Shown: positions 1 through 64,000 of the stretch, one piece after another
Layout of the letters: every line of letters begins with the position of its first letter
How positions within the stretch are numbered: the first letter of the stretch is position 1
Source: Candidatus Altimarinota bacterium
GTDB lineage: Bacteria; Patescibacteriota; Gracilibacteria; CAIRYL01; GCA-016699755
Assembly (NCBI GenBank): GCA_963664295.1
Contig: OY760935.1
Location: 608,001 to 672,000 of the forward strand
DNA: 64,000 nucleotides
Direction: 5' to 3'
Notes under the pieces: generated by a model
Database searches by the model: none
What the model saw: only the letters and a program-made list of their open reading frames with translations
Told to the model about the DNA's origin: nothing
Translations under genes and position numbers: made by a program

Positions 1-933
1 TTCTGTGCCTCCATGTTCATCTACTATAATTGCTATTTGTACTTTTTCTTTTTGAAAATCTTTGAGCGCAAATGATATTTTGCGAGTATGTGGTATAAAC
101 AAGACATCTTTTAGTTCTAATGCTAATAATTTTTTACTCCCATCATAACTTTTGTGGTATTCAAGTAAGTCTCTAAGTGTAATTATGCCTATAATATTAT
201 CTAAATCATCTTGATATACTGGTATTCTGGAATGAGAATGATTTATTGCAAAATCAACTGCTTCATCAAGTGTAAATTCTTGATTTAATGCGTCTATTTT
301 GGTTCGTGGGGTCATTACTTCTGCTACTGTTGTATCAGAAAACTCTAGAACATTTTCTATTATATCTTTTTCTCCTTTTTTTAGCGCTCCACCTTCTTCG
401 CCGATCTCTGCAAGAGCAAGTAATTCGCTTTCTACATCAGCCTCTGACAGTTTCTTTTTTTTCTTTTTTGAAACTAAATTGCTAAATTTTTCTAAAAACC
501 AAACTAAAGGATAAAGAACAAGACAAAGATATTTAACAAAAGGAGAGGTAAAAAGAGAAAAAGATGATGCATGTGTTTGGGCGTATGTTTTTGGCAAAAT
601 TTCACCAAAAACAAGAATTAATAAAGTTAAAAGACCTGTTGCAATACCAAGAGCTTGTGAGCCAAATGATTTTGTCACATAAACAGTAGTCAAAACTGAT
701 GCTAAGATGTTTACAAAATTATTACCTATTAAAATAGTAATAATTAGCTTGTGTGGATGATTTTTTAACCACACCAAAGCAGAAGATCCTCGTTTTTTTT
801 GATCTTTTAATGCACGCACTTTTGCCTCTGTCAAAGACAATAAAGCTACCTCCGAAGCAGAAAACAAGCCTGAGAGTAAAAAACTAATTAGAAGGAAAAT
901 TAAAATCCACAACTGCGAGTCTGGGTCGTCCAT
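1..933 (-). CDS. CNNM/HlyC-CorC family transporter (DUF21 + CBS), 3' end runs off window
   Basis: Manually translated from ATG at 933: MDDPDSQLWIL...FSASEVAL...ILIGNNFVNI...LVFGEILPK...HSRIPV...AIVVDEHGGTE. These are typical DUF21/CBS motifs. Missing from the ORF track because it is truncated. Confidence 0.9.
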   Translation of the reverse strand, partial: MDDPDSQLWILIFLLISFLLSGLFSASEVALLSLTEAKVRALKDQKKRGSSALVWLKNHPHKLIITILIGNNFVNILASVLTTVYVTKSFGSQALGIATGLLTLLILVFGEILPKTYAQTHASSFSLFTSPFVKYLCLVLYPLVWFLEKFSNLVSKKKKKKLSEADVESELLALAEIGEEGGALKKGEKDIIENVLEFSDTTVAEVMTPRTKIDALNQEFTLDEAVDFAINHSHSRIPVYQDDLDNIIGIITLRDLLEYHKSYDGSKKLLALELKDVLFIPHTRKISFALKDFQKEKVQIAIIVDEHGGTE

Positions 934-1002
934 ATATTTATAAATTCATGAAAAATTTTGCCTAAGTGAAAAAAATAAGTCAAGAAAAGAAAAAATTATT
1001 TT

Positions 1003-1030
1003 TTGACAATAATAAGCAATTAGTTATAAT
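1003..1030 (+). promoter_or_regulatory. Sigma70-type promoter (TTGACA-16-TATAAT)
   Basis: TTGACA at 1003-1008 and TATAAT at 1025-1030, upstream of ORF 1037..1372. Confidence 0.55.
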
Positions 1031-1036
1031 TTATAA

Positions 1037-1372
1037 TTGCCTAATAACAATTTGATGGAAAATCAATTCAAAAAAGCTGAAAGAATTGATCCCCTCAATT
1101 TACCTAGCTGTTTAATAGACAAAATAGACAGTACTGGCTACACAAATATCTTTTTTTGCCCAAAAGGCTATAAACAAATTATTTTTGGCATAAGAGAAGG
1201 AGTAATGCTATTTTGCCCCCAAGCTTTTGCTAGTGCGAATATTTGTTTTCAAGATCATCAAATAGTGAATTGCCCCATTGGAGTTTTGGGTTATGTTTCT
1301 AGTGATCTTAAAAAAATTCTCACAGAAATTAGTGATGAAGTTTTAGATGAGCTAGAAAAATGTAAAATTTAA
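1037..1372 (+). CDS. Hypothetical protein (likely true start ATG 1055)
   Basis: Fills the intergenic gap and has a consensus promoter upstream; no recognisable motif. Confidence 0.55.
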   Translation: MPNNNLMENQFKKAERIDPLNLPSCLIDKIDSTGYTNIFFCPKGYKQIIFGIREGVMLFCPQAFASANICFQDHQIVNCPIGVLGYVSSDLKKILTEISDEVLDELEKCKI

Positions 1373-1998
1373 AGATTTTCTCCCCATTGTGCAGGGTTTT
1401 CTTTAAATTTCATAACCAAATCAATTTGTTCTTTGTTGATATAGCCTTTTTCTTCTGCCATTGGAATTAATTCAGAAAAATCAGTAAGAGTCCAGTGTTT
1501 TACCTGCTTGCTGTCAAAATTTTCTTTTATAGCTGGCAATTGCCAACTCATTACAGCTAAAACCCCCAAAACCTCACATTGACCTTCGTTTTCTACTGCA
1601 TCTACTGTGATCATAGAGCTTTTTGCAGTTGAAATAAGGTCTTCAATAATCAAAACCTTGCTTCCTTCTGGCATTCTTCCTTCAATTTGTTTTTTTGTAC
1701 CATGTCCTTTTGGTGCATTACGAACAAAAACCATTGGTAATTTTAATCTATCTGCCAAAAAAGATGCCCATGGAATACCTGCAGTAGCAGTACCAGCCAA
1801 AAAATCAGGTTTTAAATTCTCTTCTTCCATTTTTTGGATTAGTGCTTCTATAATCCTGTCTCTTTCTTTGACAAAAGAAATTAAAACACGATTATCGCAA
1901 TAAACAGGAGCTTTTATACCGCTTGTCCACGTAAAAGGTGGATCCATTTTTACCTTTACTGCCTCTAAATCTAAAAGAATTTCCGCTATTTGTTTCAT
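1369..1998 (-). CDS. pyrE: Orotate phosphoribosyltransferase
   Basis: FTWTSGIKAPVYCDNR, GTATAGIP and the PRPP-binding motif VLIIEDLISTAKSS. Confidence 0.95.
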   Translation of the reverse strand: MKQIAEILLDLEAVKVKMDPPFTWTSGIKAPVYCDNRVLISFVKERDRIIEALIQKMEEENLKPDFLAGTATAGIPWASFLADRLKLPMVFVRNAPKGHGTKKQIEGRMPEGSKVLIIEDLISTAKSSMITVDAVENEGQCEVLGVLAVMSWQLPAIKENFDSKQVKHWTLTDFSELIPMAEEKGYINKEQIDLVMKFKENPAQWGENL

Positions 1999-2004
1999 AT
2001 TGTT

Positions 2005-2799
2005 TTAAAAATAAATTTTTTGACCTTCCGGACCTCGCTTAAAAGATCCAAAATCACTTTGACTTAAAATAAAATCACCACTAACAACAGGCCCATCAGT
2101 ACACATTCTTTTGCCGTTTAATACACACTGACCACAAACACCAAAACCGCACTTCATATAACGCTCAACAGAAACTTCGCAAGACACATTATTTGCTTTT
2201 GCAATTTCTGCCACTTTTTTCATCATCAATTCTGGCCCACAAGTTTGGATCATGTCTATTTTTTCTTTTTTTAGAAGATTTTCCAAGATATTAGTGACAA
2301 AACCTTTTTCTCCACAACTACCATCATCAGTGGCAATGCAAGTATTAAAACCACTTTCCTCACACTCTTTATTAAAAACAATTAAATCATCACACCTAGC
2401 ACCAATAAGCGCATGTACATCACAAGCGTTTTTTTGATGTTCTTCACCAAGGAAGTGCAATGGTGCAGCGCCAAAACCACCAGCAACCAAAGCAACTTTT
2501 TTATTTTTTAACACAGAAAATCCTTTACCAAAAGGCCCTCTAATTCCCACGCTATCCCCTTCTTTCAGTTCAAAAACTTTTTCTGTAAAAGGACCAACCT
2601 TAGAAATAGCTAACCAAAGCTCTTTGCCATTATCTTTAGCTATTGAAAAAGGCTTCTCATCAACACCAGGAAGCCATAAATTAACAAATTGCCCAGGCAA
2701 AGATCCAAAATCTTCGCATTCCAAAACAAAAGTCTTAACATCTCTGGCTGTGTCAGAGATTTTTAAAATTTTGCAGGTTTTTGGTAATAAGTAAGGCAT
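2005..2799 (-). CDS. pyrK: Dihydroorotate dehydrogenase electron transfer subunit
   Basis: PGQFVNLW, EKPFSI, RGPFGKGF, CGPELMM and the 2Fe-2S motif ERYMKCGFGVCGQC...CTDGPV; lies next to pyrE. Confidence 0.9.
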   Translation of the reverse strand: MPYLLPKTCKILKISDTARDVKTFVLECEDFGSLPGQFVNLWLPGVDEKPFSIAKDNGKELWLAISKVGPFTEKVFELKEGDSVGIRGPFGKGFSVLKNKKVALVAGGFGAAPLHFLGEEHQKNACDVHALIGARCDDLIVFNKECEESGFNTCIATDDGSCGEKGFVTNILENLLKKEKIDMIQTCGPELMMKKVAEIAKANNVSCEVSVERYMKCGFGVCGQCVLNGKRMCTDGPVVSGDFILSQSDFGSFKRGPEGQKIYF

Positions 2800-4145
2800 T
2801 ATTCGCCAATATTATAAATATCTAAATTATCTTCACCAACTCTCTCTACAATTTTATCAACAATATCATCAAGAGGAAATGTTTCTTGTGCTCCTCTTTC
2901 CATATTGCGCAGAATAAAGATATTTTCACGCACTTCAACTTCACCAAGAATAATAGTCCAATCAACATTAAATTTATCTGCCATTCTAAGCTGTGCTTTC
3001 ATGCTGGTTTTTCCCATAGCACCAAGAGCATGCACTCCCCTGTCGTTTAAATCTGCAAGAATTTTTACTGCCTTTTTCTTTGCAAGATCACCAAGACAAG
3101 CCACATAAACATGAATTTTATCTTTGTCCGGAGGTTGCACGCCAGCTTCTTTAAGGTGTGAAATAACTCGCTCCATACCAAAAGCAACACCAGCAGAAGG
3201 AGTTGGCTGACCGCCAAGAATTTCAGCTAAGCCATCATAACGACCTCCACCACCAATAGCATTCTGTGCTCCTTCGTTTTTATCCCAAAACTCAAAAACA
3301 GTATCAGAATAATAATCAAGACCTCTGACTAATTTTTTGTTTTCATTATATTTAATGCCAAGTTCATCTAAGAATTCTTTTACTTTTTCGTAATAATCTT
3401 TGCTGTCTTGATCCAAAAAATCGTCAAATTTAGGAGCAACAGAGGCCAAAATCTGACAATCTTCATTTTTACAATCCAAAATTCTTAAAGGATTTTTTTC
3501 TAATCTCCTCTTACAATCCTCGCACAAATTGCGCTCTCTGCCAAAAAAATGATTTTGCAATGCTTCTTCGTATGCCTTACGAACCTCAGGAGTGCCTATG
3601 GTGTTAATTTGCAACTCAAAACGATCTGCAATACCCAAATCTTCTAAAATCTTCACAGAAAGCAAAATAACCTGCACATCAATAGAATAATCACGAGCAC
3701 CAATTACCTCAAATCCAAATTGCCAAAATTGTCTATAGCGACCTTTTTGCGGACGATCATAACGAAAATGAGGCTCAATATAATAAAGCTTTACTGGCTG
3801 AGACCATGAGCTCATACCATTTTCAATATAAGAACGCATAATAGAAGCTGTGCTTTCTGGCTTCATAACAAGTTTTTTGCCTGAGCGACTCTCAAGACAA
3901 AACATTTCTTTTTCTACAATATCAGTAGCATCGCCAATACCTCTTTCAAAAACTTCTCTATTTTCCAAAATAGGCGTACTTATGCGACGAAAACCAGCTT
4001 GCCTACAACGGTGGCGTACTGCCTTTTTTACAACTGTAAAATACTCATGATCAGCAGGCAAAATATCCTTCATACCTCTAACAGCTTGAATTTTTGCTTG
4101 TTGTTGTTCATTTTGTTCATTTTCTGGTGTATTTTCTTCTGTCAT
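2799..4145 (-). CDS. hisS: Histidine--tRNA ligase
   Basis: VRGMKD, FRYDRPQKGRYRQFWQ, LVRGLDYY, GGGRYDGL. Confidence 0.98.
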   Translation of the reverse strand: MTEENTPENEQNEQQQAKIQAVRGMKDILPADHEYFTVVKKAVRHRCRQAGFRRISTPILENREVFERGIGDATDIVEKEMFCLESRSGKKLVMKPESTASIMRSYIENGMSSWSQPVKLYYIEPHFRYDRPQKGRYRQFWQFGFEVIGARDYSIDVQVILLSVKILEDLGIADRFELQINTIGTPEVRKAYEEALQNHFFGRERNLCEDCKRRLEKNPLRILDCKNEDCQILASVAPKFDDFLDQDSKDYYEKVKEFLDELGIKYNENKKLVRGLDYYSDTVFEFWDKNEGAQNAIGGGGRYDGLAEILGGQPTPSAGVAFGMERVISHLKEAGVQPPDKDKIHVYVACLGDLAKKKAVKILADLNDRGVHALGAMGKTSMKAQLRMADKFNVDWTIILGEVEVRENIFILRNMERGAQETFPLDDIVDKIVERVGEDNLDIYNIGE

Positions 4146-4288
4146 TTTTGTTTAAAAACTGACGAGTATTAAAGCATATTTTTCGCAAAAAAGAAAGGTT
4201 TTGTTAAATTTCTATTGCAAAAATTAGGTTTTTTTAAGAAAATATACAGGCTGAAAACATAAGAACAGCACTAAATTAGCTTATATAA

Positions 4289-4364
4289 AGGTGGGTAGCT
4301 CAGTTGGTAGAGCATCGGTCTCCAAAACCGAGTGTCGCGGGTTCGAATCCTGTCCCACCTGCCA
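4289..4364 (+). tRNA. tRNA-Trp (CCA)
   Basis: Acceptor stem AGGTGGG/CCCACCT, D arm AGCTCAGTTGGTAGAGC, anticodon arm TCGGT-CTCCAAA-ACCGA, T loop GTTCGAATC, encoded 3' CCA. Confidence 0.97.
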
Positions 4365-4393
4365 TTTTTAATATAATTTTAATAGCTAAAAAC

Positions 4394-4420
4394 AAAAAAA
4401 CCGCCTAATAAAGCGGTTTT
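4394..4420. terminator. Bidirectional intrinsic terminator between tRNA-Trp and rpsS
   Basis: AAAAAAACCGC-ctaataaa-GCGGTTTT hairpin with an A-tract and a T-tract, between convergent genes. Confidence 0.75.
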
Positions 4421-4444
4421 ATAATTTCTTAATAATTATTTTTC

Positions 4445-4723
4445 TTATCCTCTGGCTTGTTGTTTTGCCATCTTACCACCATGACTTTTAAACTTACGAG
4501 TTGGAGCAAATTCACCTAATCTGTGACCAACCATGTTTTCAGTCACATAAACTGGAACATGTTGCTTGCCATTATAAACAGCAAAAGTATGACCAACAAA
4601 ATCAGGATGAATTTCTGAGGCTCTTGCCCAAGTTTTAATAACTTTACCGCCTTTATCGGCCTGCTTAACCTTTTTCATAAGGTTTTCATCAACATAAGGG
4701 CCTTTTTTTAAGCTTCTTGCCAT
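4445..4723 (-). CDS. rpsS: 30S ribosomal protein S19
   Basis: [12 protein letters not shown]...KTWARAS...[13 protein letters not shown]. Confidence 0.99.
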
Positions 4724-4738
4724 ATAATTAAACTAAAA

Positions 4739-5581
4739 TTATCTTTTTTTGCGTGTTCTACGCTTAATAATAAATTTACTTGAAGGTTTGCGTGCTTTGC
4801 GGGTTTTTTTACCAAGTGCAGGTGCTCCCCAAGGTGTTTTTGGGTGCTTAAGACCAATTGGAGAATGACCTTCACCACCACCATGTGGATGGTCGCAAGG
4901 GTTCATAGATTTACCAAGAACTTGTGGTCTTCTGCCTAATTTTCTTTTTCTACCTGCTTTTCCTATGCGCACCAATGAATGATCCTCATTAGAAACTTCA
5001 CCTATTGTTGCAAAACAGTCTTTATGAAAATATCTTACTTCTTTTGAAGGAAGCTCAACCTGAGCCATATCACCATCAAGAGAAACAAGACGAGCGCTTG
5101 TGCCAGCACTGCGAACAATTTGACCCCCCTTGCCTGCTAAAAGCTCAAGATTATATATTCTATATCCAACTGGTATGTTTTTTAGCATTAATCTATTTCC
5201 CATTTTAATTTTTGCTTTTGGATCACATACAACTTCATCGCCTGCTTTCATGCCTTTTGGAGCTATGATAAGCCTTTTTTCACCATCTACATAATACAAA
5301 AGTGCAATATTTGCAGTTCTGTTTGGATCATAGTGCAAAGAGTTTACTTTTGCAGGTATACCCATTTTATCAATCCTCAAAAAATCAATTTTTCTAATGT
5401 GTCTTTTAACACCTCCGCCTCTATGGCGTACTGTAATATGGCCATGAGAATTGCGTCCACTTGTAGATTTTTTCTTTACAAGTAAATTTTTTGGGAGTTT
5501 TTCACTAGAAATCCCCTCTCGAACGAGATAACTCATTTTTCTTTGGCCGGGTGTGACTGGTTTTACTACTTTTACTGGCAT
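4739..5581 (-). CDS. rplB: 50S ribosomal protein L2
   Basis: GHITVRHRGGG, YDPNRTANIAL, MNPCDHPHGGGEG. Confidence 0.99.
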   Translation of the reverse strand: MPVKVVKPVTPGQRKMSYLVREGISSEKLPKNLLVKKKSTSGRNSHGHITVRHRGGGVKRHIRKIDFLRIDKMGIPAKVNSLHYDPNRTANIALLYYVDGEKRLIIAPKGMKAGDEVVCDPKAKIKMGNRLMLKNIPVGYRIYNLELLAGKGGQIVRSAGTSARLVSLDGDMAQVELPSKEVRYFHKDCFATIGEVSNEDHSLVRIGKAGRKRKLGRRPQVLGKSMNPCDHPHGGGEGHSPIGLKHPKTPWGAPALGKKTRKARKPSSKFIIKRRTRKKR

Positions 5582-5583
5582 AA

Positions 5584-5943
5584 TTATTTCTTAGTTTCTT
5601 TATCTTTTTTAGCAGGAGCTTTTTTTTCTGCCTTTTTGGCTGATTTTGTCGAACCTGCAAATTTCAATACTTCAAATGAAGTTCCTTTTTTAAATTGAAT
5701 ATAAGCTTTTGCTTTTTCGCCTCTTTTTGTTCTTTCTTTTCCTCTGCCAACTAATTTTACCTTTTTTGGTGTTCTTGCCATACGCACAGAATCAACATTA
5801 GCTCCCCAAAATTTTTTAAAAGCATTTTTAATATCAATTTTTGTAGCATCTGGATGCACAAAAAAGGCAAACTGATTATTTTCTTGTAATCTCACGCTTT
5901 TTTCTGTGGTGACTTGGCCTACAACTACTTGATGTAAATTCAT
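5584..5943 (-). CDS. rplW: 50S ribosomal protein L23 (Lys/Ala-rich C-terminal tail)
   Basis: TTEKS...FFVHPDATKIDIKNAF...KAYI; sits between rplD and rplB. Confidence 0.95.
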   Translation of the reverse strand: MNLHQVVVGQVTTEKSVRLQENNQFAFFVHPDATKIDIKNAFKKFWGANVDSVRMARTPKKVKLVGRGKERTKRGEKAKAYIQFKKGTSFEVLKFAGSTKSAKKAEKKAPAKKDKETKK

Positions 5944-6572
5944 TTTTTATCAGTAAAAATCTCTTCTGTTTTTGCTATAGCGTCTTTTAAGAAAAGTATT
6001 TTCTCTGCTTTTAATATGTCGTGAATATTTAAAAAATTTGCCAATACAACTTCTACATTTGGCAAATTTGACGCACTTTTTTCAATAATCATGTCTTTTC
6101 CTGAAAGCACAACCAGCACTTTTTTTTCAACTGGTAATTTTTCTACAAGTTGAGCAAATGCTTTTGTGCTCGGTTTTTCTGCTTTAAACTCTTCTAGTGC
6201 TAATATTTCTTCTGCTTTTGCTTTTAAGCTTAATGCACCGAAAAGAGCTTTTCTGCGCATTTTTTTTGGCATTTGTTTGGTGTAATTTTCTTCACCAGTA
6301 GGACCAAAAACAGCTCCACCACCTCTCCATTGCGGAGAGCGAATAGAACCTTGACGAGCACGACCTGTGCCTTTTTGTCTCCAAGGTTTTCTGCCTCCAC
6401 CACGAACATCACTTCTATTTTTTGCATAAGCTGTTGCTACTCTTTGATTAGCAAGATGACGAACAAGCGCTTCATGCAAAAGACCTTCTTTTGCTTCAAC
6501 CTCAAAAATATCTTTTGGCAAATCTATTGTGCCTTTTTTTGCGCCGTCTTGTGTAAATAATGGTGCTTTCAT
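5940..6572 (-). CDS. rplD: 50S ribosomal protein L4
   Basis: GGGRKPWRQKGTGRARQGSIRSPQWRGGG. Confidence 0.99.
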   Translation of the reverse strand: MKAPLFTQDGAKKGTIDLPKDIFEVEAKEGLLHEALVRHLANQRVATAYAKNRSDVRGGGRKPWRQKGTGRARQGSIRSPQWRGGGAVFGPTGEENYTKQMPKKMRRKALFGALSLKAKAEEILALEEFKAEKPSTKAFAQLVEKLPVEKKVLVVLSGKDMIIEKSASNLPNVEVVLANFLNIHDILKAEKILFLKDAIAKTEEIFTDKK

Positions 6573-6577
6573 TTTTA

Positions 6578-7156
6578 TTATGACTCAATTTTTAAAACTA
6601 CTTTACTGTTAATTGCTCCTGGCACTGAGCCTTTGATAGCAACTACATTTTTATCTGTATCAATTTTAATTATTTTTCTTCTATGTGTGGTCACTTGTGC
6701 ATTTCCCATATGACCTGGCATTTTTAAGCCTTTTTTTGTTCTACCTGGGTGAACACAAGCACCTGTTGAACCATGTCTTCCTTCTTTTGTACCATGTGTA
6801 TGGCGTGCTGTGCGAAAATTATGTCTTTTTACACCACCTTGAAAACCTTTACCTTTAGAAGTTCCAACAATAGTCACTGTTGTAATTTCTCCTAAGTCAG
6901 CAAGAGTGACCTTGTCTCCTTTTTTAAACTCTTTTTCTGGCTTTGGTAGTTGTTTTAATGTTTTAAATTTCTTGGTCTTGGTTGGTTTTTTGCAAGGATT
7001 AGCACCAATAACTATTGCATCTGCATTATCTTTATCGGCAGTTTTAATTTGTACTACCTCATTAGGTTCACAAAGTACAAAAGTCACTGGGATCATATGC
7101 CCATTTTCCTCTGCAATTTGCCCCATGCCTAATTTTTTTCCTATTATACCGGACAT
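6578..7156 (-). CDS. rplC: 50S ribosomal protein L3
   Basis: GKKLGM, SKGKGFQGGVKRHNF, KMPGHMG, KGSVPG. Confidence 0.98.
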   Translation of the reverse strand: MSGIIGKKLGMGQIAEENGHMIPVTFVLCEPNEVVQIKTADKDNADAIVIGANPCKKPTKTKKFKTLKQLPKPEKEFKKGDKVTLADLGEITTVTIVGTSKGKGFQGGVKRHNFRTARHTHGTKEGRHGSTGACVHPGRTKKGLKMPGHMGNAQVTTHRRKIIKIDTDKNVVAIKGSVPGAINSKVVLKIES

Positions 7157-7240
7157 TGTTCAAATTTTTACAAGCCAAGCCATTTTCGCTGAATTTCTGT
7201 TTGAAGTCAAGAGAATTTTATAAATAAAACTAATATTAAT

Positions 7241-7588
7241 TTAATTCATACTAATTGCATTAAGTATTAAGCATATTTCATCTCTAATTTTAATAAATTT
7301 TTTATAAAATTCATCAAATTGATCTCCTGAATTCCAATCTATTTTTGACACATCTAAAAGTTGCGACATATTGCTAGCTAAGTCACCATTTGCACCTATT
7401 GTTTTTAAGTCTTCTATTGCTTTTTTTAATCTACTCTGAAATTTATTTTTATGTTCATCTATTTTTTCCTTTCTGCCCGCCTTAGCAAAACGGCTATATT
7501 GTATATCAGCAACAAAAACATTATCAGATAAACCATCAAATGTGTTTTTAACTAAATCAAAAACGCTTGGCGGACTTTCTTTAATCAT
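7241..7588 (-). CDS. Hypothetical protein
   Basis: 115-aa ORF filling the gap between gap and rplC; no motif recognised. Confidence 0.55.
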   Translation of the reverse strand: MIKESPPSVFDLVKNTFDGLSDNVFVADIQYSRFAKAGRKEKIDEHKNKFQSRLKKAIEDLKTIGANGDLASNMSQLLDVSKIDWNSGDQFDEFYKKFIKIRDEICLILNAISMN

Positions 7589-7631
7589 ATCAAAAAATAC
7601 AGAGGATAAAATTAAGTAAAAATAATACTAT

Positions 7632-8636
7632 TTACCTACTTAATGCATATTGAGCAAGTTCAACTAATCTATTTGCATATCCCCACTCATTATCATACCA
7701 AGCAAGAATTTTTACCATATTATTACCAATTAGCTGAGTGGCTTTTGCATCAACAATACTAGAACGGGAGTCCATTTTGTAATCTACTGAAACAAGAGGT
7801 CGCTCTTCATAGCCTAATATGCCTGCTAATTCATTTTCTGAAGCTTTTTTGAGTTCTTCGTTAATCTCCTCTTTTGAAGTTGCACGATTTAAATTAACAG
7901 TAAGATCAACAATAGAGACAGTAGGCGTAGGAACACGCACAGCACAACCATTTAATTTACCATCAAGCTCAGGAATAACCAAAGCCACTGCTTTTGCAGC
8001 GCCAGTAGTAGTAGGCACCATAGACAAATTCGCGGATCTTGCTCTGCGTAAATCTTTATGAGGAGCATCAAGTAATCTCTGATCACCTGTATAGGAATGA
8101 ATTGTTGTCATTAATCCTTTTTCTATGCCAAATTTCTCATGAAGCACTTTAGCAACAGGAGCAAGTCCATTGGTAGTACAGCTGGCATTAGAAATAATAA
8201 AATGTTTTTCAGGATCATATTGAGCTTCATTAACACCCATAACAAAAGTACCGTCTATTTCACTTTTTGCAGGAGCAGAAAGCACAACCCGCTTAGCACC
8301 AGCAACCAGATGCTGACTAGCCGTCTCACGAGTGCGAAAAACACCAGTACACTCCAGAACCAAATCTACTTCCAGCTCTTTCCAAGGCAATACAGTTGGA
8401 TCTTTTTCTGTATAAATAGGAATTTCTTTACCATTAACAGTCATTGAGTTTTCTGTATATGAAACCTCTCCTTCAAATTTTCCATAAGTTGAATCAAACT
8501 CAAAAAGATGCGCCATAGTCTCTGCAGGAGCAAGGTCGTTGATAGCCACAACCTCTAAGTTCATTTTTCTTTTTAAGATAGAAGCCAAAGCCATTCTGCC
8601 AATCCTACCAAAACCATTAATTGCAACTTTTTTCAT
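7632..8636 (-). CDS. gap: Glyceraldehyde-3-phosphate dehydrogenase (type I)
   Basis: INGFGRIGR, SNASCTTN, WYDNEWGY. Confidence 0.99.
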   Translation of the reverse strand: MKKVAINGFGRIGRMALASILKRKMNLEVVAINDLAPAETMAHLFEFDSTYGKFEGEVSYTENSMTVNGKEIPIYTEKDPTVLPWKELEVDLVLECTGVFRTRETASQHLVAGAKRVVLSAPAKSEIDGTFVMGVNEAQYDPEKHFIISNASCTTNGLAPVAKVLHEKFGIEKGLMTTIHSYTGDQRLLDAPHKDLRRARSANLSMVPTTTGAAKAVALVIPELDGKLNGCAVRVPTPTVSIVDLTVNLNRATSKEEINEELKKASENELAGILGYEERPLVSVDYKMDSRSSIVDAKATQLIGNNMVKILAWYDNEWGYANRLVELAQYALSR

Positions 8637-8663
8637 TATTTTTAATTAAAAAATCAAACAAAA

Positions 8664-9623
8664 CTAAAAAAACAATTTAGAAACAGAACGTTTCTCAAGA
8701 ACATTTTGAATTACATTTGCCACCAAAGGAGCAACAGAGACAACTTGAAGATTTAATTTTTTCTCTGCGTCTTCAGGCAAAGGAAGTGAATTTGTCACTA
8801 AAATTTTATGAAAATTGGCTTCTGCAAGCCGATCAACAGCAGGACCAGAAAAAATAGGATGAGTAGCAACAAGATAAACATTATCATTTGCACCTGCTTC
8901 TATAAGTGCATTTTTTGCACCCAGCACACTCCCCGCAGTGTCCACCATATCATCAACCAAAATTGGAGTTTTCCCTTTAACATCACCAATAACATTACTC
9001 ATCATTTCCGCTTTATTATGATCAGGACGAGTTTTATGCAAAAGAGCAAGATCTGCACCAAGCGCATCAGCAAACTTCTTAGCATATTTAGCGCCACCAG
9101 CATCAGGCGAAACAACTACAGGATTTTCTATTTTTTCCTTTTTTAATTCTTCAACAAAAATATACTTAGCATTAAGGTTGTCAACAGGCACATCAAAGAA
9201 AGCCTGAATCTGATCCGCGTGTAAATGCAAAGTAATAAGATGATCTGCGCCAGCTTCGACCAATAGTTTAGCCATTAACTTAGCAGAAATTGCCTCTCTG
9301 GCTTTGTGAATTTTATCCTGACGGGAATAACCAAAATAAGGCAAAATTACATGAACTTTTTTAGCAAAACTCCGCTTAGCAGCATCGCACATTAAAAAAG
9401 TTTCCATAAAATCCTCATTCACTGTATAGCGAGTGGTTGTGTTGATGATAAACACATGCTTTCCGCGTACAGAATCCTCTAAGTTCACAAAAATCTCACC
9501 ACAGGCAAATTTTTTCAGAGTTATGTTTGCAAGTGGCACGTTCAAAAGTTTGGCTATTTCATCTGCCAGTTCTGAGTGAACTGTGCCTGCAAATAGCCGG
9601 AAGTCGGTTTGTTCTTTATTCAT
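8664..9623 (-). CDS. prs: Ribose-phosphate pyrophosphokinase
   Basis: PYFGYSRQD, VVSPDAGG, LVDDMVDTAGS. Confidence 0.97.
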   Translation of the reverse strand: MNKEQTDFRLFAGTVHSELADEIAKLLNVPLANITLKKFACGEIFVNLEDSVRGKHVFIINTTTRYTVNEDFMETFLMCDAAKRSFAKKVHVILPYFGYSRQDKIHKAREAISAKLMAKLLVEAGADHLITLHLHADQIQAFFDVPVDNLNAKYIFVEELKKEKIENPVVVSPDAGGAKYAKKFADALGADLALLHKTRPDHNKAEMMSNVIGDVKGKTPILVDDMVDTAGSVLGAKNALIEAGANDNVYLVATHPIFSGPAVDRLAEANFHKILVTNSLPLPEDAEKKLNLQVVSVAPLVANVIQNVLEKRSVSKLFF

Positions 9624-9708
9624 TTAAGTAAATCTTACAAAAAAATTCTTTATTTGGAAATAAAATTTTTTAAACACAAGAAAAAAGCGAGTAAAAAAAC
9701 TCACTTAC

Positions 9709-9748
9709 AAAAAAATGGCGAGGGGTGGCAAGTGCCACCCCGTTGCCG
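9709..9748 (-). terminator. Intrinsic terminator of the GC-rich gene
   Basis: Minus strand reads GGCAACGGGGTGGCACTTGCCACCCCTCGCCATTTTTTT: a GC-rich hairpin plus U-tract right after the stop at 9756. Confidence 0.8.
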
Positions 9749-9755
9749 GATTCCA

Positions 9756-10823
9756 TCAATTTGCGATTTTGGCTGGATACACCCCACCAGCCGAAAAGTT
9801 AACCTTACCATTGAAGCCACTCAAAGCCTCGATGGCCTCATAATTGACCTTGTATGGGGTGGCCAGGGTCAGTTCAGAGCCCTGAAAGTTTGCCAATATT
9901 TGCACAAACTCTCTAGCGTAGCTTGCTGTCTCAGGAGACAGCTGAAAGCCCAATTGAACGGTCAATTTTTTTGCATTTGACCGACTAATGGCTTCGAAGG
10001 ATTCCATGTAGATACCCCGATTTTTTTCGCAGGTTTCGAGGCATACTTCCAGTTCATCGCCGGCAAAAGCCACGATTTCATTGACCGCAGGGCTCTGACG
10101 TATGTGATACGTAAAGCGAGCCGAAACGCTCAATTTTTCGCCGCCAAAAGTGGCAAGGGCCTTCCAGACTTCAGGATCAAAGCAGATATCGACATCGAGC
10201 CTTAGCTCTCTGCCTTTGAAATTGGCAATGCGGCCAACAGTATCACCACTGGGAATGTGAAGCATGATGTCCAGCGTATCACACTGAAAGCTGGAAATTG
10301 CTTCCAGTGATTCCACTGTGGGCTGACCGAAAAACATGAGCTCAATGGCCCCCTGAAACGCAGACAACGCCTGCAATTGCTCGAAGCTGGGACAGTAGCG
10401 CATACACCAAATGCTCAATGTGTCACCCTGAAACTTGGTGGCAAGACTAGAAAGCACGCTGGGAGTAAAACAATCCCCCTCTTCCTTGTCAGCAAAACTC
10501 AGCCTTAGCGTATCTCCGTCAAATCGAGACAAACGCATGATTTCCCAGGGAGTAAAGCCATTTTTACTAGTGCTATACCAAAGGCCATCAGTAAACAGGG
10601 AAAAGCCCTGGTATTTTTGACTACTGCCACTACTGCCGATGCCTAAGGTGCTGACGTGCTCTGAAACCTCCTGAATGTTCCAAAGAGGAAAGTTGGGAAG
10701 ATCAAAGACTTTTTCCTGAGGCAAATCAGGGTCAACATAACCAATTCCGCCTGCCCAGCTCGCATTAGCGAGAGCAGTCAGAACGACCAATACGACAGTC
10801 AGTGTTTTACATGTTTTCTGCAT
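9756..10823 (-). CDS. Secreted protein with degenerate LRR-like repeats; GC-rich, probably acquired horizontally
   Basis: Signal peptide (VVLVVLTALANASWA); about 25-aa periodic motif (A/S)(L/I)xxFxGxxLxL; a sampled 60-nt line (10081-10140) is 50% GC, well above the flanks; SD AAAGGA upstream. Confidence 0.75.
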   Translation of the reverse strand: MQKTCKTLTVVLVVLTALANASWAGGIGYVDPDLPQEKVFDLPNFPLWNIQEVSEHVSTLGIGSSGSSQKYQGFSLFTDGLWYSTSKNGFTPWEIMRLSRFDGDTLRLSFADKEEGDCFTPSVLSSLATKFQGDTLSIWCMRYCPSFEQLQALSAFQGAIELMFFGQPTVESLEAISSFQCDTLDIMLHIPSGDTVGRIANFKGRELRLDVDICFDPEVWKALATFGGEKLSVSARFTYHIRQSPAVNEIVAFAGDELEVCLETCEKNRGIYMESFEAISRSNAKKLTVQLGFQLSPETASYAREFVQILANFQGSELTLATPYKVNYEAIEALSGFNGKVNFSAGGVYPAKIAN

Positions 10824-10946
10824 GGATAATTCCTTTCTACGTGTTCTTGAAGTTTAAACAAGGATGAGCAGTAGCTAGAAAACACCTCCTTCCAGTTTCC
10901 TGTTGAAAGTTTATATGTTTGAATGACTTTAAAAGTCATAATTAAT

Positions 10947-11034
10947 CGCAAAGAGATGGACCATCAGCTTCTTATGAAAATCACGCACAATATGCATGTG
11001 GTGTTTCTTTGAAACTAACAGTCCACTCTTTACA
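10947..11034 (-). ncRNA. Long G.U-rich stem-loop in the 5' leader of the GC-rich gene
   Basis: GUAAAGAG-UGGAC-UGUUAGUUUC pairs with GAAGCUGAUG-GUCCA-U-CUCUUUGC; several of the pairs are G.U and form only on the minus strand. Confidence 0.5.
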
Positions 11035-11037
11035 GCC

Positions 11038-11089
11038 AAATTGTTAAAGATCAGTTTAAGTATTATATACTTTTTTTTATATTTGTCAA
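11038..11089 (-). promoter_or_regulatory. Sigma70 promoter (TTGACA-16-TATAAT) followed by a boxA-like site GATCTTTAACAATTT
   Basis: -35 at 11089-11084 and -10 at 11067-11062; the downstream sequence resembles the rrn boxA TGCTCTTTAACA. Confidence 0.6.
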
Positions 11090-11151
11090 TAGTAATATAT
11101 ATAAAAAAATAATTCTCCTAATAACGCATATAAAAGAGAAAAAAACCGCTT

Positions 11152-11623
11152 TGTCATTCTGAGCGGAGTGAAATGGAGCGAAGAATCTCCTTGTTTATTC
11201 TTTCAAAACCTGCCTTATCTTGTCATTGCGGAATTGATCCGCAATCTCCTTTACCATACGCTCAAAAACTAATTCGGTTATTACAATAGTAATGACTACG
11301 GGAGATCCTTCGTTTCACTCGGGATGACTGTTTTATTTGTCATTCTAAACAAACTATTTTTGTCATTCTGAGCGGAGTGAAGTAGAGCGAAGAATCTCCT
11401 TAAAACATATACTCAAACCTTGCCTTAGGTGTTCCTCTGCTGTCATTCTGAGCGAAGCGAAGAATCTCCTTGGACATGTGCCCAAAAACTAGCTTGGCTA
11501 TTACAGCAGTAATGACTACGGGAGATTCCTCGACTCGCCTAAAGGCTCGCTCGGAATGACAAAAAAGAAGATCAGGATGACAATCATTGTAAATGAAAAC
11601 ACTAAGCGATCCGCCTAGGCGGA
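11152..11623. repeat. Composite TGTC-tagged palindromic (REP/REPIN-like) array 1
   Basis: Multiple TGTCATTCTGAGCG...GAAGAATCTCC and TGTCATTGCGGA-ATTGA-TCCGCAATCT arms, with inverted GGAGAT...ATGAC arms. Confidence 0.9.
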
Positions 11624-11655
11624 CAATGCGTAACTTATTTTTATTTAAAAATACA

Positions 11656-11689
11656 AAAAATCACCCCAGTACTTACTAGAGTGATTTTT
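11656..11689 (-). terminator. Probable terminator after rplL
   Basis: Imperfect hairpin AAAAAATCAC-cccagtacttactaga-GTGATTTTT just downstream of the rplL stop. Confidence 0.55.
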
Positions 11690-11708
11690 AGCTCTTAAAA
11701 TAATAAAA

Positions 11709-12119
11709 CTATTTTAGTTCAACAGTAGCACCAGCTTCTTCAAGCTTGCCTTTTATTTCTTCTGCTTCTTCTTTTTTAACACCTTCTTTAAGAGGTTTTG
11801 GAGCACCATCAACTAAATCTTTAGCTTCTTTCAAGCCAAGACCAGTGATTTCACGTACAACTTTGATAACGTTGATTTTTTGACCACCAGCAGCAGCAAG
11901 AACAACATCAAAACTGTCTTTTTCTTCTGCAGCACCAGCATCACCAGCAGGAGCGCCAACAGCAGCTACAGCAACAGGAGCAGCAGCAGAAACGCCAAAC
12001 TTGTCTTCCATTACTTTAACAAGGTTAGCAAGTTCCAATACAGATAGTTTTTCAACTGCATCAAGAATGCTTTGTGCTTCTTTTGAAAGCTCTGGTAAGT
12101 CTTTTTTTTCTTCTGACAT
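11709..12119 (-). CDS. rplL: 50S ribosomal protein L7/L12
   Basis: [41 protein letters not shown]. Confidence 0.99.
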
Positions 12120-12196
12120 GATTTTATTAAAAAATTGAAAATCTTTATATTGTTTTCATGCTTCGCAAAGCTCCACATGATAAAAAGTTAACTAAA

Positions 12197-12730
12197 TTAA
12201 GCGGTTTGTTCTTTTTGTTTAGAAATTTCTGACAAAGCACGAACAAAACCGGAAACAACTCCGTTAGTTGTGCCAACAAAACCGGAAATTGGTGAATTGA
12301 TAGAGCCAAGTAATTTTGCCAAAAGCTCTTCGCGAGAAGGAACAGAGGCAAGAGCAATAATATATTCAGCATCTACTGGTTTTCCTTCAAAAACTCCTCC
12401 ATGAATAACAAGTTTTTCATTGTCTTTTGTATATTTATGAGTGACTTGAATGCTTGATAACTCGTCTTCAAAACCAAAAACTGCACCAATAGGACCTTTC
12501 ATAACAGAATCACCTATTTCTTCAATTCCGTTTTCTGCCAATGCTTTTTTGAATAAAGTTTTTTTAGCAAGACCGTATTCAGCACCTTTTTCGCGCAATT
12601 TTGCACGATAGTCTGTGATTTCTTCTACTGTTAATCCTTTATTTTCTGCAAAAACTATACTTTTTGCATCTTTAAATTTTTCAGTTAGTTTTTTTAGTAT
12701 TTCTTCTTTTTGTTCGCGTGATATTGCCAT
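12197..12730 (-). CDS. rplJ: 50S ribosomal protein L10
   Basis: GLTVEEITDYRAKLR, AKKTL, LASVPSREELLAKLLGSINSP. Confidence 0.97.
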   Translation of the reverse strand: MAISREQKEEILKKLTEKFKDAKSIVFAENKGLTVEEITDYRAKLREKGAEYGLAKKTLFKKALAENGIEEIGDSVMKGPIGAVFGFEDELSSIQVTHKYTKDNEKLVIHGGVFEGKPVDAEYIIALASVPSREELLAKLLGSINSPISGFVGTTNGVVSGFVRALSEISKQKEQTA

Positions 12731-12754
12731 TTTGATTTAAAAAAAATCTTGAAG

Positions 12755-12838
12755 CATAGAGACATCAAGAAAAGCAAGTTAATAAAACGATTTTTGCTTG
12801 TCTCGGCAGGGCTTATTTGTTTGCCTGCTGTCTCTGAC
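12755..12838 (-). promoter_or_regulatory. L10 leader (autogenous control RNA)
   Basis: Minus strand GAGACAGCAGGC...TAAGCCCTGCCGAG...GTCTCT upstream of rplJ, matching the general shape of the L10-leader 23S mimic (Rfam L10_leader). Confidence 0.75.
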
Positions 12839-12917
12839 CAACTCATTTTCGCAAAAGATTTTAAAATAGTCAAGAATTTTCTTTGAAATTGCAAACTTCT
12901 CATGAGAAAATGAATTC

Positions 12918-13592
12918 ATGATTGAATTTATTGGAGCAAAAAAAACTTTTGTATTAGGCAATGAAGAATGGAGCTTGGGTCCTTTGGATGTTAAAATAAA
13001 AAAAGAGGAAAGAGTAGCTATTATAGGCTCTTCTGGTTCTGGAAAATCAACCTTACTTCATCTAACAGGAGCTTTGACAAAACTTGATGCAGGTCAAATT
13101 AAAATTTTTGGCAAAAATCTAAGCACAATGCACGGCTCAGAAATGCGCAAATTCCGCAATGAGCAAATTGGTTTTATTTTTCAAGATTTTTTTCTTTTTC
13201 CAGAATTTAGCCTTATTGAAAATGTAGAAATGCCAATGTTAGTGGCAAATATCAAGAAAAAAACAGCACAAGAAAAAGCCAAAAAAATACTAGAAGAAGT
13301 TGGTCTATCACACAGATTAAATCATCATCCAGCAGAGCTTTCCGGCGGACAAAGGCAAAGAGGAGCAATAGCCAGAGCACTAGTTATGGAACCAGATATT
13401 TTACTAGCAGATGAGCCAACTGGCAATCTAGACAAAGACAATAGCCAAAAAATAATCAAATTAATTTCTGAATTACAAAAAAAACGCAAGATGACACTTT
13501 TGCTTGCCACACATGATGATAATGTAGCAGAAATTTGCTCCCGCAAAATTATTTTAGATAATGGACAAGTTTCTAATGATCAAATTTTATAA
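12918..13592 (+). CDS. ABC transporter ATP-binding protein (LolD/MacB-like)
   Basis: Walker A GSSGSGKST, signature LSGGQRQR, LLADEPTGNLD, H-loop ATHD. Confidence 0.93.
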   Translation: MIEFIGAKKTFVLGNEEWSLGPLDVKIKKEERVAIIGSSGSGKSTLLHLTGALTKLDAGQIKIFGKNLSTMHGSEMRKFRNEQIGFIFQDFFLFPEFSLIENVEMPMLVANIKKKTAQEKAKKILEEVGLSHRLNHHPAELSGGQRQRGAIARALVMEPDILLADEPTGNLDKDNSQKIIKLISELQKKRKMTLLLATHDDNVAEICSRKIILDNGQVSNDQIL

Positions 13593-13606
13593 TTTTATTT
13601 TAAAAA

Positions 13607-14341
13607 ATGGCTAAGATAGGACTTATTGGTTATGGAAAAATGGGCAAATTAATCCACAAAATTGCGCTAGAAAGAGGGCATGAAGTTCCAGTTATTATTG
13701 ATGTTTCCGCTCCTGAAGCAACTGCGAGTGACATAACAGAAGAAAGCGTAAAAAATGCTGATGTTTTAATTGATTTTTCAATCCCCTCTTCTGCATTAAG
13801 CAATCTTGAAAAAGCTAGTAAACTAGGAAAAAATTATGTCATGGGCACAACTGGCTGGACCAACGAAATGGAAAAAGTAAAAAAAATAGTTGATGACGCA
13901 AAAATTGGCTTTATTTGGGGCTCTAATTTCTCTTTAATGGTGCAACTTTTTTTCAAAATTGCTCGCGAAACAGCAAAATTGGTCAATAAATATGATGATA
14001 TTGATGTAGCCACTTGGGAAGCTCATCACAAACACAAAATAGACTCTCCTAGTGGCACAGCGGAAACCATTGGTGAAATTCTGCTTTCTGAAATTGACCG
14101 CAAAAAAAATTTACTTTTAGATAGACCCGATGGCGCAATAAATCCTGAAGACCTACACTTAGCTACTATTCGTGTTGGCGAAGTACCTGGCACTCATGGG
14201 ATCATTTTTGACACTAATTCAGATACTATAGAAATCAAAAATACTTCCCGCTCTCGTGATGGTTTTGCACTTGGTGCTGTGATTGCATCAGAATTTATTG
14301 TTGATAAAACCGGTTTTTTTGATTTTAGAGATGTTGTGTAA
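13607..14341 (+). CDS. dapB: 4-hydroxy-tetrahydrodipicolinate reductase
   Basis: GYGKMG, DVLIDFS, GTTGW, EAHHKHKIDSPSGTA, SRDGFALGA. Confidence 0.95.
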   Translation: MAKIGLIGYGKMGKLIHKIALERGHEVPVIIDVSAPEATASDITEESVKNADVLIDFSIPSSALSNLEKASKLGKNYVMGTTGWTNEMEKVKKIVDDAKIGFIWGSNFSLMVQLFFKIARETAKLVNKYDDIDVATWEAHHKHKIDSPSGTAETIGEILLSEIDRKKNLLLDRPDGAINPEDLHLATIRVGEVPGTHGIIFDTNSDTIEIKNTSRSRDGFALGAVIASEFIVDKTGFFDFRDVV

Positions 14342-14368
14342 AATTTTTTATTGCTTAAATAAGCTATA

Positions 14369-14470
14369 TGTCATTGCCCGATTTGATCCACCACGGCGGA
14401 CTTACAATCGGACAATCCATTTGCCATCTAAATTTTCTGCTGGATTATCGGATCAAGCCCGATAATGACA
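14369..14470. repeat. Empty inverted doublet of TGTC-tagged palindromes (REPIN-like)
   Basis: Left arm TGTCATTGCCCGATTTGA[TCCACCACGGCGGAC insert]...TCGGACAATCC; right arm CTGGATTATCGGATCAAGCCCGATAATGACA (14440-14470). Confidence 0.8.
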
Positions 14471-14511
14471 ATAATGAATTATTAACCTTGTTATTAGCGA
14501 GTTTCTTTTTT

Positions 14512-14891
14512 TGTCATTGCCCGACTTGATCGGGCAATCCAGAAACTAAAAAATTATAACAAATCATTATATAAATCATTCCACTGAGGATTAATTTTTT
14601 CAATTAATTCAATTTTCCACTTACGACTCCATTTTTTAAGCTTTTTTTCATAAATAATTGCTGAATTAATATCATTAGTTTTCTTGTAATATACAAGCTT
14701 ATGAACATTATATTTACTAGTAAATCCATTAATTAAATTATTTTTGTGCTCATAAATTCTTTTTATTAAATTATTAGTAACTCCTGTATACAAAGTTCCA
14801 TTGCGACCACTTGCCAATATGTAAACATAATAATCTTTCATTGGTTTTATTTTTATCGTTCTGGATTATCGGATCAAGCCCGATAATGACA
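14512..14891. mobile_element. Putative REP-bounded GIY-YIG element
   Basis: Arms 14512-14542 (TGTCATTGCCCGACTTGATCGGGCAATCCAG) and 14861-14891 (inverted) tightly bracket the nuclease ORF. Mobility is inferred, not shown. Confidence 0.55.
14554..14841 (-). CDS. Small stand-alone GIY-YIG nuclease (COG2827-like)
   Basis: YYVYILAS..GTLYTGVTNNLIKRIYEH, FTSKY, AIIYEKKLKKWSRKWKIELIEKINPQW; more AT-rich than its neighbours. Confidence 0.93.
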   Translation of the reverse strand: MKDYYVYILASGRNGTLYTGVTNNLIKRIYEHKNNLINGFTSKYNVHKLVYYKKTNDINSAIIYEKKLKKWSRKWKIELIEKINPQWNDLYNDLL

Positions 14892-14992
14892 AAATAATCA
14901 AAAGTGTGCTAACGAATAACAATGAACAATGATAAATTTTATTCGAAAACTTTAAAAATACGCAAAACATACATAAAATATGTACATAATAA

Positions 14993-15027
14993 ACATAAAA
15001 AGTGTACATTTTGTACACTTTTTATGT
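14993..15027. repeat. Perfect 16-bp inverted repeat (lysA terminator or operator upstream of the nuclease)
   Basis: ACATAAAAAGTGTACA-ttt-TGTACACTTTTTATGT. Confidence 0.7.
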
Positions 15028-15049
15028 AAATTTTGCGCAAAACAACAAT

Positions 15050-16243
15050 TTAATTCAAATCCCAATTTCGCAAAACATCTTCAAAAGTTTGCCTTTTGCG
15101 AATTAAGCGCGTGCTACCATCAGACTCAATCAAAACCTCTGCTGGTAAAAGATGAAGATTGTAATTTGATGCCATGGCCATACTGTAAGCACCTGCATTC
15201 ATAATAGCCAAAATATCTCCTTCTCTTGGCTCTGCGATTTCCCTATCTTTTGCAAAAACATCACCAGATTCGCAAATATTGCCACCAACTGTGACTACTT
15301 TTTTTTCTGCATCAGGATTAGAGATGTTAACTATCTCATGATATGAACCATAAAGCATTGGTCTTACAAGCTGGCTATAACCTGAATCCACCATTACAAA
15401 AGTTTTTTGAGGATTATTTTTCACTGCATTCACTTTAGTCAATAAAACACCAGATTCTGCAAGCAGTACTCTTCCTGGCTCAATCCACATTTCAACTTCA
15501 TCATTGCCTTTTGTTTTGCGAAATTCTTCAAATTTTTCCTTTGCTTTTTTACCTAATTCTTTTAAGTCTAAAGCTACTTCATCTGGTTTATAAGGAATGC
15601 CAAATCCGCCACCAAAATCAACAAACTTAAGGTCTTCAAAATCTTTAGCAGTGTCTAAAATAATATCCATCATTTGTAGATAGGTTTCTATATCGAGAAT
15701 ACCTGAACCAATATGAGTTTGTGTGCCTATTAATTTTAAATCATATTTTTTTACAATTTCTTTTACTTGGTCTGAATAAGTGTAATCTATGCCAAACTTT
15801 GAGTCAGTTCCGCCAGTTATATTGTGCTCATGGTGACCACCACCAACATTAGGATTAACACGAATAGAAACTTCGGCACCTGGCTGAATTTGTCCAACTT
15901 TTTCCAGCTCAGCCAAAGAGCCAACATTAAGCACAATGCCAGCATTAAGGGCAAAACGAATTCCTTTTTCATCTGTGCTAGCAGGAGTAAAAATAATATT
16001 TTCCGGCCTAAAACCAACTTCTAAAGCAAGTTTAGCTTCGCCCAAAGAAACTGTATCAACTCCTGAACCTTGACTTAAAAGAGTTTTTAAAATTTCTGGA
16101 TTATTATTAGACTTCATTGCGAACAAAATTTTTGTTCGCAAACCATCAAAAGACTCTTTAACAAGAGAATATTGATTTATTATTTTTTTGGCATCATAAA
16201 CATAAAGAGGTGTGCCGTATTGTATTGCTAAATTTTCTAACAT
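15050..16243 (-). CDS. lysA: Diaminopimelate decarboxylase
   Basis: YGTPLYVYD, PLP lysine FAMKSN, SKFGI, HIGSGI, DFGGGFG, EPGR, GNICESGD, MASNYN. Confidence 0.95.
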   Translation of the reverse strand: MLENLAIQYGTPLYVYDAKKIINQYSLVKESFDGLRTKILFAMKSNNNPEILKTLLSQGSGVDTVSLGEAKLALEVGFRPENIIFTPASTDEKGIRFALNAGIVLNVGSLAELEKVGQIQPGAEVSIRVNPNVGGGHHEHNITGGTDSKFGIDYTYSDQVKEIVKKYDLKLIGTQTHIGSGILDIETYLQMMDIILDTAKDFEDLKFVDFGGGFGIPYKPDEVALDLKELGKKAKEKFEEFRKTKGNDEVEMWIEPGRVLLAESGVLLTKVNAVKNNPQKTFVMVDSGYSQLVRPMLYGSYHEIVNISNPDAEKKVVTVGGNICESGDVFAKDREIAEPREGDILAIMNAGAYSMAMASNYNLHLLPAEVLIESDGSTRLIRKRQTFEDVLRNWDLN

Positions 16244-16255
16244 TTTTTTAATTGA

Positions 16256-17131
16256 TTAAAGTTTTTCTAAAATTTTTTTAATTTCTTCCTGTTTTTCCTG
16301 TTCTGGCGAATATAAAGGTAGCCTTAAAACAGGCTTACACAGGCGCTTTAAAAACATTATATATTTTATCGAAGCTGGATTACCTGCCAAAAAACAAGCT
16401 CCAAAAAAATCCACATATTTTTTATGGATTTTTTCTGCTTCATTAAATTGTTTATTATTTAAAAAATTCATCATCTCAGTAAGCTCTGCTGGAAAAAGAT
16501 TGGAAGCAACAGAGACAAGCCCTTCTGCGCCCACTTGTGCAAAATCATAAGCCAAGGCATCATCACCAGAAAGCACTGTAAAATCATCAGGTTTTTTATT
16601 GCAAATTTCTCGCACTTGCTCAAGATCACCACTTGCTTCTTTGATAGCAACTATATTAGGTATTTCTGCTAAACGCAGAGTTGTTTCCGGAAACATATTT
16701 ACTCCTGTTCGTCCAGGTACGTTATAAAGCATAATCGGTAAATTTGGTACAGACTCAGATATAGCTTTAAAATGCTGATATATGCCTTCTTGTGAAGGTT
16801 TATTATAATAAGGGACTACTTGCAATGTACCATCAACACCTAACTTTTCTGCTTCTTTTGTGCGGATAATTGCTTCTTTTGTACAATTTGCACCTGTACC
16901 AGCAACAACCTTGCACCTTCCCTTTGCTGTTTCTACTGCAATTTTAACTACTTCTAAATGCTCTTCCTCGGAGAGAGTTGGGCTCTCACCCGTTGTTCCA
17001 CAAGGAACAATGCCATTTATGCCTGACTTTATTTGTCTTTCAATAAGATCGACAAAAGTATCTCTGTCTAGAGATTGGTTTTCCCAAAAAGGGGTCACCA
17101 GGGCTGTGAAAACACCTTTGAATTTGCTCAT
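16256..17131 (-). CDS. dapA: 4-hydroxy-tetrahydrodipicolinate synthase
   Basis: TALVTPF, GTTGESPTL, PYYNKP, LYNVPGRTG, IKEASG. Confidence 0.97.
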   Translation of the reverse strand: MSKFKGVFTALVTPFWENQSLDRDTFVDLIERQIKSGINGIVPCGTTGESPTLSEEEHLEVVKIAVETAKGRCKVVAGTGANCTKEAIIRTKEAEKLGVDGTLQVVPYYNKPSQEGIYQHFKAISESVPNLPIMLYNVPGRTGVNMFPETTLRLAEIPNIVAIKEASGDLEQVREICNKKPDDFTVLSGDDALAYDFAQVGAEGLVSVASNLFPAELTEMMNFLNNKQFNEAEKIHKKYVDFFGACFLAGNPASIKYIMFLKRLCKPVLRLPLYSPEQEKQEEIKKILEKL

Positions 17132-17150
17132 GTTATTTTATTATATTTTT

Positions 17151-17435
17151 TTAGCTTTCTTGATCCTCCCCTCCTCCTGAGTCATCTTCAAAGACGTCTT
17201 CGATGGCATCACTCGCCTTCTTTATCTTGTCCACCTTATTTTCTATTTCATCAATCTTTGTTTCTAAATCCTCTTTTGCTTTTATTGCTTCCTCTTTTAC
17301 TTCTGTAATATCAGCTTTTAATTCATTTGCTTTTTCTCCTGCTTTTTCTTTTACTTCATTCAATTTTTCCTCAGACACAAAAGAACAAGCTGATAACAGC
17401 AAAACTGAAAAAATAATTGTAAGAAATTTTTTCAT
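17151..17435 (-). CDS. Small lipoprotein, coiled-coil
   Basis: MKK + hydrophobic stretch + lipobox LSAC; E/K-rich helical body. Confidence 0.75.
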   Translation of the reverse strand: MKKFLTIIFSVLLLSACSFVSEEKLNEVKEKAGEKANELKADITEVKEEAIKAKEDLETKIDEIENKVDKIKKASDAIEDVFEDDSGGGEDQES

Positions 17436-17767
17436 TTTTTCTCAAAAAAAGCAGATAAGCTTTTTGGATTTGACTCTAAGGTTTTTTGTGCTGTGTTTAC
17501 TTCTTCTTCAGAAATTTCTGTAGGAGAAATATTTTTCATATCAGGATGTTTTTTATCAGAGACAATGTTGATAACAGCCTGAGCTATACTATCAAAATGA
17601 CACTCAGAGCAGTGTATTTTAAATAAACAAGTTTTATCAGAAACAGATTGGACTGATATATTACCAATTTCGATTTTAGCATTGCATTTTGGGCATTGCT
17701 CATTTGCCAATATTTTTTCTAAGAAAATGTGAATATGATTCGAATCCATGCATAACAAGAAATACAC
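17432..17767 (-). CDS. Zinc-ribbon-like hypothetical protein
   Basis: CPKC...CSEC pairs. Confidence 0.65.
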   Translation of the reverse strand: MYFLLCMDSNHIHIFLEKILANEQCPKCNAKIEIGNISVQSVSDKTCLFKIHCSECHFDSIAQAVINIVSDKKHPDMKNISPTEISEEEVNTAQKTLESNPKSLSAFFEKK

Positions 17768-17816
17768 TTAAATTGTACGACTAGTCCAAAAAAAAGCAAA
17801 CTTTTTTTATAAATCT

Positions 17817-20327
17817 TTAAACATCAAGTTTTGGCATCAATTCTTCTTCTTTGTCGGTTTTTTCAGCACCTGTGCTAATCAAAGAAACTCCTGCCAATTT
17901 ATCATCATCTCCAGAACGCATTAAAATAACACCTTGTGTAGATCTGCCAATAGTTGGAATATCGCTTACTTTCATGCGAATAGACTGACCAGCATGGGTC
18001 ATAAGCATTAAATCACCATCAAAATCAGGCTTAATTACTTTTGAGCCAGCAATTTTACCTGTTTTTGCTGTAATGTTCGCAGCTTTTACGCCTGTTCCTC
18101 CTCTATTTTGTTTGCGGAAATTTTTCAATTTAGTCATTTTACCAAGTCCATTTTCCATAACAACCAAAAGATTAGAGTGGTCATCGCCTGCTTCTACTAC
18201 GTCCATTTCTACAACTTTATCATCGCCTTTGAGCTTAATACCACGAACACCGGTAGCAGCACGACCCATTGATCTTACATCATTTTCGTCAAAACGAATT
18301 GATTTGCCATTTTTTGTTACAATCATCACATCATCACCTTTTGTTGTATAGCGAACCCAATAAAGCATGTCTCCTTCTCTAATTTTAATTGCTATCAAAC
18401 CACTTTTGCGAACATTTTTAAAATCTTCTATTTTGGTTTTTTTGATAACTCCTTGTTCAGTTGCCATCATAAGATATTCGCCAGTATTAGCTGTTTCATC
18501 AAGAAGAGCAGTGACAAATTCACCATCTTGTAAGTTTAAAAAATTCACAAGTGATTGACCTTTAGCAGTGCGAGAAGCCTCTGGAATTTCAAAAGCTCTC
18601 AATCTAAAGACACGACCTTTGCTAGTGAAAAATAATAATTCATTATGATTAAATGTATGAAGAACTATCTTTACTTCATCGTCCACCTTGGCAACACCGC
18701 CTTTTAAGCCTTTTCCTCCTCTGGATTGAGTGCGGAAAGATGCAGGAGAAATACGCTTAACCCAACCTGCTTGAGTAATAGTAATAATTTTTTCCTCATT
18801 TGGAACTGTATCAACTGCGCGCATTTTGCCCAATGCTTCTGGAATAACCTCAGTCTTGCGTTCATCTGTATATTTTTCTTTAATTTCGCCTAATTCTTCC
18901 TGCATTATGCTTAAAATGCGTTCAGGTTTTGCCAAAATATCTTCACAATCTTTAATAAAAAGCATTTTTTCATTCAATTCATCTTCAATTTTCTTGCGTT
19001 CCAAGCCAGCTAAAGTTTGCAAACGCATTGCCAAAATTGCATCAGCTTGTAAATCAGATAATTTAAATTTTGTTATTAAGTTTTCTTTGGCTATTTCTTT
19101 GGTTTCCGATCCACGAATAGTGGCAATAACTTCATCAATATTGTCTAATGCTATTTTTAATCCCTCTAAAATATGAGCACGAGCAAGGGCAATTTTTAAT
19201 TCATATTCTGTTCTTCTTTTAATTACTTCTTTTCTGTGATCTATAAACTCTTCAAGAATTGATTTTAAATCAAGTAATCTTGGCTGAATACCGCCAGTTA
19301 AAGCAATAAAATTACAACCAAAAGAAGACTGGAGCGGAGTTAATTTATAAAGCTGGTTTAAAACCTTACCAGGAAAAGAATCTCGCTTTAATACAATAAC
19401 CACACGAATACCTTCTCTGTTGGATTCATCGCGCACATCTGTGATACCTGTGATTACTTTATCTCGCACTAAATCAGCAATTTTTGTCACCAAATTTGCC
19501 TTATTAACCTGATATGGAATTTCTGTAATTATAATTCTTGGCTTACCTTTATCTTCGTCAATATTAGCAACTCCACGCATAATAATAGAACCTCTTCCTG
19601 TTGCATAAGCTTCTCTGATTACACTCTTGTCATATATTTTACCTCCTGTTGGAAAATCAGGACCTTTTATATATTCCATCAAATCATCTATTGTGGCTTC
19701 TGGATTATTTGATAAGTGAAGAACAGCATCAACAACCTCCTGTAGATTGTGCGGAGGAATGTTAGTTGCCATACCAACAGCAATACCAGTACCGCCATTT
19801 AGAAGCAATGTTGGTAGCTTTGAAGGCAATACAGATGGTTCTTTTTGGGTGCCATCGTAATTATCTCTAAAATCAACTGTTTCTTTTTCTAAGTCAGCAA
19901 GCATTTCAGAGGTAATTTTTTGCATTTTTGCCTCTGTATAACGCATAGCAGCAGGACTATCCCCATCTATTGAGCCAAAATTACCCTGACCATGCACTAG
20001 CATATAACGCATAGCAAAATCCTGTGCCATACGCACCATAGAGTCATATACAGCTGCATCACCATGAGGATGGTATTTAGCTAAAACCTCACCAACAACA
20101 GCTGCTGATTTTCTAAATTTTGCCCCTGAAGTAAGACCCAATTTGTGCATAGCGTACAAAATACGCCTATGAACAGGCTTTAGGCCATCGCGAACATCTG
20201 GTAAAGCACGAGAAACAATCACGCTCATTGCATAATCAAGATAGCTTTCTCGCATCTCATCAACTATTTCTCTTTTTGGGAAACTTTCAAGTAATGTTCC
20301 TTGTGTGTTTTCGTTATTATCTGACAT
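17817..20327 (-). CDS. gyrA: DNA gyrase subunit A
   Basis: [15 protein letters not shown], catalytic AAMRYTE, GyrA box QSRGGKG, beta-pinwheel repeats. Confidence 0.98.
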
Positions 20328-20459
20328 TGATTTAAGGCTATAAAATAGGGCTTATTTGCTAATCAGCTCAATATAAATAATCAACCTGATTTAACTAGAC
20401 AGATAATGCCAGATAAATAAAGTTTCTTCAAGTCTAAATTAGTTTTTATGCTACAAAAA

Positions 20460-21083
20460 CTATTGTTTTAATTTCGTACTTGGTTCCACTAAAAGCAAAT
20501 ATTCAAGATTTTTAAGCTCTTCTGTTGTCATACCTATATCCTCAGGTACAACAAAGCCACTATCAAGCCATATTAAAGCTGTTTTTATGATTACCTCAGA
20601 ACTTGTGCCAATATTTTTAATATTTTTTGCAAATTGTTTCAAAGTATCAATAATCATTTGCTCAGTTAATTTTTCAACTTCATTAATATTAAATTCAAAA
20701 TCTTCCTGAATATAACCAGCAGAAAACAAAAAGGTTAAACATGTATTTTTTATTACATTGATAGCAATAATGTTTTCACCTACAGGTTTTTCATTTAACT
20801 CTCTTAATATTTCTAACATTGAACAAGCTTGCGCTCCATAAAACATTTTTTCTTCCTCTGGCGTGAATTGTTGACACAAAGAACAACAGCTATCACACAA
20901 AAAAATATCCAAAACCCTAGAAGCAGCCTCAAATTTTTGCTCTCTTTTGTTCAAAACTTCCTGCAAAAGAAAAGCTATATTAGAAGCGCACTCTTTTTTT
21001 GTTTTTTCAATTATTCGCTCTTTAGGAACCTCTTTTTTTACCGGAGACAAAGCCTTTTTTAGTCTATCTAATGAGCTAAACAT
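20460..21083 (-). CDS. Hypothetical protein, paralog of 21088..21681
   Basis: Aligns by eye with the next gene (MLEILR/MLEAIR, FNINEVE/FDINQVE, WLDSGFV/WFESGFV, IGMTTEEL/LGTTKEEF). Confidence 0.75.
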   Translation of the reverse strand: MFSSLDRLKKALSPVKKEVPKERIIEKTKKECASNIAFLLQEVLNKREQKFEAASRVLDIFLCDSCCSLCQQFTPEEEKMFYGAQACSMLEILRELNEKPVGENIIAINVIKNTCLTFLFSAGYIQEDFEFNINEVEKLTEQMIIDTLKQFAKNIKNIGTSSEVIIKTALIWLDSGFVVPEDIGMTTEELKNLEYLLLVEPSTKLKQ

Positions 21084-21087
21084 ATTA

Positions 21088-21681
21088 TTATGAATTAAAG
21101 CCGTCTATTTCTACTGACAACATTACAAGTTGTTCAAATTCCTCCTTAGTTGTACCTAATTCTTCATAGGTCACAAAACCACTTTCAAACCAAATTTTTA
21201 CTGATTTCATAGTATCCATCGTCATAACTTTACCTTCTTTAAGACTTTTTATAACAACTTGAAGTGATTTATAAATCATTTCTTCAATCCAAATCTCAAC
21301 CTGATTAATATCAAACTGAATATTAATATTGTCAATAACACCATAGCTACGCAAAAGCCTTAAGCAATATCTTTCAAGAGCCTGTACCTCAACATTAAGA
21401 CCACTAGAATCCAACATTCTTATTGCTTCTAGCATCAAAACAGCATCTGACGCACAAAATACAAAAGTTTCCTCTGCAGAAAGCATGCCTAATAAATTTT
21501 CTGAACCATTTAAAAATAAATTATTAATTTTTTCACTTGCTTCAATTTTTTGTCGCCTTTTAAGAATTCTTGTGAGTGCTTCTGCTAACAATTTCGCTTC
21601 TTTTTGTATCGGCTCATGCAATTTACTATCTAGCGATTCTGGTTCACTACCTTGCCCTAATTTTTCTAAATTTTTTACCAT
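21088..21681 (-). CDS. Hypothetical protein, tandem paralog
   Basis: Body similar to 20460..21083; C-terminal tail nearly identical to that of 21688..22653. Confidence 0.75.
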   Translation of the reverse strand: MVKNLEKLGQGSEPESLDSKLHEPIQKEAKLLAEALTRILKRRQKIEASEKINNLFLNGSENLLGMLSAEETFVFCASDAVLMLEAIRMLDSSGLNVEVQALERYCLRLLRSYGVIDNINIQFDINQVEIWIEEMIYKSLQVVIKSLKEGKVMTMDTMKSVKIWFESGFVTYEELGTTKEEFEQLVMLSVEIDGFNS

Positions 21682-21687
21682 AAATTA

Positions 21688-22653
21688 TTAAGAATTAAAA
21701 CTATCAGTTCCTGCTGACAACATTACAAGTTGCCCAAACTCCTCCTCAGTTGTGCCTAATTCTTCATAGGTAGTGTAGCCAAGATCAAGTAAGGTTTTTA
21801 TCTGTTCAAGCACATAATCAGGAACAACATCCTTATTTTGCATGATTTTGATTGCTGTTTTTGCAAGAGCAATTTCCAGATCACCTTCTCCTGCTAATTC
21901 TGCTAATTCATCTCTAGTTATAGAAGATAAATTTTCCAGCCCAAAAACTCCTCTTTGCACTCCCTCCAAACAAAACTGAACAGTTGCATCAATTTGATCA
22001 CTGTATTTATTAGGATCTAAGTCCTTAACTTTTGATAATGCGTAATTTGCAACCATAGCAAAAATTTTTTCAACAATTGGACTAAAAATATCAACATTAT
22101 CAGTATTATAATTAAACCCATTACGCAAAATAGCTACTATATCTTCTCCATTAAGGGACATCTGAATATCTTGCTCCACGCAACTTATAGCCTGCATCAT
22201 AATACCTTCAACATTACTCATAGCATATGCTTGTTTTTCAACAGTTGTATTAACAGCTTTTTGCAATCGAAATTTAAGCTCAACAAGGTTGCCATATCCC
22301 AAATCATGTACCTCAAGATTATGCTGTGCTATCAACTGATTAATGCTATCCATAAGATTAAGAGCGGCTTCCAGGTTGCCATTTGCAACATACAACTCTA
22401 TTTCTTTCATGCTAGCTACAATTATTTGTATTGCTTCTGCTCGTTCTGTGTTATCGGATGATTGCTCAAAATCATCATCTTCTTCAAAAAACTCATCATC
22501 TCCAAGCAAATTATCAACCTCATCTGCAATATCACTTGCAACTTCTTCGGCAATCTTTGTTGTATCAAGTTCTGTTTCTGTGCCGGAACTTTCAGGATTT
22601 ATACCTTCTGTTTCATCTTTAAATTCCAAACCTTTTCTTGTTTTATCAGTCAT
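21688..22653 (-). CDS. Acidic helical hypothetical protein
   Basis: 321-aa ORF ending in TYEELGTTEEEFGQLVMLSAGTDSFNS, shared with its neighbour. Confidence 0.75.
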   Translation of the reverse strand: MTDKTRKGLEFKDETEGINPESSGTETELDTTKIAEEVASDIADEVDNLLGDDEFFEEDDDFEQSSDNTERAEAIQIIVASMKEIELYVANGNLEAALNLMDSINQLIAQHNLEVHDLGYGNLVELKFRLQKAVNTTVEKQAYAMSNVEGIMMQAISCVEQDIQMSLNGEDIVAILRNGFNYNTDNVDIFSPIVEKIFAMVANYALSKVKDLDPNKYSDQIDATVQFCLEGVQRGVFGLENLSSITRDELAELAGEGDLEIALAKTAIKIMQNKDVVPDYVLEQIKTLLDLGYTTYEELGTTEEEFGQLVMLSAGTDSFNS

Positions 22654-22660
22654 TATTTTA

Positions 22661-22704
22661 AAAAAATGGTTAATATTTATAATTTATTAACCATTTTTTG
22701 TCAA
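22661..22704 (-). promoter_or_regulatory. Promoter TTGACA-17-TATAAA embedded in a 15-bp perfect inverted repeat
   Basis: AAAAAATGGTTAATA (22661-75) / TATTAACCATTTTTT (22685-99); -35 at 22704-22699 and -10 at 22681-22676 in the loop. Confidence 0.6.
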
Positions 22705-22725
22705 TATAATTTTTACAATTTTGGC

Positions 22726-25296
22726 TTATTTGAGGACAATTTCAATATTGTCTTTTTTGCCTCTAACTAGTTTCACCAATTGTCTTGGAGTAATTTTTCC
22801 TTGCAAAATATCTTCTGCTAATGGATCTTCCACCATTTCACGCACTATCCTGCGCACTCCTCTGGCACCATTTTTTGGATCAAAACTTTTTTCTGCCAAA
22901 AAATTAGCAACTGAATCAGAATATTCTATTTTTATTTCCTTTTCACTAATTCTCTCTTGCAATTCTTGTAAATGAATTTTGACTATTTTTTTAATGTGTT
23001 TTTTTATTAATGGCTTAAAAACAATTACTTTATCAAGTCTGTTTAAAAACTCAGGACGAAAGAATTTTTTAACCTGCTCAAGCACCATTTCTTTTTTGTC
23101 CAAAAACTCTTGTTCTGCTTTTTTTTCTTCTGTGTCTGAACTAGAAAAACCAATTTTTGTTGCCTCTTCTGTTAATTCTTCTGCTCCTAAATTAGAAGTC
23201 ATAATTATTATTGTGTTGGTAAAGTCAATTTTTCTACCTTTTCCGTCTGTCAAAGTGCCATCTTCCATGATTTGCAAAAGTGTGTTTTGAAAATCTCGAT
23301 GAGCTTTTTCAATCTCGTCAAAAAGCACTACAGAATGGGGTTTTCTGCGAATTTTTTCTGTTAATTCACCGCCTTCATCATAACCAACATAACCTGCTGT
23401 TGTACCAGTTAAGCGAGAAACATTATGTCTTTCCATAAACTCACTCATGTCTATTTTTACTAATGAGTCTTTAGAGTGAAAAACCTCTTCAGAAAGAACT
23501 TTTACAGTTTCTGTTTTACCAACTCCAGTAGGCCCAAGGAACAAAAAGACACCAATTGGTCTTTTTGCGTCTGATATACCTGCTTTTGATCTGCGAATAG
23601 ACTTGGAAATAGCTTCCAAAGCCTCTTGTTGACCTATTATTCTTGTGCCAAGGTTTTTTTCAAGATCAAGCAAGGCGATTGCTTCTTTTTTTGCTAATTT
23701 TGAAAGCGGAATGCCTGTCACTTGAGCAATAACTCCCATGATGTCCTCTTTTTCTACTTTTTTGCGCTGAGCCTTGCTAATAGTTTTTTTCTTTAATGCT
23801 TCAATTTGCTTTTTATAATTTTCTTCTTCTCTTTTTAGGTCTAGTGCTTTTTGAAAATTCTGATTTTGCACTGCTTGTTCTTTTTTCTTTGCAATATTTG
23901 TAATTTTTGTTCTTAGTTTTTGCACTTCTTGTGGCTCTTTTTCAGAACGAGCACCTTTTTGTGCAGCAGCCTCGTCAATTAAATCAATTGCCTTGTCTGG
24001 CAAAAAACGATCAGAAATATAACGCTTTGACAATTTTACTGCTTCTTTCAGTGCTTCATCTGTAATTTCTAGATTATGAAAATCTTCAAAATTCTTGCGA
24101 ATACCAATAAGAATTTTTTCTGTGTCGTCGTCTGTTGGCTCATCAACCATTACATTCTGGAAACGCCTTTCCAAAGCCTTATCTTTTTCTATGTGTTTTC
24201 TGTGTTCATCAAAAGTAGTAGCACCAATTACACGAATTTTACCCCTTGAAAGAGCTGGCTTGAGAATATTGGCAGCATCAAGAGAACCTTCGGCACTACC
24301 TGCACCTACAATTGTATGGAGCTCATCTATAAATAAAATAACTTCATTATCTGTTTCAATTGCTTCTTCAATTACTTCTTTTAATCTTTCCTCAAACTCG
24401 CCCCGAAATTTAGTACCAGCAATTAAACTGGTCATAGAAAGCATAAGAACACGCTTTTCTAAAAGGGAATCAGGCACCGCACCTCTTTCAATGGCTTGTG
24501 CAAGCCCTTCCACAATGGCAGTCTTACCAACTCCTGGTTCACCAACCAATAATGGATTATTTTTAGTTTTTCTGTTCAAAATATTAATTGTTCGTTCAAT
24601 TTCTTGCTCCCTGCCAATAATTGGATCAAGTTTGCCATCTGCTGCTTCTGCAGTAAGATCAACAGAAAAGTAATCCAAAGCAGGTGTGTCTGACTCGTCC
24701 TCTTCTTCATGTGGTCTTTTTTTATGCTTAAAACCCTGCTGATAGTCTTCGTTTTTTTGCAAAGAAACAAGTGCTCCCTGCAAACCTTGCAATAAATCTT
24801 CTAAAATTTGCGGAGGAGGATTGCCACTAGCTTCTTTGCGCTTACTAGAAAGCTTAACCAAGACGTCTTTAATTTGTTTTTGCAAATCAAGCAAAGAAAC
24901 ATGCATCTTAGAAAGCACTACAGCTCCTGCTGTTTCCTTATGTTCTACCAAAGAAAGCAAAAGATGTTCTGTGCCAACAAAATTATGCCTAAATTGAAAC
25001 GCTATCTTAAGCGCACCTTCTATTACTCTCTTAAGTGAAGGAGAAATACCTTTTGGCTCTGTTTTTGGGTCACCTGGTTTTACAAATTCACCCAAAACCT
25101 TTTGCACACTTTCATAATTAACCCCTACTGAGTTTAAAATTGAGTATGCTATGGAATTTTTATTCTCAAGAATGCCTAAGAGAAGATGTTCTGTGCCAAC
25201 TTCGCTTGTGTGCATTTTTTTCGCTTCATCATCAGCTTTTCGAAATGCCCTACGAGCATCATCGGAAAACCTTTCAAATGGATTTTGTTCTTGCAT
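22726..25296 (-). CDS. clpC: ATP-dependent Clp protease ATP-binding subunit ClpC
   Basis: Two Clp-N repeats (GTEHLLL), GEPGVGKT, RFLPDKAIDLIDEA, UVR-like linker, GPTGVGKT. Confidence 0.95.
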   Translation of the reverse strand: MQEQNPFERFSDDARRAFRKADDEAKKMHTSEVGTEHLLLGILENKNSIAYSILNSVGVNYESVQKVLGEFVKPGDPKTEPKGISPSLKRVIEGALKIAFQFRHNFVGTEHLLLSLVEHKETAGAVVLSKMHVSLLDLQKQIKDVLVKLSSKRKEASGNPPPQILEDLLQGLQGALVSLQKNEDYQQGFKHKKRPHEEEDESDTPALDYFSVDLTAEAADGKLDPIIGREQEIERTINILNRKTKNNPLLVGEPGVGKTAIVEGLAQAIERGAVPDSLLEKRVLMLSMTSLIAGTKFRGEFEERLKEVIEEAIETDNEVILFIDELHTIVGAGSAEGSLDAANILKPALSRGKIRVIGATTFDEHRKHIEKDKALERRFQNVMVDEPTDDDTEKILIGIRKNFEDFHNLEITDEALKEAVKLSKRYISDRFLPDKAIDLIDEAAAQKGARSEKEPQEVQKLRTKITNIAKKKEQAVQNQNFQKALDLKREEENYKKQIEALKKKTISKAQRKKVEKEDIMGVIAQVTGIPLSKLAKKEAIALLDLEKNLGTRIIGQQEALEAISKSIRRSKAGISDAKRPIGVFLFLGPTGVGKTETVKVLSEEVFHSKDSLVKIDMSEFMERHNVSRLTGTTAGYVGYDEGGELTEKIRRKPHSVVLFDEIEKAHRDFQNTLLQIMEDGTLTDGKGRKIDFTNTIIIMTSNLGAEELTEEATKIGFSSSDTEEKKAEQEFLDKKEMVLEQVKKFFRPEFLNRLDKVIVFKPLIKKHIKKIVKIHLQELQERISEKEIKIEYSDSVANFLAEKSFDPKNGARGVRRIVREMVEDPLAEDILQGKITPRQLVKLVRGKKDNIEIVLK

Positions 25297-25423
25297 TTAA
25301 TACTTTTAAATATCTCAAATTATTCTCTCATATTTTAAACAAAGATGAAAGGTAAAATCTACCCCATTCTCCATTGATTTTTTGTTTACTTTATGAGATA
25401 ATTTAAAGAAACATAAAAATTAA

Positions 25424-27427
25424 ATGCCAACACCAACAACACATGACATTCAGGCTGTTAAGCAAGAAGAAAACAAAAAACCAGAACAAAAAGTAAAGCC
25501 AGAATTAAACACAAAACCAAAAAAAGAGAAAAAATCTCTACTTTCCGGCTTAATGGACACTCTTTTTGGAAAAAATAAGAAAAAAAACAAAAAAACTGAC
25601 AATAAAAACGACCAAGAAGACAAAATACTTGATAAAAAAGAGCCTGAAAAATTAACAGCAGAGGAAATAAAAGCATTAAAAGAAGCAGAAAAACACTATC
25701 GCGACGGAATGGCGACAATTCTTGACTTAATTTCACCAAGTTCCATGCAAGTTGAGTATAATCATGTGAAACTTGGTGATACTTATGTAAAAAGCTTTTT
25801 CGTTTATTCTTATCCTCGTTTTATTGAAGCAAACTGGCTTTCCCCAGTTGTTAATTTTGACGCTACTATGGATATTTCCATGTTTATATATCCAACTGAC
25901 TCAGCAAAAATAATGAAAGTACTTCGTAATAAAGTAGCTCAAATGCAATCTACAATGCATATGTTTCAGGAAAAAGGTATGGTGCGTGATCCAGCGGTTG
26001 AGGCTGCTTTAGAAGACGCAGAAGAACTAAGGGATAAGCTACAAAGAGGACAAGAAAAATTTTTCCAATTTGGACTTTATGTCACTGTTTATGCTGATGA
26101 TTTAGAAAAAATCAAAAAAATACAAACTCACTTAGAATCAATTTTGGGAGGCAAATTAGTATTAACAAAAGCTGCAGACTTACAACAACAGCACGGTTTC
26201 AATTCTTGTGTACCTTTAGCTCTTGATGAACTAGAAATTCACAGAAACATGAACACATCTCCACTTTCTACTGCTTTTCCTTTTACAAGCTCAGAACTAA
26301 CCTCAAATGAAGGTATTTTATATGGTGTTAACCGTCATAATGATTCTTTGGTTATTTTTGACAGATTTTCTCTGGAAAATGCTAATTCTGTAATTTTTGC
26401 AAAATCTGGTGCTGGTAAATCTTATGCAGTTAAGCTGGAAATTCTTCGCTCTATGATGATGAATACAGATGTTATTGTTATAGATCCGGAAAACGAATAT
26501 GAAAAACTTTGTGATGTAGTTGGTGGCACCCATTTAAAAGTATCACTTAATTCAGACAAGCGCATAAATCCATTTGATTTACCCGAACCACTGGAAGACG
26601 AAGTCACAAAACCTGGTGATCTTCTTCGTTCTAATATTATTGCCTTACATGGTCTTTTTAATTTGATGTTAGGAAAATTAAACCCAACAGAAGAAAGCAT
26701 ACTCGATCACGCAATGCTTGATACCTATGCCTTAAAAGGTATAAGCATTGACACAGAAAATCCTGGGGAGCTTGAACCCCCAACAATGGAAGATTTATAT
26801 GATGTACTTTCCACTATGAAAGGCGCTGATTCGCTTGCAGAAAGATTAAAAAAATTCACCAGTGGTACCTATGCAGGCATATTTAACAAAAAAACCAATA
26901 TCAATCTCGATAGTGGCTTGGTTGTTTTTCAAATTCGAGATCTTGAAGAAAGCTTGCGCCCAATTGCCATGTATGTAATCTTAAACTTCATCTGGACAAG
27001 AGTGCGTAGTCAACTAAAAAAACGCATTATGGTTGTTGATGAAGCCTGGAATATTATGCAATACAAAGATAGTGCTCGTTTTATGTATGGACTTGTTAAA
27101 AGAGCTAGAAAATACTGGCTAGGAGTGACCACAATTACCCAAGATGTAGAGGATTTCTTGAAAAGTGAATATGGAAAACCAATTATCACCAATTCATCTT
27201 TGCAATTATTACTAAAACAAGCACCAAGCGCAGTTGATGAACTTGCTAAGGTGTTTAACCTTACTGATGGCGAAAAATATCTCCTGCTTAATTCTGGAAT
27301 TGGTCAGGGTATCTTCTTTGCTGGAATGAAACATGTGGCAATTCAAATAATCGCCTCATATACAGAAGATAAAATAATTACCACTGATCCAGAGGAAATT
27401 ATGAAATCAAAAGAAAACTTACTCTAA
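25424..27427 (+). CDS. VirB4-like ATPase (T4SS/conjugation-type)
   Basis: Walker A AKSGAGKS, VIDPENEY, INPFD, Walker B VVDEAW, RARKY...TTITQDVEDF; Lys-rich N-terminal extension. Confidence 0.88.
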   Translation: MPTPTTHDIQAVKQEENKKPEQKVKPELNTKPKKEKKSLLSGLMDTLFGKNKKKNKKTDNKNDQEDKILDKKEPEKLTAEEIKALKEAEKHYRDGMATILDLISPSSMQVEYNHVKLGDTYVKSFFVYSYPRFIEANWLSPVVNFDATMDISMFIYPTDSAKIMKVLRNKVAQMQSTMHMFQEKGMVRDPAVEAALEDAEELRDKLQRGQEKFFQFGLYVTVYADDLEKIKKIQTHLESILGGKLVLTKAADLQQQHGFNSCVPLALDELEIHRNMNTSPLSTAFPFTSSELTSNEGILYGVNRHNDSLVIFDRFSLENANSVIFAKSGAGKSYAVKLEILRSMMMNTDVIVIDPENEYEKLCDVVGGTHLKVSLNSDKRINPFDLPEPLEDEVTKPGDLLRSNIIALHGLFNLMLGKLNPTEESILDHAMLDTYALKGISIDTENPGELEPPTMEDLYDVLSTMKGADSLAERLKKFTSGTYAGIFNKKTNINLDSGLVVFQIRDLEESLRPIAMYVILNFIWTRVRSQLKKRIMVVDEAWNIMQYKDSARFMYGLVKRARKYWLGVTTITQDVEDFLKSEYGKPIITNSSLQLLLKQAPSAVDELAKVFNLTDGEKYLLLNSGIGQGIFFAGMKHVAIQIIASYTEDKIITTDPEEIMKSKENLL

Positions 27428-27430
27428 AAA

Positions 27431-27691
27431 CTATTTCTTAGTTTTTACTAAGCTTTTTTGGTGTGCAACATAAAGCCCACGAATACTCACCAAAAACCAA
27501 ACAGCATTCAAGGCAACAAAAGGCATAGAGCCTGTGTGAATAGAATATGCAATCAATAAAACACTACCAAAAAAATTTACAGCATTATACTGATAACCAT
27601 CACCAGCCCACCTATTTCGCTGAACCATAAAAAAACCAATTAAAATATTACTCATACCAACCCAGCCAATAATTTCCATAGCTAAATTCAT
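27431..27691 (-). CDS. Small membrane protein (CBU_0592-like)
   Basis: Three TM helices: IIGWVG...YQYNAVNFFGS...LNAVW. Confidence 0.7.
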   Translation of the reverse strand: MNLAMEIIGWVGMSNILIGFFMVQRNRWAGDGYQYNAVNFFGSVLLIAYSIHTGSMPFVALNAVWFLVSIRGLYVAHQKSLVKTKK

Positions 27692-28134
27692 GTTTTTGAT
27701 TCAGAAAAAGAAATTTCTACCAAAACTCCCATAATTAACAAAAGACCAGCATCCCACCAATTCAAAACACGAAAATCCTGAAAAACCAGAGCAACAGTGG
27801 CAACAACGGCCAAAATAATCCCCTGCCTTAAAGAATTATTCACAGCAGAACCAATGGAAACAAAAGGCTGAAAAGTCATACGAGTCAAAGTACCCAAGAG
27901 AGTTAGAGTAGTAAAAACAGAAAAGAAAAAAGTAATATAAAAAAACGAAATAGCAAATTGCGGAGAAGAAAAAGGCGAAACTTCATTCAAAATAAGACCC
28001 CAAGCAGTCCAAGATAAAAAAGTAGCCAATAAAAAAACAAATAAAGGCCAACTACTTTTTTTCAAAAAAGGTAAAACCTGCTTTTCTGTTGCATTTGCAT
28101 TTTCTTTTTCCTTGTTTTCTTTTTTTTCGCTCAT
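27688..28134 (-). CDS. Membrane protein (4 TM)
   Basis: Hydrophobic helices; SLRQG...LNWW motif. Confidence 0.7.
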   Translation of the reverse strand: MSEKKENKEKENANATEKQVLPFLKKSSWPLFVFLLATFLSWTAWGLILNEVSPFSSPQFAISFFYITFFFSVFTTLTLLGTLTRMTFQPFVSIGSAVNNSLRQGIILAVVATVALVFQDFRVLNWWDAGLLLIMGVLVEISFSESKT

Positions 28135-29276
28135 AAATATTTTTTTTGCAAAACAGGAGCAAGGTCAAGCTGTTCCCAAGAAAAACTTTTCCTGCCAAAA
28201 TGACCTCCTACTGCGGTTTTTTTGAATATTGGTTTTTTTAAATCAAGCTTTTTAATAATTTCCGCTGGTTTTAAAGGAAAATATTCCTGCACTATTTTTT
28301 GCAATTCTAAATTAGAAAATTTAGAAGTACCAAAAGAATTAACATAAACAGAAACTGGCTTGGCAACACCAATAGCATAAGCAATTTGTACTTGGCATTT
28401 TTCCGCCAATCCACCAGCAACAAGATTTTTTGCAATATAACGAGCCACATAAGCACCACTCCGATCAACTTTTGAAGCATCTTTTCCAGAAAAACACCCA
28501 CCACCATGCGCACAAACTCCACCATAAGTATCAACAATAATTTTTCTTCCGGTTAAGCCAGAGTCCGCAACCGGACCACCAAGAGCAAAACTCCCTGCAG
28601 GATTGCATAAAAACTTGGTTTTTTCATCAACCCAATCACCAAGCGAAGGCAAAACAAGCTCTTTCCAGAGAGACTTTTTTAATTCTTCTTGTTTTATCTT
28701 TGGATCATGTTGAGCAGAAACAACAACAGTATCCACTCTTTTTGGCTTTGCACTGCCATTTATATCGCCATTATCATACTCCACAGTCACCTGTGTTTTT
28801 CCGTCAGGTCGCAAAAAAGACAAAATATCTTGTTCACGCACTTTTGCTAATTTCCTAGCCATTTTATTTGCTAAGGTAATTGGCAAAGGCATATATTCTG
28901 GAGTTTCATTTGAAGCATAACCAAACATCATGCCCTGATCCCCTGCTCCTTGTTCTTTTTTACCTACTCCTTTAGCAATTTCTCGACTTTGCTCAGAAAT
29001 TGAAGAAATCACACCACAAGTGCGATAATCAAAACCTAATTCTGAAGAATTATAGCCAATTTTACGAATTACATCACGAGCCACTTTTTCAGTATTACAC
29101 CATGCTTCTGTGCTAATCTCACCAAAAATAAAAACTAAGCCAGATTTAACAGCACACTCCACAGCAACATGAGACTCCGGATCTTTTTCCAATAAATTAT
29201 CAAGAATTGCGTCGGAAATCTGATCGCAAACTTTGTCTGGGTGCCCCTTTGTGACTGATTCTGATGTAAAAAGCAT
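28131..29276 (-). CDS. metK: S-adenosylmethionine synthetase
   Basis: FTSESVTKGHPDK, GAGDQG, GLTGRKIIVDTYGG, KVDRS. Confidence 0.98.
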   Translation of the reverse strand: MLFTSESVTKGHPDKVCDQISDAILDNLLEKDPESHVAVECAVKSGLVFIFGEISTEAWCNTEKVARDVIRKIGYNSSELGFDYRTCGVISSISEQSREIAKGVGKKEQGAGDQGMMFGYASNETPEYMPLPITLANKMARKLAKVREQDILSFLRPDGKTQVTVEYDNGDINGSAKPKRVDTVVVSAQHDPKIKQEELKKSLWKELVLPSLGDWVDEKTKFLCNPAGSFALGGPVADSGLTGRKIIVDTYGGVCAHGGGCFSGKDASKVDRSGAYVARYIAKNLVAGGLAEKCQVQIAYAIGVAKPVSVYVNSFGTSKFSNLELQKIVQEYFPLKPAEIIKKLDLKKPIFKKTAVGGHFGRKSFSWEQLDLAPVLQKKYL

Positions 29277-29352
29277 GATCCAATTTTATAACAGACCATG
29301 CTTTTTGGTAAAGACGAATTAAATTAAAACTTTTTATATTAACAAAGTTATT

Positions 29353-29829
29353 TTAAAACTTTCCTGCTTGTTCATACTGAAACTGAATTAGCAACATAAA
29401 AAAATTACGATAAACAGGATCTTTGTCTTCTAAAAATTGATAAAGTTGATTTATTTTTTTTGCCACATGTTCAAGCAATTTTGCATCATCACAAGCTTTT
29501 AAAGCATCGCGAACACTCGCCCAAGATTTTAATTTCTCTGTAGCATTGAGCAATCTAGCCATAAACTTAAACAAAGGAGAAATAATCTCTTGAGAATAAA
29601 TATCCAATCTATTTTTTTGTGCACCAGCAATTAATTCAAATAAAGACTCAAGCTCATTCATTGCAAAATTTTGCAATTCTTCTATTGCGCTTTCTTCGTC
29701 CATATCAACTAATTTTCCTAAAACAGCGTCAATATTGCCTGCAACATCATTTTGTGCATTTTTTAATGTATCTCCTGATGGAGTTTGCTCTTTTTTTGGT
29801 AAACCAGATGGTTTATCGCTCAACTTCAT
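29353..29829 (-). CDS. Hypothetical protein
   Basis: 158-aa helical ORF, no motif recognised. Confidence 0.65.
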   Translation of the reverse strand: MKLSDKPSGLPKKEQTPSGDTLKNAQNDVAGNIDAVLGKLVDMDEESAIEELQNFAMNELESLFELIAGAQKNRLDIYSQEIISPLFKFMARLLNATEKLKSWASVRDALKACDDAKLLEHVAKKINQLYQFLEDKDPVYRNFFMLLIQFQYEQAGKF

Positions 29830-29851
29830 ATTTATTTAATTAAAATTAAAA

Positions 29852-30403
29852 TTACCAATTCCAACTACCACTGCTTGGAGCATAGTTATATGGATCTCTA
29901 GGCAGAGGCATTCTATCTTGTTCTAACATTTTGTCAACTTGTGCTCTTTTAGCTTCTGCTGATTCTCTTTGGTCAATTCCATTAACAACTGGTCTATCTA
30001 AAAAAGCCTTTTGCTTAGATGGTTTTCCTTTGTTTGGATTTGGATTTCTGTGTTTAGGCTCAAAATTTGTATCACTTATAACACGATCTACTTCTCGCAT
30101 AAAATGAGCCAAAGAAAATTGAAAACCATCAGGTAACTCAATTTGACCAAACATAGTCACTTGATTTTTAAGAATTCCTAATTCTTTTGCTCTTTTGCGA
30201 TTATCCATACGACCTAAAATTGTATTATTGATTTTATCTATCATGCCTTTTAGCTCTTTTGCAACATCTTGCTGTAAATCTGTTAGCTCACTATCATCAA
30301 CAAGCCTAACTTCACCATACTTAATTTGTACTTTTGCATACACTTCTTCTCGTGCTTGCATTTTTGCTGTGCGTTGATTTATTTCTGATTGATTTAGTCC
30401 CAT
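29852..30403 (-). CDS. Hypothetical protein
   Basis: 183-aa ORF, no motif recognised. Confidence 0.65.
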   Translation of the reverse strand: MGLNQSEINQRTAKMQAREEVYAKVQIKYGEVRLVDDSELTDLQQDVAKELKGMIDKINNTILGRMDNRKRAKELGILKNQVTMFGQIELPDGFQFSLAHFMREVDRVISDTNFEPKHRNPNPNKGKPSKQKAFLDRPVVNGIDQRESAEAKRAQVDKMLEQDRMPLPRDPYNYAPSSGSWNW

Positions 30404-30478
30404 ATTTTTATTAGTTAAATTTAAAAAAAGGAAAATATTTTATTCCAATTTTGGATTATGTCAAGACCAAAATTAATT

Positions 30479-31810
30479 TTAGAGGTTTTTCACTGCTTTT
30501 ATAAAATCATCTCCTTGCTCTTTATAGTCTTTCCAAAGGGAAAAACTAGCACTAGCAGTAGAAAGCAAAACAACTGTGCCTCTTGGTGCCTCTTGAGCAG
30601 AAAAACGCACTGCCGAGAGCATATTTTTTGCAAAAAATATCTTTGGTTTATAGTCTTTTTCTTTAATTTTTTTAATTTCTTTCCAAATTTTTTTACCATT
30701 TTTTGGAAAAAACACCAAAACCGGCACTTTAATTTTAATTATTTTCTGCGCTAATTCCTTGAAATCCAGCCCCCTATCATGCCCACCAAGAAAAATTGCA
30801 CCCATATTATCACTAAATACTTCCAAAGCAGCTATTGTCGAATCTGGGGTTGTAGAAATCGCATCATCCCAATATTCTATTCCTTTTTTTTGTGCAATAA
30901 AATTAAGCCTATGTGGAAGCGGACGCATTTTGTTTAAACCTTTTTCTATATTTTCATTACTTATTTCCAATGATTTTGCCACATAAACTGAGGCCAATAA
31001 ATTTTGTAAATTATGATGACCAAGTAATTTAATATCTTTTATTGAAGCCACTTCTTTTTTTTCAAATTCAAAATGTTCACCCCTGACCATGCCAAATCGC
31101 AATATTTTTGATTTTGGACGAAAAGACAACTTAAAACCATCAGGAATAATAGCAATATCCTCTTTTTTTTGGTTTTTAAAAATATTCATCTTAGCATTAA
31201 GGTAATTATCAAAACCACCATGATAATCCAAATGCTCAGGAAAAAATGAGGTTAAAACCGCTATGTCCGGAGAATACGGAAAATGCTCCAGTTGATAACT
31301 AGAAAGCTCAACAACATAATAAGTACTTTTTTTTATTGCTGTTTTGCGAGTGTTTAACTCGTTTAATACTGGATTGCCAATATTGCCAATTATTTTTACA
31401 TTTTTACCTGCTGTTTTAAGAATTTTATAAATTGCTGTGGTGGTTGTTGATTTACCTTTACTTCCCGTTATTCCTATTATCTTCCCCTTGGCATTGGCAA
31501 AAAAAATCTCCATTGCTGAGCTTATTCTGCTTGCTTTTTCTAAGCCTTTTGTTGTCGGCTTTATCCCTGGGCTTTTAATCACCAAATCAAACTCTTCAAT
31601 ATTTTTTAAATAATTTCTGCCTAAATTTGCTTTATAGCCAGTTTTTTTAAGAGCTTCTTTTGCCTCTTTGCTTAATTCTTTGGTTTTTTTAATATCTGCG
31701 ACCTCAACTTTCTTTGCTTTTATTTTTTTCAAAAAACTAAGCACAGAAACTCCCTCCACACCTAAACCAATAACTAATATTTTTTTGTCTTTTAATTTTT
31801 CTATTTTCAT
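30479..31810 (-). CDS. murD: UDP-MurNAc-L-Ala--glutamate ligase (likely MurD2, L-Glu type)
   Basis: GLGVEG, KSPGI, GITGSKGKSTT, ELSSYQL, LPHRL, DDAISTTPDST; next to a murL-like gene. Confidence 0.9.
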   Translation of the reverse strand: MKIEKLKDKKILVIGLGVEGVSVLSFLKKIKAKKVEVADIKKTKELSKEAKEALKKTGYKANLGRNYLKNIEEFDLVIKSPGIKPTTKGLEKASRISSAMEIFFANAKGKIIGITGSKGKSTTTTAIYKILKTAGKNVKIIGNIGNPVLNELNTRKTAIKKSTYYVVELSSYQLEHFPYSPDIAVLTSFFPEHLDYHGGFDNYLNAKMNIFKNQKKEDIAIIPDGFKLSFRPKSKILRFGMVRGEHFEFEKKEVASIKDIKLLGHHNLQNLLASVYVAKSLEISNENIEKGLNKMRPLPHRLNFIAQKKGIEYWDDAISTTPDSTIAALEVFSDNMGAIFLGGHDRGLDFKELAQKIIKIKVPVLVFFPKNGKKIWKEIKKIKEKDYKPKIFFAKNMLSAVRFSAQEAPRGTVVLLSTASASFSLWKDYKEQGDDFIKAVKNL

Positions 31811-33151
31811 TTATTCAATAAGAGATAAAAATTCCTCTGGAATATTGTGCTCTGCGCGTTCATTTAATATCTGATCCAAATCCACAAATGGCAAATCTGC
31901 TTTTATAAAATCCTGCAAAACCACCTCGTCTTCTGTTGGTTCTTGTAATTTTATTGCTTTCTGCAAACAAGCTTGCACTTCTTTTTTTGTGCCTACACAT
32001 TCAAAAGGCTTAATTTTATTTTCATCATATAGAGCCTGAAAAGCAGGCACTAACGCATTTTTTGTAAATAAATTTGCACCAAAAATTTCTACTAATTTTT
32101 CGCGAGGCAAAAATGCAGAAAAAAGCGCAAAAACAAAGGCACATTTTGGACAATTTCCACACCAATTTCCTTCAAAATCTTTATCACTCTGGCGAAAATT
32201 TCTATTACAACTAGTAAAATCCTGAAAAAATTGCTTATTTTCCACAAAAATCTGCACTATTTTTGGCTCAGAATACGGACGAAGCAAAGAAAAATAATTC
32301 AACAAAGGACAATTGCAATTTTTTATATATTCTCTGATTTCTTTTTCTGCCTCCAAACTTTTTGACCATTGATGATTTATTTCCATGCCTAAAAACTCAG
32401 TATTACCAAAATTTGCAGAATTCTCATTGGCAGTAATTATATCTTTTGCACCAACAAAAAGACCTGCCAAAGTTGCAGAAAAAGCTAAAATAAGCGAAAA
32501 AGGAACATGACCATTATAAAATTTACCTGTTTTATTTAATTCAAAAAGTTGCGGATCAAGTTGGCGCTTAATTATTATTGGTTTTTTAGCTAATTTCTCC
32601 GCTTGTTTAAGAGAATATTCATTATTGCCTAAAATTAAAGGAGTAAAATCAATTTTATTTTTTTGCATTAAAATTCCTGCAGTAAGGGAATCCTTACCAC
32701 CGCCTAAGCAAAGTAAGTTCAAGCCTTTTTCTGGCTTACGATCACGCGGATCAATAAAAGATTCTGCACAAGTTTTATTTTCAAAATTAATTAAATCGCG
32801 AAAATCAATTTTGTTTTGATAAAAAAACTCGCCCAAGCCTTTTGTGTAAACCTTTTTCCAAAATTCTTTTTGTTCATAAGTCAAACAGCCACTTTTTATA
32901 ATTATTTTTGGCGGAACAGTAAGCTTATAATAACTAAGCCCCAAGGCAAGATGAAGAGTAAAAAGAGCTCTTTTTAATGCTGTTTCTGTTGGTTTTCTTA
33001 ATTCTATATCGTCAGGAAATTGCAAAATTAAATTTTCCTGAAATTCATAACCATTTAATTTATAATTAAAAAATGCTTTATGTTCTTTTTCGTCAAAAGA
33101 AAAGCTCTCCAATATAAACTCTTTGCCTAGTGATTTATTTAGTTTTTCCAT
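31811..33151 (-). CDS. murL: UDP-MurNAc-L-Ala-L-Glu epimerase MurL-like (start set at MEKLNK)
   Basis: SYYK, GGGKDS, NGHVPFS, NENSAN, NHQWSKS, SCN, WCGNCPKC, KPFECVG. Confidence 0.8.
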   Translation of the reverse strand: MEKLNKSLGKEFILESFSFDEKEHKAFFNYKLNGYEFQENLILQFPDDIELRKPTETALKRALFTLHLALGLSYYKLTVPPKIIIKSGCLTYEQKEFWKKVYTKGLGEFFYQNKIDFRDLINFENKTCAESFIDPRDRKPEKGLNLLCLGGGKDSLTAGILMQKNKIDFTPLILGNNEYSLKQAEKLAKKPIIIKRQLDPQLFELNKTGKFYNGHVPFSLILAFSATLAGLFVGAKDIITANENSANFGNTEFLGMEINHQWSKSLEAEKEIREYIKNCNCPLLNYFSLLRPYSEPKIVQIFVENKQFFQDFTSCNRNFRQSDKDFEGNWCGNCPKCAFVFALFSAFLPREKLVEIFGANLFTKNALVPAFQALYDENKIKPFECVGTKKEVQACLQKAIKLQEPTEDEVVLQDFIKADLPFVDLDQILNERAEHNIPEEFLSLIE

Positions 33152-33164
33152 CTTTATTTTTATT

Positions 33165-33476
33165 TTAACTCCGCCCTGCTTTTTTGGCAATTTTGATAAT
33201 TTCATCAATATCATCATCACTTGCTACTTTATTTTTGATAATTTTCCCGCACTTTAAACATTGATGATGAATTATATAATTATCTGGACCACCATCTATA
33301 TAAAGTGGCTTCATTAAGCCATGACAATCTGAAAGACGATCACCTGGGAAATCCTGATCCACATGCAAAGAATAAAGGCATTTTTTGCAATGATTACGAC
33401 AAGTTTTTTCTGCTGGTGGATTTTTTTCTCCACAATTTTGGCAAATAAAACCTTCGTTTATTACTTTAAAACTCAT
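33165..33476 (-). CDS. RNHCP domain protein
   Basis: FICQNCG...CRNHCKKCLYSLHVD..PGDR..CHGLM...CLKCG. Confidence 0.88.
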   Translation of the reverse strand: MSFKVINEGFICQNCGEKNPPAEKTCRNHCKKCLYSLHVDQDFPGDRLSDCHGLMKPLYIDGGPDNYIIHHQCLKCGKIIKNKVASDDDIDEIIKIAKKAGRS

Positions 33477-33847
33477 GTAATAAATTCAAAACCAGCTTCT
33501 ATTAAAACTTTTTTTACTTTTGTGAAATTTTTTTCTTTTGTAAAAATATAATCTGTATCAAATGTGCTAATTGCAAAAATAGAAATATTGGCTTTTGCAA
33601 GAGGTCTAGCAATACTCTCTAAAATACCAATAAAATTAAAATCTAATTGACCTGAAATAAAAAATCCTTTCCAGTTTTTTTCAATTTCACCTCCAAAATT
33701 AGCCAAATTCTGTGGACAAACTATTGATAGCTCATTTTCTGTACGAGTTATGGAAGTAAGTTCACCATTTTTTAAATCTGGCACTTCTGCATTTGAAGGT
33801 AATTTAATTACTGCATAAACTTCTTTTAGCTCTTTTAGCTTAAGCAT
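33473..33847 (-). CDS. ACT domain protein (ACT_7/CASTOR-like)
   Basis: SITRTENELSIVC, LDFNFIGIL...LAKANISIFAISTFDTDYI. Confidence 0.88.
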   Translation of the reverse strand: MLKLKELKEVYAVIKLPSNAEVPDLKNGELTSITRTENELSIVCPQNLANFGGEIEKNWKGFFISGQLDFNFIGILESIARPLAKANISIFAISTFDTDYIFTKEKNFTKVKKVLIEAGFEFIT

Positions 33848-33850
33848 TGC

Positions 33851-34948
33851 TTAAACATTAAATTTAAAAAGTAAAATATCGCCATCTTGAACTATGTAGT
33901 CTTTGCCAACGCTTTGTACTAGGCCTTTTTCGCGTGCACCTTGCCAGCCATTTGCGGAAATAAAGTTTTCCCAACCTACACAATCTGCCTTAATAAAACC
34001 TTTTTCAAAATCTGTGTGGATTTTGCCTGCAGATTGCGGAGCTGTGCTGTTTATTTCTACTGCCCAAGCACGAGCTTCTTTTTCACCTGCTGTAAAATAT
34101 GAAATTAATCCCAATATTTTATAAGATTCTTGAATAAGTCTTTCTAGTCCACTTTTTTGCAAGCCTATACTTTCTAAAAATTCTTTTCTTTCTTCGCCTA
34201 TGAGCAAGGCTATTTCTGATTCTATTTTTGCAGAAATTGGAATTAATCCCTCTTTTTCGTTTAGGTCTAATGCTTTTCGCGCTTGATCTATATCAAAACT
34301 TGCTACTTCATCTTCTGCAACATTAGCAACATATAAAAATGGCTTACGAGTAATTAAAAATAATTGATTTATTGCTTTTTCTTGTTTTTCATCATCAAAT
34401 TGAACTGTATTTGCCTTTTTTCCATCAGAAAGAACTTGATAAACCTGTTCTATTGCTTCTGCTATTGCGATTTTTTCCTTATCCCCTGTTTTTGTGTCAT
34501 TTTTAGCTTTTTGCAAGGCTTTTTCTGCTGTTTCCAGGTCTTTTAGTACTAGTTCTGTTTCTAAAATTTCTTTATCTCTTTTTGGGTCATGCGAACCCAT
34601 GACATGAGTCACATTTGAATCGCCAAAAAACCTGAGTACTAAACAAATTGCATCAGTTTCGCGAATATGCGCAAGAAACTGATTTCCTAGACCTTCCCCT
34701 TTTGAAGCCCCTTCAACAAGACCAGCAATATCCACAAATTCAACTGTTTCATAAATTGTTTTTTGTGTTTTTACTGTTTCTGCAATTTTATCTAATCTTT
34801 CATCTCGCACTGGCACTTTGCCAACATTAGGATCAATTGTGCAGAAAGGAAAATTTTCCGCTCCTGCTTTTGATGACTCTGTGAGTGCATTAAAAAGTGT
34901 TGATTTGCCTGCATTTGGCAAGCCGACTATTCCTATTTGTAATGACAT
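33851..34948 (-). CDS. ychF: Redox-regulated ATPase YchF
   Basis: GIVGLPNAGKSTLFNALT, FPFCTIDPN, DIAGLV, GEGLGNQFL, IHTDFEKGFI. Confidence 0.98.
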   Translation of the reverse strand: MSLQIGIVGLPNAGKSTLFNALTESSKAGAENFPFCTIDPNVGKVPVRDERLDKIAETVKTQKTIYETVEFVDIAGLVEGASKGEGLGNQFLAHIRETDAICLVLRFFGDSNVTHVMGSHDPKRDKEILETELVLKDLETAEKALQKAKNDTKTGDKEKIAIAEAIEQVYQVLSDGKKANTVQFDDEKQEKAINQLFLITRKPFLYVANVAEDEVASFDIDQARKALDLNEKEGLIPISAKIESEIALLIGEERKEFLESIGLQKSGLERLIQESYKILGLISYFTAGEKEARAWAVEINSTAPQSAGKIHTDFEKGFIKADCVGWENFISANGWQGAREKGLVQSVGKDYIVQDGDILLFKFNV

Positions 34949-35076
34949 GCGAAAATCATACGGATTTATATTCTGCTTTTCAAGCCTTTGTCTCTTGTTT
35001 GATAAATAAAACTTTTGACAAAAAATAAAAATTATTATTATATTTTTCTGTTGTTTTTAACTTTTTTAAAAAAATT

Positions 35077-35331
35077 ATGGAAATACTCAAAAAATTCATT
35101 TACTTCAAGGAAATGATAGTTGCCAAATATCTTTTGGTTATACTTCATGCGGTTATTCAAGTGTTTGCTTGTCTTGGCATCTTGGCAACTGCTTTTAGGG
35201 AAAATCTTTTAGCAATTTTCTTAATTCCTATTGCTTTTGTGCTTATTCGTTTTTATTTTGAGCTAATAACAGTTATTTTTTCAATCAATAACAATCTTTC
35301 TGATATTAAAGACGAATTAAGTAAAAAATAA
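35077..35331 (+). CDS. Small membrane protein (DUF4282-like)
   Basis: F.F..MI...R.YFELITVIFSINNNL pattern; two TM helices. Confidence 0.6.
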   Translation: MEILKKFIYFKEMIVAKYLLVILHAVIQVFACLGILATAFRENLLAIFLIPIAFVLIRFYFELITVIFSINNNLSDIKDELSKK

Positions 35332-35332
35332 T

Positions 35333-35842
35333 CTAGATATCAATACTATCCATATCTAGGTCTGAACTTGCTTTTGCAGAACCTTTCCAAATAATACGAA
35401 CTCTACGAAAACCCTCCTCTCCTACAGAATCAGTTGTTAAATCAGAATATTCATCTTTGGCAAGTTCTAAATGAACTAATCTTCTCAAAAAAGGATTTAA
35501 AGGCGGAAGAATTTGTGTGATTTTAGTTGCACGAACAGCTTCTGCCTTTTCTTTTGCCATTTCCATAATTTGTTCCTGCTTTCTAGTTTTAAAACCCTCT
35601 ATGTCTACAACCAAAAAAATAGTTTCATCTGGAAATTTCTTCCAAAGTAAATTTTTTGCAAGATGTTGAAGTGCTTCAAGATTTCGTCCTTGGGCGCCAA
35701 TCAAAAGAGGTGCTTCCTCGCTTTCTATATTAGCTCGCACAATATTACCATCTTCTTCTGTGGTTGTTATTTTGCTATAAGTAAAACCCATTTTGCCTAA
35801 TAATTCTGACAACAAATCTTTTACTTCAACTGTTTTTTCCAT
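35333..35842 (-). CDS. Jag/KhpB (KH + R3H) RNA-binding protein
   Basis: LLIGAQGRNLEALQ (KH), LNPFLRRLVH (R3H), SVGEEGFRRV. Confidence 0.88.
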   Translation of the reverse strand: MEKTVEVKDLLSELLGKMGFTYSKITTTEEDGNIVRANIESEEAPLLIGAQGRNLEALQHLAKNLLWKKFPDETIFLVVDIEGFKTRKQEQIMEMAKEKAEAVRATKITQILPPLNPFLRRLVHLELAKDEYSDLTTDSVGEEGFRRVRIIWKGSAKASSDLDMDSIDI

Positions 35843-35915
35843 AATGATACAAAAATCAGTTTAGATAATTACACAAGTTATTTTTTAATTCAAGCCTTGC
35901 AAGAAAAAAGCGGTT

Positions 35916-37622
35916 ATGGCAAACTTTTATGCGATTAACTTATCAAAAATGATTGGCGCAGAAGTATTACTAGAATGTTTAAAAAAAGAAGGCGTAGAAG
36001 TAATTTTCGGTTATCCGGGAGGCGTTGTCTTGCCTTTTTATGATAAATTAAATCAACAAAAAGACATTCGTCATATACTTGTTCGCCATGAACAAGCTGC
36101 TGCCATGGCTGCAGATGGCTATTCTCGTTGTAGTGATAAAACTGGTGTTTGCTTAGCCACTTCCGGCCCTGGAGCAACAAACTTAGTCACTGGTATTGCC
36201 AATGCTTTCTTGGACTCTATTCCTATGGTGGTTATCACTGGTCAAGTATCTAGTTTTGCTATTGGCACTGATGCTTTTCAGGAGGTTGATATCTTTGGAA
36301 TTTGTACGCCAATTACCAAACAATGTTATCAGGTGCTTGATGCCAATGATTTACCAAGAATTATCAAAGAAGCTTTTCATATAGCCAAAAATGGCAGACC
36401 AGGTCCTGTACTTATTGATATTCCTAAAAATATTTTTGAACAAAAAGTAGAAAATTTTAAATATCCAAAAAAAGTTGATTTACCAGGCTATAAGCCAATT
36501 CGCGAAGGCAATCCAGGTCAAATCGAAAAAGCACATAATTTAATCAAAAAATCCAAAAAACCAGTTGTATTAGCTGGTCATGGAATTGTGCTTGGCAATG
36601 CAGAAAAAGAATTCATCGAATTTGCTGAAAAACTCCAAGCTCCAGTTATTTCCACTCTTTTGGCTATGGATATTCTGCCAAAAAGCCATGATCTTAATTT
36701 TGGAATGCTGGGAATGCATGGCGAGCTTGCTGCTAATCTCGCTGTGCACAATAGCGACTTAGTTATTGGTATTGGTCTTCGTTTTGATGATCGCGTACTT
36801 GGACGGGCAGATGAATTTGCCCCTAATGCTAAAGTTATTCATATTGATATTGATCGTGCAGAAATAGGCAAAAACAGAATTGTTGATGTGCCGATTGTTG
36901 GTGACACCAAGCTTGTTATTCCCGAATTGCTCAAAAATTTTGCAACAAAAGATCATTCCAGCTGGTTAAAGCAATTAAAATCATGGAACGATGAAAAAGA
37001 AACAAAATTAAAAGCAAAAATTAGAGAATATACTCATCTTTCTGCCGGCGATGTTATTAAAAAAATCTCAGATATAACCAAAGGAGAAGCAGTTGTTTCT
37101 GCAGATGTAGGACAAAATCAAATGTGGACTGCCTGCAGATATGAATTTAAAACACCAAAAAATCATATATCCTCAGGAGGTCTTGGCACAATGGGCTTTT
37201 CTGTGCCTTCGGCAATGGGTGCTAAAGTTGCCCGCCCAAAAGACACAGTACTTGCTATTTGCGGAGATGGCGGTTTTCAAATGAACATGCAAGAACTTAT
37301 GACTCTTATACAAGATGATATTCAAGTAAAAATTGTTATCTTAAACAACGGCTTTTTAGGAATGGTTCGTCAATGGCAAGAGTTATTTTATAATAAAAAC
37401 TATTCTTATACTCCTTTAATTGGTCCTGATTTTACAAAATTAGCAGAAAGCTTTGGGGTTAAGGCTTATAAAGCTGAGACCATGGAAGAATTAGAAAAAA
37501 ACTTTAAAGCTTGCTTAAAACACAATGGTCCAACTCTTTTAGAAGTTCGTACAGAAGCAGAAGAAAATGTTTTCCCTATGGTTTCTCCTGGTTCAACTTT
37601 AAAAGAAACAAGAATAAATTAA
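35916..37622 (+). CDS. ilvB: Acetolactate synthase large subunit (alternative start 35949)
   Basis: FGYPGG, RHEQAA, TSGPGATN, DAFQE, DVGQNQMW, ThDP motif GDGGFQMN...LNNG.LGMVRQWQ. Confidence 0.97.
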   Translation: MANFYAINLSKMIGAEVLLECLKKEGVEVIFGYPGGVVLPFYDKLNQQKDIRHILVRHEQAAAMAADGYSRCSDKTGVCLATSGPGATNLVTGIANAFLDSIPMVVITGQVSSFAIGTDAFQEVDIFGICTPITKQCYQVLDANDLPRIIKEAFHIAKNGRPGPVLIDIPKNIFEQKVENFKYPKKVDLPGYKPIREGNPGQIEKAHNLIKKSKKPVVLAGHGIVLGNAEKEFIEFAEKLQAPVISTLLAMDILPKSHDLNFGMLGMHGELAANLAVHNSDLVIGIGLRFDDRVLGRADEFAPNAKVIHIDIDRAEIGKNRIVDVPIVGDTKLVIPELLKNFATKDHSSWLKQLKSWNDEKETKLKAKIREYTHLSAGDVIKKISDITKGEAVVSADVGQNQMWTACRYEFKTPKNHISSGGLGTMGFSVPSAMGAKVARPKDTVLAICGDGGFQMNMQELMTLIQDDIQVKIVILNNGFLGMVRQWQELFYNKNYSYTPLIGPDFTKLAESFGVKAYKAETMEELEKNFKACLKHNGPTLLEVRTEAEENVFPMVSPGSTLKETRIN

Positions 37623-37626
37623 AAAT

Positions 37627-38109
37627 ATGAAATCACACATTTTAATATTAAAGGCAATAAATACCTATGGTGTCCTTGGAAAAGTCACCAACCTACTTCG
37701 CAGAAGAAGATTTAATATCGAAGGCTTAACAGCAGGTCATACAGACCAAAAAGGAATATCACACATCACTGTTGCTTTTTCTTCGGAGGATGATTTCAAT
37801 GCAGAACAAGCCAAAAAACAACTTTCCAAAATAGTTGAGGTTATTAGCGTGCGTGATGTACAAGAAAAATCAGTAATCAGAGAAATTGCCTTATTTAAAC
37901 TTCATTGCTCAGAAAAAACCAAGGCTCCAATTTTTGATGCAACAAAATTATTCGAAGGAAAAATTGTAGATAGTAGTAAAAAAACAATAATAGTAGAAAT
38001 AACCGGCACACCAAAAAGAATAGACCAATTCCATGAATTAGTAAGAAATTACGGCGTAAAAGAATTCATAAGATCCAGCGTAATTGCTGTCAAATCTGAT
38101 ATAAATTAA
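37627..38109 (+). CDS. ilvN: Acetolactate synthase small (regulatory) subunit
   Basis: GVLGKVTNLLRRRRFNIEGL, KQLSKIVEV, REIAL; lies between ilvB and ilvC. Confidence 0.9.
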   Translation: MKSHILILKAINTYGVLGKVTNLLRRRRFNIEGLTAGHTDQKGISHITVAFSSEDDFNAEQAKKQLSKIVEVISVRDVQEKSVIREIALFKLHCSEKTKAPIFDATKLFEGKIVDSSKKTIIVEITGTPKRIDQFHELVRNYGVKEFIRSSVIAVKSDIN

Positions 38110-38127
38110 AAATTTAACCATAAAAAA

Positions 38128-39117
38128 ATGTCAAAAATAATCCATGATGCAGATGTAAGCACAAATGTAATAGAAGGAAAAACTATTGCAGTAATCGGCT
38201 ATGGCGCTCAAGGAAGGGCACAAGCAAGAATGATGCACGAATCTGGACTTAATGTTGTTGTTGGTTTGCGTGAAAACGGCCCAAGCTGGCAACAAGCCCA
38301 GGAAGACGGTTTAAAAACAAATCCAATTAGTGAAGCAGTAAAAACAGCGGATATTATTCACATTCTCATCCCAGACGAACATCAGCAAGATGTATATGAA
38401 CAAGAAATCGCACCAAATCTAAAAGAAGACGCTACTCTCAGCTTTTCGCATGGATTTAATATTGTATACAAAAGAATTACTCCACCAGAAGGAGTTGATG
38501 TGATTATGGTTGCACCAAAATGCCCAGGAACAGAAGAATACAAAAGATATTCAGAAGGTTTTGGCGTTCCTGCGCTAGTAGCTGTGGGTCAAGATGCTTC
38601 AGGCCAAGCGCTTAACAAAGCCCTTGAAATGGCAAAAAAAATGTACTTCACAAAAGCTGGCGTCATGCAATGCACTTTTGAAGAAGAAACTTATGAGGAT
38701 CTTTTTGGTGAACAGGCTGTGCTTTGCGGTGGCTTGGCGCAACTTATTAAATATGGCTTTGAAACATTAGTTGAAGCTGGTTATCCACCAGAGTTTGCCT
38801 ATTTTGAGTGCTTACATGAAATGAAGCTTATTGTTGATCTTGTTTACGAAGGAGGTTTTTCAAAAATGAATGAAGTGGTCTCAAATACAGCAGAATATGG
38901 CGGTCACACTAGAGGATCTCGTGTTATTGGACCAGAAGTAAAAGAACGCATGAAAGAAGTCTTAAAAGAAGTTGAAAATGGCACTTTTGCTAAAGAATGG
39001 ATGCATGAAGCACGCGAAAACAAAATGCAAAAACTTTTTGAATATCGCAAAAAAGAAAGCGAACATCCGATTGAGCAAGTGGGTAAAAAAATTAGATCTT
39101 TGTTTGAAATGGATTAA
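38128..39117 (+). CDS. ilvC: Ketol-acid reductoisomerase
   Basis: IGYGAQGRAQA, FSHGF, DLFGEQAVLCGG, AYFECLHEMKLIVDL, SNTAEYG. Confidence 0.97.
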   Translation: MSKIIHDADVSTNVIEGKTIAVIGYGAQGRAQARMMHESGLNVVVGLRENGPSWQQAQEDGLKTNPISEAVKTADIIHILIPDEHQQDVYEQEIAPNLKEDATLSFSHGFNIVYKRITPPEGVDVIMVAPKCPGTEEYKRYSEGFGVPALVAVGQDASGQALNKALEMAKKMYFTKAGVMQCTFEEETYEDLFGEQAVLCGGLAQLIKYGFETLVEAGYPPEFAYFECLHEMKLIVDLVYEGGFSKMNEVVSNTAEYGGHTRGSRVIGPEVKERMKEVLKEVENGTFAKEWMHEARENKMQKLFEYRKKESEHPIEQVGKKIRSLFEMD

Positions 39118-39947
39118 GTTGCTTCCGTTGGAGCACTACCAGGAAAAAGAAAATTACTTACTGGTGCATTGTTTCCGCTAGCGCCTCCACCAGCATTAAT
39201 AATCTTGCCAGCAATTCCACTATTTGCCACTCTTGATCCCCAATTTACATAAGAATCAGCAACAGAAGTGCCAATTTTGAGTATATCTGTGCTGGTATCT
39301 TTTGTGAGCTCACCAAATCTACCCCAGCGCTCTTTGACCCAGTTCATAGTGCGATCTGTTTTGGCTTGCTCTGCTACTTTTAATCCTGGTAAACGACCAA
39401 GGGTAAAATTCCACATCTTATTTAAACCAAGTGCATTGCGAGTACCATTAACAACATCAGCCACAGCACCAAAAGCAACTCCTGGAGCTTCGATAGCGCT
39501 TAATGCTGTTGATTTTACCCCATCCAAAGCCAAATCTTTTGCGCTCATGGTAGCATTAAAGGCATTTTTTGTTGCCATCAAAGGAGCGCCAATAGCAACA
39601 TCTTGAATACCACCAACGCCAATAGCCAAACCCGTTTCCGCTGTATCTTTACTAACACCTAAAACCGCCCCTAAGCCTTTACGAGTACCGCTAATAATAC
39701 CATTAAAAGGTGTTTTTCCTAATTGCCATAAGCCATTCGCCAAGCCCAAAGTTGCATCAACAGCAAGACCAGCAGGCAACATAGCAATTGCCAAACCTCT
39801 AGTTCCTGCGTCTAATATTATATTACCATGGGCTGAAGTTAAGAAATCTTTTGCAACACTAGTGACTGGCATTTTTGATAAAGCACCTCCCTCATTAAAA
39901 ATTTTTTGATATTTTGAGCCAGTAAATTGAAATGGTATTTGATGCAT
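39114..39947 (-). CDS. Gly/Ala-rich hypothetical protein
   Basis: 277 aa of amphipathic/hydrophobic small-residue helices; co-oriented with the two giant genes upstream. Confidence 0.7.
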   Translation of the reverse strand: MHQIPFQFTGSKYQKIFNEGGALSKMPVTSVAKDFLTSAHGNIILDAGTRGLAIAMLPAGLAVDATLGLANGLWQLGKTPFNGIISGTRKGLGAVLGVSKDTAETGLAIGVGGIQDVAIGAPLMATKNAFNATMSAKDLALDGVKSTALSAIEAPGVAFGAVADVVNGTRNALGLNKMWNFTLGRLPGLKVAEQAKTDRTMNWVKERWGRFGELTKDTSTDILKIGTSVADSYVNWGSRVANSGIAGKIINAGGGASGNNAPVSNFLFPGSAPTEAT

Positions 39948-39982
39948 TTTATTTTAATTAAATTTTTTATTTATAAAGTTGT

Positions 39983-42900
39983 TTAGTATTCTGACAGTTT
40001 ACTTCCTAATTTTTCCTTTACCTCTTGTTGGTCCCTGAGAGTATTATTTAATGATAAACGGTTCAAGTTGCCTTTAGATAATTTTTCTGCGACTTCTGAA
40101 CTTATGGAAGTAAGTCCGTATAAATGCAAATGACCCAAGTTGCCTTTAGCTAATTTTTCTGCGACTTCTGGAGTTATGGAAGTAAGTCCTTTTAAATACA
40201 AATAATTAAAGTTGCCATTAGCTAATTTTTCTGCGACATCTGGAGTTATGGAAGTAAGTCTGTCTAAAGACAAAAAAGTCAAGTTGTTATTAGCTAATTT
40301 TTCTGCGACTTCTGGAGTTATGGAAGTAAGTCCGTCTAAATGCAAAGAAGCCGAATTGTTATTAGCTAATTTTTCTGCGACTTCTGGAGTTATGGAAGTA
40401 AGTCCGTCTAAAAACAAAGAAGTCAAGTTGTTATTAGCTAATTTTTCTGCGACTTCTGGAGTTATGGAAGTAAGTCCGTCTAAATACAAACGACCCAAGT
40501 TGCCATTAGCTAATTTTTCTGCGACATCTGGAGTTATGGAAGTAAGTCCGTTTAAATACAAATAATTAAAGTTGCCATTAGCTAATTTTTCTGCGACATC
40601 TGGAGTTATGGAAGTAAGTCCGTCTAAAGACAAAAAAGTCAAGTTGTTATTAGCTAATTTTTCTGCAACTTCTGGAGTTATTGAAGTAAGTCTGTTTAAA
40701 TGCAAAGAAGTCAAGTTGTTATTAGCTAATTTTTCTGCAACTTCTGGAGCTATGGAAGTCAGTCCGCTTAAATGCAAAGAAGTCAAGTTGTTATTAGCTA
40801 ATTTTTCTGCAACTTCTGGAGTTATTGAAGTAAGTCCGTTTAAATACAAAGAAGTCGAATTGCCATTAGCTAATTTTTCTGCAACTTCTGGAGTTATGGA
40901 AGTAAGTCTGTTTAAATACAAATAATTCAAGTTGCCTTTAGCTAATTTTTCTGCAACTTCTGGAGTTATTGAAGTAAGTCCGTTTAAATACAAAGAAGTC
41001 GAATTGCCATTAGCTAATTTTTCTGCAACTTCTGGAGTTAGGCTTTTTAAAGCTTGAATATCACTATATGAAAAATTACCCTCTAATATTTTTTGATATA
41101 ATTGTAATTGTTCTTGTTCATCTTCACTAGAAGCTTCTTCTGCTTCCGCAGGCATTTCATCTCCTATATCATCAAGTAAATCATCTATTGCTTCATTTTC
41201 TGTATCTGATAATCCTGTTAAAACATCACCTACTTCTTCTTCCGTGATCTCAGCATCTTCTTCTAGGCCTAGTTCTAAATCCTCTTCGTTTGCGCTTTCT
41301 GGTGCATCATCAATTTGCGATGCATCAATCACCTCTTCAGAAGCAGAATCATCAACCTCTGACCATTCTGCATCTACCACCTCATCAGAAGGGCTTGTTT
41401 GTAATGATGACTGCTGTTGCTGTGAATCTGCCTCTTCTTGAGCTGGTTCTGAACCTAATTCAGAACCTAAGCCTAGATCGTCAGCATCTTCTTCTGCCAT
41501 TGCCTGTATATCTAGCTCTGCTTTTTTTTCGTTTGCGCTTTCTGGTGCATCATCAATTTGCGGTGCATCAATCACCTCTTCAGAAGCAGAATCATCAACC
41601 TCTGACCATTCTGCATCTACCACCTCATCAGAAGGGCTTGTTTGTAATGATGACTGCTGTTGCTGTGAATCTGCCTCTTCTTGAGCTGGTTCTGAACCTA
41701 ATTCAGAACCTAAGCCTAGATCGTCAGCATCTTCTTCTGATTCTTGTTCTGCTACTTCTGCTTCTGTTTCTAGGTCTAAACCTAGATCGTCAGTGTCTTG
41801 TTCTGATTCTTGTTCTGCTACTTCTGCTTCTGTTTCTAGGTCTAAGCCTAGATCGTCAGCATCTTCTTCTGATTCTTGTTCTGCTACTTCTGCTTTTTTG
41901 TTGATCACAGCAGTCTCTGTTGCATTATCTAGGCCTATTATTTCACCTTCAAATTTAGCCAAAGCTAAAATAGCTGCATCATCACTTACTGATAAGCCTG
42001 AAAACATTATTGATCCAACTGTAGATTGTGCCAACTCTTTTATTGCGTTAGGAGTTATGACTTGAAGGTCATTCAAAATTAAAACATATCCATTATACTT
42101 TGCTAGTTCTTTTGCTTCTTCAGACTCTAATTTAGCCAAGCCCTCAATTTTCAAAGTGTAACCATTAAAACTTGCTAGCGCAATAGCTATCTCAGGACTC
42201 AATTGATTAAAACAATTTACAAAACAAAGTTCACTTACAACAGCCTTGCATAACTCCTTCATTACAAGTGGGCTAATATGTGTAAGACTTTTAAACTGAA
42301 GTCGATTTTTTATAAAACCTCCTAATATTTTTGCTTCATCAAGTTCTAACCTACGAAGTTTATCAAAATCAATATTTCTAAAACCTGAGAATTTAATCTT
42401 GTGAGCAATATCTACAGTAAGCTCTTCTATGTTTTCTATGTCATCTTTATTAAAATCACCGCTTAATATTCTTTGCTTTATTTGTTCTTGTTCATCTAAA
42501 CTTTCATTTGCTTCTTGATCTACACTATTCAGCAAGTTATCTAAATTATCTTGACTTAATGCTCCCTCTTCATCGAGTTCTCTCGACGCTCCTATATCTG
42601 TATCTAAGTCTAAGCTTGGTGCTAGTTCTTGTGGGCTTGGTTCTGACTCTGGGGCAGACTGTGGCTGTGACTGTGGCTGTGGTTCTGGCTCTGGGGCAGA
42701 CTGTGGCTGTTGCTGTGGTTCTGGCTCTGAGGCAGACTGTGGCTGTTGCTGTGGTTCTGGCTCTGGGGCAGACTGTGGCTGTTGCTGTGGTTCTGATCTT
42801 GTTGCATTAGCTCTTCTTTGATTTGATACATCCTCTACTTCTACAAAATTAGCCACTTCTTCAAAAAATCCAAGTGTTTTCTTTGGCAAATCTCCACCAG

Positions 42901-45412
42901 GATCATTATCCTTCCCTCTTCCAAACTGAAACCATTCACCCAAAGTCTCTATTATTGGACCTAAAACTTTTCCCGTTCCAGATGCAATATATTTAGCGCC
43001 AATATTAATTGGGCTAATACCTTTTTTCAAGCTTTTGTCTACTTTCTTTATTTTCTCTGCAATTTTATTATTAATATTAGCTGCATAAGGATTACCTTGT
43101 TTTTTGCTAAAAGGATAATGTTTGTCAATAGCAGCTCTTCTAGTTTTTTCTCCAATTTTTTCCAATAATTCAACTCTCTTGCCCTCTGCTTCTTCTCCAT
43201 AAATTTTTTCCAAAATATCATCAAGATTATCAGCATTAACTTGCTCTTTAAATTTCTCAAATACAGCTTTTTTGCCATAATGCTCAATTTTTTTTCTTTT
43301 CGCAATTGGCAATTCATTAACCATTCCCTCAAGATTGGTTAAAATCGTATCTTCTTCAAGACCTAATGCGTCTTGCATTATTGTTAAAATACTTTCTGAG
43401 TCTAATTTTTTAAACTCAACTTTGGACGGAATATCCATTTCTTCTGGTTTAACCGGCTTGCCATCGCTCGTTTTGCCAGCATAAAAAAGTTTCTTAAAAT
43501 TAAGTTCATTGTTGCCTAAATTGCTTATAGCAATTTGATACAATAATTCTTTTATTTCTGGTAAATCCAAGCTTTCTTTCAGTAGCGCAAGCGCATAAAA
43601 ATGCTCCTTGTAATCAATTGCTTCGCTCAATTTAGATAATTTTTCAGGAGTTTCAAAAATATCTTCCATTAAATTGCTCATAAAAGCATCACCACTTATA
43701 AGTTCTTTGCTGATTTTTTTATCATTCATCCAAAAAGGCTTCCCATTCGGTTGCCTTGCTTCAAACTTGCTATAGTCTTGTCTACCTACTCCTTCTGCTT
43801 CCAAGTCATCAGCAGCTTCCATAAGCATCACAAACGCCTCTGATTTTGTATAATTTCTTCTCCAAAGCTTAGTAATATTTACAAAATCTGCCACCTCATA
43901 AGCTCCTCGACCAAAATTAGCGAAAATACTATCTCTAGAATTTTCAATTATATTATCAATAGCGCCTGTGCCACTAAAAACCTCTTTGTCGCTTTTTACA
44001 GAGGTAATATTTCTTACAAGAGAATTTAAAACACCCTTTCTAAGATCATCCCTGGTTCCTGTTCTTAAATCACCAAAATACGAAGCATTACGACCTTGTA
44101 CTCCTATTTTTTTAAGCATATTTGGTAAATTTCCATTACCAACACCTGGCAAATTTCTAGTCAAGTGATTTACTGCCATTTTTCTGTCTTCCTCGTCTTC
44201 GTTACTAAGAGAAGCTCTAACTATCCAGTCAATAATCACATCTAATCTTCTTTGGATTTCTATTGGTGGATATTTTTCTAAATTATTTCTGGTTCTATTT
44301 ACTGCTTCTTGTTGTTGCAGATTTGTTTCTTCTTCGTCCCCTTGTGATAATCTCTCTTTTTTTGATGTTAATTTTTCTATTGTTTCAGCTTTGTCAGCAT
44401 TTGCAAGACCGAGCTCATTTGGAAACAGTTTTTTAATTTCTGCTTTTTCTTGATCACTAAATTTTTTAGAAGCAAGTATGCGAACTGCATCATTTCCCTC
44501 AAAACTCGCTAACTTATCTGTTAATTTTGTAAGCTTATTTGCTTCTTTTAATTTTTCTTTAATTTGCTTTTTGTCACCTTTTACTTGCGGAATACTTCCA
44601 AATCTTTCAGTTTCAAACAAAGTATCTAATTCTTTTTTATTAAAAAAACTATTATTTGTAGAACCTCTTCTGTGTGCACCTCTTAATGCATTTGTTGTTG
44701 CAAAAACACCAGCAAATGCCCATGGTCCTAGAGCATAAGCAGGAAGCGCTGCCACAACAGCACCAAGAGCCAAACCTCCCACAGCAGTTGTTATAGCGTT
44801 ATCAGCTGCTATCTTCCAAGGCTCTTTAATCTTTGCTTGACGATATCCTTCATAAGAATTATATACAAGCGGTGTTGCCATAAGCACAGACTTACTAAAA
44901 ACAACAGAACCAAGACCTTTGAAAAAAGCAGCAAAAGCTGACATACCCTCTTTGCTTGCTTCATTGATTACATCTTGCACCCCTGTTTCACCTAATGTTT
45001 CCTGAAGATATTGTTCCATTTCTGGAGGTAATTCAAACTCATCAGCTTGCTCTTGAGCCAAGGCCGAAGAAGACAAAGCAGTTGCTGTTGTCACTGTTGC
45101 CAGTCCAGTTGCACCTCCATATTTAATAACCTTGCTAATTTTTTGCGCCAAACTAGTTTCTTCTGGTTCCAAAACTGGATTTTTATTTTTATCATCACCC
45201 AATACATCAGCCATTTTTTCCCTATTATCAGCCATAGGAGTCACAACTCCCTCAGCTAAAGTAAAAGTTTTTTCAAGCTCTGCTTTTGTAATTTGCCCTG
45301 CTTGTTCTATTTGTTCTGGTGTCAGATTTTTTGCATCCAACCCAGCTCCCTCTTGAGCTTCTTGTAAAGGATCTGCTGTATTTTTGCCATCACTTCTGTT
45401 TATTGATGTCAT
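39983..45412 (-). CDS. Giant mosaic protein: N-terminal hydrophobic segments, helical core, P/Q/E linkers, two LRR domains
   Basis: Uninterrupted 1809-aa ORF with C-terminal 24-aa LRR repeats (LxxLxLxGLTSITPEVAEKLA). Confidence 0.85.
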   Translation of the reverse strand: MTSINRSDGKNTADPLQEAQEGAGLDAKNLTPEQIEQAGQITKAELEKTFTLAEGVVTPMADNREKMADVLGDDKNKNPVLEPEETSLAQKISKVIKYGGATGLATVTTATALSSSALAQEQADEFELPPEMEQYLQETLGETGVQDVINEASKEGMSAFAAFFKGLGSVVFSKSVLMATPLVYNSYEGYRQAKIKEPWKIAADNAITTAVGGLALGAVVAALPAYALGPWAFAGVFATTNALRGAHRRGSTNNSFFNKKELDTLFETERFGSIPQVKGDKKQIKEKLKEANKLTKLTDKLASFEGNDAVRILASKKFSDQEKAEIKKLFPNELGLANADKAETIEKLTSKKERLSQGDEEETNLQQQEAVNRTRNNLEKYPPIEIQRRLDVIIDWIVRASLSNEDEEDRKMAVNHLTRNLPGVGNGNLPNMLKKIGVQGRNASYFGDLRTGTRDDLRKGVLNSLVRNITSVKSDKEVFSGTGAIDNIIENSRDSIFANFGRGAYEVADFVNITKLWRRNYTKSEAFVMLMEAADDLEAEGVGRQDYSKFEARQPNGKPFWMNDKKISKELISGDAFMSNLMEDIFETPEKLSKLSEAIDYKEHFYALALLKESLDLPEIKELLYQIAISNLGNNELNFKKLFYAGKTSDGKPVKPEEMDIPSKVEFKKLDSESILTIMQDALGLEEDTILTNLEGMVNELPIAKRKKIEHYGKKAVFEKFKEQVNADNLDDILEKIYGEEAEGKRVELLEKIGEKTRRAAIDKHYPFSKKQGNPYAANINNKIAEKIKKVDKSLKKGISPINIGAKYIASGTGKVLGPIIETLGEWFQFGRGKDNDPGGDLPKKTLGFFEEVANFVEVEDVSNQRRANATRSEPQQQPQSAPEPEPQQQPQSASEPEPQQQPQSAPEPEPQPQSQPQSAPESEPSPQELAPSLDLDTDIGASRELDEEGALSQDNLDNLLNSVDQEANESLDEQEQIKQRILSGDFNKDDIENIEELTVDIAHKIKFSGFRNIDFDKLRRLELDEAKILGGFIKNRLQFKSLTHISPLVMKELCKAVVSELCFVNCFNQLSPEIAIALASFNGYTLKIEGLAKLESEEAKELAKYNGYVLILNDLQVITPNAIKELAQSTVGSIMFSGLSVSDDAAILALAKFEGEIIGLDNATETAVINKKAEVAEQESEEDADDLGLDLETEAEVAEQESEQDTDDLGLDLETEAEVAEQESEEDADDLGLGSELGSEPAQEEADSQQQQSSLQTSPSDEVVDAEWSEVDDSASEEVIDAPQIDDAPESANEKKAELDIQAMAEEDADDLGLGSELGSEPAQEEADSQQQQSSLQTSPSDEVVDAEWSEVDDSASEEVIDASQIDDAPESANEEDLELGLEEDAEITEEEVGDVLTGLSDTENEAIDDLLDDIGDEMPAEAEEASSEDEQEQLQLYQKILEGNFSYSDIQALKSLTPEVAEKLANGNSTSLYLNGLTSITPEVAEKLAKGNLNYLYLNRLTSITPEVAEKLANGNSTSLYLNGLTSITPEVAEKLANNNLTSLHLSGLTSIAPEVAEKLANNNLTSLHLNRLTSITPEVAEKLANNNLTFLSLDGLTSITPDVAEKLANGNFNYLYLNGLTSITPDVAEKLANGNLGRLYLDGLTSITPEVAEKLANNNLTSLFLDGLTSITPEVAEKLANNNSASLHLDGLTSITPEVAEKLANNNLTFLSLDRLTSITPDVAEKLANGNFNYLYLKGLTSITPEVAEKLAKGNLGHLHLYGLTSISSEVAEKLSKGNLNRLSLNNTLRDQQEVKEKLGSKLSEY
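40040..41038 (-). repeat. 72-bp coding tandem repeat, 13 full + 1 degenerate LRR units
   Basis: Framework GCTAATTTTTCTGC(A/G)AC(T/A)TCTGGAG recurs every 72 bp. Confidence 0.97.
41285..41896 (-). repeat. Acidic linker repeats: ~212-bp near-perfect duplication (41285-41496 / 41528-41739) plus three 66-bp units
   Basis: DADDLGLGSELGSEPAQEEADSQQQQ...APESANE occurs twice; AEVAEQESE(E/Q)D(A/T)DDLGL occurs three times. Confidence 0.92.
42636..42797 (-). repeat. 36-bp coding tandem repeat (QQQPQSAPEPEP x4-5)
   Basis: GGCAGACTGTGGCTGTTGCTGTGGTTCTGGCTCTG recurs. Confidence 0.92.
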
Positions 45413-45465
45413 TTTTTGTTTTTAATTTTTGTTTTTATTGCTATTTTTTGTTTTTATTTACTAGG

Positions 45466-48400
45466 TTACCTCGAGAGAATATTGGCAAGCACGAATTCTA
45501 ACCAATTTTTCATGCCACTTTTTGTGTATTGACCGCCCACACCTTGAGATGGATTTTGCAATATAAGATTTTTAAATATTACTTTAAATTTTTCTGAATT
45601 ATCCTGCATCAATATTTGTCCTTTCTTCGGATCAACAGATTTAAATGATTTACCCTGAACTAAATTTGCATGGGCTTTTTTGAAAACCTCATCTCCCAAT
45701 TTATCAACCATTTCCACTGTCCATGGAATTTTTTTGTTTCCATTTTTTTCTAAAGACTTTTGAATTTGATCAAAACTGATTATTACTTCTGGCAATCTTG
45801 ATCCTTTTTTAATATTAAAATCATTCAATTTAGCACCTTCGAGCAATGTATTTCCATCTTTAAAAAATTTATCAACATTATCACCAACAAATGGAATAAG
45901 GGAACCAGTATCACCAGCAAAAGAATTTAGCCTTTGAAAAAGATCAACACCTTTTCTTTCCCCAGCAGTAAGTTTATCAGCCCCATAGTCAAGCAACTTG
46001 TCCACACCAAGAAGATTAACCAAAAACAATCTACATATTTCACCTTGTGTAATAGAATCTTTTGCAAGATCAGTATCTTCTCCAACTGCTTTTCGAATCT
46101 CTGTAATCAAAGTATTAAAACTCTTCGCAGTAGAGCTATTTGCAGTAGTAGGATCAAAAAGATATTCCAATGCCAAATCCAAATCACCTGGACGAACAAA
46201 TCCATAAGCCTCTTGCACTTGTTTATGAATTCCTGCATCTTTTACCGCTTGTTTTAGGGCATCTGCGCTACTAATTGTCACCTCTTTTTCAGGATTCTTC
46301 ATGCTACTCAACATATTGACATAGCCCCCAACCACATTGAATGAAAAATGCCTAAGCAAAGTCAATGCTTCTGGCAATTTTTCTGCACTAAATTCCAAAG
46401 CCCAACCAGCAGTCTCAAAAGGCAACTTAGCTGTTTTAAGAATAAGCCCGTCTGTTCCAGGCGTACCCATAAGCAATCTATAGGTCTTGCTTCCTTGTGC
46501 TATTTCTATGTATTCTTTTCCTTTTTCTATTCCTGTATCAACTATGTTCCAGCCCTTGTTTGCCATATCTTTCACAAATGGTATTGCATCTTCTTTGAAA
46601 AATTTTTTCAAAAGAGCAATAACCACAGGCAATTTTTCTTTTCCACTTCTAGCAACATCTTTAAGATAAGGCACTGCTGTAGCCCAAGCTTCGCCAAATT
46701 TTTGTGTGACAAAATCGGTAATATCTCTGTTTTTCTCAAGACTACGATTAAAGTCTTGTTTGTCAATTGCTAATGCCAACAAATTACCAAAAGTAACCTT
46801 TTCTTTTGCCTTTCTGTTAAACAAATTACTATTGCTCATCATTTTTTCTGCTACTTTTATACCCTCTTCAACACTAGGTTTTTTGTATTTTGACCTCTCC
46901 ATAGAAAGATCTTTAAAATACAACTCCAAAAGACCAAGAGAAATCATAGCAAGATCAGCCTGCTTACTTTCTGTTGTTGAGCCTGGCAAATCTTCAATAA
47001 AAATCTTCAATTCATCAGGCATGCCATTCATTATAACCTCACCCGCATTATCCACTTGAATTTCTGATGCTCTTGTTTTTTTATGCCAATCCAAAAGCTT
47101 GTGCATTTCAATATCATTCATTGCCTTCATCAATCTTGGACTTTGTTTTGATTCCAATGCTTTCTGTTGCCATGCTGTTGGATTTAGTTCTTCTTTTTTC
47201 CAATCAAGTTTATCTAGATAAATCTGAAAAATTGCTCCTTCTTGTCCTTTTTCCTCACTAAACAAGCCAATTTCCTCAAAAATATCATAGCCATTATATT
47301 CTTTAATAAACTCACGCAACAAAACTCCACCAAAAATATACTTACCATATTCTCCTAATTTACCACCACCAAAAGCAACTTTGTAAATTCCATACAAAAT
47401 TCCAACTGCAGTAGTCATTTTCAATGGGTCGCCAGAAGTCACCATATCCATCCAAGTATCAAAACCTCTTTCCATAAAATCCGGATCCAATCCGCTTTGT
47501 TCTGCATTATAATAATCAGAAAGAGTTTTTTGATAATTATCCATTCTGCTTAATAATTCACCCTGCAAAAGCTTCAAAAGCTCAGTATTTTCAATCAAAG
47601 CACCACTAGCCTGGCTTGTATTTTTTGCTTCTGGGTTAATTTTTCTTTGCATTACATCATTATGCATAACCAAAAACTTCTCTAGCATACTTGAGTTCAC
47701 CTCCTCTTCATTAAACTTTCCTTTTTCATCAAACCATAAATGAGGATCAATAATGTTTGCCTGACCATTGCCCTCCTGCCCAAAATAAAGACGGATAAAT
47801 TTTTCTCTTGTTGCGCGCAAATCCACTCCTGTTTTTTTCTCAAAAGCCTCTAGTTGCAAATTTCTTAATCTTTCTGTTAATTTTTTTGTTTCAATTTTCT
47901 TAAACTTTGCCAAAGCTTCACTTAATCCCGCTAAGCCAGAGCTAGTAGGCTCACTACTGCTAAGGCCTTTTGCAACTTGACTATATAACAAGTTTGAATT
48001 AGTGTTTAAACTTGTAATCATATTGCCAAGCTCAACATAGCCATAAAAACAAGCAAACAACAAAAACTCCTTCACTTTTGGATCAGCAGGCTCTGGAATA
48101 CCTGAATCCAGCCATAATTTTCTTTCAATATCATCAAATCTCTTCCTTAACTCTTTGCGCTCAAGTGCTTTTTCAAAAATATTCCAATAGCTACCACCCT
48201 TATCAAGAGGTTTTGACTCTGGAGATCTTCCTTGAAATGTCTTTTGCCATTTTAGATTTTCTTTGAGCCCATCTATTTCTTCTTTTAGTTGATCAACTTC
48301 TCTTTTGTCGAGTTCATATTCAAGAACTGATTTTAAATACTCCTTTCTTAATTTATCCAATTGAGTTGCATCAGGTGATGTCTTATTTTTTTCTTTATTA

Positions 48401-49713
48401 TAAGCGTCTTTTGCTTTTGCCATTTCTTGTCCTTTTGCTTTTAGTTGAGCTTCTTTTGGACTTAATTCTTCTTCTTTTTCCTGAATTTGAGTTTCTAATG
48501 TAGAGATATCCACTAGGTCAAAAATAGGATTAGAATGATAAGCTTCCAGTCTCCCATAAAATTCATCCTCTTTTTTAATTATTTCTTGAGCCAATGCTTT
48601 ATTTGGATTTGCTCTATATTTTCTTCGCAAGGTTCTTAGGTCAATTTCTTGTTGGCTTAATCTAGCATTTACCAAAGCAAAATTGTTGTCCTCCGAAACA
48701 CGATCCTCACACAATCCATCAAAAAGACGCATATCACACTGCATCATTCTTCTTTTGTATCTCTCCGCCACATCAGCATTGGTTTCTTTGGCACTAGGGT
48801 ACACAATAGCAATAAAACTACCTGAGTCTATTTTTCTCGCTTTTTCACCAGCTGGCAAAGAGGCATAATATTCATAAATTGCTTTATTAACAAGCATTCT
48901 TACCTCCCATTCTCGTAGCTTAGATAGTTTTCTTTTTTCTTTCTTTAGCCTTTCCTCTAAGCCACTCTTCTCTGTTCCACTTGCAGTTGAAACTTGCTCT
49001 TTTAATTTTTCCACCTCTATTTGCTTCAAAATAACAGCTCCAAGTACATTTTTTGCTGCCAAAACAGCAGCTTGATATTCTCTTTGTAATCTTTCTAGCT
49101 CTTTTTGCTTACTCACATTTTCTCTAGCTTTTGATAATAATCTATCTAATTTTTCTTTAATTGCTATTAATTCTTTTTTAGTTTTTTCTATGTTTTCATT
49201 TTTTATTAAATCAGGGAGCACTAAGTTTACTTTTTCGTATATATTTAACAAAAATGAAGATATCAGATTTGTCTTATTACTAAGATTAAACTTTACATCT
49301 GTATTGCTATCCAACAATTTATTAATGATGTTTAATTCTGCTTGCGTAAACCCAAAATCTTGAAAACTTGCCTTTTCTTGTGCAAGTTCAAGTTTTAATT
49401 TTGTAATCTCTTCTTCTTTTCCGCTTGCTTTCAAGTTAAAATATTCTTTTATTTGCTCATTTTCTTCCACCATGCTCTCATCCCAAACAGTAATCTTACC
49501 AGCAAGTTGCAAATATTCATCCGGATCACTATTTCTAATGTCATCAAGACTTTCTAAAAACCCATCAAAAATTTCATTACTATCAAATCTTTCTGCACCA
49601 AAACTAGGTCTTTCAGGTGTTCCCAAAAAAACTGGCAAATTGCACAAAAAAAACTTTTTCAACTTGTTATTTTCAGGTTTCTGCCAATGAAAATTACTAT
49701 TTTCAAATTTCAA
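45466..49713 (-). CDS. Giant coiled-coil hypothetical protein with a central hydrophobic hairpin (TTG start)
   Basis: 1415-aa ORF with E/K-rich heptads and a TM-like stretch TTAVGILYGIYKVAFGGG...IFGGVLL. Confidence 0.8.
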   Translation of the reverse strand: MKFENSNFHWQKPENNKLKKFFLCNLPVFLGTPERPSFGAERFDSNEIFDGFLESLDDIRNSDPDEYLQLAGKITVWDESMVEENEQIKEYFNLKASGKEEEITKLKLELAQEKASFQDFGFTQAELNIINKLLDSNTDVKFNLSNKTNLISSFLLNIYEKVNLVLPDLIKNENIEKTKKELIAIKEKLDRLLSKARENVSKQKELERLQREYQAAVLAAKNVLGAVILKQIEVEKLKEQVSTASGTEKSGLEERLKKEKRKLSKLREWEVRMLVNKAIYEYYASLPAGEKARKIDSGSFIAIVYPSAKETNADVAERYKRRMMQCDMRLFDGLCEDRVSEDNNFALVNARLSQQEIDLRTLRRKYRANPNKALAQEIIKKEDEFYGRLEAYHSNPIFDLVDISTLETQIQEKEEELSPKEAQLKAKGQEMAKAKDAYNKEKNKTSPDATQLDKLRKEYLKSVLEYELDKREVDQLKEEIDGLKENLKWQKTFQGRSPESKPLDKGGSYWNIFEKALERKELRKRFDDIERKLWLDSGIPEPADPKVKEFLLFACFYGYVELGNMITSLNTNSNLLYSQVAKGLSSSEPTSSGLAGLSEALAKFKKIETKKLTERLRNLQLEAFEKKTGVDLRATREKFIRLYFGQEGNGQANIIDPHLWFDEKGKFNEEEVNSSMLEKFLVMHNDVMQRKINPEAKNTSQASGALIENTELLKLLQGELLSRMDNYQKTLSDYYNAEQSGLDPDFMERGFDTWMDMVTSGDPLKMTTAVGILYGIYKVAFGGGKLGEYGKYIFGGVLLREFIKEYNGYDIFEEIGLFSEEKGQEGAIFQIYLDKLDWKKEELNPTAWQQKALESKQSPRLMKAMNDIEMHKLLDWHKKTRASEIQVDNAGEVIMNGMPDELKIFIEDLPGSTTESKQADLAMISLGLLELYFKDLSMERSKYKKPSVEEGIKVAEKMMSNSNLFNRKAKEKVTFGNLLALAIDKQDFNRSLEKNRDITDFVTQKFGEAWATAVPYLKDVARSGKEKLPVVIALLKKFFKEDAIPFVKDMANKGWNIVDTGIEKGKEYIEIAQGSKTYRLLMGTPGTDGLILKTAKLPFETAGWALEFSAEKLPEALTLLRHFSFNVVGGYVNMLSSMKNPEKEVTISSADALKQAVKDAGIHKQVQEAYGFVRPGDLDLALEYLFDPTTANSSTAKSFNTLITEIRKAVGEDTDLAKDSITQGEICRLFLVNLLGVDKLLDYGADKLTAGERKGVDLFQRLNSFAGDTGSLIPFVGDNVDKFFKDGNTLLEGAKLNDFNIKKGSRLPEVIISFDQIQKSLEKNGNKKIPWTVEMVDKLGDEVFKKAHANLVQGKSFKSVDPKKGQILMQDNSEKFKVIFKNLILQNPSQGVGGQYTKSGMKNWLEFVLANILSR

Positions 49714-49837
49714 GTTTTTATTTTTATTTCAGAAAATCATATTATTATCTCATAAATAAGCCTTTTTTTCAAGAAAAACCTCCTTGACGAAGCAAGGGAA
49801 AAACATAAACAAAAAACAGCCTATTTTTGTCTTATCT

Positions 49838-50614
49838 CGTCATTGCGAATCTAAAAAAAAGGATCGTCATTGTGGGCTTTTTGGGTTGTCATTGTGGACT
49901 TTTTGGATTGTCATTGCGGACTTTTTGGGGTGTCATTGCGAGGAACCTGCCTCTTTTTTTGTCATTATCGGACTTGATCCGATAATCCAGAGAATCATGT
50001 CATTGCGGACTTGATCCGCAATCTCCTTGTCCATGTGCCCAACTCCTATCTTGTCATTGCGGGCTGTTTAGGGTGGTGTCATTGCGGACTTGATCCGCAA
50101 TCTCGGGAGGCAGGAGGTCTCATTGTGAACATAAAACACACCCTTACTGTCATTCTGAGCGGAATGAAATGGAGCGAAGAATCTCCTTGTCCATGCGCTC
50201 AAGTCCTGCCTTAGGTAATTCAACAGTAATGACAACGGGAGATCCTTCGCTTCGCCTAAAGGCTCGCTCAGGATGACATACTATTTCTGTCATTCTGAGC
50301 GAAAAACACTCCCTTTTTGTCATTCTGAGCGGAATGAAATGGAGCGAAGAATCTCCTTGTCCATGCGCTCAAAATCTATCTTGTCATTGCGGACTTTTTG
50401 GGGTGTCATTGCGAGGAACCTGCCTCTTTTTTTGTCATTATCGGACTTGATCCGATAATCCAGAGAATCATGTCATTGCGGACTTGATCCGCAATCTCCT
50501 TGTCCATGCGCTCAAGTCCTGCCTTAGGTAATTCAACAGTAATGACAACGGGAGATCCTTCGCTTCGCCTAAAGGCTCGCTCAGGATGACAGAGTAAAGG
50601 GGCTCAGAATGACA
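49838..50614. repeat. Composite TGTC-tagged palindromic array 3 (largest)
   Basis: More than 15 GTCATT/ATGAC arms of several stem variants; internal direct duplications 49909-50035=50382-50508 and 50180-50278=50493-50591. Confidence 0.95.
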
Positions 50615-50696
50615 AAAAAGAACTTAAAACAAAAAAATAAAAACAATTAAAAAAAATTCATTGCCCTATATAAAGCCAAATAATCAACATTAAAAA

Positions 50697-50732
50697 TGTA
50701 TTACTGTATTAGTGTACCGGTACAGTAATACA
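50697..50732. terminator. 12-bp inverted repeat downstream of the DHH gene
   Basis: TGTATTACTGTA...TACAGTAATACA. Confidence 0.45.
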
Positions 50733-50741
50733 AAAATAAAA

Positions 50742-52328
50742 TTAATTATCTTTTTTCTGTTGCTTTGGCCTATTAACAGAATTTTTATTAACAGATTTAT
50801 TAACTTTTTTATTCAAATTTTTTGCACGAGGCTTATTTCTATTAACAGATTTTTTATTATTTTTTTTAATTACCACCTTGTTATTTTTAGGCTTATTTAC
50901 TGACTTTGCCTGTTTTTTAGATGATTTTTCACTCTCTTTTTCCAAAGAAAAATTCTCAACTGCTTTTTTTGCATTAGCCAAAATCTCATCAGGACTTACT
51001 TCTTCTTTTTTTTCTTTTTTTGACTTACTTAAGCCATTATTTAAATCAACTGACTTTTTCTGCTCTGCCTTTTGATCAAAATCCAAAACAACTTCTTGTT
51101 TAATATCGCCCTTTCTCTCATTTTTAACTGAAAAATCCGGTTTTTGCCTATCTTCTGGCTCAATCCCTAATCTTCTTGCTTGATAATCTTGAATTTTACT
51201 AACAACATCATTAGTTATGGCTTTAAAATCTGCACTTTTTTTAGGTATTTTAAAGCCGGCAGCTTGCCTATGTCCTCCTCCACCAAACATCTCTGCAATT
51301 TCCACTGCATCAATGGCATTAGAGGTTGTTCGCAAGCTACCGGCTACTATCTCATCTTCTCTTTCTTTAATTAAAAGTACAACTTCTGCTCCTGGAGCAG
51401 AAGAAAGAAGGTCGTCTAATATGCCTGCAAGCTCATCAGAAGTGGCTTTTGACTCCTGCAAATCCTGCAAAGAAACCGTAGACCAAACAAAACGATGAAC
51501 TGGATCATTTTTTATCTTTGAAAGCACCTTGCCCCAAAGTTTTAAAGTAGTTAAATTCTTAGTTTTAAATAATTTTCTAATAATTTCTTGTTGCCTTGCT
51601 CCATATTCAATTAAATCCGCCGCAATTTCAAAACTTTTTGGTGTTGTATTTGGATTTTGAAAACTACCTGTGTCTGTAATTATTCCTGTTAATAACAAAG
51701 TTGCAATATTTTCGTCCATTAACTGAACACCAAATTCTTGCTCCAAAGTTTCAATCAAAGAAAATATTACCTCTGTTGTTGAAGCAGACTTAGGATCAAT
51801 TAAGTTAATTGTGCCATAATTAGTGTTGGAAACATGATGATCTATATTGACTATTGTTGACTCTGAAAACATTTCTGTATTATTTGCATAAACCTTACCT
51901 AATTGCGATACATCAGCAGCATCAAGAGTAATAATTACAGAAAAAGCATTTTTACTTTTATCAAAAGTAATGTCTTTTTTTGCAAACTCTCCTTCTGATG
52001 GGGTCACTAAAATATTTAAAATATTACCTTTTTTATTCCAGCGTAATTTATCAACATTTGCGTTTGTACAATCTAATGAAATAACCAAGTCAGTTGGAAA
52101 ACCATATTTTTGAATAAATTTTTCATAACTTGGCAAAAAGGAAAAAACCTCAGGCAAAGGATCTGTGCTTGCTATTGTCACATCTTCTTTTCCTAGTTTT
52201 TTTAATATCAAATAAAAAGCCAATGTTGAAGAAATCGCATCTCCATCAGGTTTTACATGAGTAGTTAAAAGAATTTTTCCTTTCTTTTTTAATAATTGTG
52301 CGACTTGTTCCTTTGGTGAAAGTTCCAT
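50742..52328 (-). CDS. DHH/DHHA1 phosphoesterase (NrnA/GdpP-like) with N/K-rich tail (start set at MELSPK)
   Basis: HVKPDGDAI, ITLDAA, NIDHH, TDTGSF, GGGGHRQAAG. Confidence 0.9.
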   Translation of the reverse strand: MELSPKEQVAQLLKKKGKILLTTHVKPDGDAISSTLAFYLILKKLGKEDVTIASTDPLPEVFSFLPSYEKFIQKYGFPTDLVISLDCTNANVDKLRWNKKGNILNILVTPSEGEFAKKDITFDKSKNAFSVIITLDAADVSQLGKVYANNTEMFSESTIVNIDHHVSNTNYGTINLIDPKSASTTEVIFSLIETLEQEFGVQLMDENIATLLLTGIITDTGSFQNPNTTPKSFEIAADLIEYGARQQEIIRKLFKTKNLTTLKLWGKVLSKIKNDPVHRFVWSTVSLQDLQESKATSDELAGILDDLLSSAPGAEVVLLIKEREDEIVAGSLRTTSNAIDAVEIAEMFGGGGHRQAAGFKIPKKSADFKAITNDVVSKIQDYQARRLGIEPEDRQKPDFSVKNERKGDIKQEVVLDFDQKAEQKKSVDLNNGLSKSKKEKKEEVSPDEILANAKKAVENFSLEKESEKSSKKQAKSVNKPKNNKVVIKKNNKKSVNRNKPRAKNLNKKVNKSVNKNSVNRPKQQKKDN

Positions 52329-52378
52329 TTTTCGGTTAAAATATTTTTGAACTAAGTGTTCATTATATTTTACAATCA

Positions 52379-54436
52379 ATGAGAAGATTTGTCAAGAGCA
52401 ATATTTTTATTGCTTCCGGCGCATTATTATTAGGTTTTTGCTTCATCACTCTCTGGATTTATCTTTTAATTCCAATAAACAAAGAACTAATTGAGCCAAA
52501 TGAAAGTATAATAATTTTTGATCAAAATAAGCAAAAATTATATGAAATTTTGCAAAAAAACCAAGAAAAAAGCCAATATATAGAATATGAACAAATTTCT
52601 TCTTATTTTATTAAAGCAATTGTTGCTACAGAAGATAAAAGATTTTATAAACACAATGGAGTGGATTATTTAGGTGTCTCACGAGCAATAAAAGACAATA
52701 TTTTAATTGGCAGAGTTGTTTCCGGCGCATCTACAATAAGCCAACAATTGGCCAGAAATATTTTAAAAAACAAAAATCGTGGATTAAAAACAAAAATCGA
52801 AGAAACTCTTTTTGCTATGCGACTAGAAAAACAATTTTCAAAAGAAAAAATCCTGGAATTATATGCTAATAAAGTTTCTTTTGGTGGAGTATTGATTGGA
52901 ATAGAGAGTGCAAGTTGGGCTATTTTTGATAAACCCGCTTCTAATCTTGACCTTGCTGAGGCAAGTTTTTTAGCTGGTATCCCTAAATCCCCTACTAAAT
53001 ATTCTCCTTTTGACAACTTCAAAGAAACAAAAAAAAGGCAGGAGTTTGTTCTAAAAAGAATGTTAGAAGAAAACTTAATCAATCAAGTTCAATATAATGA
53101 TGCAATAAACGAAGAATTAAAAATCAACAAAGAACAAAATCCAATTAAAACACCTCATTTTGTTTTTTATTTACTAAACGAAAAACAAGAAGAGTTTGAG
53201 AAAGCAAAAAAAGAAAATAATAAAATTTACACAACTATTAACGCTGGCCTACAAGAGCAAGTGGAAGACATAATAAATAGCCACCTAGAGCTTATTGGCA
53301 AACAACATAACATTAGCAATTCTGCTGTTTTGGTTTTTGAAGCAAAAACTGGAAAAATTCTCGTAATGGCAGGAAGTAAAGATTATTTTGATGATAATAT
53401 AGATGGCAATGTTAATGTTTTATTGGCAAAAAGACAGGTTGGCTCAACATTAAAACCATTTTTATATTTATTAGCTTTTATGGAGCTTGGCTGGAATGAA
53501 AAAACCACTATTCTTGATGAACCTGTGGCTTTTGAGACCAGCGTTGCTTTGCCATGGGAACCAAAAAATTATGATCTTGATTATCGCGGTGAAGTGAGTG
53601 TCCGTGAGGCATTAGCTCAAAGCTTAAACATACCTGCAACAAAAACATTAAATGAAGTTGGTACAAATAAGTTTCTAGTTTTTCTACAAAAATTAGGAAT
53701 GTTTACTGTTAATAAAAATGAGGACTATGGCTTATCTGTTGCTTTAGGCACTCCAGATATTAGACCAATTGACTTAGCCTATGCTTATGGACTTTTGGCG
53801 CGCGAAGGAAAAAACTTTGAATTTCAAGTAATCGAGAATGAAAATATTTTTCAGGGTGAGCAAATTTTGCCCAAAAATAAGGTCTTGGAAATCACAGATA
53901 TATTAAGTGACAATCAGGCAAGAATTGATGCTTTTGGTGAAAATTCTGTTCTAGATTTTGATTATTCTGTTGCTGTAAAAACCGGCACAACTCGTAATTT
54001 TCGAGATAATTACTGTATTGGATATACTTCTGAAGTAGTGGTTTTAGTTTGGGTTGGTAATTCTGATGGTTCTAATATGCGCAATGTTTCTGGTATTACT
54101 GGCGCTGGCCCTTTGTTTCACAAAATTATGAACTTAGTTATGGAAAATTATGAAAAGAAAAATTTTCCTGAATTTCAAGAAAATGAAAATGAAACAAGTA
54201 TCAATAATAATTTAAGAATTCTTAGTCCATTAAATGGCTCTATTTATCAAATATCTGACCAAGAATTAGAGAATCAAAAAATAAAACTGGAAGCAAATGA
54301 AAAATGTAATTGGTATGTTAATAATAAAAAAATTGGCACAGGTAAAAAATTGCTTTGGCTACCAAAAAAAGGCACTTGGGACATCAAAGCAAAAAATGGC
54401 ACAAATGAAACTAGTATAAGAATTTATGTAATGTAA
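52379..54436 (+). CDS. Bifunctional transglycosylase/transpeptidase, PBP1C-like
   Basis: TM anchor; EDKRFYKH, GASTISQQLA; SxxK (STLK), SLN, KTGT; C-terminal BiPBP-like domain (ILSPLNG...WYVN). Confidence 0.9.
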   Translation: MRRFVKSNIFIASGALLLGFCFITLWIYLLIPINKELIEPNESIIIFDQNKQKLYEILQKNQEKSQYIEYEQISSYFIKAIVATEDKRFYKHNGVDYLGVSRAIKDNILIGRVVSGASTISQQLARNILKNKNRGLKTKIEETLFAMRLEKQFSKEKILELYANKVSFGGVLIGIESASWAIFDKPASNLDLAEASFLAGIPKSPTKYSPFDNFKETKKRQEFVLKRMLEENLINQVQYNDAINEELKINKEQNPIKTPHFVFYLLNEKQEEFEKAKKENNKIYTTINAGLQEQVEDIINSHLELIGKQHNISNSAVLVFEAKTGKILVMAGSKDYFDDNIDGNVNVLLAKRQVGSTLKPFLYLLAFMELGWNEKTTILDEPVAFETSVALPWEPKNYDLDYRGEVSVREALAQSLNIPATKTLNEVGTNKFLVFLQKLGMFTVNKNEDYGLSVALGTPDIRPIDLAYAYGLLAREGKNFEFQVIENENIFQGEQILPKNKVLEITDILSDNQARIDAFGENSVLDFDYSVAVKTGTTRNFRDNYCIGYTSEVVVLVWVGNSDGSNMRNVSGITGAGPLFHKIMNLVMENYEKKNFPEFQENENETSINNNLRILSPLNGSIYQISDQELENQKIKLEANEKCNWYVNNKKIGTGKKLLWLPKKGTWDIKAKNGTNETSIRIYVM

Positions 54437-54463
54437 AATATCACCTTTTTGTTGCTATTGTTT

Positions 54464-54915
54464 TTTTGAGGGTGTCATTGTGGGCTTTTTGAGGGTGTCA
54501 TTGCGGACTTTTTGAGGATGTCATTACGGACTTTTTGAGGATGTCATTACGGACTTGATCCACAATCTCGGCAGGTGTCATTCTGAGCGCAAAACACACC
54601 CTTGCTGTCATTCTGAGCGAAATGAAATGGAGCGAAGAATCTCCTTGTCCATTTGCTCAAGTCCTGCCTTAGGTAATTCAATAGTAATGACTACAGGAGA
54701 TCCTGAATCGAGTTCAGGATGACATACTATTTTTGTCATTCTGAGCGTAATGAAATGGAGCGAAGAATCTCCTTGTCCATTTGCTCAAGTCCTGCCTTAG
54801 GTAATTCAACAGTAATGACACAGGAGATCCTTCGCTTCGCCTAAAGGCTCGCTCAGGATGACAGAAAAAGTAAGAGAGAGGGAGAATGACAGAAGAAAGG
54901 GGCTCAAGATAACAG
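54464..54915. repeat. Composite TGTC-tagged palindromic array 4
   Basis: Four 23-bp tandem half-arms (TTTTTGAGG(G/A)TGTCATT(G/A)(T/C)GG(G/A)C), then two REPIN-like doublets and trailing ATGAC remnants. Confidence 0.93.
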
Positions 54916-54940
54916 AGTAAAGGAACTCAAAATAACGAAA

Positions 54941-55378
54941 TTAACTATCTTTCTTTTCCTGTTTCAGGCTTTCCCTAATCGCATCAGCTTGCTCTTTTTC
55001 TACATCACCTTGTATAGATTCCGCCTTTTGATCAAAATCCTCATTAGCCTCTTTAATTTTTTCTGTTGTTTTTTGCTCCTCTTCTGCAAGAAATTTTGGA
55101 TATTTTTCACTAATTTCTTCTGTCTTTGTTTGTAATTTTTGCTCTGCCTGCCTAAGACTATCCTGCAAATGAATTAATTTTTCCTCTTTTTCTTCAATTT
55201 GCTCAGAAACATAAATATCTTCAGATTCTATGAGTGCTTGTATTGCCATTAAAAATTCTTCTGGATATGGCTCACCTTGCTCAAAAAAACTTAATAAAAG
55301 ATTTTTACCTTCATCATTGAGGATACGAGAATTCTCTACTAACCATTTTGCCTTTTCTATGTCTGCTTGTGTGTACAT
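54941..55378 (-). CDS. Acidic coiled-coil hypothetical protein
   Basis: 145 aa, E/Q/K-rich; 14 bp downstream of the 604-aa gene. Confidence 0.7.
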   Translation of the reverse strand: MYTQADIEKAKWLVENSRILNDEGKNLLLSFFEQGEPYPEEFLMAIQALIESEDIYVSEQIEEKEEKLIHLQDSLRQAEQKLQTKTEEISEKYPKFLAEEEQKTTEKIKEANEDFDQKAESIQGDVEKEQADAIRESLKQEKKDS

Positions 55379-55392
55379 TTTTTTATTTATTT

Positions 55393-57207
55393 TTATGAAG
55401 CTTTTTTATCTATTTTATTTTTAGAAAAATCTATTCCTGCTTCTTTTGTCCAAGGATCACCCTCTTTTAATTCTTCAGCTTGACTTGAGTTTGCAAGGTC
55501 GCACACAACTTCATCATCATTAGCCTTAAAAAATATCAAAACTTCATCAGAATTATCTTTTTCTGTAATAGAAATTATTTCTCCAAAAACTAAATCATTT
55601 TCAAAGCTTTCTCCGTAATTATCTTTATTAAACTCTTTTATTTGATTAGAAAGTCTTTTGTCTCTAAATTTATCGCTACTATTAAAAGTATTAATAATTT
55701 CTTTTGCGTCTTCTAATAGTTCTGAGTCTTCCGATGCCTCAGTTGTTTCAGCTTCAGTATTTTTTGCAGTTTCTTCTTTTTCTGTTTCTGATTTTGCAGT
55801 TTCTGTTTTTTCTGCTTGTTCACCTTTTTCCTCTTTTTTGTCTTTCACCTCCTCTCCATCTGTCATAACTGTATAGCTAGTTATTCCTCTCATTGGAGCC
55901 CTATTCGAACCACTATAAATTATCCCTGTATTTAAATCAAAAATAATTTTTTTACCATTAGCCACAAGCTCCATTTTTTTACCTAATACTTTGGTGACTG
56001 TTAATTTCTTACCAGGAATAGTAAATCCCAAAAGGTTATTGTTCTTTTTTGTTATTCTTATAATTGACCCTTCTTTAATTTTGCCATTTAAAAGCTTAGC
56101 AAACATTTCATTTGCTCTTGCCATGTTTATTTTTGCTTTTTCTTTACCTTCTGCGCGATCTCTAAATATTTTTTGCATATCGCTTATTTCTGCCATTTTT
56201 CCTCCCATGCTTTTTAGATGTTTCACTAAACTTTGCATGTCTTTTTTGTATGGATTATCTGGTGGCAACCCATTTATTAAAGTAAGAATTTCATTTGGGT
56301 TTTCGCCTTTTTCTTTTGCCTTTTTAGGATTGAGATAATTATTTATTAAATCCTGCACCTTTGCCTTACTCATACCAAGATTTTCTGAAATAAATTCAGC
56401 TGTTTGATTAGGTTTTTTCTGTAGTTCAGATATTCTTGAACCCTCTCCCTCTATATTAGCTATTTTTTGTTTTGTTTTTTCTCGTGCTTGTTCTAGGCTG
56501 GCTATTGTTTTTTCTAGTCTTCCTATTCCCCAGTGACCTTTTCTTTTTTCAATGCGTAAATATTTATCACCAAAATCATCCACCTTACCAGCTATTGTCC
56601 CTAATTTTTCTTTAACAAAAGCATTAAATTGAAAATCAAAAAATTTCACTTCTCTAAGGTCTTTCATCATTGCTTCATGTTTTTTTAGTTGCTCTAAGGT
56701 GCTATTTGCTTCGTTTATTGCTGATTCTATATTATCTAAACGAAGCTTTAAATCTCTTAATAATTTTACTGATTTTTCACCCACAAAGCCTATTCTGTTT
56801 TCAAAGTCACCAATGGTTCTATCTATAAATCCAAGTCTTTTTTGATTTAAACTGTCTATTTCTGAAGTTGATCTAGTTTCTAAGTTTGCTGATTTTCCAG
56901 CTAATCTCATTCCCCCTTTTACTGCCAAGCCTGTAGCAATACCAGTGCCCAACCCAAGAGTTTTTATGCCAACTGGCGTAGCAGCAACAGACATAGCTCC
57001 ACTCATTTTATCATAAGCACCTGCCCTAATCCTCTCTAAAGCAGCCTTATTCATATTGTTCATTTCTGCTTCAGTAAGCATTGAAACAACTTTATCTCCT
57101 TGTGATGTTTCTACTGCTTCCTGCCCTTCATTTGCCTTATTTAAATAAATATTTTTGCCAAAAAAACTATAATTTCTGCCAAATTGATTATTTTTATTAA
57201 TTTTCAT
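55393..57207 (-). CDS. Hypothetical protein with Gly-rich hydrophobic segment, coiled coil and small beta domains
   Basis: 604-aa ORF containing GAMSVAATPVGIKTLGLGTGIATGLAVKGG. Confidence 0.75.
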   Translation of the reverse strand: MKINKNNQFGRNYSFFGKNIYLNKANEGQEAVETSQGDKVVSMLTEAEMNNMNKAALERIRAGAYDKMSGAMSVAATPVGIKTLGLGTGIATGLAVKGGMRLAGKSANLETRSTSEIDSLNQKRLGFIDRTIGDFENRIGFVGEKSVKLLRDLKLRLDNIESAINEANSTLEQLKKHEAMMKDLREVKFFDFQFNAFVKEKLGTIAGKVDDFGDKYLRIEKRKGHWGIGRLEKTIASLEQAREKTKQKIANIEGEGSRISELQKKPNQTAEFISENLGMSKAKVQDLINNYLNPKKAKEKGENPNEILTLINGLPPDNPYKKDMQSLVKHLKSMGGKMAEISDMQKIFRDRAEGKEKAKINMARANEMFAKLLNGKIKEGSIIRITKKNNNLLGFTIPGKKLTVTKVLGKKMELVANGKKIIFDLNTGIIYSGSNRAPMRGITSYTVMTDGEEVKDKKEEKGEQAEKTETAKSETEKEETAKNTEAETTEASEDSELLEDAKEIINTFNSSDKFRDKRLSNQIKEFNKDNYGESFENDLVFGEIISITEKDNSDEVLIFFKANDDEVVCDLANSSQAEELKEGDPWTKEAGIDFSKNKIDKKAS

Positions 57208-57312
57208 TTTATTTTTTCATATTATTTTATCATTAAAAGCAATTTTTTTCAAGTTTTCCTTTGCTTTTGAGGCAATTTTCTGGCAAAATTTTCTGGCATA
57301 TTTTTAAAATCA

Positions 57313-58590
57313 ATGAAAGTCACAGTAAAAAAACTCCCTAATTCAGAATTTGAATTAACTATTGAAGTATCAGAAAAAACGCTTGAGCAAAGCAAAAAAG
57401 AAGTAATGAAAGGACTTGCTCAGAAAAAAATAGATGGATTTCGCGCAGGTCATGTGCCAGAAAATGTTTTAATTAAACACTACGGCGAAAACATGATTAA
57501 AGCCGAAGCAATGGAAAGAGCAATTAACGACACTTTTTTAAAGGCAATTCAAAAAGAAAAAATTCAAGCTTTGGAAATGCCTCGTATTGAAATAAAAAAG
57601 CATGATCCACTTGTTTATGTAGCTACTGTAGCTGTTTTACCTGAAGTAGAAGTGCCAGCACTAAAAGAAATACCAGTGCCAAAAGCAAAAACAATTAAGG
57701 TTGAAAAAAAAGAAATTGAAGAAAGCAAAAAAATGCTTCAAAACCGCATGGCGGAATTAAAAAAACAAGAAAGAAAGGCAAAAAAAGGCGATTTAGTAGA
57801 AATTGATTTTGAAGGATTTGATGAAAAAGGCGTTTCTCTGGAGGGCACAAAAAGCAAACATCACCCTGTTGAAATCGGTACAAATGCTTTTATTCCTGGT
57901 TTTGAGGAAGAAATAATTGGACTAAAAGCCGATGATGAAAAAGAATTTGATATTACTTTCCCAAAAGACTACCACAAAAAAAGTTTTCAAAACAAAAAAG
58001 TAAAATTTAAAATCAAAGTTCACGATGTTTTTGAAAAAATAGTTCCTGATTTTGACGAAAAACTAATTGAAAAATTAACAGGACAAAAAAAGAAAGTCGC
58101 GGACATGGAAAAAGAAATCGAAGAATCATTAAAAGAAAAATATACTCAAGATGACAAAAAACGAAGAGAAAATGAATTTTTGGAAACATTAGGTAAAAAA
58201 GTCAAAATTGAAGTACCGAAAGTACTTATCGATAAAGAGTTGGACGGAATTATGAATAATCTTCGTCAAAATGCGCAAAAAGCACGCGTCACTTGGGAGC
58301 AATATTTAGCAAGTTTGAAAAAAACAGAAGAAGAAATGAGAAAAGAATTAAGCACAAAAGCAAAAGAAAATGTTTGTATTCGCTTGGCTTTTCAAAAACT
58401 AATTGAACAAAACAAGCCGAAAATAAATGAAAAAGACGTGGAAATGAAAATCAAACAAGTTTTGATGACTATTCCTGCTGACCAGAAAAAAGAAGCTGAA
58501 AAATATTTCAGTAAAGGAGGAAATGGTTGGCAAGAAATAGCTGGCGAACTTGCTGTTGATAGATTTTTCGAAGATTTATTTAAAAATTAA
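57313..58590 (+). CDS. tig: Trigger factor
   Basis: IDGFRAGHVP ribosome-binding loop; FKBP domain IDFEG...FIPGFEE...TFPKDY. Confidence 0.95.
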   Translation: MKVTVKKLPNSEFELTIEVSEKTLEQSKKEVMKGLAQKKIDGFRAGHVPENVLIKHYGENMIKAEAMERAINDTFLKAIQKEKIQALEMPRIEIKKHDPLVYVATVAVLPEVEVPALKEIPVPKAKTIKVEKKEIEESKKMLQNRMAELKKQERKAKKGDLVEIDFEGFDEKGVSLEGTKSKHHPVEIGTNAFIPGFEEEIIGLKADDEKEFDITFPKDYHKKSFQNKKVKFKIKVHDVFEKIVPDFDEKLIEKLTGQKKKVADMEKEIEESLKEKYTQDDKKRRENEFLETLGKKVKIEVPKVLIDKELDGIMNNLRQNAQKARVTWEQYLASLKKTEEEMRKELSTKAKENVCIRLAFQKLIEQNKPKINEKDVEMKIKQVLMTIPADQKKEAEKYFSKGGNGWQEIAGELAVDRFFEDLFKN

Positions 58591-60731
58591 TCTTCTCTTT
58601 TAACACTTACAACGCCATCTACACTTTCAATCCTATCCATGAGAATAGTGATCATTTCAAAGTTATTCACAACTGCTTTTAAATATATCTGAGCAGAAAT
58701 TGGTGAAATACGCTCCAAAAAACCAAAGCTTTTTAAGCTAACTCCTGATTTTACAAAAATATCTACAATATCACGCAGAAGCCCAACTCTGTCTGTGTTT
58801 GTGTTAACAATAAAGGTCACTAAAGCGCTTTTGTCTGATGCCCAACGAGCATCAACCATTCTGGCATGATCAAGGTTTTTTATTGTTTTACAATCAGTCT
58901 TATGCACCGTCACGTGTCCACCTCTAGTAATAAAACCAATAATTCTGTCCCCTTCTTTTGGAGCGCAACATTTTGGCATTTTTACAGGTATTTTTTTCTC
59001 TCCACTGACTAAAATTTCTCCTACTTCTCCTGTTTCAGAAATTATTTTTGTTTTATATGTTTTATTTGCTGGTTTTTTTGACAAGTCTTTTTTTCCTAAT
59101 AAATTTTTAACTATTTTTGAAGCACTTAAAGAGCCATTGCCAATTCTTTCTAAAATTTCCTCTCTTTCTTTAAGAGTTCTTTTTTTGTTGTTTATATTTT
59201 TTAAAGCTTGTAAGTGTGGATCAAGCTCCTCTAAACCAAATCTTACTAATTGTTTGTTTAAAAGCTCTCTGCCTTCTCTGACTATTTTTTCTCTATTTTG
59301 AGACTTTAAATAATTTCTAATTTTATTGCGAGCACTAGTGGTTTTCACAAAAGAAATCCAATTTTGATGTGGGTTTGAATCACGAGAAGTGACAATTTCT
59401 ACAACATTACCGTTTTCAAGCTGATAATCCAATGGCACAATCTTGCCATTTACTTTGGCAATTTTTATGCGCATACCAACATCACTATGCACAGCAAAAG
59501 CAAAATCAACTGGCGTAGCGCCTTGTGGTAAATCTTTCACATCACCATTTGGAGTTAATACAAAAATCCTGTCAGAAAAAGTATCTATTTGGATATTTTG
59601 AAAAAACTCTTTATTACTTTTGATTTTATTTTCAATATCAGCCAAGTGCTTTACCCATACGCCTGGTTTAAGCGGTGTTCTACTTCCGTCTTTATAATGC
59701 CAATGAGCAGCCACACCATATTCTGCCTCCTCTTGCATTTTTGGGGTTCTAATTTGAATTTCAATAGGCACAGACTTTGTTTTAATACCAGAAAGACCAA
59801 TTACAGTAGTATGAAGAGATTTATAGCCATTTGGCTTAGGCACTGCTATATAATCTTTAAATCTTTTTGATAAAGGAGTCCAATATTGATGAATACGACC
59901 TAAAACCACATAACAATCTTTTATTGTTGGCACAACAACTCTAAGGGCAAAAATATCATAAAGACTGTCTATGCTTTCGCTATTCTTGCGTTGCATCTTT
60001 TTGTAAATACTATAGTAGTGTTTTACTCTGCCATTTATTTCTCCTAACACATCATCTTCTTCAAGAGCTTTTTTAAGCTCTTTTTTAGCGTTTTTTAAAA
60101 TACGGGTTCGATATGGCTCATGTTTACGCATTTGCTGAGCAATATCTGTGTATTTATCTGGATAAAGATAAAAAAATGATAAATCTTCTAAGGGGCCTTT
60201 GAGGGCATAGATACCCAATCTTGCAGCTATTGGCGCATAAATTGTTAAAGTTTCCTCTGCAATTCTTTCCTGTTTGTCTTTGCGTAAAAAATGCAATGAC
60301 TGCATATTGTGCAATCTATCAACCAACTTAATTAAAACAACTCTTATGTCTTTTGCCATTGCCAAAAACATTTTTCTCAAACTACCAATTTGCCTATCTT
60401 TTCCATAAGCTCGCACATGAGAAAGTTTTTCCATGCCATCTACCAAATTAGCTACTGTTTTACCGAATTTTTTTTCAATATCTTTTGGTGTTAAATCGCA
60501 TTCTTCAGTGACATCATGAAGCAAAGCTGCTATCAAAGCATCTTCATCTGGCAAAAAATCTAATAAAAGATTAGCTATAGTAAGTGGGTGATAAATATAA
60601 TCTTCACCTGAAGCCCTTTTTTGCCCTTTATGCTGTTCTTTTGCAAACACAAAAGCTTCCTTAACCCTTTTTTTGTCTAAATCAGGGATAAATGTGTCCG
60701 CTTTTTTTAAAAGTTGATCAACAGAAAGCAT
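58587..60731 (-). CDS. relA: Long RelA/SpoT homolog (Rel)
   Basis: HKGQKRASGEDYIYHP, LLHD, DRLHNM, GRVKHYYSIYKKM, PKPNGYKSLHT, EIQIRT, TGS domain TPVDFAF, CC motif, ACT domain. Confidence 0.95.
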   Translation of the reverse strand: MLSVDQLLKKADTFIPDLDKKRVKEAFVFAKEQHKGQKRASGEDYIYHPLTIANLLLDFLPDEDALIAALLHDVTEECDLTPKDIEKKFGKTVANLVDGMEKLSHVRAYGKDRQIGSLRKMFLAMAKDIRVVLIKLVDRLHNMQSLHFLRKDKQERIAEETLTIYAPIAARLGIYALKGPLEDLSFFYLYPDKYTDIAQQMRKHEPYRTRILKNAKKELKKALEEDDVLGEINGRVKHYYSIYKKMQRKNSESIDSLYDIFALRVVVPTIKDCYVVLGRIHQYWTPLSKRFKDYIAVPKPNGYKSLHTTVIGLSGIKTKSVPIEIQIRTPKMQEEAEYGVAAHWHYKDGSRTPLKPGVWVKHLADIENKIKSNKEFFQNIQIDTFSDRIFVLTPNGDVKDLPQGATPVDFAFAVHSDVGMRIKIAKVNGKIVPLDYQLENGNVVEIVTSRDSNPHQNWISFVKTTSARNKIRNYLKSQNREKIVREGRELLNKQLVRFGLEELDPHLQALKNINNKKRTLKEREEILERIGNGSLSASKIVKNLLGKKDLSKKPANKTYKTKIISETGEVGEILVSGEKKIPVKMPKCCAPKEGDRIIGFITRGGHVTVHKTDCKTIKNLDHARMVDARWASDKSALVTFIVNTNTDRVGLLRDIVDIFVKSGVSLKSFGFLERISPISAQIYLKAVVNNFEMITILMDRIESVDGVVSVKRED

Positions 60732-60761
60732 AAATTATTAAAATTAAGCCTTAAAACAAGC

Positions 60762-61721
60762 CTATTTTCTTTTTATTCTTATTAAACTGGATAAAGGCAA
60801 AACTTCAACTCCTTTTTTCTCATATTCATCAAGAATGTGGTTCATGCCCAAGGAATCAGCAGCCATATGTGAACAAACAATTACATTTAAATGATGTTTT
60901 TCTGCTTCTTTTTTGTTATCTTCAGAAATATGCATTTTAATTATTGTCCCCACTCCTGCCTGAGCAAGTCGTTCAAACATTTTCTTGCTTCCACTAGTGC
61001 CACCTGTCATGCCTGTTGCAGCAATTTTTCCTGGCTTTGAGTTTTTATTGCCCACAAAAATCTCCGGCGGATTACCTCTACGAGCAGATTCTTCAAACTC
61101 AGGAATTTTATAAATAGCATCAAGTACATGACCTAGAGTTTTAAATTGTTTTGAACAAACATGTTTATTCATATAGGCATAAGCACAGTTATCAGCAGGA
61201 GTATGAATATTAAAATAAGGAATACCAAGTATTTCTGCTGTTCTTTCTTCACGAAAAGCATTGATAGAATGTAAAGATCGATCTATTTCTGCCATACGAG
61301 GAGCTAAAAGCTTTTCTGCTACATTTGGCGCAACACCTAATTCTTCAAAAATATCTTCTTGCAAACGCATAACACCTGTTAATCCGAGCAATGCTCTGCC
61401 TTCTGGGTGATGTGCCATAACTGCGTCTATTTTTTGTCCACTTTTATTAAGCTCATTTACTAACAATAATTCTGGTGTTTCTATGTCAATTCCCACTGCA
61501 ATTTTTTTAATTTTTGCTTTTGGATCACCAAATAAAACACGAGAGTCAGAAAAAGGGTGCTTAAATCTTTCTTTATCAAAGTATTTTTGCTTTTGTTTAT
61601 CTAGTTTTTTATATGCTTTTTCCTGCTCTTTTAGGAATTCTTTTATGTCGTCTTTTTTACGGGGATCGTTTTTAAGCCCCATAGCAATAGCTAAATCAAA
61701 AATTTCTTGTAATGTTTGCAT
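60762..61721 (-). CDS. NIF3 (NGG1p interacting factor 3)-like protein
   Basis: PFSDSR, VGIDI, AHHPEG, HTPADN, MTGGT, HMAADSLG. Confidence 0.8.
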   Translation of the reverse strand: MQTLQEIFDLAIAMGLKNDPRKKDDIKEFLKEQEKAYKKLDKQKQKYFDKERFKHPFSDSRVLFGDPKAKIKKIAVGIDIETPELLLVNELNKSGQKIDAVMAHHPEGRALLGLTGVMRLQEDIFEELGVAPNVAEKLLAPRMAEIDRSLHSINAFREERTAEILGIPYFNIHTPADNCAYAYMNKHVCSKQFKTLGHVLDAIYKIPEFEESARRGNPPEIFVGNKNSKPGKIAATGMTGGTSGSKKMFERLAQAGVGTIIKMHISEDNKKEAEKHHLNVIVCSHMAADSLGMNHILDEYEKKGVEVLPLSSLIRIKRK

Positions 61722-61822
61722 AAATCTATAAATAAAAGCTTTTTTATTTTCTCATCAAACTTTGAAAATTACAATTATTTGTGTAATAATGCTCAATGTT
61801 TTTGACATTTTGAATTTTTGCA

Positions 61823-63016
61823 ATGAAAACACTAAAAAAACTAACAGCCCTACTAGGCTCACTTGCCTTATTTATGGGCATGAGTGCTGATGCACTCGCG
61901 ATCTCTCGCATACCACAGGCTATGCAACAAACAAACCAAATTATTGAAGAAAGATCCGTTGAATTTCAAGGATCAAAAAACACAACTGAACCTTCTAGTG
62001 AAACAGAAATGGAAAGCATGGAGCTTCAAAGGCAATATTGGGAAGAACTTTTTGCTTTTGAGCAAAAAGCCGACGAAGAAAAAGGTCAATTCTTAATGGA
62101 GCTTGATGTTGACATTAAAGCTGAAGATTTTGAGGCAGTAATAGATCTTCAACTAAAAGCTATTGTTGATGTTGTTAAACAAAAACTAGAAGAAAAACTT
62201 TCTGGCTCTGTTTACTTCAATGACAAGTCACCTTACCTTGATGAACCAGAAGATGGAAAAATTCAAGGAAACGTCACTATTCGTGTAATAGAAGATGATT
62301 TTTATCTTTTATTAGAAGACTTTATTACTGAAGGTAGCGCTGAGGAAGAAATGATGATTTTTGATCTTCTTTGTGGCAATTGGGTTCACTTTGACGCCAC
62401 AGAAGCTCTTGGTGAAAATTTCTGGAGTCAATCAGGCGATATCAACGCTTCTGACTTAAACGCTGGCTCTGTTAAAGACATTGAACAAGTCTTTGCAGAA
62501 GTTTTAATGCAAGAGGCAAATTTATCAGAAATAGAAGCATATAAAGTAGCAAGTCAATTTTCTTTGCAAAAACTATTTTATATATCTAAACACAAATCTA
62601 GCGACGGACAATTGGTTTATAACTTAGAGCTAAGAAAAGACAGGGTAAAAAGAGCATTTTTAAGCACTGGACAAATTATTGACGAACCTCTTGATAAAGA
62701 GGATGTTGCTGAATTGGAAGAATTTTTAGACAAAATAGAATTAAAACTTAGCTTTTATGCTAATGAAGAAAAAAATACTTTTGAAGCTATGAGAATAGTT
62801 TTCTCAATGGAAGATATTGAAGATATAGACAGTGTTTATGTTAAATTTTCTATTGATGTTCTTGATTGGGACGATGATACAAAAATCAGAGCACCTGAAA
62901 ACTACGAAGATTTAGAAGATTTCTTTATGATGCTAGAGCCAGAATATGAAGAATTTGAATACGAAGAATATGAAGAAGCAGAAGTTTTAGATAGTCCTGA
63001 AGCAGTAATCGAATAA
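61823..63016 (+). CDS. Secreted acidic hypothetical protein
   Basis: Signal peptide MKTLKKLTALLGSLALFMGMSADALA; D/E-rich; beta-rich C-terminus ending KIRAPEN. Confidence 0.75.
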   Translation: MKTLKKLTALLGSLALFMGMSADALAISRIPQAMQQTNQIIEERSVEFQGSKNTTEPSSETEMESMELQRQYWEELFAFEQKADEEKGQFLMELDVDIKAEDFEAVIDLQLKAIVDVVKQKLEEKLSGSVYFNDKSPYLDEPEDGKIQGNVTIRVIEDDFYLLLEDFITEGSAEEEMMIFDLLCGNWVHFDATEALGENFWSQSGDINASDLNAGSVKDIEQVFAEVLMQEANLSEIEAYKVASQFSLQKLFYISKHKSSDGQLVYNLELRKDRVKRAFLSTGQIIDEPLDKEDVAELEEFLDKIELKLSFYANEEKNTFEAMRIVFSMEDIEDIDSVYVKFSIDVLDWDDDTKIRAPENYEDLEDFFMMLEPEYEEFEYEEYEEAEVLDSPEAVIE

Positions 63017-63039
63017 ATCAATACAGCTTAAATAGACTT

Positions 63040-63070
63040 AAAAAACCCGCTAAATAATTAGCGGGTTTTT
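63040..63070. terminator. Bidirectional intrinsic terminator
   Basis: AAAAACCCGCTAA-ataa-TTAGCGGGTTTTT between convergent genes. Confidence 0.85.
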
Positions 63071-63084
63071 ATTTTTTTAAATAA

Positions 63085-63696
63085 CTAATCAATATCTTCA
63101 CTATTATTAAAATCCAATTCCATTTGTTGATTTGCAGGGCTATCTTTAAACTCTTTTTTTCCGAATTCCACAAGAAGACTATGAACATAAAAATCAGGTA
63201 AATCATCGGGAATACAAGAGCCTGGCAATTCTTTAATATTTTTTAATAATTCTGTCTCAAAAATAAATAAAAATGTTGTTAAATCAATAATTGGGCTCAT
63301 TACTTCTGCATTATCACGACCAAAAATACCAATTATCCTAAAACATTCTGATAATGCATCTTGCACTAAACTTTTAAACCTGGAAATAACCTCATTTAAT
63401 GCATTTTTGGATTTCTCTTGATTAAGTTCTCCATTTTGCCAATCATTTTTTAATAATTTTATAATATTCATCATTTTAGCTCCTTCGTTATCAAACTCGC
63501 TTTTTATATAACTTAAATAAGAAAGAACCTGTTCAGTTGCTTCCTTTTCTTGCTCTTTAGGATCAACTATTTTTAAAACTTTACCTTTTGTTTCCATAGC
63601 TCTTGATGGAGCAAGGGGATTTTTTTTATCCAAAAAGGGAGTTATTTGATGAGCAAATAATTTTTTTTCTGGGCCTTTAGGGGAGTTTGGGTTCAT
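63085..63696 (-). CDS. Hypothetical protein
   Basis: 203-aa helical ORF ending at the terminator. Confidence 0.65.
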   Translation of the reverse strand: MNPNSPKGPEKKLFAHQITPFLDKKNPLAPSRAMETKGKVLKIVDPKEQEKEATEQVLSYLSYIKSEFDNEGAKMMNIIKLLKNDWQNGELNQEKSKNALNEVISRFKSLVQDALSECFRIIGIFGRDNAEVMSPIIDLTTFLFIFETELLKNIKELPGSCIPDDLPDFYVHSLLVEFGKKEFKDSPANQQMELDFNNSEDID

Positions 63697-63757
63697 TTGA
63701 GAGAAAAGCTTTTGAAAACCTTTTTTATTTTAAAAGGTGCTTATTTCTACATCATTT

Positions 63758-64000
63758 TTATAAATTTGTCAATAGTTTTTCTATTTCTTTTTTGTCCAAT
63801 TTTTTAAATTCACCTATTTTTATATTAAGTTCATCTAGTTTTAATGAGCCGATTTGCACTCTTTGTAAGCTTTTTACTTGCGAACCAACTTTGCGCACTA
63901 TTCTACGAATTTGTCTATTTTTTCCTTCTTTCAAAGTTATATAAAACTTGGTAGCAGAAATTTTTTTTATTTTTGTGGGCAAAGTTTTAGAGCCAAAAAG
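63758..64000 (-). CDS. RsuA/RluB-family pseudouridine synthase, C-terminal part (5' end beyond window)
   Basis: ITLKEGKNRQIRR...LQRVQIG; the frame stays open to the window edge. Confidence 0.88.
   Translation of the reverse strand, partial: LFGSKTLPTKIKKISATKFYITLKEGKNRQIRRIVRKVGSQVKSLQRVQIGSLKLDELNIKIGEFKKLDKKEIEKLLTNL

Follow-up and report, generated by a model that had tools for sequence, protein, structure and literature searches.

The tagged hairpins in a 64,000-nucleotide stretch of a Candidatus Altimarinota genome (the window) are REPs of the CGTC/TGTC type and probably ssDNA targets of Ssn, a single-domain GIY-YIG nuclease encoded among them, and the two-arm element that they build probably spread by strand-specific nicking and repair at the replication fork. 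Most arms belong to this one element, which is asymmetric and non-coding. Its orientation with respect to the replichores is strongly polar in this genome, a polarity that was not replicated in three other repeat-rich genomes.

Tagged hairpins and arm types

The genome is a single contig of 1,215,430 bases (33.5% G+C) with a completeness rating of 100%. The size of the genome, the range of 0.5-2.0 Mb among members of its phylum and four TGA codons within the match in a genome of the same class would fit Patescibacteria. The genome contains 194 tagged hairpins, whereas 20 shuffled versions average 24; for the window the count is 23, while 100 shuffled versions average 1.4 and never exceed 5. 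The genome census comprises 166 tagged starts in 34 clusters, 27 of the starts being half-arms fused to the following arm; a further 90 hits, mostly due to chance, were kept out of the type classes. None of the 166 arms lies within an open reading frame of at least 150 amino acids. Sequence shared between arrays reaches 145 bp at 97% identity. An Rfam search of the window returned one tRNA as its sole match and left the arms unmatched.

Full arms fall into four discrete types, represented in the genome by 47 A, 11 B, 15 C and 66 D copies. Types A and C have an 8-bp stem and type B a 9-bp stem; in all three the stem starts with AT and encloses a loop of 4-5 nt, or of 6 nt in a minority. The tail is CTC in 148 of the 166 starts and CCA in all 11 B arms. 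The short D arm is 27 nt long, like A and C, and pairs 6 and 7 of its stem are G-A and A-G; in longer D arms the hairpin tip bears inserts, and type D fits the stem and loop definition of CGTC REPs only in register. The six arms quoted in the first-pass annotation, at 14512(+), 49960(+), 14891(-), 49998(+), 54724(-) and 11441(+), are letter-exact. Its fixed tag was borne out (TGTC in 159/166, CGTC in 4/166), but its fixed loop was not, with CTTGA in 45 copies, CTCGA in 6, CTACGA in 6 and TTTAA in 4, next to long inserts. The arm at 11441, which it had read as a 5-bp stem with an 11-nt loop, actually has the 27-nt register of the 8-bp arms, with G-A/A-G at pairs 6-7.

In the window the arms are confined to four intergenic sites (11152-11582, 14369-14891, 49838-50614 and 54473-54915). 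The first is a plus-oriented array with 59-bp spacers between two minus-strand genes. Its plus-strand arms are three of the D-left type (11152, 11361, 11441), one A arm (11221) and a half-arm (11338); the right arms, all on the minus strand, occupy about 11303-11329 and 11523-11561. The second site starts with a gene-less, tags-outward dimer of B-type arms (14369-14470, no strand) with a 23-bp spacer, the plus arm of which (14369-14418) has a CCACC-AC-GGCGG mini-hairpin inserted in its loop. This dimer directly adjoins the ssn cassette and is identical to it in arm types and order. The mosaic array at 49838-50614, plus-oriented, consists of tandem half-arms and 59-bp spacers together with plus-strand arms of types B, A and D-left and minus-strand D-right arms. 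A second plus-oriented mosaic array, at 54473-54915 between convergent genes, has plus-strand half-arms, A arms and D-left arms, and on the minus strand a C arm (54698-54724) and one D-right arm.

The stems covary with pairing kept, as the first-pass annotation had proposed. In the window 44 of 48 cells are paired, against a mean of 29.9 and a maximum of 42 in arm-swap controls, and in the genome, over 65 distinct sequences with chance hits among them, 243 of 390 cells, against a mean of 175.5 and a maximum of 201. Both tests chose arms by the tag, the first two bases and the tail, leaving the inner pairs 3-8 unused for selection. The covariation also held in an alignment of 27-nt arms, 42 of them distinct, taken from the window and from other genomes: pairing is kept in 93.5% of cells, both sides change in 6 of 8 pairs, and the covariation score was reached by none of 500 shuffles. 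The alignment has 43 rows chosen from 66 candidates plus five window arms, and since complement-strand and unpaired hits were left out of the rows, this test leans towards structure. The covariation is real and lies mostly between the discrete arm types. G.T and A.C defects on the tagged strand number 14 and 5 distinct cases in A arms and 1 and 1 in C arms, which is a weak test.

The ssn gene and its nuclease

Between the B-type arms at 14512-14540 (plus strand; 9-bp stem, CTTGA loop, CCA tail) and 14863-14891 (minus strand; one G.T pair), both with the tag outward, lies a minus-strand gene at 14554-14841 that is absent from the first-pass annotation. It encodes a 95-amino-acid protein with the GIY-YIG domain PF01541 (E 5.7e-15) as its only domain. 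The protein shares 57% identity over 90 amino acids, without gaps, with a protein of Neisseria gonorrhoeae (pairwise E 1e-37); this reference is the gonococcal SsnA orthologue, flanked by 10 NTS matches, and not the meningococcal protein. This E value is well within the cut-off of E < 1e-10 given by Chenal et al. (PMC11893778), and Y7, Y18 and E65 align gap-free with Y6, Y17 and E64 of SsnA, residues required for cutting. Given this identity and the retained catalytic residues, the locus in the window corresponds to the Ssn/hairpin system published in 2025. Two positions set the resident protein apart: K53, which is E in 61 of 71 family members, and Y64, which is R in 57 of 71. Searches with the nuclease against NCBIfam and phage sequences gave no match, and a search of the PDB gave a weak match to UPF0213 only.

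Meningococcal SsnA requires its hairpin as ssDNA for both binding and cutting and acts on the tagged strand alone; RNA and dsDNA are neither bound nor cut. Binding relies most on the C that directly follows the palindrome, cleavage on the three bases 5' of the palindrome, and from the 20-nt product of a 75-nt substrate the cut can be put about 4 nt 5' of the tag. Cleavage of ssDNA near a cognate hairpin is known for four other Ssn proteins, and SsnA lowers transformation by, and integration of, repeat-bearing DNA (Chenal et al., PMC11893778). By analogy with these relatives, the resident Ssn very probably cuts ssDNA at its B arms. ComEC and DprA are present in the genome, so that the resident enzyme may also trim incoming DNA; a role in transformation of the Neisseria type is predicted as a possibility.

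These properties bear on what the first-pass annotation had deduced from the hairpins. Its proposal that a protein recognises a hairpin plus an unpaired tag agrees with the dependence of SsnA on the flanking letters that are fixed here. Of the two substrates it named, ssDNA stands and RNA falls. Its conclusion that structure rather than sequence is under selection has to be given up, since a stem change that kept the hairpin abolished SsnA activity (PMC11893778) and since the variation here consists of four discrete arm types.

The arms resemble the published Ssn/NTS/SRM system in having a gene for a single-domain GIY-YIG protein of ~95 amino acids bracketed by oriented hairpins, a GTC tag, a stem followed by C, and numerous copies that are dispersed and clustered. 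Unlike that system (PMC11893778), four arm types occur here, one with a tandem G-A/A-G step, and most copies differ from the flanks of the resident gene. The exact SRM pattern has no match in the window and one chance-level match in the genome. The number of mismatches to it is 2 for B and short D arms, 3 for A, 4 for C and 4-5 for long D arms, the B arms departing by one compensated pair. Because the arms fail this pattern they are filed as CGTC REPs or SRM-like variants, and the protein as Ssn.

CGTC REPs, a superfamily that includes Neisseria dRS3 and Rickettsia RPE-4/6, are described as having an unpaired CGTC or TGTC tag at one end, AT-starting stems of 8-9 bp, loops of 4-5 nt and mostly a CCA tail, and as occurring mainly in tags-outward (HH) dimers (Di Nocera 2013, PMC3733652). 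The repeats studied here share the AT-starting stems of 8-9 bp, mostly 5-nt loops, a short tail behind a TGTC tag, and tags-outward dimers with a conserved spacer and no linked transposase. They differ in that the tail is mostly CTC and not CCA, in the bulged stems and long loops of the D arms, and in that clusters, usual here, are rare among CGTC REPs save in Neisseria and Wolbachia (PMC3733652). Among the REP families suggested for comparison in the first-pass annotation the CGTC superfamily was the right one, and the GTAG family was not.

An asymmetric element built from exchangeable arms

The genome contains 36 tags-outward dimers that share one spacer family (59 bp in 32 of them, 57-60 bp in the rest). 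Their left arm is A or D-left and their right arm C or D-right, in all four combinations (16 D-D, 7 A-C, 7 A-D and 6 D-C), and in 34 of the 36 an ATT-starting arm stands opposite an ATC-starting arm. Full arms are preceded by tandem half-arms of 22, 29 or 30 bp, units that stop at the loop and not at the published SsnA cut position. Inspection by eye showed no evident target-site duplication where the arrays end. A chimeric arm at genome position 391.9 kb joins a B 5' half to an A 3' half, which points to recombination between arm types. The common spacer family, the four arm combinations, the half-arm tandems and the chimera show that the arm types are modules of one recombining element, and not the unrelated families that the first-pass annotation had named as the refuting outcome.

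The protein that served this element may not be the resident one. In a tree of Ssn proteins (82 rows, 96 columns, bootstrap unsettled) most of the proteins with A-, C- or D-type flanking arms form one weakly supported group, and the resident Ssn lies outside it. The main (A/C/D) element could thus derive from a paralogue that has been lost, and a different Ssn, no longer present, may have spread it. A degraded second ssn gene was not found in the genome.

Occurrence in other genomes

Tagged hairpins occur on both sides of the gene, tags outward, at 34 of 68 related ssn loci as compared to 2 of 124 control segments; 44 of the 68 loci have them upstream and 37 downstream, and the published SRM pattern recovers 22 of the 68. 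Each of the arm types A, B, C and D flanks ssn genes in other bacteria. A broader arm pattern has hits in 195 of 401 genomes of the phylum, the maximum of 121 hits being found here, and the D pattern is absent from five genomes of the same family; together these indicate a lineage-specific expansion. In six same-family relatives the surroundings of dapB gave no ssn match, the contigs of three of them ending within ~210 bp. In a related strain from a second study the ssn cassette is kept at the same site, and a sister strain is present in a seawater sequencing run. Comparison of contigs over two stretches showed no clean empty site, the contig joints falling in repeats. None of the sequencing runs listed was an RNA run, which says nothing about expression.

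Orientation of the element on the chromosome

Being asymmetric, the two-arm element has a direction. From 143 to 371 kb all 14 multi-feature clusters are oriented minus (one of them with six minus and two plus features), from 411 to 762 kb all 16 are oriented plus, and the dimer at 1036 kb is minus. There are only two flips in orientation, one close to the terminus and the other across the origin side. If the terminus is put at 333 kb, 30 of the 31 clusters agree with their replichore, and if the antipode at 375 kb is taken instead, all 31 do; this count leaves aside a lone 12-letter hit at 924 kb that runs against the pattern and has no partner stem, an unrelated lone arm at 1192 kb, lone direction-less B and D arms, and an array at 392 kb that fits the pattern. 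The probability that 31 clusters arranged on a circle show no more than two switches is 4.3e-7, with neither origin nor terminus assumed.

The GC skew has its minimum at 982 kb and its maximum in the 330-333 kb region. Beside the minimum, at 983.5-984.4 kb, are four DnaA-box-like 9-mers, and in the same region as the maximum is a dif-like site. The origin would thus lie near 982 kb and the terminus at 330-333 kb. Since dnaA (684 kb) is far from the skew origin, and no orientation switch occurs there, the origin position is one that we infer. The origin-proximal half of the chromosome holds 7 of the 31 clusters (p = 0.003). On this map the leading-strand template carries 107 of 112 ATT-type arms and the lagging-strand template 37 of 39 ATC-type arms. 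The B arms are on the leading-strand template in 9 of 11 cases, both exceptions being at the ssn locus itself.

Transcription does not explain the polarity, since 20 of 30 multi-feature clusters lie between convergent (17) or divergent (3) genes and have no transcription direction; two clusters lie between tandem genes that face against the fork. Of the 1009 genes called in the genome, 582 (58%) are co-oriented with the fork. Motifs of the KOPS or Chi kind were considered as a cause of the polarity and rejected: they are absent from the element, in which G and C are balanced (174 to 181).

No polarity was found in three other genomes. In G431, which is closed, has a clear skew and carries four ssn genes, ATT arms are divided 36 to 33 and ATC arms 19 to 27; its dimers lean 8 to 3 in the same way by eye, which is not significant. 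In G358 the heterodimers are intermixed, 8 against 11 among the matches listed (100 of 144 places), and contig 1 of G469 has 4 against 4. No report of replichore polarity for these repeats was found in the largely open-access literature covered, and the main text of Chenal et al. (PMC11893778) mentions neither lagging strand, replichore nor replication fork. For other repeats comparable orientation is known: that of IS200/IS605 is linked to the lagging strand (PMC3333891, PMC3971601), and in P. fluorescens SBW25 tandem REP arrays are oppositely oriented on opposite sides of the chromosome (PMC3116915).

Possible origin of the polarity

Ssn enzymes work on a single strand of ssDNA, and at forks it is the lagging-strand template that becomes exposed, which would favour nicking at an exposed arm. 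An arm exposed on the lagging-strand template would be nicked and the nick repaired by copying from another array, and such copying could give rise to arm swaps, half-arm tandems, mosaics, chimeras and a fixed orientation to the fork. For this particular sequence of a nick at the lagging-strand-template arm and repair from another array we consider the chances about even. Somewhat more tentative is the idea that Ssn nucleases supply the mobilising enzyme that CGTC REPs have seemed to lack, and that the gene-less element reached its ~30 sites by lagging-strand-specific nicking and copy-repair.

Polarity could also arise by self-cleavage, if the resident Ssn cuts ATT-type arms (B and A), which then survive only on the leading-strand template, and leaves ATC-type arms uncut and tolerated on the lagging-strand template. 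The strand distribution of the B and ATT arms, with the B exceptions at the ssn locus, and the restriction of SsnA to the tagged strand of ssDNA (PMC11893778) are in agreement with this. However, G431 shows no strand avoidance in spite of four close Ssn homologues and dozens of arms, and most B arms are inside composite arrays and therefore not independent, so that this explanation is unlikely.

More doubtful still is an explanation by chromosome stability, in which arrays of a length suited to RecA would be kept only where inversions between the replichores are symmetric and harmless. The extent and identity of the sequence shared between arrays would allow this, genomes with short repeats are without polarity, and selection against inverted repeats within a replichore is documented (PMC11040001). 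With only 58% of the genes facing with the fork, however, this genome is of the low-bias kind in which the ratio is near 1 (PMC11040001), and a second-order effect is unlikely to yield 30 of 31.

It is very unlikely that the arms function mainly as RNA hairpins that stabilise or terminate mRNA. They are intergenic, more than half of the clusters lie between convergent genes, the arms were computed to fold stably as RNA, and RNA roles were proposed for CGTC REPs by Di Nocera (PMC3733652). Their orientation nevertheless tracks the replichore and not the neighbouring genes, SsnA ignores RNA (PMC11893778), and the short D arm contains GCGAAGC, a stable mini-hairpin motif of DNA (PMC13037366). The arms may still have a role as RNA of a secondary kind.

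The four differing stem sequences and the similar replication-linked orientation of IS200/IS605 (PMC3333891, PMC3971601) could be adduced in favour of repeat families without relation to one another, or of an origin from a Y1 transposase (RAYT or IS200). This explanation is largely refuted by the single spacer family common to all four arm combinations, by the lack of a match to PF01797 in the complete genome and by the presence of each type beside ssn genes elsewhere.

Significance

The repeat family and the nuclease were already known; the variant arms and the replichore polarity are additions. Like RAYT/REPIN/BIME and IS200/IS605 systems (PMC3333891, PMC3116915, PMC3971601), the system studied here combines a single nuclease gene with many non-coding two-hairpin derivatives and mosaic arrays. 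The enzyme, however, is of the GIY-YIG type and not an HUH tyrosine transposase. Moreover, the tag is TGTC and not GTAG as in RAYT/REPIN, and, unlike for RAYT/IS200, no strand-joining activity is known for the GIY-YIG Ssn enzyme.

For the multiplication of CGTC REPs no transposase was found (Di Nocera 2013, PMC3733652), and mobility of the hairpins was put forward only as a hypothesis (Chenal et al., PMC11893778). The near-perfect polarity of the asymmetric element is a sign within one genome that the process of multiplication, or else selection on that process, operates on a single strand at the fork. The arm types, including that with the G-A/A-G stem, offer natural substrate variants for a nuclease family of biotechnological interest. 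If Ssn nucleases are indeed the mobiliser of these repeats, they would represent a transposase-free, GIY-YIG-driven counterpart of IS200/RAYT mobility.

Arm composition, arm orientation and replication landmarks

Dimers of the tagged REP hairpins with their tags outward combine an arm whose stem begins with ATT and an arm whose stem begins with ATC in 34 of the 36 cases in the source genome (G000) and, as judged by eye, in all 13 cases in the repeat-rich genome G469. Because unlike arms are paired in this way, a perfect long palindrome is avoided. In G431, a closed comparison genome (loci L103-L137), the ATG-starting arms were found to be skewed 10 vs 1 relative to fork direction, which may be due to chance; its ATT and ATC arms are unbiased. 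The dnaA gene of G000 (G000:C1:684377) lies ~300 kb off the GC-skew origin (about 982000). Its dif-like site, at 332.9 kb, is ~40 kb off the antipode, and GC skew is weak between the two.

Other features of the window

A minus-strand ORF of 1809 aa (39983-45412), in which a 72-bp repeat occurs 13 times alongside low-complexity repeats rich in Q/P/E/S, gave no Pfam match above family cut-off. Nor did a Pfam search match the adjoining 1415-aa ORF (45466-49713). Two neighbouring ORFs (about 21084-21800) have a 117-nt stretch in common, with 77% identity and copies 600 bp apart. Two intergenic AT-rich near-perfect palindromes (14976-15027 and 50700-50731) are located beside repeat sites and are unrelated to the tagged arms.

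A second class of small GIY-YIG genes

Two identical small GIY-YIG genes are found in tandem at G000:C1:482700-483400 (L001/L002), belonging to a class distinct from the ssDNA nuclease Ssn (35% to Ssn). Upstream of each gene lies a fragment from the 5' side of the neighbouring tRNA gene (Pro, anticodon TGG, read by eye), and the intact tRNA comes after them. The fragments harbour a CCGCC-TTA-GGCGG mini-hairpin in place of the anticodon arm. Mini-hairpins of this CCGCC-N-GGCGG type occur at 12 places in G000, including 11611 and 14388 of the window, and five of the 12 copies sit inside loops of tagged arms. Possibly, the mini-hairpin represents a second nuclease-repeat pair, with hairpin loops as its target.

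Follow-up and report, generated by a model that had tools for sequence, protein, structure and literature searches.

The GIY-YIG nucleases of the Ssn family (Chenal et al. 2025, PMC11893778) are single-domain proteins of ~94 aa (cd10448), which are flanked by hairpin repeats designated NTS or SRM. According to the available text of that report, four Ssn homologs cut only single-stranded DNA (ssDNA), only on the forward strand and a few bases 5' of the motif. The arrangement NTS-ssnA-NTS was likened there to an insertion sequence and to TnpA with REP/BIME, and the hypothesis was raised that Ssn drives the spread of the repeats. Another described class, the CGTC-tagged REPs, comprises families CGTC-1 to CGTC-4, including dRS3, RPE-4 and RPE-6 (PMC3733652). 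How CGTC-type REPs spread without a transposase is a question posed in that paper, whose available text mentions no nuclease in connection with them (GIY-YIG, "leading" and "lagging" each occur 0 times). As far as the available parts of two further papers go, 11 REP arrays of Pseudomonas take opposite orientations on either side of the genome (PMC3116915), and use of the lagging-strand template has been proposed for BIMEs (PMC3333891).

In the window (the whole analysed stretch of DNA, 64,000 nucleotides) we examined a small nuclease gene, ssn, and the hairpin arms around it. The host genome is a single contig (C1) of 1,215,430 bp and is 100% complete. The features of the region are as follows:

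13607-14341, + strand: dapB, the left neighbour (ORF and domain evidence)
14369-14419, + strand: arm A, a decayed hairpin of the arm C type with an insertion in the loop; left arm of a gene-less doublet (sequence, fold)
14388-14399, strand not assigned: hairpin of a second type, CCRCC-n-GGYGG, in the loop of arm A (repeat search)
14440-14470, - strand: arm B, identical to arm D (0 mismatches); right arm of the gene-less doublet (alignment)
14512-14542, + strand: arm C, with a TGTC tag, 9-bp stem, 5-nt loop and CCAG tail; downstream of ssn, tag outward (sequence, fold)
14554-14841, - strand: ssn, encoding a 95-aa single-domain GIY-YIG nuclease assigned to the Ssn family (PF01541, homology, fold model)
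14861-14891, - strand: arm D, upstream of ssn, tag outward, on the predicted lagging-strand template (alignment, fold)
14865-14892, - strand: predicted sigma-70-like promoter match (10/12) within arm D, directed at the ssn start (motif scan)
14993-15027, - strand: terminator-like palindrome 3' of lysA, which parts lysA from ssn (motif scan)
15050-16243, - strand: lysA, the right neighbour (ORF and domain evidence)

ORF coordinates and domain content confirmed the original prediction of an AT-rich GIY-YIG gene lying between convergent dapB and lysA and bracketed by arms C and D, 11 and 19 bp away, with both tags directed outward. The GC content of ssn is 22.6% (33.5% for the genome), within the lowest 0.1% of the 942 called ORFs. 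Arm D may be the source of a promoter for the gene, as judged from a weak scan that gave 9 sites in the region versus 5.2 expected. Together with dapA, the neighbouring genes form a lysine-pathway cluster (window 13607-17131) in this Patescibacteria-type genome of 1.2 Mb.

Arms A to D share the order TGTC, stem-loop opened by AT, and a tail led by C. Arms C and D had been described as an inverted 31-bp pair; the inverted, tags-outward orientation holds, but the repeat is imperfect (7 of 31 positions differ) and each arm is a hairpin of its own, with ssDNA folds of -10 kcal/mol (z -5.8) for arm C and -5.5 kcal/mol (z -3.0) for arm D. Likewise, the doublet beside them does carry the identical right arm and a spacer of 20 bp (14420-14439), but its left arm is broken by an insertion of ~20 nt bearing the second hairpin type and folds no better than shuffled sequences (58 of 200 shuffles were equally stable). 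Since A is of the type of C and B of the type of D, the gene-less doublet appears to have been copied locally from the filled pair. Rather than an unoccupied target site, it is likely to be a duplicate from which ssn has been lost or into which it never entered.

The CCRCC-n-GGYGG hairpin has 12 copies in the genome, several of which lie within SRM-like arms and three next to fragments of tRNA-Pro. It recurs inside the loops of TGTC arms at C1:143,380, 248,821, 435,316 and 759,351 and in other genomes (loci L054 and L126), and in genome G047 the second hairpin type has the form CCTGCC/GGCAGG. One repeat family (CCRCC/GGYGG) thus seems to target the loops of the other (TGTC arms). Outside the window, at C1:482,630-483,400, a second kind of small GIY-YIG gene is present as two identical tandem copies beside tRNA-Pro(TGG), each bracketed by partial tRNA copies with a CCGCC-n-GGCGG hairpin. 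Their product is only 35% identical to the Ssn protein and TGTC arms are absent from this locus; ssn itself is present in one copy in the genome.

The product of ssn is very probably a member of the Ssn family. Its only domain is GIY-YIG (PF01541, residues 4-77, E 5.7e-15; Pfam), and with 95 aa it falls within the size defined for single-domain Ssn proteins (<150 aa). The protein is identical at 51 of 90 positions (57%) to a homolog of Neisseria gonorrhoeae whose gene is surrounded, within 1.2 kb, by 9 NTS copies; the E values were 3e-19 in the collection search and 2e-33 in the pairwise comparison. With this homolog as a stand-in for Neisseria SsnA, the match lies within the limits of the Ssn test (BLAST E < 1e-10, at least 75% coverage). 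In an alignment of 35 homologs, residues Y7, Y18, G20, E65 and N84 were invariant, R28 and H32 nearly so, and K53 occupies a position at which most homologs have glutamate. The spacing of Y7/Y18/E65 is that of Y6/Y17/E64 in SsnA, mutation of which abolishes cutting, according to the available text of PMC11893778. The AlphaFold model (pLDDT 94) gave the GIY-YIG domains of UPF0213 and Slx1 as its top structural matches in the PDB, with no Ssn structure among the matches, and searches of NCBIfam and of PDB sequences with the protein returned no named match. In N. gonorrhoeae record NZ_CP119142.1, no ATG stands in frame near the start of the ssnA-like reading frame, and one occurs just upstream, one frame off; this gene may be frameshifted.

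Is the pairing of the nuclease gene with such hairpins a general feature? Among 68 homolog loci from many phyla, 64 had full flanks and were counted: an arm was present within 200 bp of the gene at 48 of them, on both sides at 36, and in the tags-outward inverted layout at 28, versus a single arm-bearing window among 54 controls placed ~1.2 kb away. The enrichment expected from the original prediction was thus found. In class relatives, arms were detected at 19 of 27 loci. In-frame TGA occurs in several class relatives and hints that the host is a Gracilibacteria/Peregrinibacteria-type Patescibacterium. An alignment of 30 arms showed covariation of the stem (93% of cells paired, two-sided changes in 7 of 8 pairs), a result partly built in, since these arms had been chosen as hairpins.

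The published SRM pattern recognises many of these flanks poorly. Arms B, C and D depart from it by 2 substitutions, arm A fails even at 3, and no copy of the arm family in the genome fits it exactly; the only exact match is unrelated (0-2 matches in shuffled genomes). Although 48 of the 64 homolog loci carry arms, only 21 have an arm with the SRM pattern, and the pattern occurs near only 71% of Ssn homologs in the published set, as given in the available text of PMC11893778. It is therefore a search tool that misses many flanks.

Repeat numbers in whole genomes were estimated with a model (R1) built from 30 arms of 28-29 nt, which under-counts long-loop arms; as 122-150 candidates were scored per genome, all counts are minimum values. 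Of the genomes with an Ssn-like gene (E <= 1e-15), 19 of 27 had at least 5 matches, versus 4 of 33 without such a gene; these counts include kin and so are not independent. Exceptions occur in both directions: 8 of the 27 Ssn-positive genomes have fewer than 5 matches, one of the 4 repeat-bearing genomes without Ssn contains a broken ssn copy, and three relatives have at least 12-15 repeats and no Ssn-like match to this query, among them the single-contig genomes G002 and G045 (at least 12-13 repeats). Profile searches of the complete genome for Y1/RAYT (PF01797), DDE_Tnp_1, rve, TnpB and DUF559 gave no match. The failure to find a RAYT, originally noted for the window, extends to the complete genome. 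The homolog loci show that nuclease and TGTC hairpins go together.

Scanning of the host genome yielded 162 hairpin matches of four subtypes in 34 clusters, versus 0-1 matches in 5 shuffles, and 70 copies of the arm family, versus 0-2 in 12 shuffled genomes. The tag is TGTC in 156 of the 162 matches, and 38 neighbouring pairs are arranged head-to-head ('+-'). No repeat head (0/184) lies within an ORF of at least 150 aa (30-nt margins), and such ORFs cover 85% of the genome. Arm C has the features of a CGTC-type REP, i.e. a CGTC/TGTC tag, an AT-opened stem of 8-9 bp, a loop of 4-5 nt and a CCA-like tail, and the repeats are, as in that class, extragenic, multicopy and often head-to-head. The combination that defines REPIN/RAYT systems, a GTAG tag with a cognate HUH Y1 transposase, is absent from this genome. 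Three large arrays are situated in the window:

11152-11561, + strand: mosaic array of TGTC-tag hairpins, with ATT-type arms on the + strand and partner arms on the - strand (subtype scan)
49838-50591, + strand: mosaic array of truncated heads, two arms of ssn's own subtype and head-to-head doublets, of the same polarity (subtype scan)
54464-54863, + strand: mosaic array of stuttered truncated heads and doublets, of the same polarity (subtype scan)

These arrays had been attributed to the arm family of ssn; their hairpins do carry the GTCAT tag, but most belong to subtypes other than those of the ssn arms. Truncation affects 39 of the 85 heads of the commonest subtype; of these, 32 stand 22-33 nt ahead of another tag, which points to local growth at the 5' side, where the nick would be expected. 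Slippage could also explain the stutter. The array at 11152 adjoins an ORF of 355 aa (window 9756-10823, - strand) with a signal-like N-terminus, recurring short motifs and no Pfam match. Long tandem repeats of other kinds (72-bp period; 66/243-bp and 12-bp units) occupy window positions 39975-41138, 41269-41903 and 42626-42829, apparently within a low-complexity coding region.

The orientation of the repeats follows the replichores. The commonest subtype has its heads on the - strand at C1:143-371 kb and on the + strand at 435-762 kb, a rule followed by 84 of 85 heads and by 29 of 30 clusters; the lone exception, at 924 kb, has no hairpin. All three ATT subtypes are on the predicted leading-strand template (84/85, 33/33 and 4/4 heads) and the partner subtypes on the opposite strand (27/28, 17/17 and 3/3); 44 of 45 ATC-type arms are on the predicted lagging-strand template. 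As the ATT and partner subtypes occupy opposite strands genome-wide, doublets and arrays have been inserted or kept in one orientation. The minor subtypes are mixed (1/3 and 6/8), and ssn's own subtype follows the polarity in 11 of 14 copies, the misses being arms B and D and a copy at 391,862, which merely shifts the switch. When two arcs were freely chosen, 31 of 31 clusters fitted them, a result equalled by 0 of 5000 permutations in a test that left out ssn's own subtype and two minor ones and used subtype patterns defined after the polarity had been noticed. Within clusters, 167 of 168 arms agree with the orientation of their cluster.

Transcription was rejected as the cause of this polarity. 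Convergent gene pairs, at which transcription is symmetric, gave 16 of 16 cases in agreement with the replichore, and 30 of 31 clusters agree with it in convergent, divergent and co-oriented contexts taken together.

The labels of origin, terminus, leading and lagging used here derive solely from GC skew. The switch of orientation (C1:370,836-391,862) falls near the predicted terminus: the GC-skew minimum lies at 982.3 kb, and its antipode, around which the switch is placed, at 374.6 kb. The GC-skew maximum (330-333 kb) is 40-60 kb off the switch. A dnaA-like gene (C1:683,816-685,222) lies ~300 kb from the minimum; the 5-kb bin at 980 kb contains five DnaA-box matches, as do two other bins, and a scan for dif-like sites gave 12 loose matches, which do not fix the terminus. 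With the G-rich strand taken as the leading one, the leading-strand template carries the unpaired and ATT arms in forward reading; these arms avoid the strand exposed as ssDNA at the fork. Repeat-derived words fill most of the list of the most strand-polarised 8-mers of the genome. Repeat clusters are sparse near the predicted origin, with 2 of 34 clusters and 3 of 195 heads within 200 kb of the GC-skew minimum.

In relatives the pattern was found in part. Across six of them (95 of 98 model matches scored, with a loose test for partners), 16 of 21 singletons in windows of clear skew were on the leading template (p 0.027), with 8 of 9 in G045, and two ATT/ATC pairs in G002, of the same family, are oriented as in the ssn genome. 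No polarity was evident in G021, G047 or the Parvibaculum genome G061; the strands are interleaved among the repeat matches listed for G063, G064 and G066; and one NTS subtype of N. gonorrhoeae (31 copies, 20 forward and 11 reverse) is interleaved as well, with no polarity evident by position alone. The polarity is therefore strong in the ssn genome and partial in some relatives, and is no family-wide rule. It is real and apparently unreported, and derives mainly from one genome: we found no report of replichore polarity of CGTC or SRM repeats in the literature outside subscription papers, and the terms "lagging", "replichore" and "leading strand" are absent from the available text of PMC11893778 (figures aside).

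The original prediction proposed a search for empty dapB-lysA sites in related genomes. None was found in the family genomes or in the contigs of 4 runs from 2 samples. Both genes are present in 6 of 7 family genomes, and an ABC-dapB pair is kept in 6 of 7, but the dapB-lysA junction is not conserved: in the six ABC-dapB genomes neither lysA nor ssn occurs downstream of dapB (within at most 1.5 kb, and 100-200 bp in three loci), and in G001 and G006 lysA is ~11 kb away on the other side of dapB, so that the family offers no comparable empty junction. A related strain from a seawater run has arms B and C and most of ssn, which differs by 2 silent and 2 replacement changes. In the contigs of the 4 runs from 2 samples, which reveal presence only, no joint lacking the cassette was seen. 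GIY-YIG nucleases hydrolyse DNA, and we know of none for which strand transfer has been described.

The polarity suggests a single-strand, fork-linked process, and we consider it probable that Ssn nicks TGTC hairpins in ssDNA and that host repair at the fork multiplies them, hence their replication-directed orientation. The protein is predicted to recognise, in ssDNA, the hairpin with the TGTC tag and to nick a few bases 5' of that tag, an activity expected from its homologs. Its substrate would be ssDNA at the fork and also incoming DNA, the latter because comEC and dprA are encoded in the genome. Since a GIY-YIG domain makes no covalent intermediate, the copying would be left to host enzymes: RecA, a polymerase and ligase would copy the hairpins while healing the nicks. 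The healed nicks would extend arrays locally and seed new sites in a fixed orientation, and multiplication linked to the fork would orient the repeats by the direction of replication. The ssn gene may then be a selfish or partly domesticated passenger inside one doublet. The nuclease-driven spread first proposed for this locus is thus retained in modified form. Its central step, the nicking of TGTC hairpins, has been shown near such hairpins for four homologs (available text of PMC11893778) and is predicted for the present protein. A wider reading is tentative: Ssn might be the missing mobiliser of CGTC-type REPs, which would be transposase-free, replichore-polarised selfish repeats spread by a fork nick and host repair, recorded almost perfectly in this genome.

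The same polarity could be the outcome of removal. Repeats would arise in either orientation through slippage and recombination by the host; cleavable arms would be cleared from the exposed lagging-strand template by the nuclease, or by selection against fork breakage, and the poorly cut subtypes would be left there. This agrees with the avoidance of the predicted lagging-strand template by unpaired and tandem arms, with the singletons of relatives that lean the same way (16/21) and with the mere 3 of 195 heads within 200 kb of the predicted origin. However, nearly all ATC-type arms (44/45) lie on the predicted lagging template and must then be non-substrates, and arms B and D of ssn itself are located there; such a purge seems to us rather unlikely. 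Incoming DNA can enter as either strand, and this gives no replichore bias, which weighs against a domesticated regulator of DNA uptake that, as in Neisseria, trims incoming ssDNA. In such a case the polarity would have to come from a host translocase or recombination site (KOPS- or Chi-like). Repeat words do dominate the most strand-polarised 8-mers, but Chi and KOPS are short scattered words, unlike clustered hairpin mosaics of 29-41 nt with subtype-specific orientation. The presence of comEC and dprA, the persistence of repeats in genomes without an Ssn match, and the lowering of N. meningitidis transformation by SsnA (available text of PMC11893778) speak for a role in uptake, and we regard this explanation of the locus as improbable.

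Two explanations invoke transposition. In its strong form, the original reading makes the filled pair an autonomous transposon, excised and inserted whole, and the empty doublets its non-autonomous derivatives. The tags-outward inverted layout at 28 of 64 homolog loci, the very low GC content of ssn, its patchy and multi-copy occurrence in relatives and the orientation bias typical of ssDNA transposons such as IS200/IS605 (PMC3971601, available text) count in its favour, but ssn is single-copy in its own genome, neither an empty site nor a skipping joint was found, GIY-YIG enzymes are without known strand-transfer chemistry, and the arms of most doublets differ in subtype from those of ssn, all of which makes a transposon of this kind very improbable. 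Spread of the repeats by a RAYT or other transposase, encoded elsewhere or since lost, with the nuclease as a bystander, is largely refuted and retains hardly any probability: the complete genome has no Y1_Tnp match, arms flank the GIY-YIG gene across many phyla, and CGTC repeats have been reported without a flanking transposase (PMC3733652, available text). The one parallel is that the RAYT-linked REP arrays of Pseudomonas are also oppositely oriented on the two genome sides (PMC3116915, available text).

Among known systems, the locus is placed as follows. The original prediction left room for an undescribed mechanism; the pairing of nuclease and repeats, the cutting of ssDNA on the 5' side of the tag and a comparison to IS200/IS605 TnpA-REP are in fact already contained in the available text of PMC11893778. 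The cassette is an Ssn/hairpin pair of the published system, and the new point is the replichore polarity. The cassette adds one such pair, whose arms lie beyond the published motif and which might serve as a new specificity for cutting ssDNA. The near-perfect, subtype-specific polarity predicts which strand and arm type are cut and the fork orientation of copy gain or loss, and makes the spread of CGTC-type repeats testable.

Like Ssn/SsnA of N. meningitidis (PMC11893778, as far as its available text goes), the system comprises a GIY-YIG protein of ~95 aa with the catalytic spacing and with tag-hairpin-tail flanks that recur genome-wide. It differs in that its arms are outside the SRM pattern, several arm subtypes occur with one nuclease, the repeats are polarised by replichore, and the host is a small-genome Patescibacteria-type bacterium; the names of four Patescibacteria-type groups are absent from 13 supplementary files of that paper. 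With the CGTC-tagged REPs, as described in the available text of PMC3733652, it shares the TGTC/CGTC tag, the AT-opened stem of 8-9 bp, the 4-5 nt loop, the CCA-like tail, head-to-head heterodimers and the lack of a dedicated transposase, whereas long-loop subtypes and stuttered heads are common in the present genome. Inverted doublets, mosaic arrays of tagged hairpins and a single-copy gene for an ssDNA nuclease are features in common with REP/REPIN/BIME-RAYT systems (PMC3116915, PMC3333891; available text), in which, however, a GTAG tag is combined with a strand-rejoining HUH transposase, instead of a TGTC tag with a hydrolytic GIY-YIG nuclease. The predicted strand-specific recognition of ssDNA hairpins and a chromosome-wide orientation bias linked to the lagging-strand template recall IS200/IS605 (PMC3971601, available text); for the Y1 transposase, circular intermediate and tetranucleotide target of those elements, no counterpart was found in this system.

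Follow-up and report, generated by a model that had tools for sequence, protein, structure and literature searches.

In the window, the whole 64,000-nucleotide stretch of a Candidatus Altimarinota contig that was analysed here, the C-terminal end of the protein P0001 carries a young array of leucine-rich repeats (LRRs) that combines a uniform scaffold with a variable face, and this face is likely under positive selection. In our preferred account, to which we give a probability of roughly 65%, the scaffold stays uniform through duplication and conversion, the residues of the face change and move among units under positive selection, and the binding head is projected on long linkers. The partner of the predicted binding face is probably a host or phage protein. 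Moreover, the pattern recurs across a large repeat family and, thus, is not peculiar to P0001.

P0001 belongs to a three-gene cluster (Table 1). It contains no Pfam or NCBIfam family above the cut-off, and matches to TAF, HTH_3, RHH_8, Vip3A_N, ComX, RhrA, and others were rejected as spurious, consisting of short matches summed over repeats. The N-terminal 871 aa, for which the AlphaFold2 model is uninformative (pLDDT 37), gave no homologue at E ≤ 0.01 when 7,986 candidates of 479–1,525 aa were scored, and one weak match, confirmed by synteny, in 40 relatives. The hydrophobic segment pair near the N-terminus (KD hydropathy of 1.36 and 1.91) may be a membrane anchor, a surface location being suggested from hydropathy only. 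The positional orthologues of P0001 at the four loci fetched (G003, G004, G010, and G015) are 388–865 aa long and match its hydrophobic N-terminal segment at 17–23% identity (E = 5.6e-6 for G015). The LRR tail is absent in these four syntenic orthologues and is, therefore, a lineage-specific addition, made up of the Pro/Gln linker, the old LRR block, the acidic linker, and the young array. The acidic linker holds in-frame duplications of its own (243 bp × 1.9 at 99% and 66 bp × 2.8 at 93%). Homologues of the upstream gene were found in 5 other genomes, all in the same order, among 150 searched, and none in the 136 other genomes of the class that were searched. At the position of the downstream gene, four relatives possess 254–326-aa genes of like composition, recognised by synteny, and phmmer at E ≤ 0.01 gave no link between the 277-aa gene and these counterparts. 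The promoter and terminator scan was at chance (39 vs. 33 ± 5.4). Genome size and gene content, together with TGA read-through in one genome of the same class, suggest a Patescibacteria lineage of the Gracilibacteria class.

Table 1. Features of the P0001 locus, in window coordinates.
Feature	Coordinates	Strand	Basis or remarks
P0001, 1,809 aa, middle gene of a cluster conserved in the taxonomic order	39983..45412	-	ORF, synteny
Young LRR array, 13 full units of 72 bp/24 aa	40103..41038	-	Predicted helix at unit positions 2–9 and strand at 15–17 (AlphaFold2); variable face at 14, 15, 17, 19, 20
Divergent 14th repeat and C-terminal helices, likely C-cap	39986..40102	-	Unit comparison and structure model
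Short helix ahead of unit 1, likely N-cap	41039..41095	-	Structure model; paralogue comparison
Acidic linker, 37% D/E, 1% K/R	41096..41900	-	TRF, composition
Older degenerate LRR block, same repeat type (aa about 975–1170)	41900..42490	-	
Pro/Gln-rich linker, 36-bp × 4.2 repeat	42638..42795	-	Lineage-specific tail begins here
Gly/Ala-rich hydrophobic segment pair (aa 158–263)	44624..44941	-	Kept in syntenic orthologues
Upstream cluster gene, 1,415 aa	45466..49713	-	
Downstream Gly/Ala-rich gene, 277 aa	39114..39947	-	

The 13 full units, which occupy aa 1459–1770 of P0001, agree with the count given in the preliminary description, and this count is borne out both by TRF (period 72, 13.6 copies, 89% match, 0 indels, score 1431) and by in-frame cutting, after which the full units differ pairwise by 0–13 nt. 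The divergent 14th unit differs from the other units by 24–33 nt. All 12 distinct face motifs quoted earlier are present in the array, units 1 and 3 are indeed the same (0 nt differences), and units 6–7 recur 360 bp away as units 11–12 with 3 of 144 nt differing (2 nt between units 6 and 11, 1 nt between units 7 and 12). Variation falls at unit positions 11, 13–15, 17, 19, and 20, as had been claimed, and slightly at positions 1, 3, and 10 as well, whereas synonymous variation is restricted to codons 4, 12, 21, and 23. The residues of the face are mostly aromatic, polar, or acidic; their variation lies mostly at codon positions 1–2 of NNY codons, and the alleles at positions 14, 15, 17, 19, and 20 are joined by single-nucleotide steps. 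Segments resembling QIL.g.f, as found ahead of the array, are also located ahead of the LRR blocks in paralogues.

The locus occurs in one sample with three runs, analysed through public contigs and unitigs. All the unitigs placed on the array match it at ≥99% (25/25 in one run and 16/16 in another), and the tract shared by units 1 and 3 has about twice the depth of a neighbouring unique unitig (50 vs. 25 in X1 and 24 vs. 12 in X2). The units are, therefore, real and do not reflect an assembly artefact at the unit level, while their order and number rest on the assembly, since no unitig spans the array. The array bins without coverage (2/30 in X1 and 7/30 in X3) are uninformative. The diversity of the array in the population, which the preliminary description had anticipated, was not seen: none of the 41 unitigs from two runs of this one sample carries a variant unit, in contigs that lose rare variants.

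The AlphaFold2 model of the LRR region, built on a 68-sequence alignment, reaches a pLDDT of 94.7 and a pTM of 0.90. According to this model, the array would fold as a beta-alpha LRR solenoid in which the variable residues lie at the strand or next to it. All the Foldseek and VIA matches listed are LRR proteins. Among those listed for VIA, the best is the LRR of RipG4 (GALA; PDB 9j7j, Z 26.1, rmsd 5.1, 338 aligned residues), followed by FBXL2 (PDB 6o60, Z 23.5) and ribonuclease inhibitor (Z 22.4), and Legionella LRR proteins are also among the closest solved folds. By sequence, the best PDB matches are designed LRRs and repebodies, with E of about 1e-10. The equivalents of Leu16 and Leu18 face the core in LRRs, according to established knowledge of their geometry and the available part of PMC2946307; therefore, positions 15, 17, and 19 would line the concave face and positions 14 and 20 would flank it, a placement derived from strand position and LRR geometry rather than from side chains read off coordinates. 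Both the LRR fold and the location of the variable residues at the x positions of the strand, as proposed from the letters of the DNA, are thus supported at the level of structure prediction and structural matches.

The repeat follows the pattern LxxLxLxxLxxI, in which Leu occupies the site of the Asn/Cys ladder of canonical LRRs. Within the LxxLxL strand motif, Leu is found at positions 16 and 18 in 13/13 units and Leu or Phe at position 13 in 10/13. The canonical classes (typical, RI-like, SDS22, PS, and bacterial), which the available part of PMC2946307 describes with Asn, Thr, Ser, or Cys at the ladder of LxxLxLxxNxL, were rejected, because the ladder residue is Leu in all 13 units. CC-LRR and GALA-LRR agree in size and turn (24-aa beta-alpha repeat with an I-T-P-E turn followed by the helix), but their ladder of Cys, Asn, or Thr is replaced by Leu. 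The TpLRR class (LxxLxLxxxLxxIgxxAF), which also lacks the Asn, differs in having three residues before the next Leu where the array has two, in the IgxxAF segment absent here, and in the helix that is present in the array. For a TpLRR-like structure, PMC4021314 mentions the motif LxxLxLxxLxxL, in which Asn is likewise missing.

The selective regime was evaluated by counting minimal allele steps per codon, the face being defined as the five x positions of LxxLxLxx (14, 15, 17, 19, and 20). The face codons show 15 nonsynonymous and 0 synonymous steps and the other 19 codons 7 and 4, respectively, which gives the face an omega of 5.9 against all the synonymous sites of the unit (binomial p = 5e-4), in a test carried by just 4 synonymous alleles. 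Across 12 settings of transition and AT bias, the omega of the face is 5.1–8.2 (p ≤ 0.0013), and that of positions 15, 17, and 19 alone is 7.3–11.2. The test within face codons only yields p of 0.005–0.055. The whole unit has an omega of 1.8 and the non-face codons of 0.7. The nonsynonymous excess expected at the face is thus evident from the per-site count across units and is limited to these codons, and the face is likely under positive selection. Since the synonymous sites of the variable block are clean and the face alleles lie one base apart, the variants postdate homogenisation and do not represent old retained blocks.

The array is located in a genome with abundant repeats. This genome contains 31 near-perfect tandem repeats of ≥45 bp (25.5 per Mb), while 400-kb samples of two complete relatives hold 3 and 1 such repeats (4 in 0.8 Mb, p = 2.5e-4). 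Nine of the 31 lie inside ORFs, all in frame. A REP-like motif is present in 8 of the 22 intergenic ones, and several of the remainder start within tRNA-like sequence, so the idea of a purely random genome-wide duplication phenotype has to be toned down. RecA is present, and the MutS, MutL, and NucS families were not found in the complete genome; MutS_V is absent in 8/8 genomes of the same family and present in 12/12 of the sister family. Moreover, the units are mosaic, with 52 of 136 informative site pairs incompatible in the four-gamete test. These failures fit conversion or unequal crossover between units, in support of the intragenic recombination proposed before, and recurrent mutation of the face could mimic part of the signal.

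This repeat-prone background brings in the strongest of the rival explanations, namely that the array is a neutral by-product of a mismatch-repair-deficient genome that amplified an LRR unit, in which the buried scaffold is purified and the exposed face drifts without any selected ligand. The excess of tandem repeats in the genome, the three further ones that P0001 holds besides the array, and the absence of the tail in the orthologues agree with this explanation, as does the strongly relaxed purifying selection that is described for young repeats in general (Persi et al., available part of PMC5120217). However, drift caps omega near 1, while the face reaches 5–8 when compared with the synonymous sites of the whole unit, and none of its alleles is synonymous. 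Furthermore, 8 other young in-frame tandem repeats of the same genome pool to 22.5 nonsynonymous and 8.5 synonymous steps, an omega of about 0.7, in a control without the LRR paralogue located at 384.6 kb (5 nonsynonymous, 0 synonymous), three older arrays (0.48–0.87), a 255-bp array (0.53), and three one-unit rows. We therefore regard a neutral origin as unlikely, while giving it more weight than any other rival.

Another possibility is that P0001 is an exported effector or an intracellular adaptor, not a surface adhesin, with a face that evolves, inside a cell, against a host-cell or phage protein, as in GALA or Legionella LegL proteins. The solved folds closest to the array (RipG4, FBXL2, and Legionella LRR proteins) point in this direction, P0001 has no classical N-terminal signal peptide, and members of the repeat family occur as fusions with kinase, TPR, ankyrin, and FGE-sulfatase domains. 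Nevertheless, the likeness of fold is generic to beta-alpha LRRs, no F-box (Pfam scan, E ≤ 0.1) or other effector domain is found in P0001, and the part conserved in the orthologues is the hydrophobic pair, so that this role appears rather improbable.

VLRs and TALEs are built of modular repeats with a variable face, and the targets of diversity-generating retroelements (DGRs) show NNY-type codon variation. The fixed scaffold and the variable face of the array are confirmed, but the VLR-like logic that was attributed to it is not supported, and nothing speaks for TALE-like coded recognition. The genome is represented by one contig of 1,215,430 bp with 100% completeness, and blastn of the array against it returned only 17–35-bp matches outside the locus, the best non-self ones being of 20–35 bp; there are, therefore, no silent 72-bp donor cassettes, such as those suggested at the outset, and no template repeat. 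In the same complete genome, blastn and tblastn recovered only diverged protein-level paralogues of the array, and blastn found no DNA-level tract common to the array and the paralogous LRR genes. The reverse transcriptase family RVT_1 is found in 0/1 genome, with a control positive in 3/14 genomes, and the variation is not adenine-specific, since an A allele is missing at 7/21 variable sites and 18 adenines do not vary. A DGR was rejected on these grounds (reverse transcriptase, template repeat, and adenine-specific variation all missing), as was a VLR-like cassette system, given the lack of donors in the complete genome. A TALE was rejected as well, the unit being a 24-aa beta-alpha repeat with 5–7 variable positions and not a 33–34-aa helical repeat with two adjacent variable residues. 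Hence, a programmed diversification by VLR-like conversion or DGR-like mutagenesis that makes the array a repertoire in the population is very improbable: mosaic units and changes at codon positions 1–2 of NNY codons, as in DGR targets, speak for it, but each of the above searches and the match of all unitigs to the reference at ≥99% speak against it. The pattern is that of repeats copied and mixed inside a single gene in the ordinary way, and no antibody-like machinery of cassettes is apparent. With neither donors nor reverse transcriptase, with the mismatch-repair genes absent, and with a genome rich in repeats, ordinary duplication and conversion therefore suffice to account for the scaffold.

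Under the preferred reading of a selected binding head on a homogenised scaffold, tandem duplication by slippage or unequal crossover, through which one LRR unit has recently multiplied, and gene conversion between units that are 85–92% identical would together homogenise the scaffold, both processes presumably helped by RecA and by the absence of MutS, MutL, and NucS. Positive selection would then retain new face residues (Tyr, His, Phe, Ser, Asn, Asp, and Arg), and conversion would spread them among units. In the cell, the N-terminal hydrophobic pair may anchor P0001 and the long acidic or Pro-rich linkers may hold the LRR head off the cell, where it would contact a surface protein of a host or prey, or a phage.

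Repeats with a Leu ladder constitute a large family. The sequence search gave 399 matches among 7,994 scored candidates, and a profile search of 1.84 billion representatives gave 7,059 clusters at E ≤ 1e-3, 4,932 at 1e-10, and 2,282 at 1e-30, the weakest end of the set of 7,059 possibly taking in other LRR classes. At least 131 loci were detected when GTDB genomes were scanned for the motif; among the scan matches listed, most belong to Planctomycetota/Verrucomicrobiota and few to Peribacteria/Patescibacteria, Elusimicrobia, Chitinophagaceae, and others. Within the same class, the family is patchy (10/151 genomes, and 0/6 others of its own family), and in the same genome the repeat type recurs in a further block of P0001, which is degenerate, and in 4 or more other genes. 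The repeat period is 23–24 aa. Over 3,112 units of 257 proteins, homologues that were found with the array as query and thus lean toward it, the ladder position is L, V, or I in 94% and N, C, T, or S in 21 units, and Gly precedes it in 72%. Among the matches listed, 119 arrays were extracted, from which 3 of the own genome were dropped; in 114 of the 116 remaining ones, which were picked by scaffold motif and lack independence in that some overlap and some come from one genome, the pN of the face exceeds that of the scaffold. Nine other young arrays (scaffold pS < 0.25) show the same fixed scaffold and variable face. Since the array of the window has the lowest synonymous divergence of those extracted, it represents the youngest case observed, although it is by no means unique. 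The repeat is not covered by any Pfam or NCBIfam model, LRR_8 having matched only 5 of the 68 aligned members, and the class looks uncurated. No published definition of it was found in the literature covered; subscription journals and supplements lie outside this coverage, so one may exist.

The class is worth defining, in view of its thousands of clusters and its repeated young arrays with a fixed scaffold and a variable face for which Pfam and NCBIfam hold no model, and a natural scaffold of the repebody kind might be obtained from it. For the proteins by which CPR bacteria recognise their hosts, surface modules under positive selection are the best genomic leads, and this array offers a concrete bait for pull-down experiments. 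As a bolder and doubtful extension, Leu-ladder LRRs might provide PVC and CPR bacteria with a natural library of binders that contain no cysteine and are encoded by single genes, added in this episymbiont-type lineage as a host-recognition head to a conserved three-gene envelope or export module and re-tuned within populations by unit shuffling in a mismatch-repair-free genome, i.e., a host-range contingency locus.

Several known systems share part of these features, as judged from the available parts of the publications cited. The lamprey VLRs and the TALEs, as summarised in PMC10392669, resemble the array in their variable-face modules and DGRs in their NNY variation; however, the array lacks the cassettes, Cys caps, and Asn ladder of VLRs, as well as the 33–34-aa two-helix repeat with a di-residue code of TALEs and the reverse transcriptase and template repeat of DGRs. 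In Gracilibacteria, a hypervariable gene described in PMC6851277 shows the reverse, its PTD repeat varying synonymously, and the accessible text of PMC11452946 mentions no LRRs. The LGR proteins of Protochlamydia (Eugster et al. 2007, PMC2216083) are likewise of large size, come from a host-dependent bacterium, and end in LRR arrays that grow by duplication of adjacent whole units, for which RecA was proposed, but they contain 28-residue RI-like repeats and comprise six paralogues with homologous bodies. GALA-LRR and CC-LRR proteins (RipG4, FBXL2; Kajava et al. 2008, PMC2244805; PMC2946307) provide the best structural match, sharing the 24-residue beta-alpha repeat, the LxxLxL strand, and a pre-helix turn, the IT-x-E of the array matching their ITD/Igd motif. 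Unlike them, the array has Leu in place of the Asn/Cys/Thr ladder and no F-box, and its selection falls on the strand face, whereas in GALA LRRs positive selection was placed on the convex side (PMC2244805).

The evolutionary pattern of the array has been published for the Protochlamydia LGRs and also for the hypervariable surface LRRs of Flavobacterium psychrophilum and the LRRs of Dictyostelium purpureum (Altae-Tran et al. 2020, PMC10392669), for which last two the comparison with VLRs and TALEs has already been drawn. These two combine a conserved scaffold with one hypervariable face and recombine without mobile-element machinery, as in the array. These systems have up to 19 tandem genes plus fragments, a signal peptide, a T9SS tail, and strain-level variation, unlike the single array in one gene described here, which has no fragments and belongs to a different repeat class. 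The array is also in line with the accelerated evolution described for young repeats in general (PMC5120217). The WD, ANK, and TPR repeats of fungal NLRs (het-e family; Dyrka et al. 2014, PMC4986451) are not LRRs and, in contrast to P0001, are associated with NACHT/NB-ARC and with exchange between paralogues, which was not detected here. Nevertheless, they exhibit the same evolutionary mechanism, in that their repeats are highly alike internally, evolve in concert, and are positively selected at a small number of binding-face positions each, and the array likewise joins face codons that are likely positively selected to a homogenised scaffold. This mechanism is, thus, already known from other repeat families, and the array of P0001 extends it.

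The complete genome holding the window (G000) carries 31 near-perfect tandem repeats, each of at least 45 bp, a density around five times that of samples from two complete relatives. Neither MutS nor MutL nor NucS was found in this genome; within its family, MutS_V is absent from all eight genomes, and each of the 12 sister-family genomes has it. The window contains REP-like palindromic units, and three words of 9-10 nucleotides taken from these units number 45-76 occurrences genome-wide.

The leucine-rich repeat (LRR) type of P0001, the 1,809-aa protein with the young array, is also found in additional genes on the single contig of the genome (C1), one of which, at 384.6 kb, contains a young 72-bp duplication whose copies differ by five nonsynonymous and no synonymous changes. 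The repeat family also includes independent young arrays in a Luteolibacter MAG (L132), two Planctomycete MAGs (L060 and L082) and a Peribacteria MAG (L031). L132 has three adjoining ORFs with 9-13 detected units apiece, which are a better candidate for inter-gene shuffling. Elsewhere in the window, a 355-aa protein combines a hydrophobic N-terminal segment with degenerate LRR-like 'ala.F.G..L.l' repeats, and a Pfam scan of this protein gave no match.

The three-gene cluster that includes P0001 encodes proteins of 1,100-1,640, 388-1,809 and 254-326 aa across loci. Its gene order is kept within this bacterial order and, among the genomes searched, the cluster is absent from others of the class; it is a candidate lineage-specific envelope or export module. 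By eye, a short motif resembling E/Q-x-R/K-I/L-V/F-F can be recognized within the first 30 residues of several cluster proteins, and could possibly act as a lineage-specific targeting signal.

Features in the window, on contig C1 and in loci of relatives (L142, L149, L150, L151)
Feature	Location	Strand
REP-like units starting GTCATT, in intergenic clusters	window 49840-50620 and 54463-54556	
Additional genes with P0001-type LRR	C1 72.5-74.3 kb, 270 kb, 329-333 kb, 341.8-342.7 kb, 382-385 kb	
355-aa protein	window 9756-10823	-
Three-gene cluster, no assigned function	window 39114-49713; copies in L142, L149, L150, L151	-
Proteins starting with the short motif	L142:7228-8208, L142:10874-15796, L149:6178-6942, L150:1465-2340, L151:7274-8179, window 39114-39947	
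Three successive ORFs, no assigned function	window 20460-22653	-
Putative amino-acid biosynthesis genes	window 35916-39117 and 13607-17131	+ and -, respectively

Three successive ORFs of the window share similar 'TYEELGTTxEEFxQL' C-terminal tails, and since the C-termini of the last two are near-identical, their sequences suggest a small paralogous family. Finally, the window harbors genes that, from the appearance of their sequences, we take to encode the large and small subunits of acetolactate synthase with ketol-acid reductoisomerase, together with dapB/lysA/dapA-like genes, an endowment for amino-acid biosynthesis that would be unusual in a reduced CPR-type genome.
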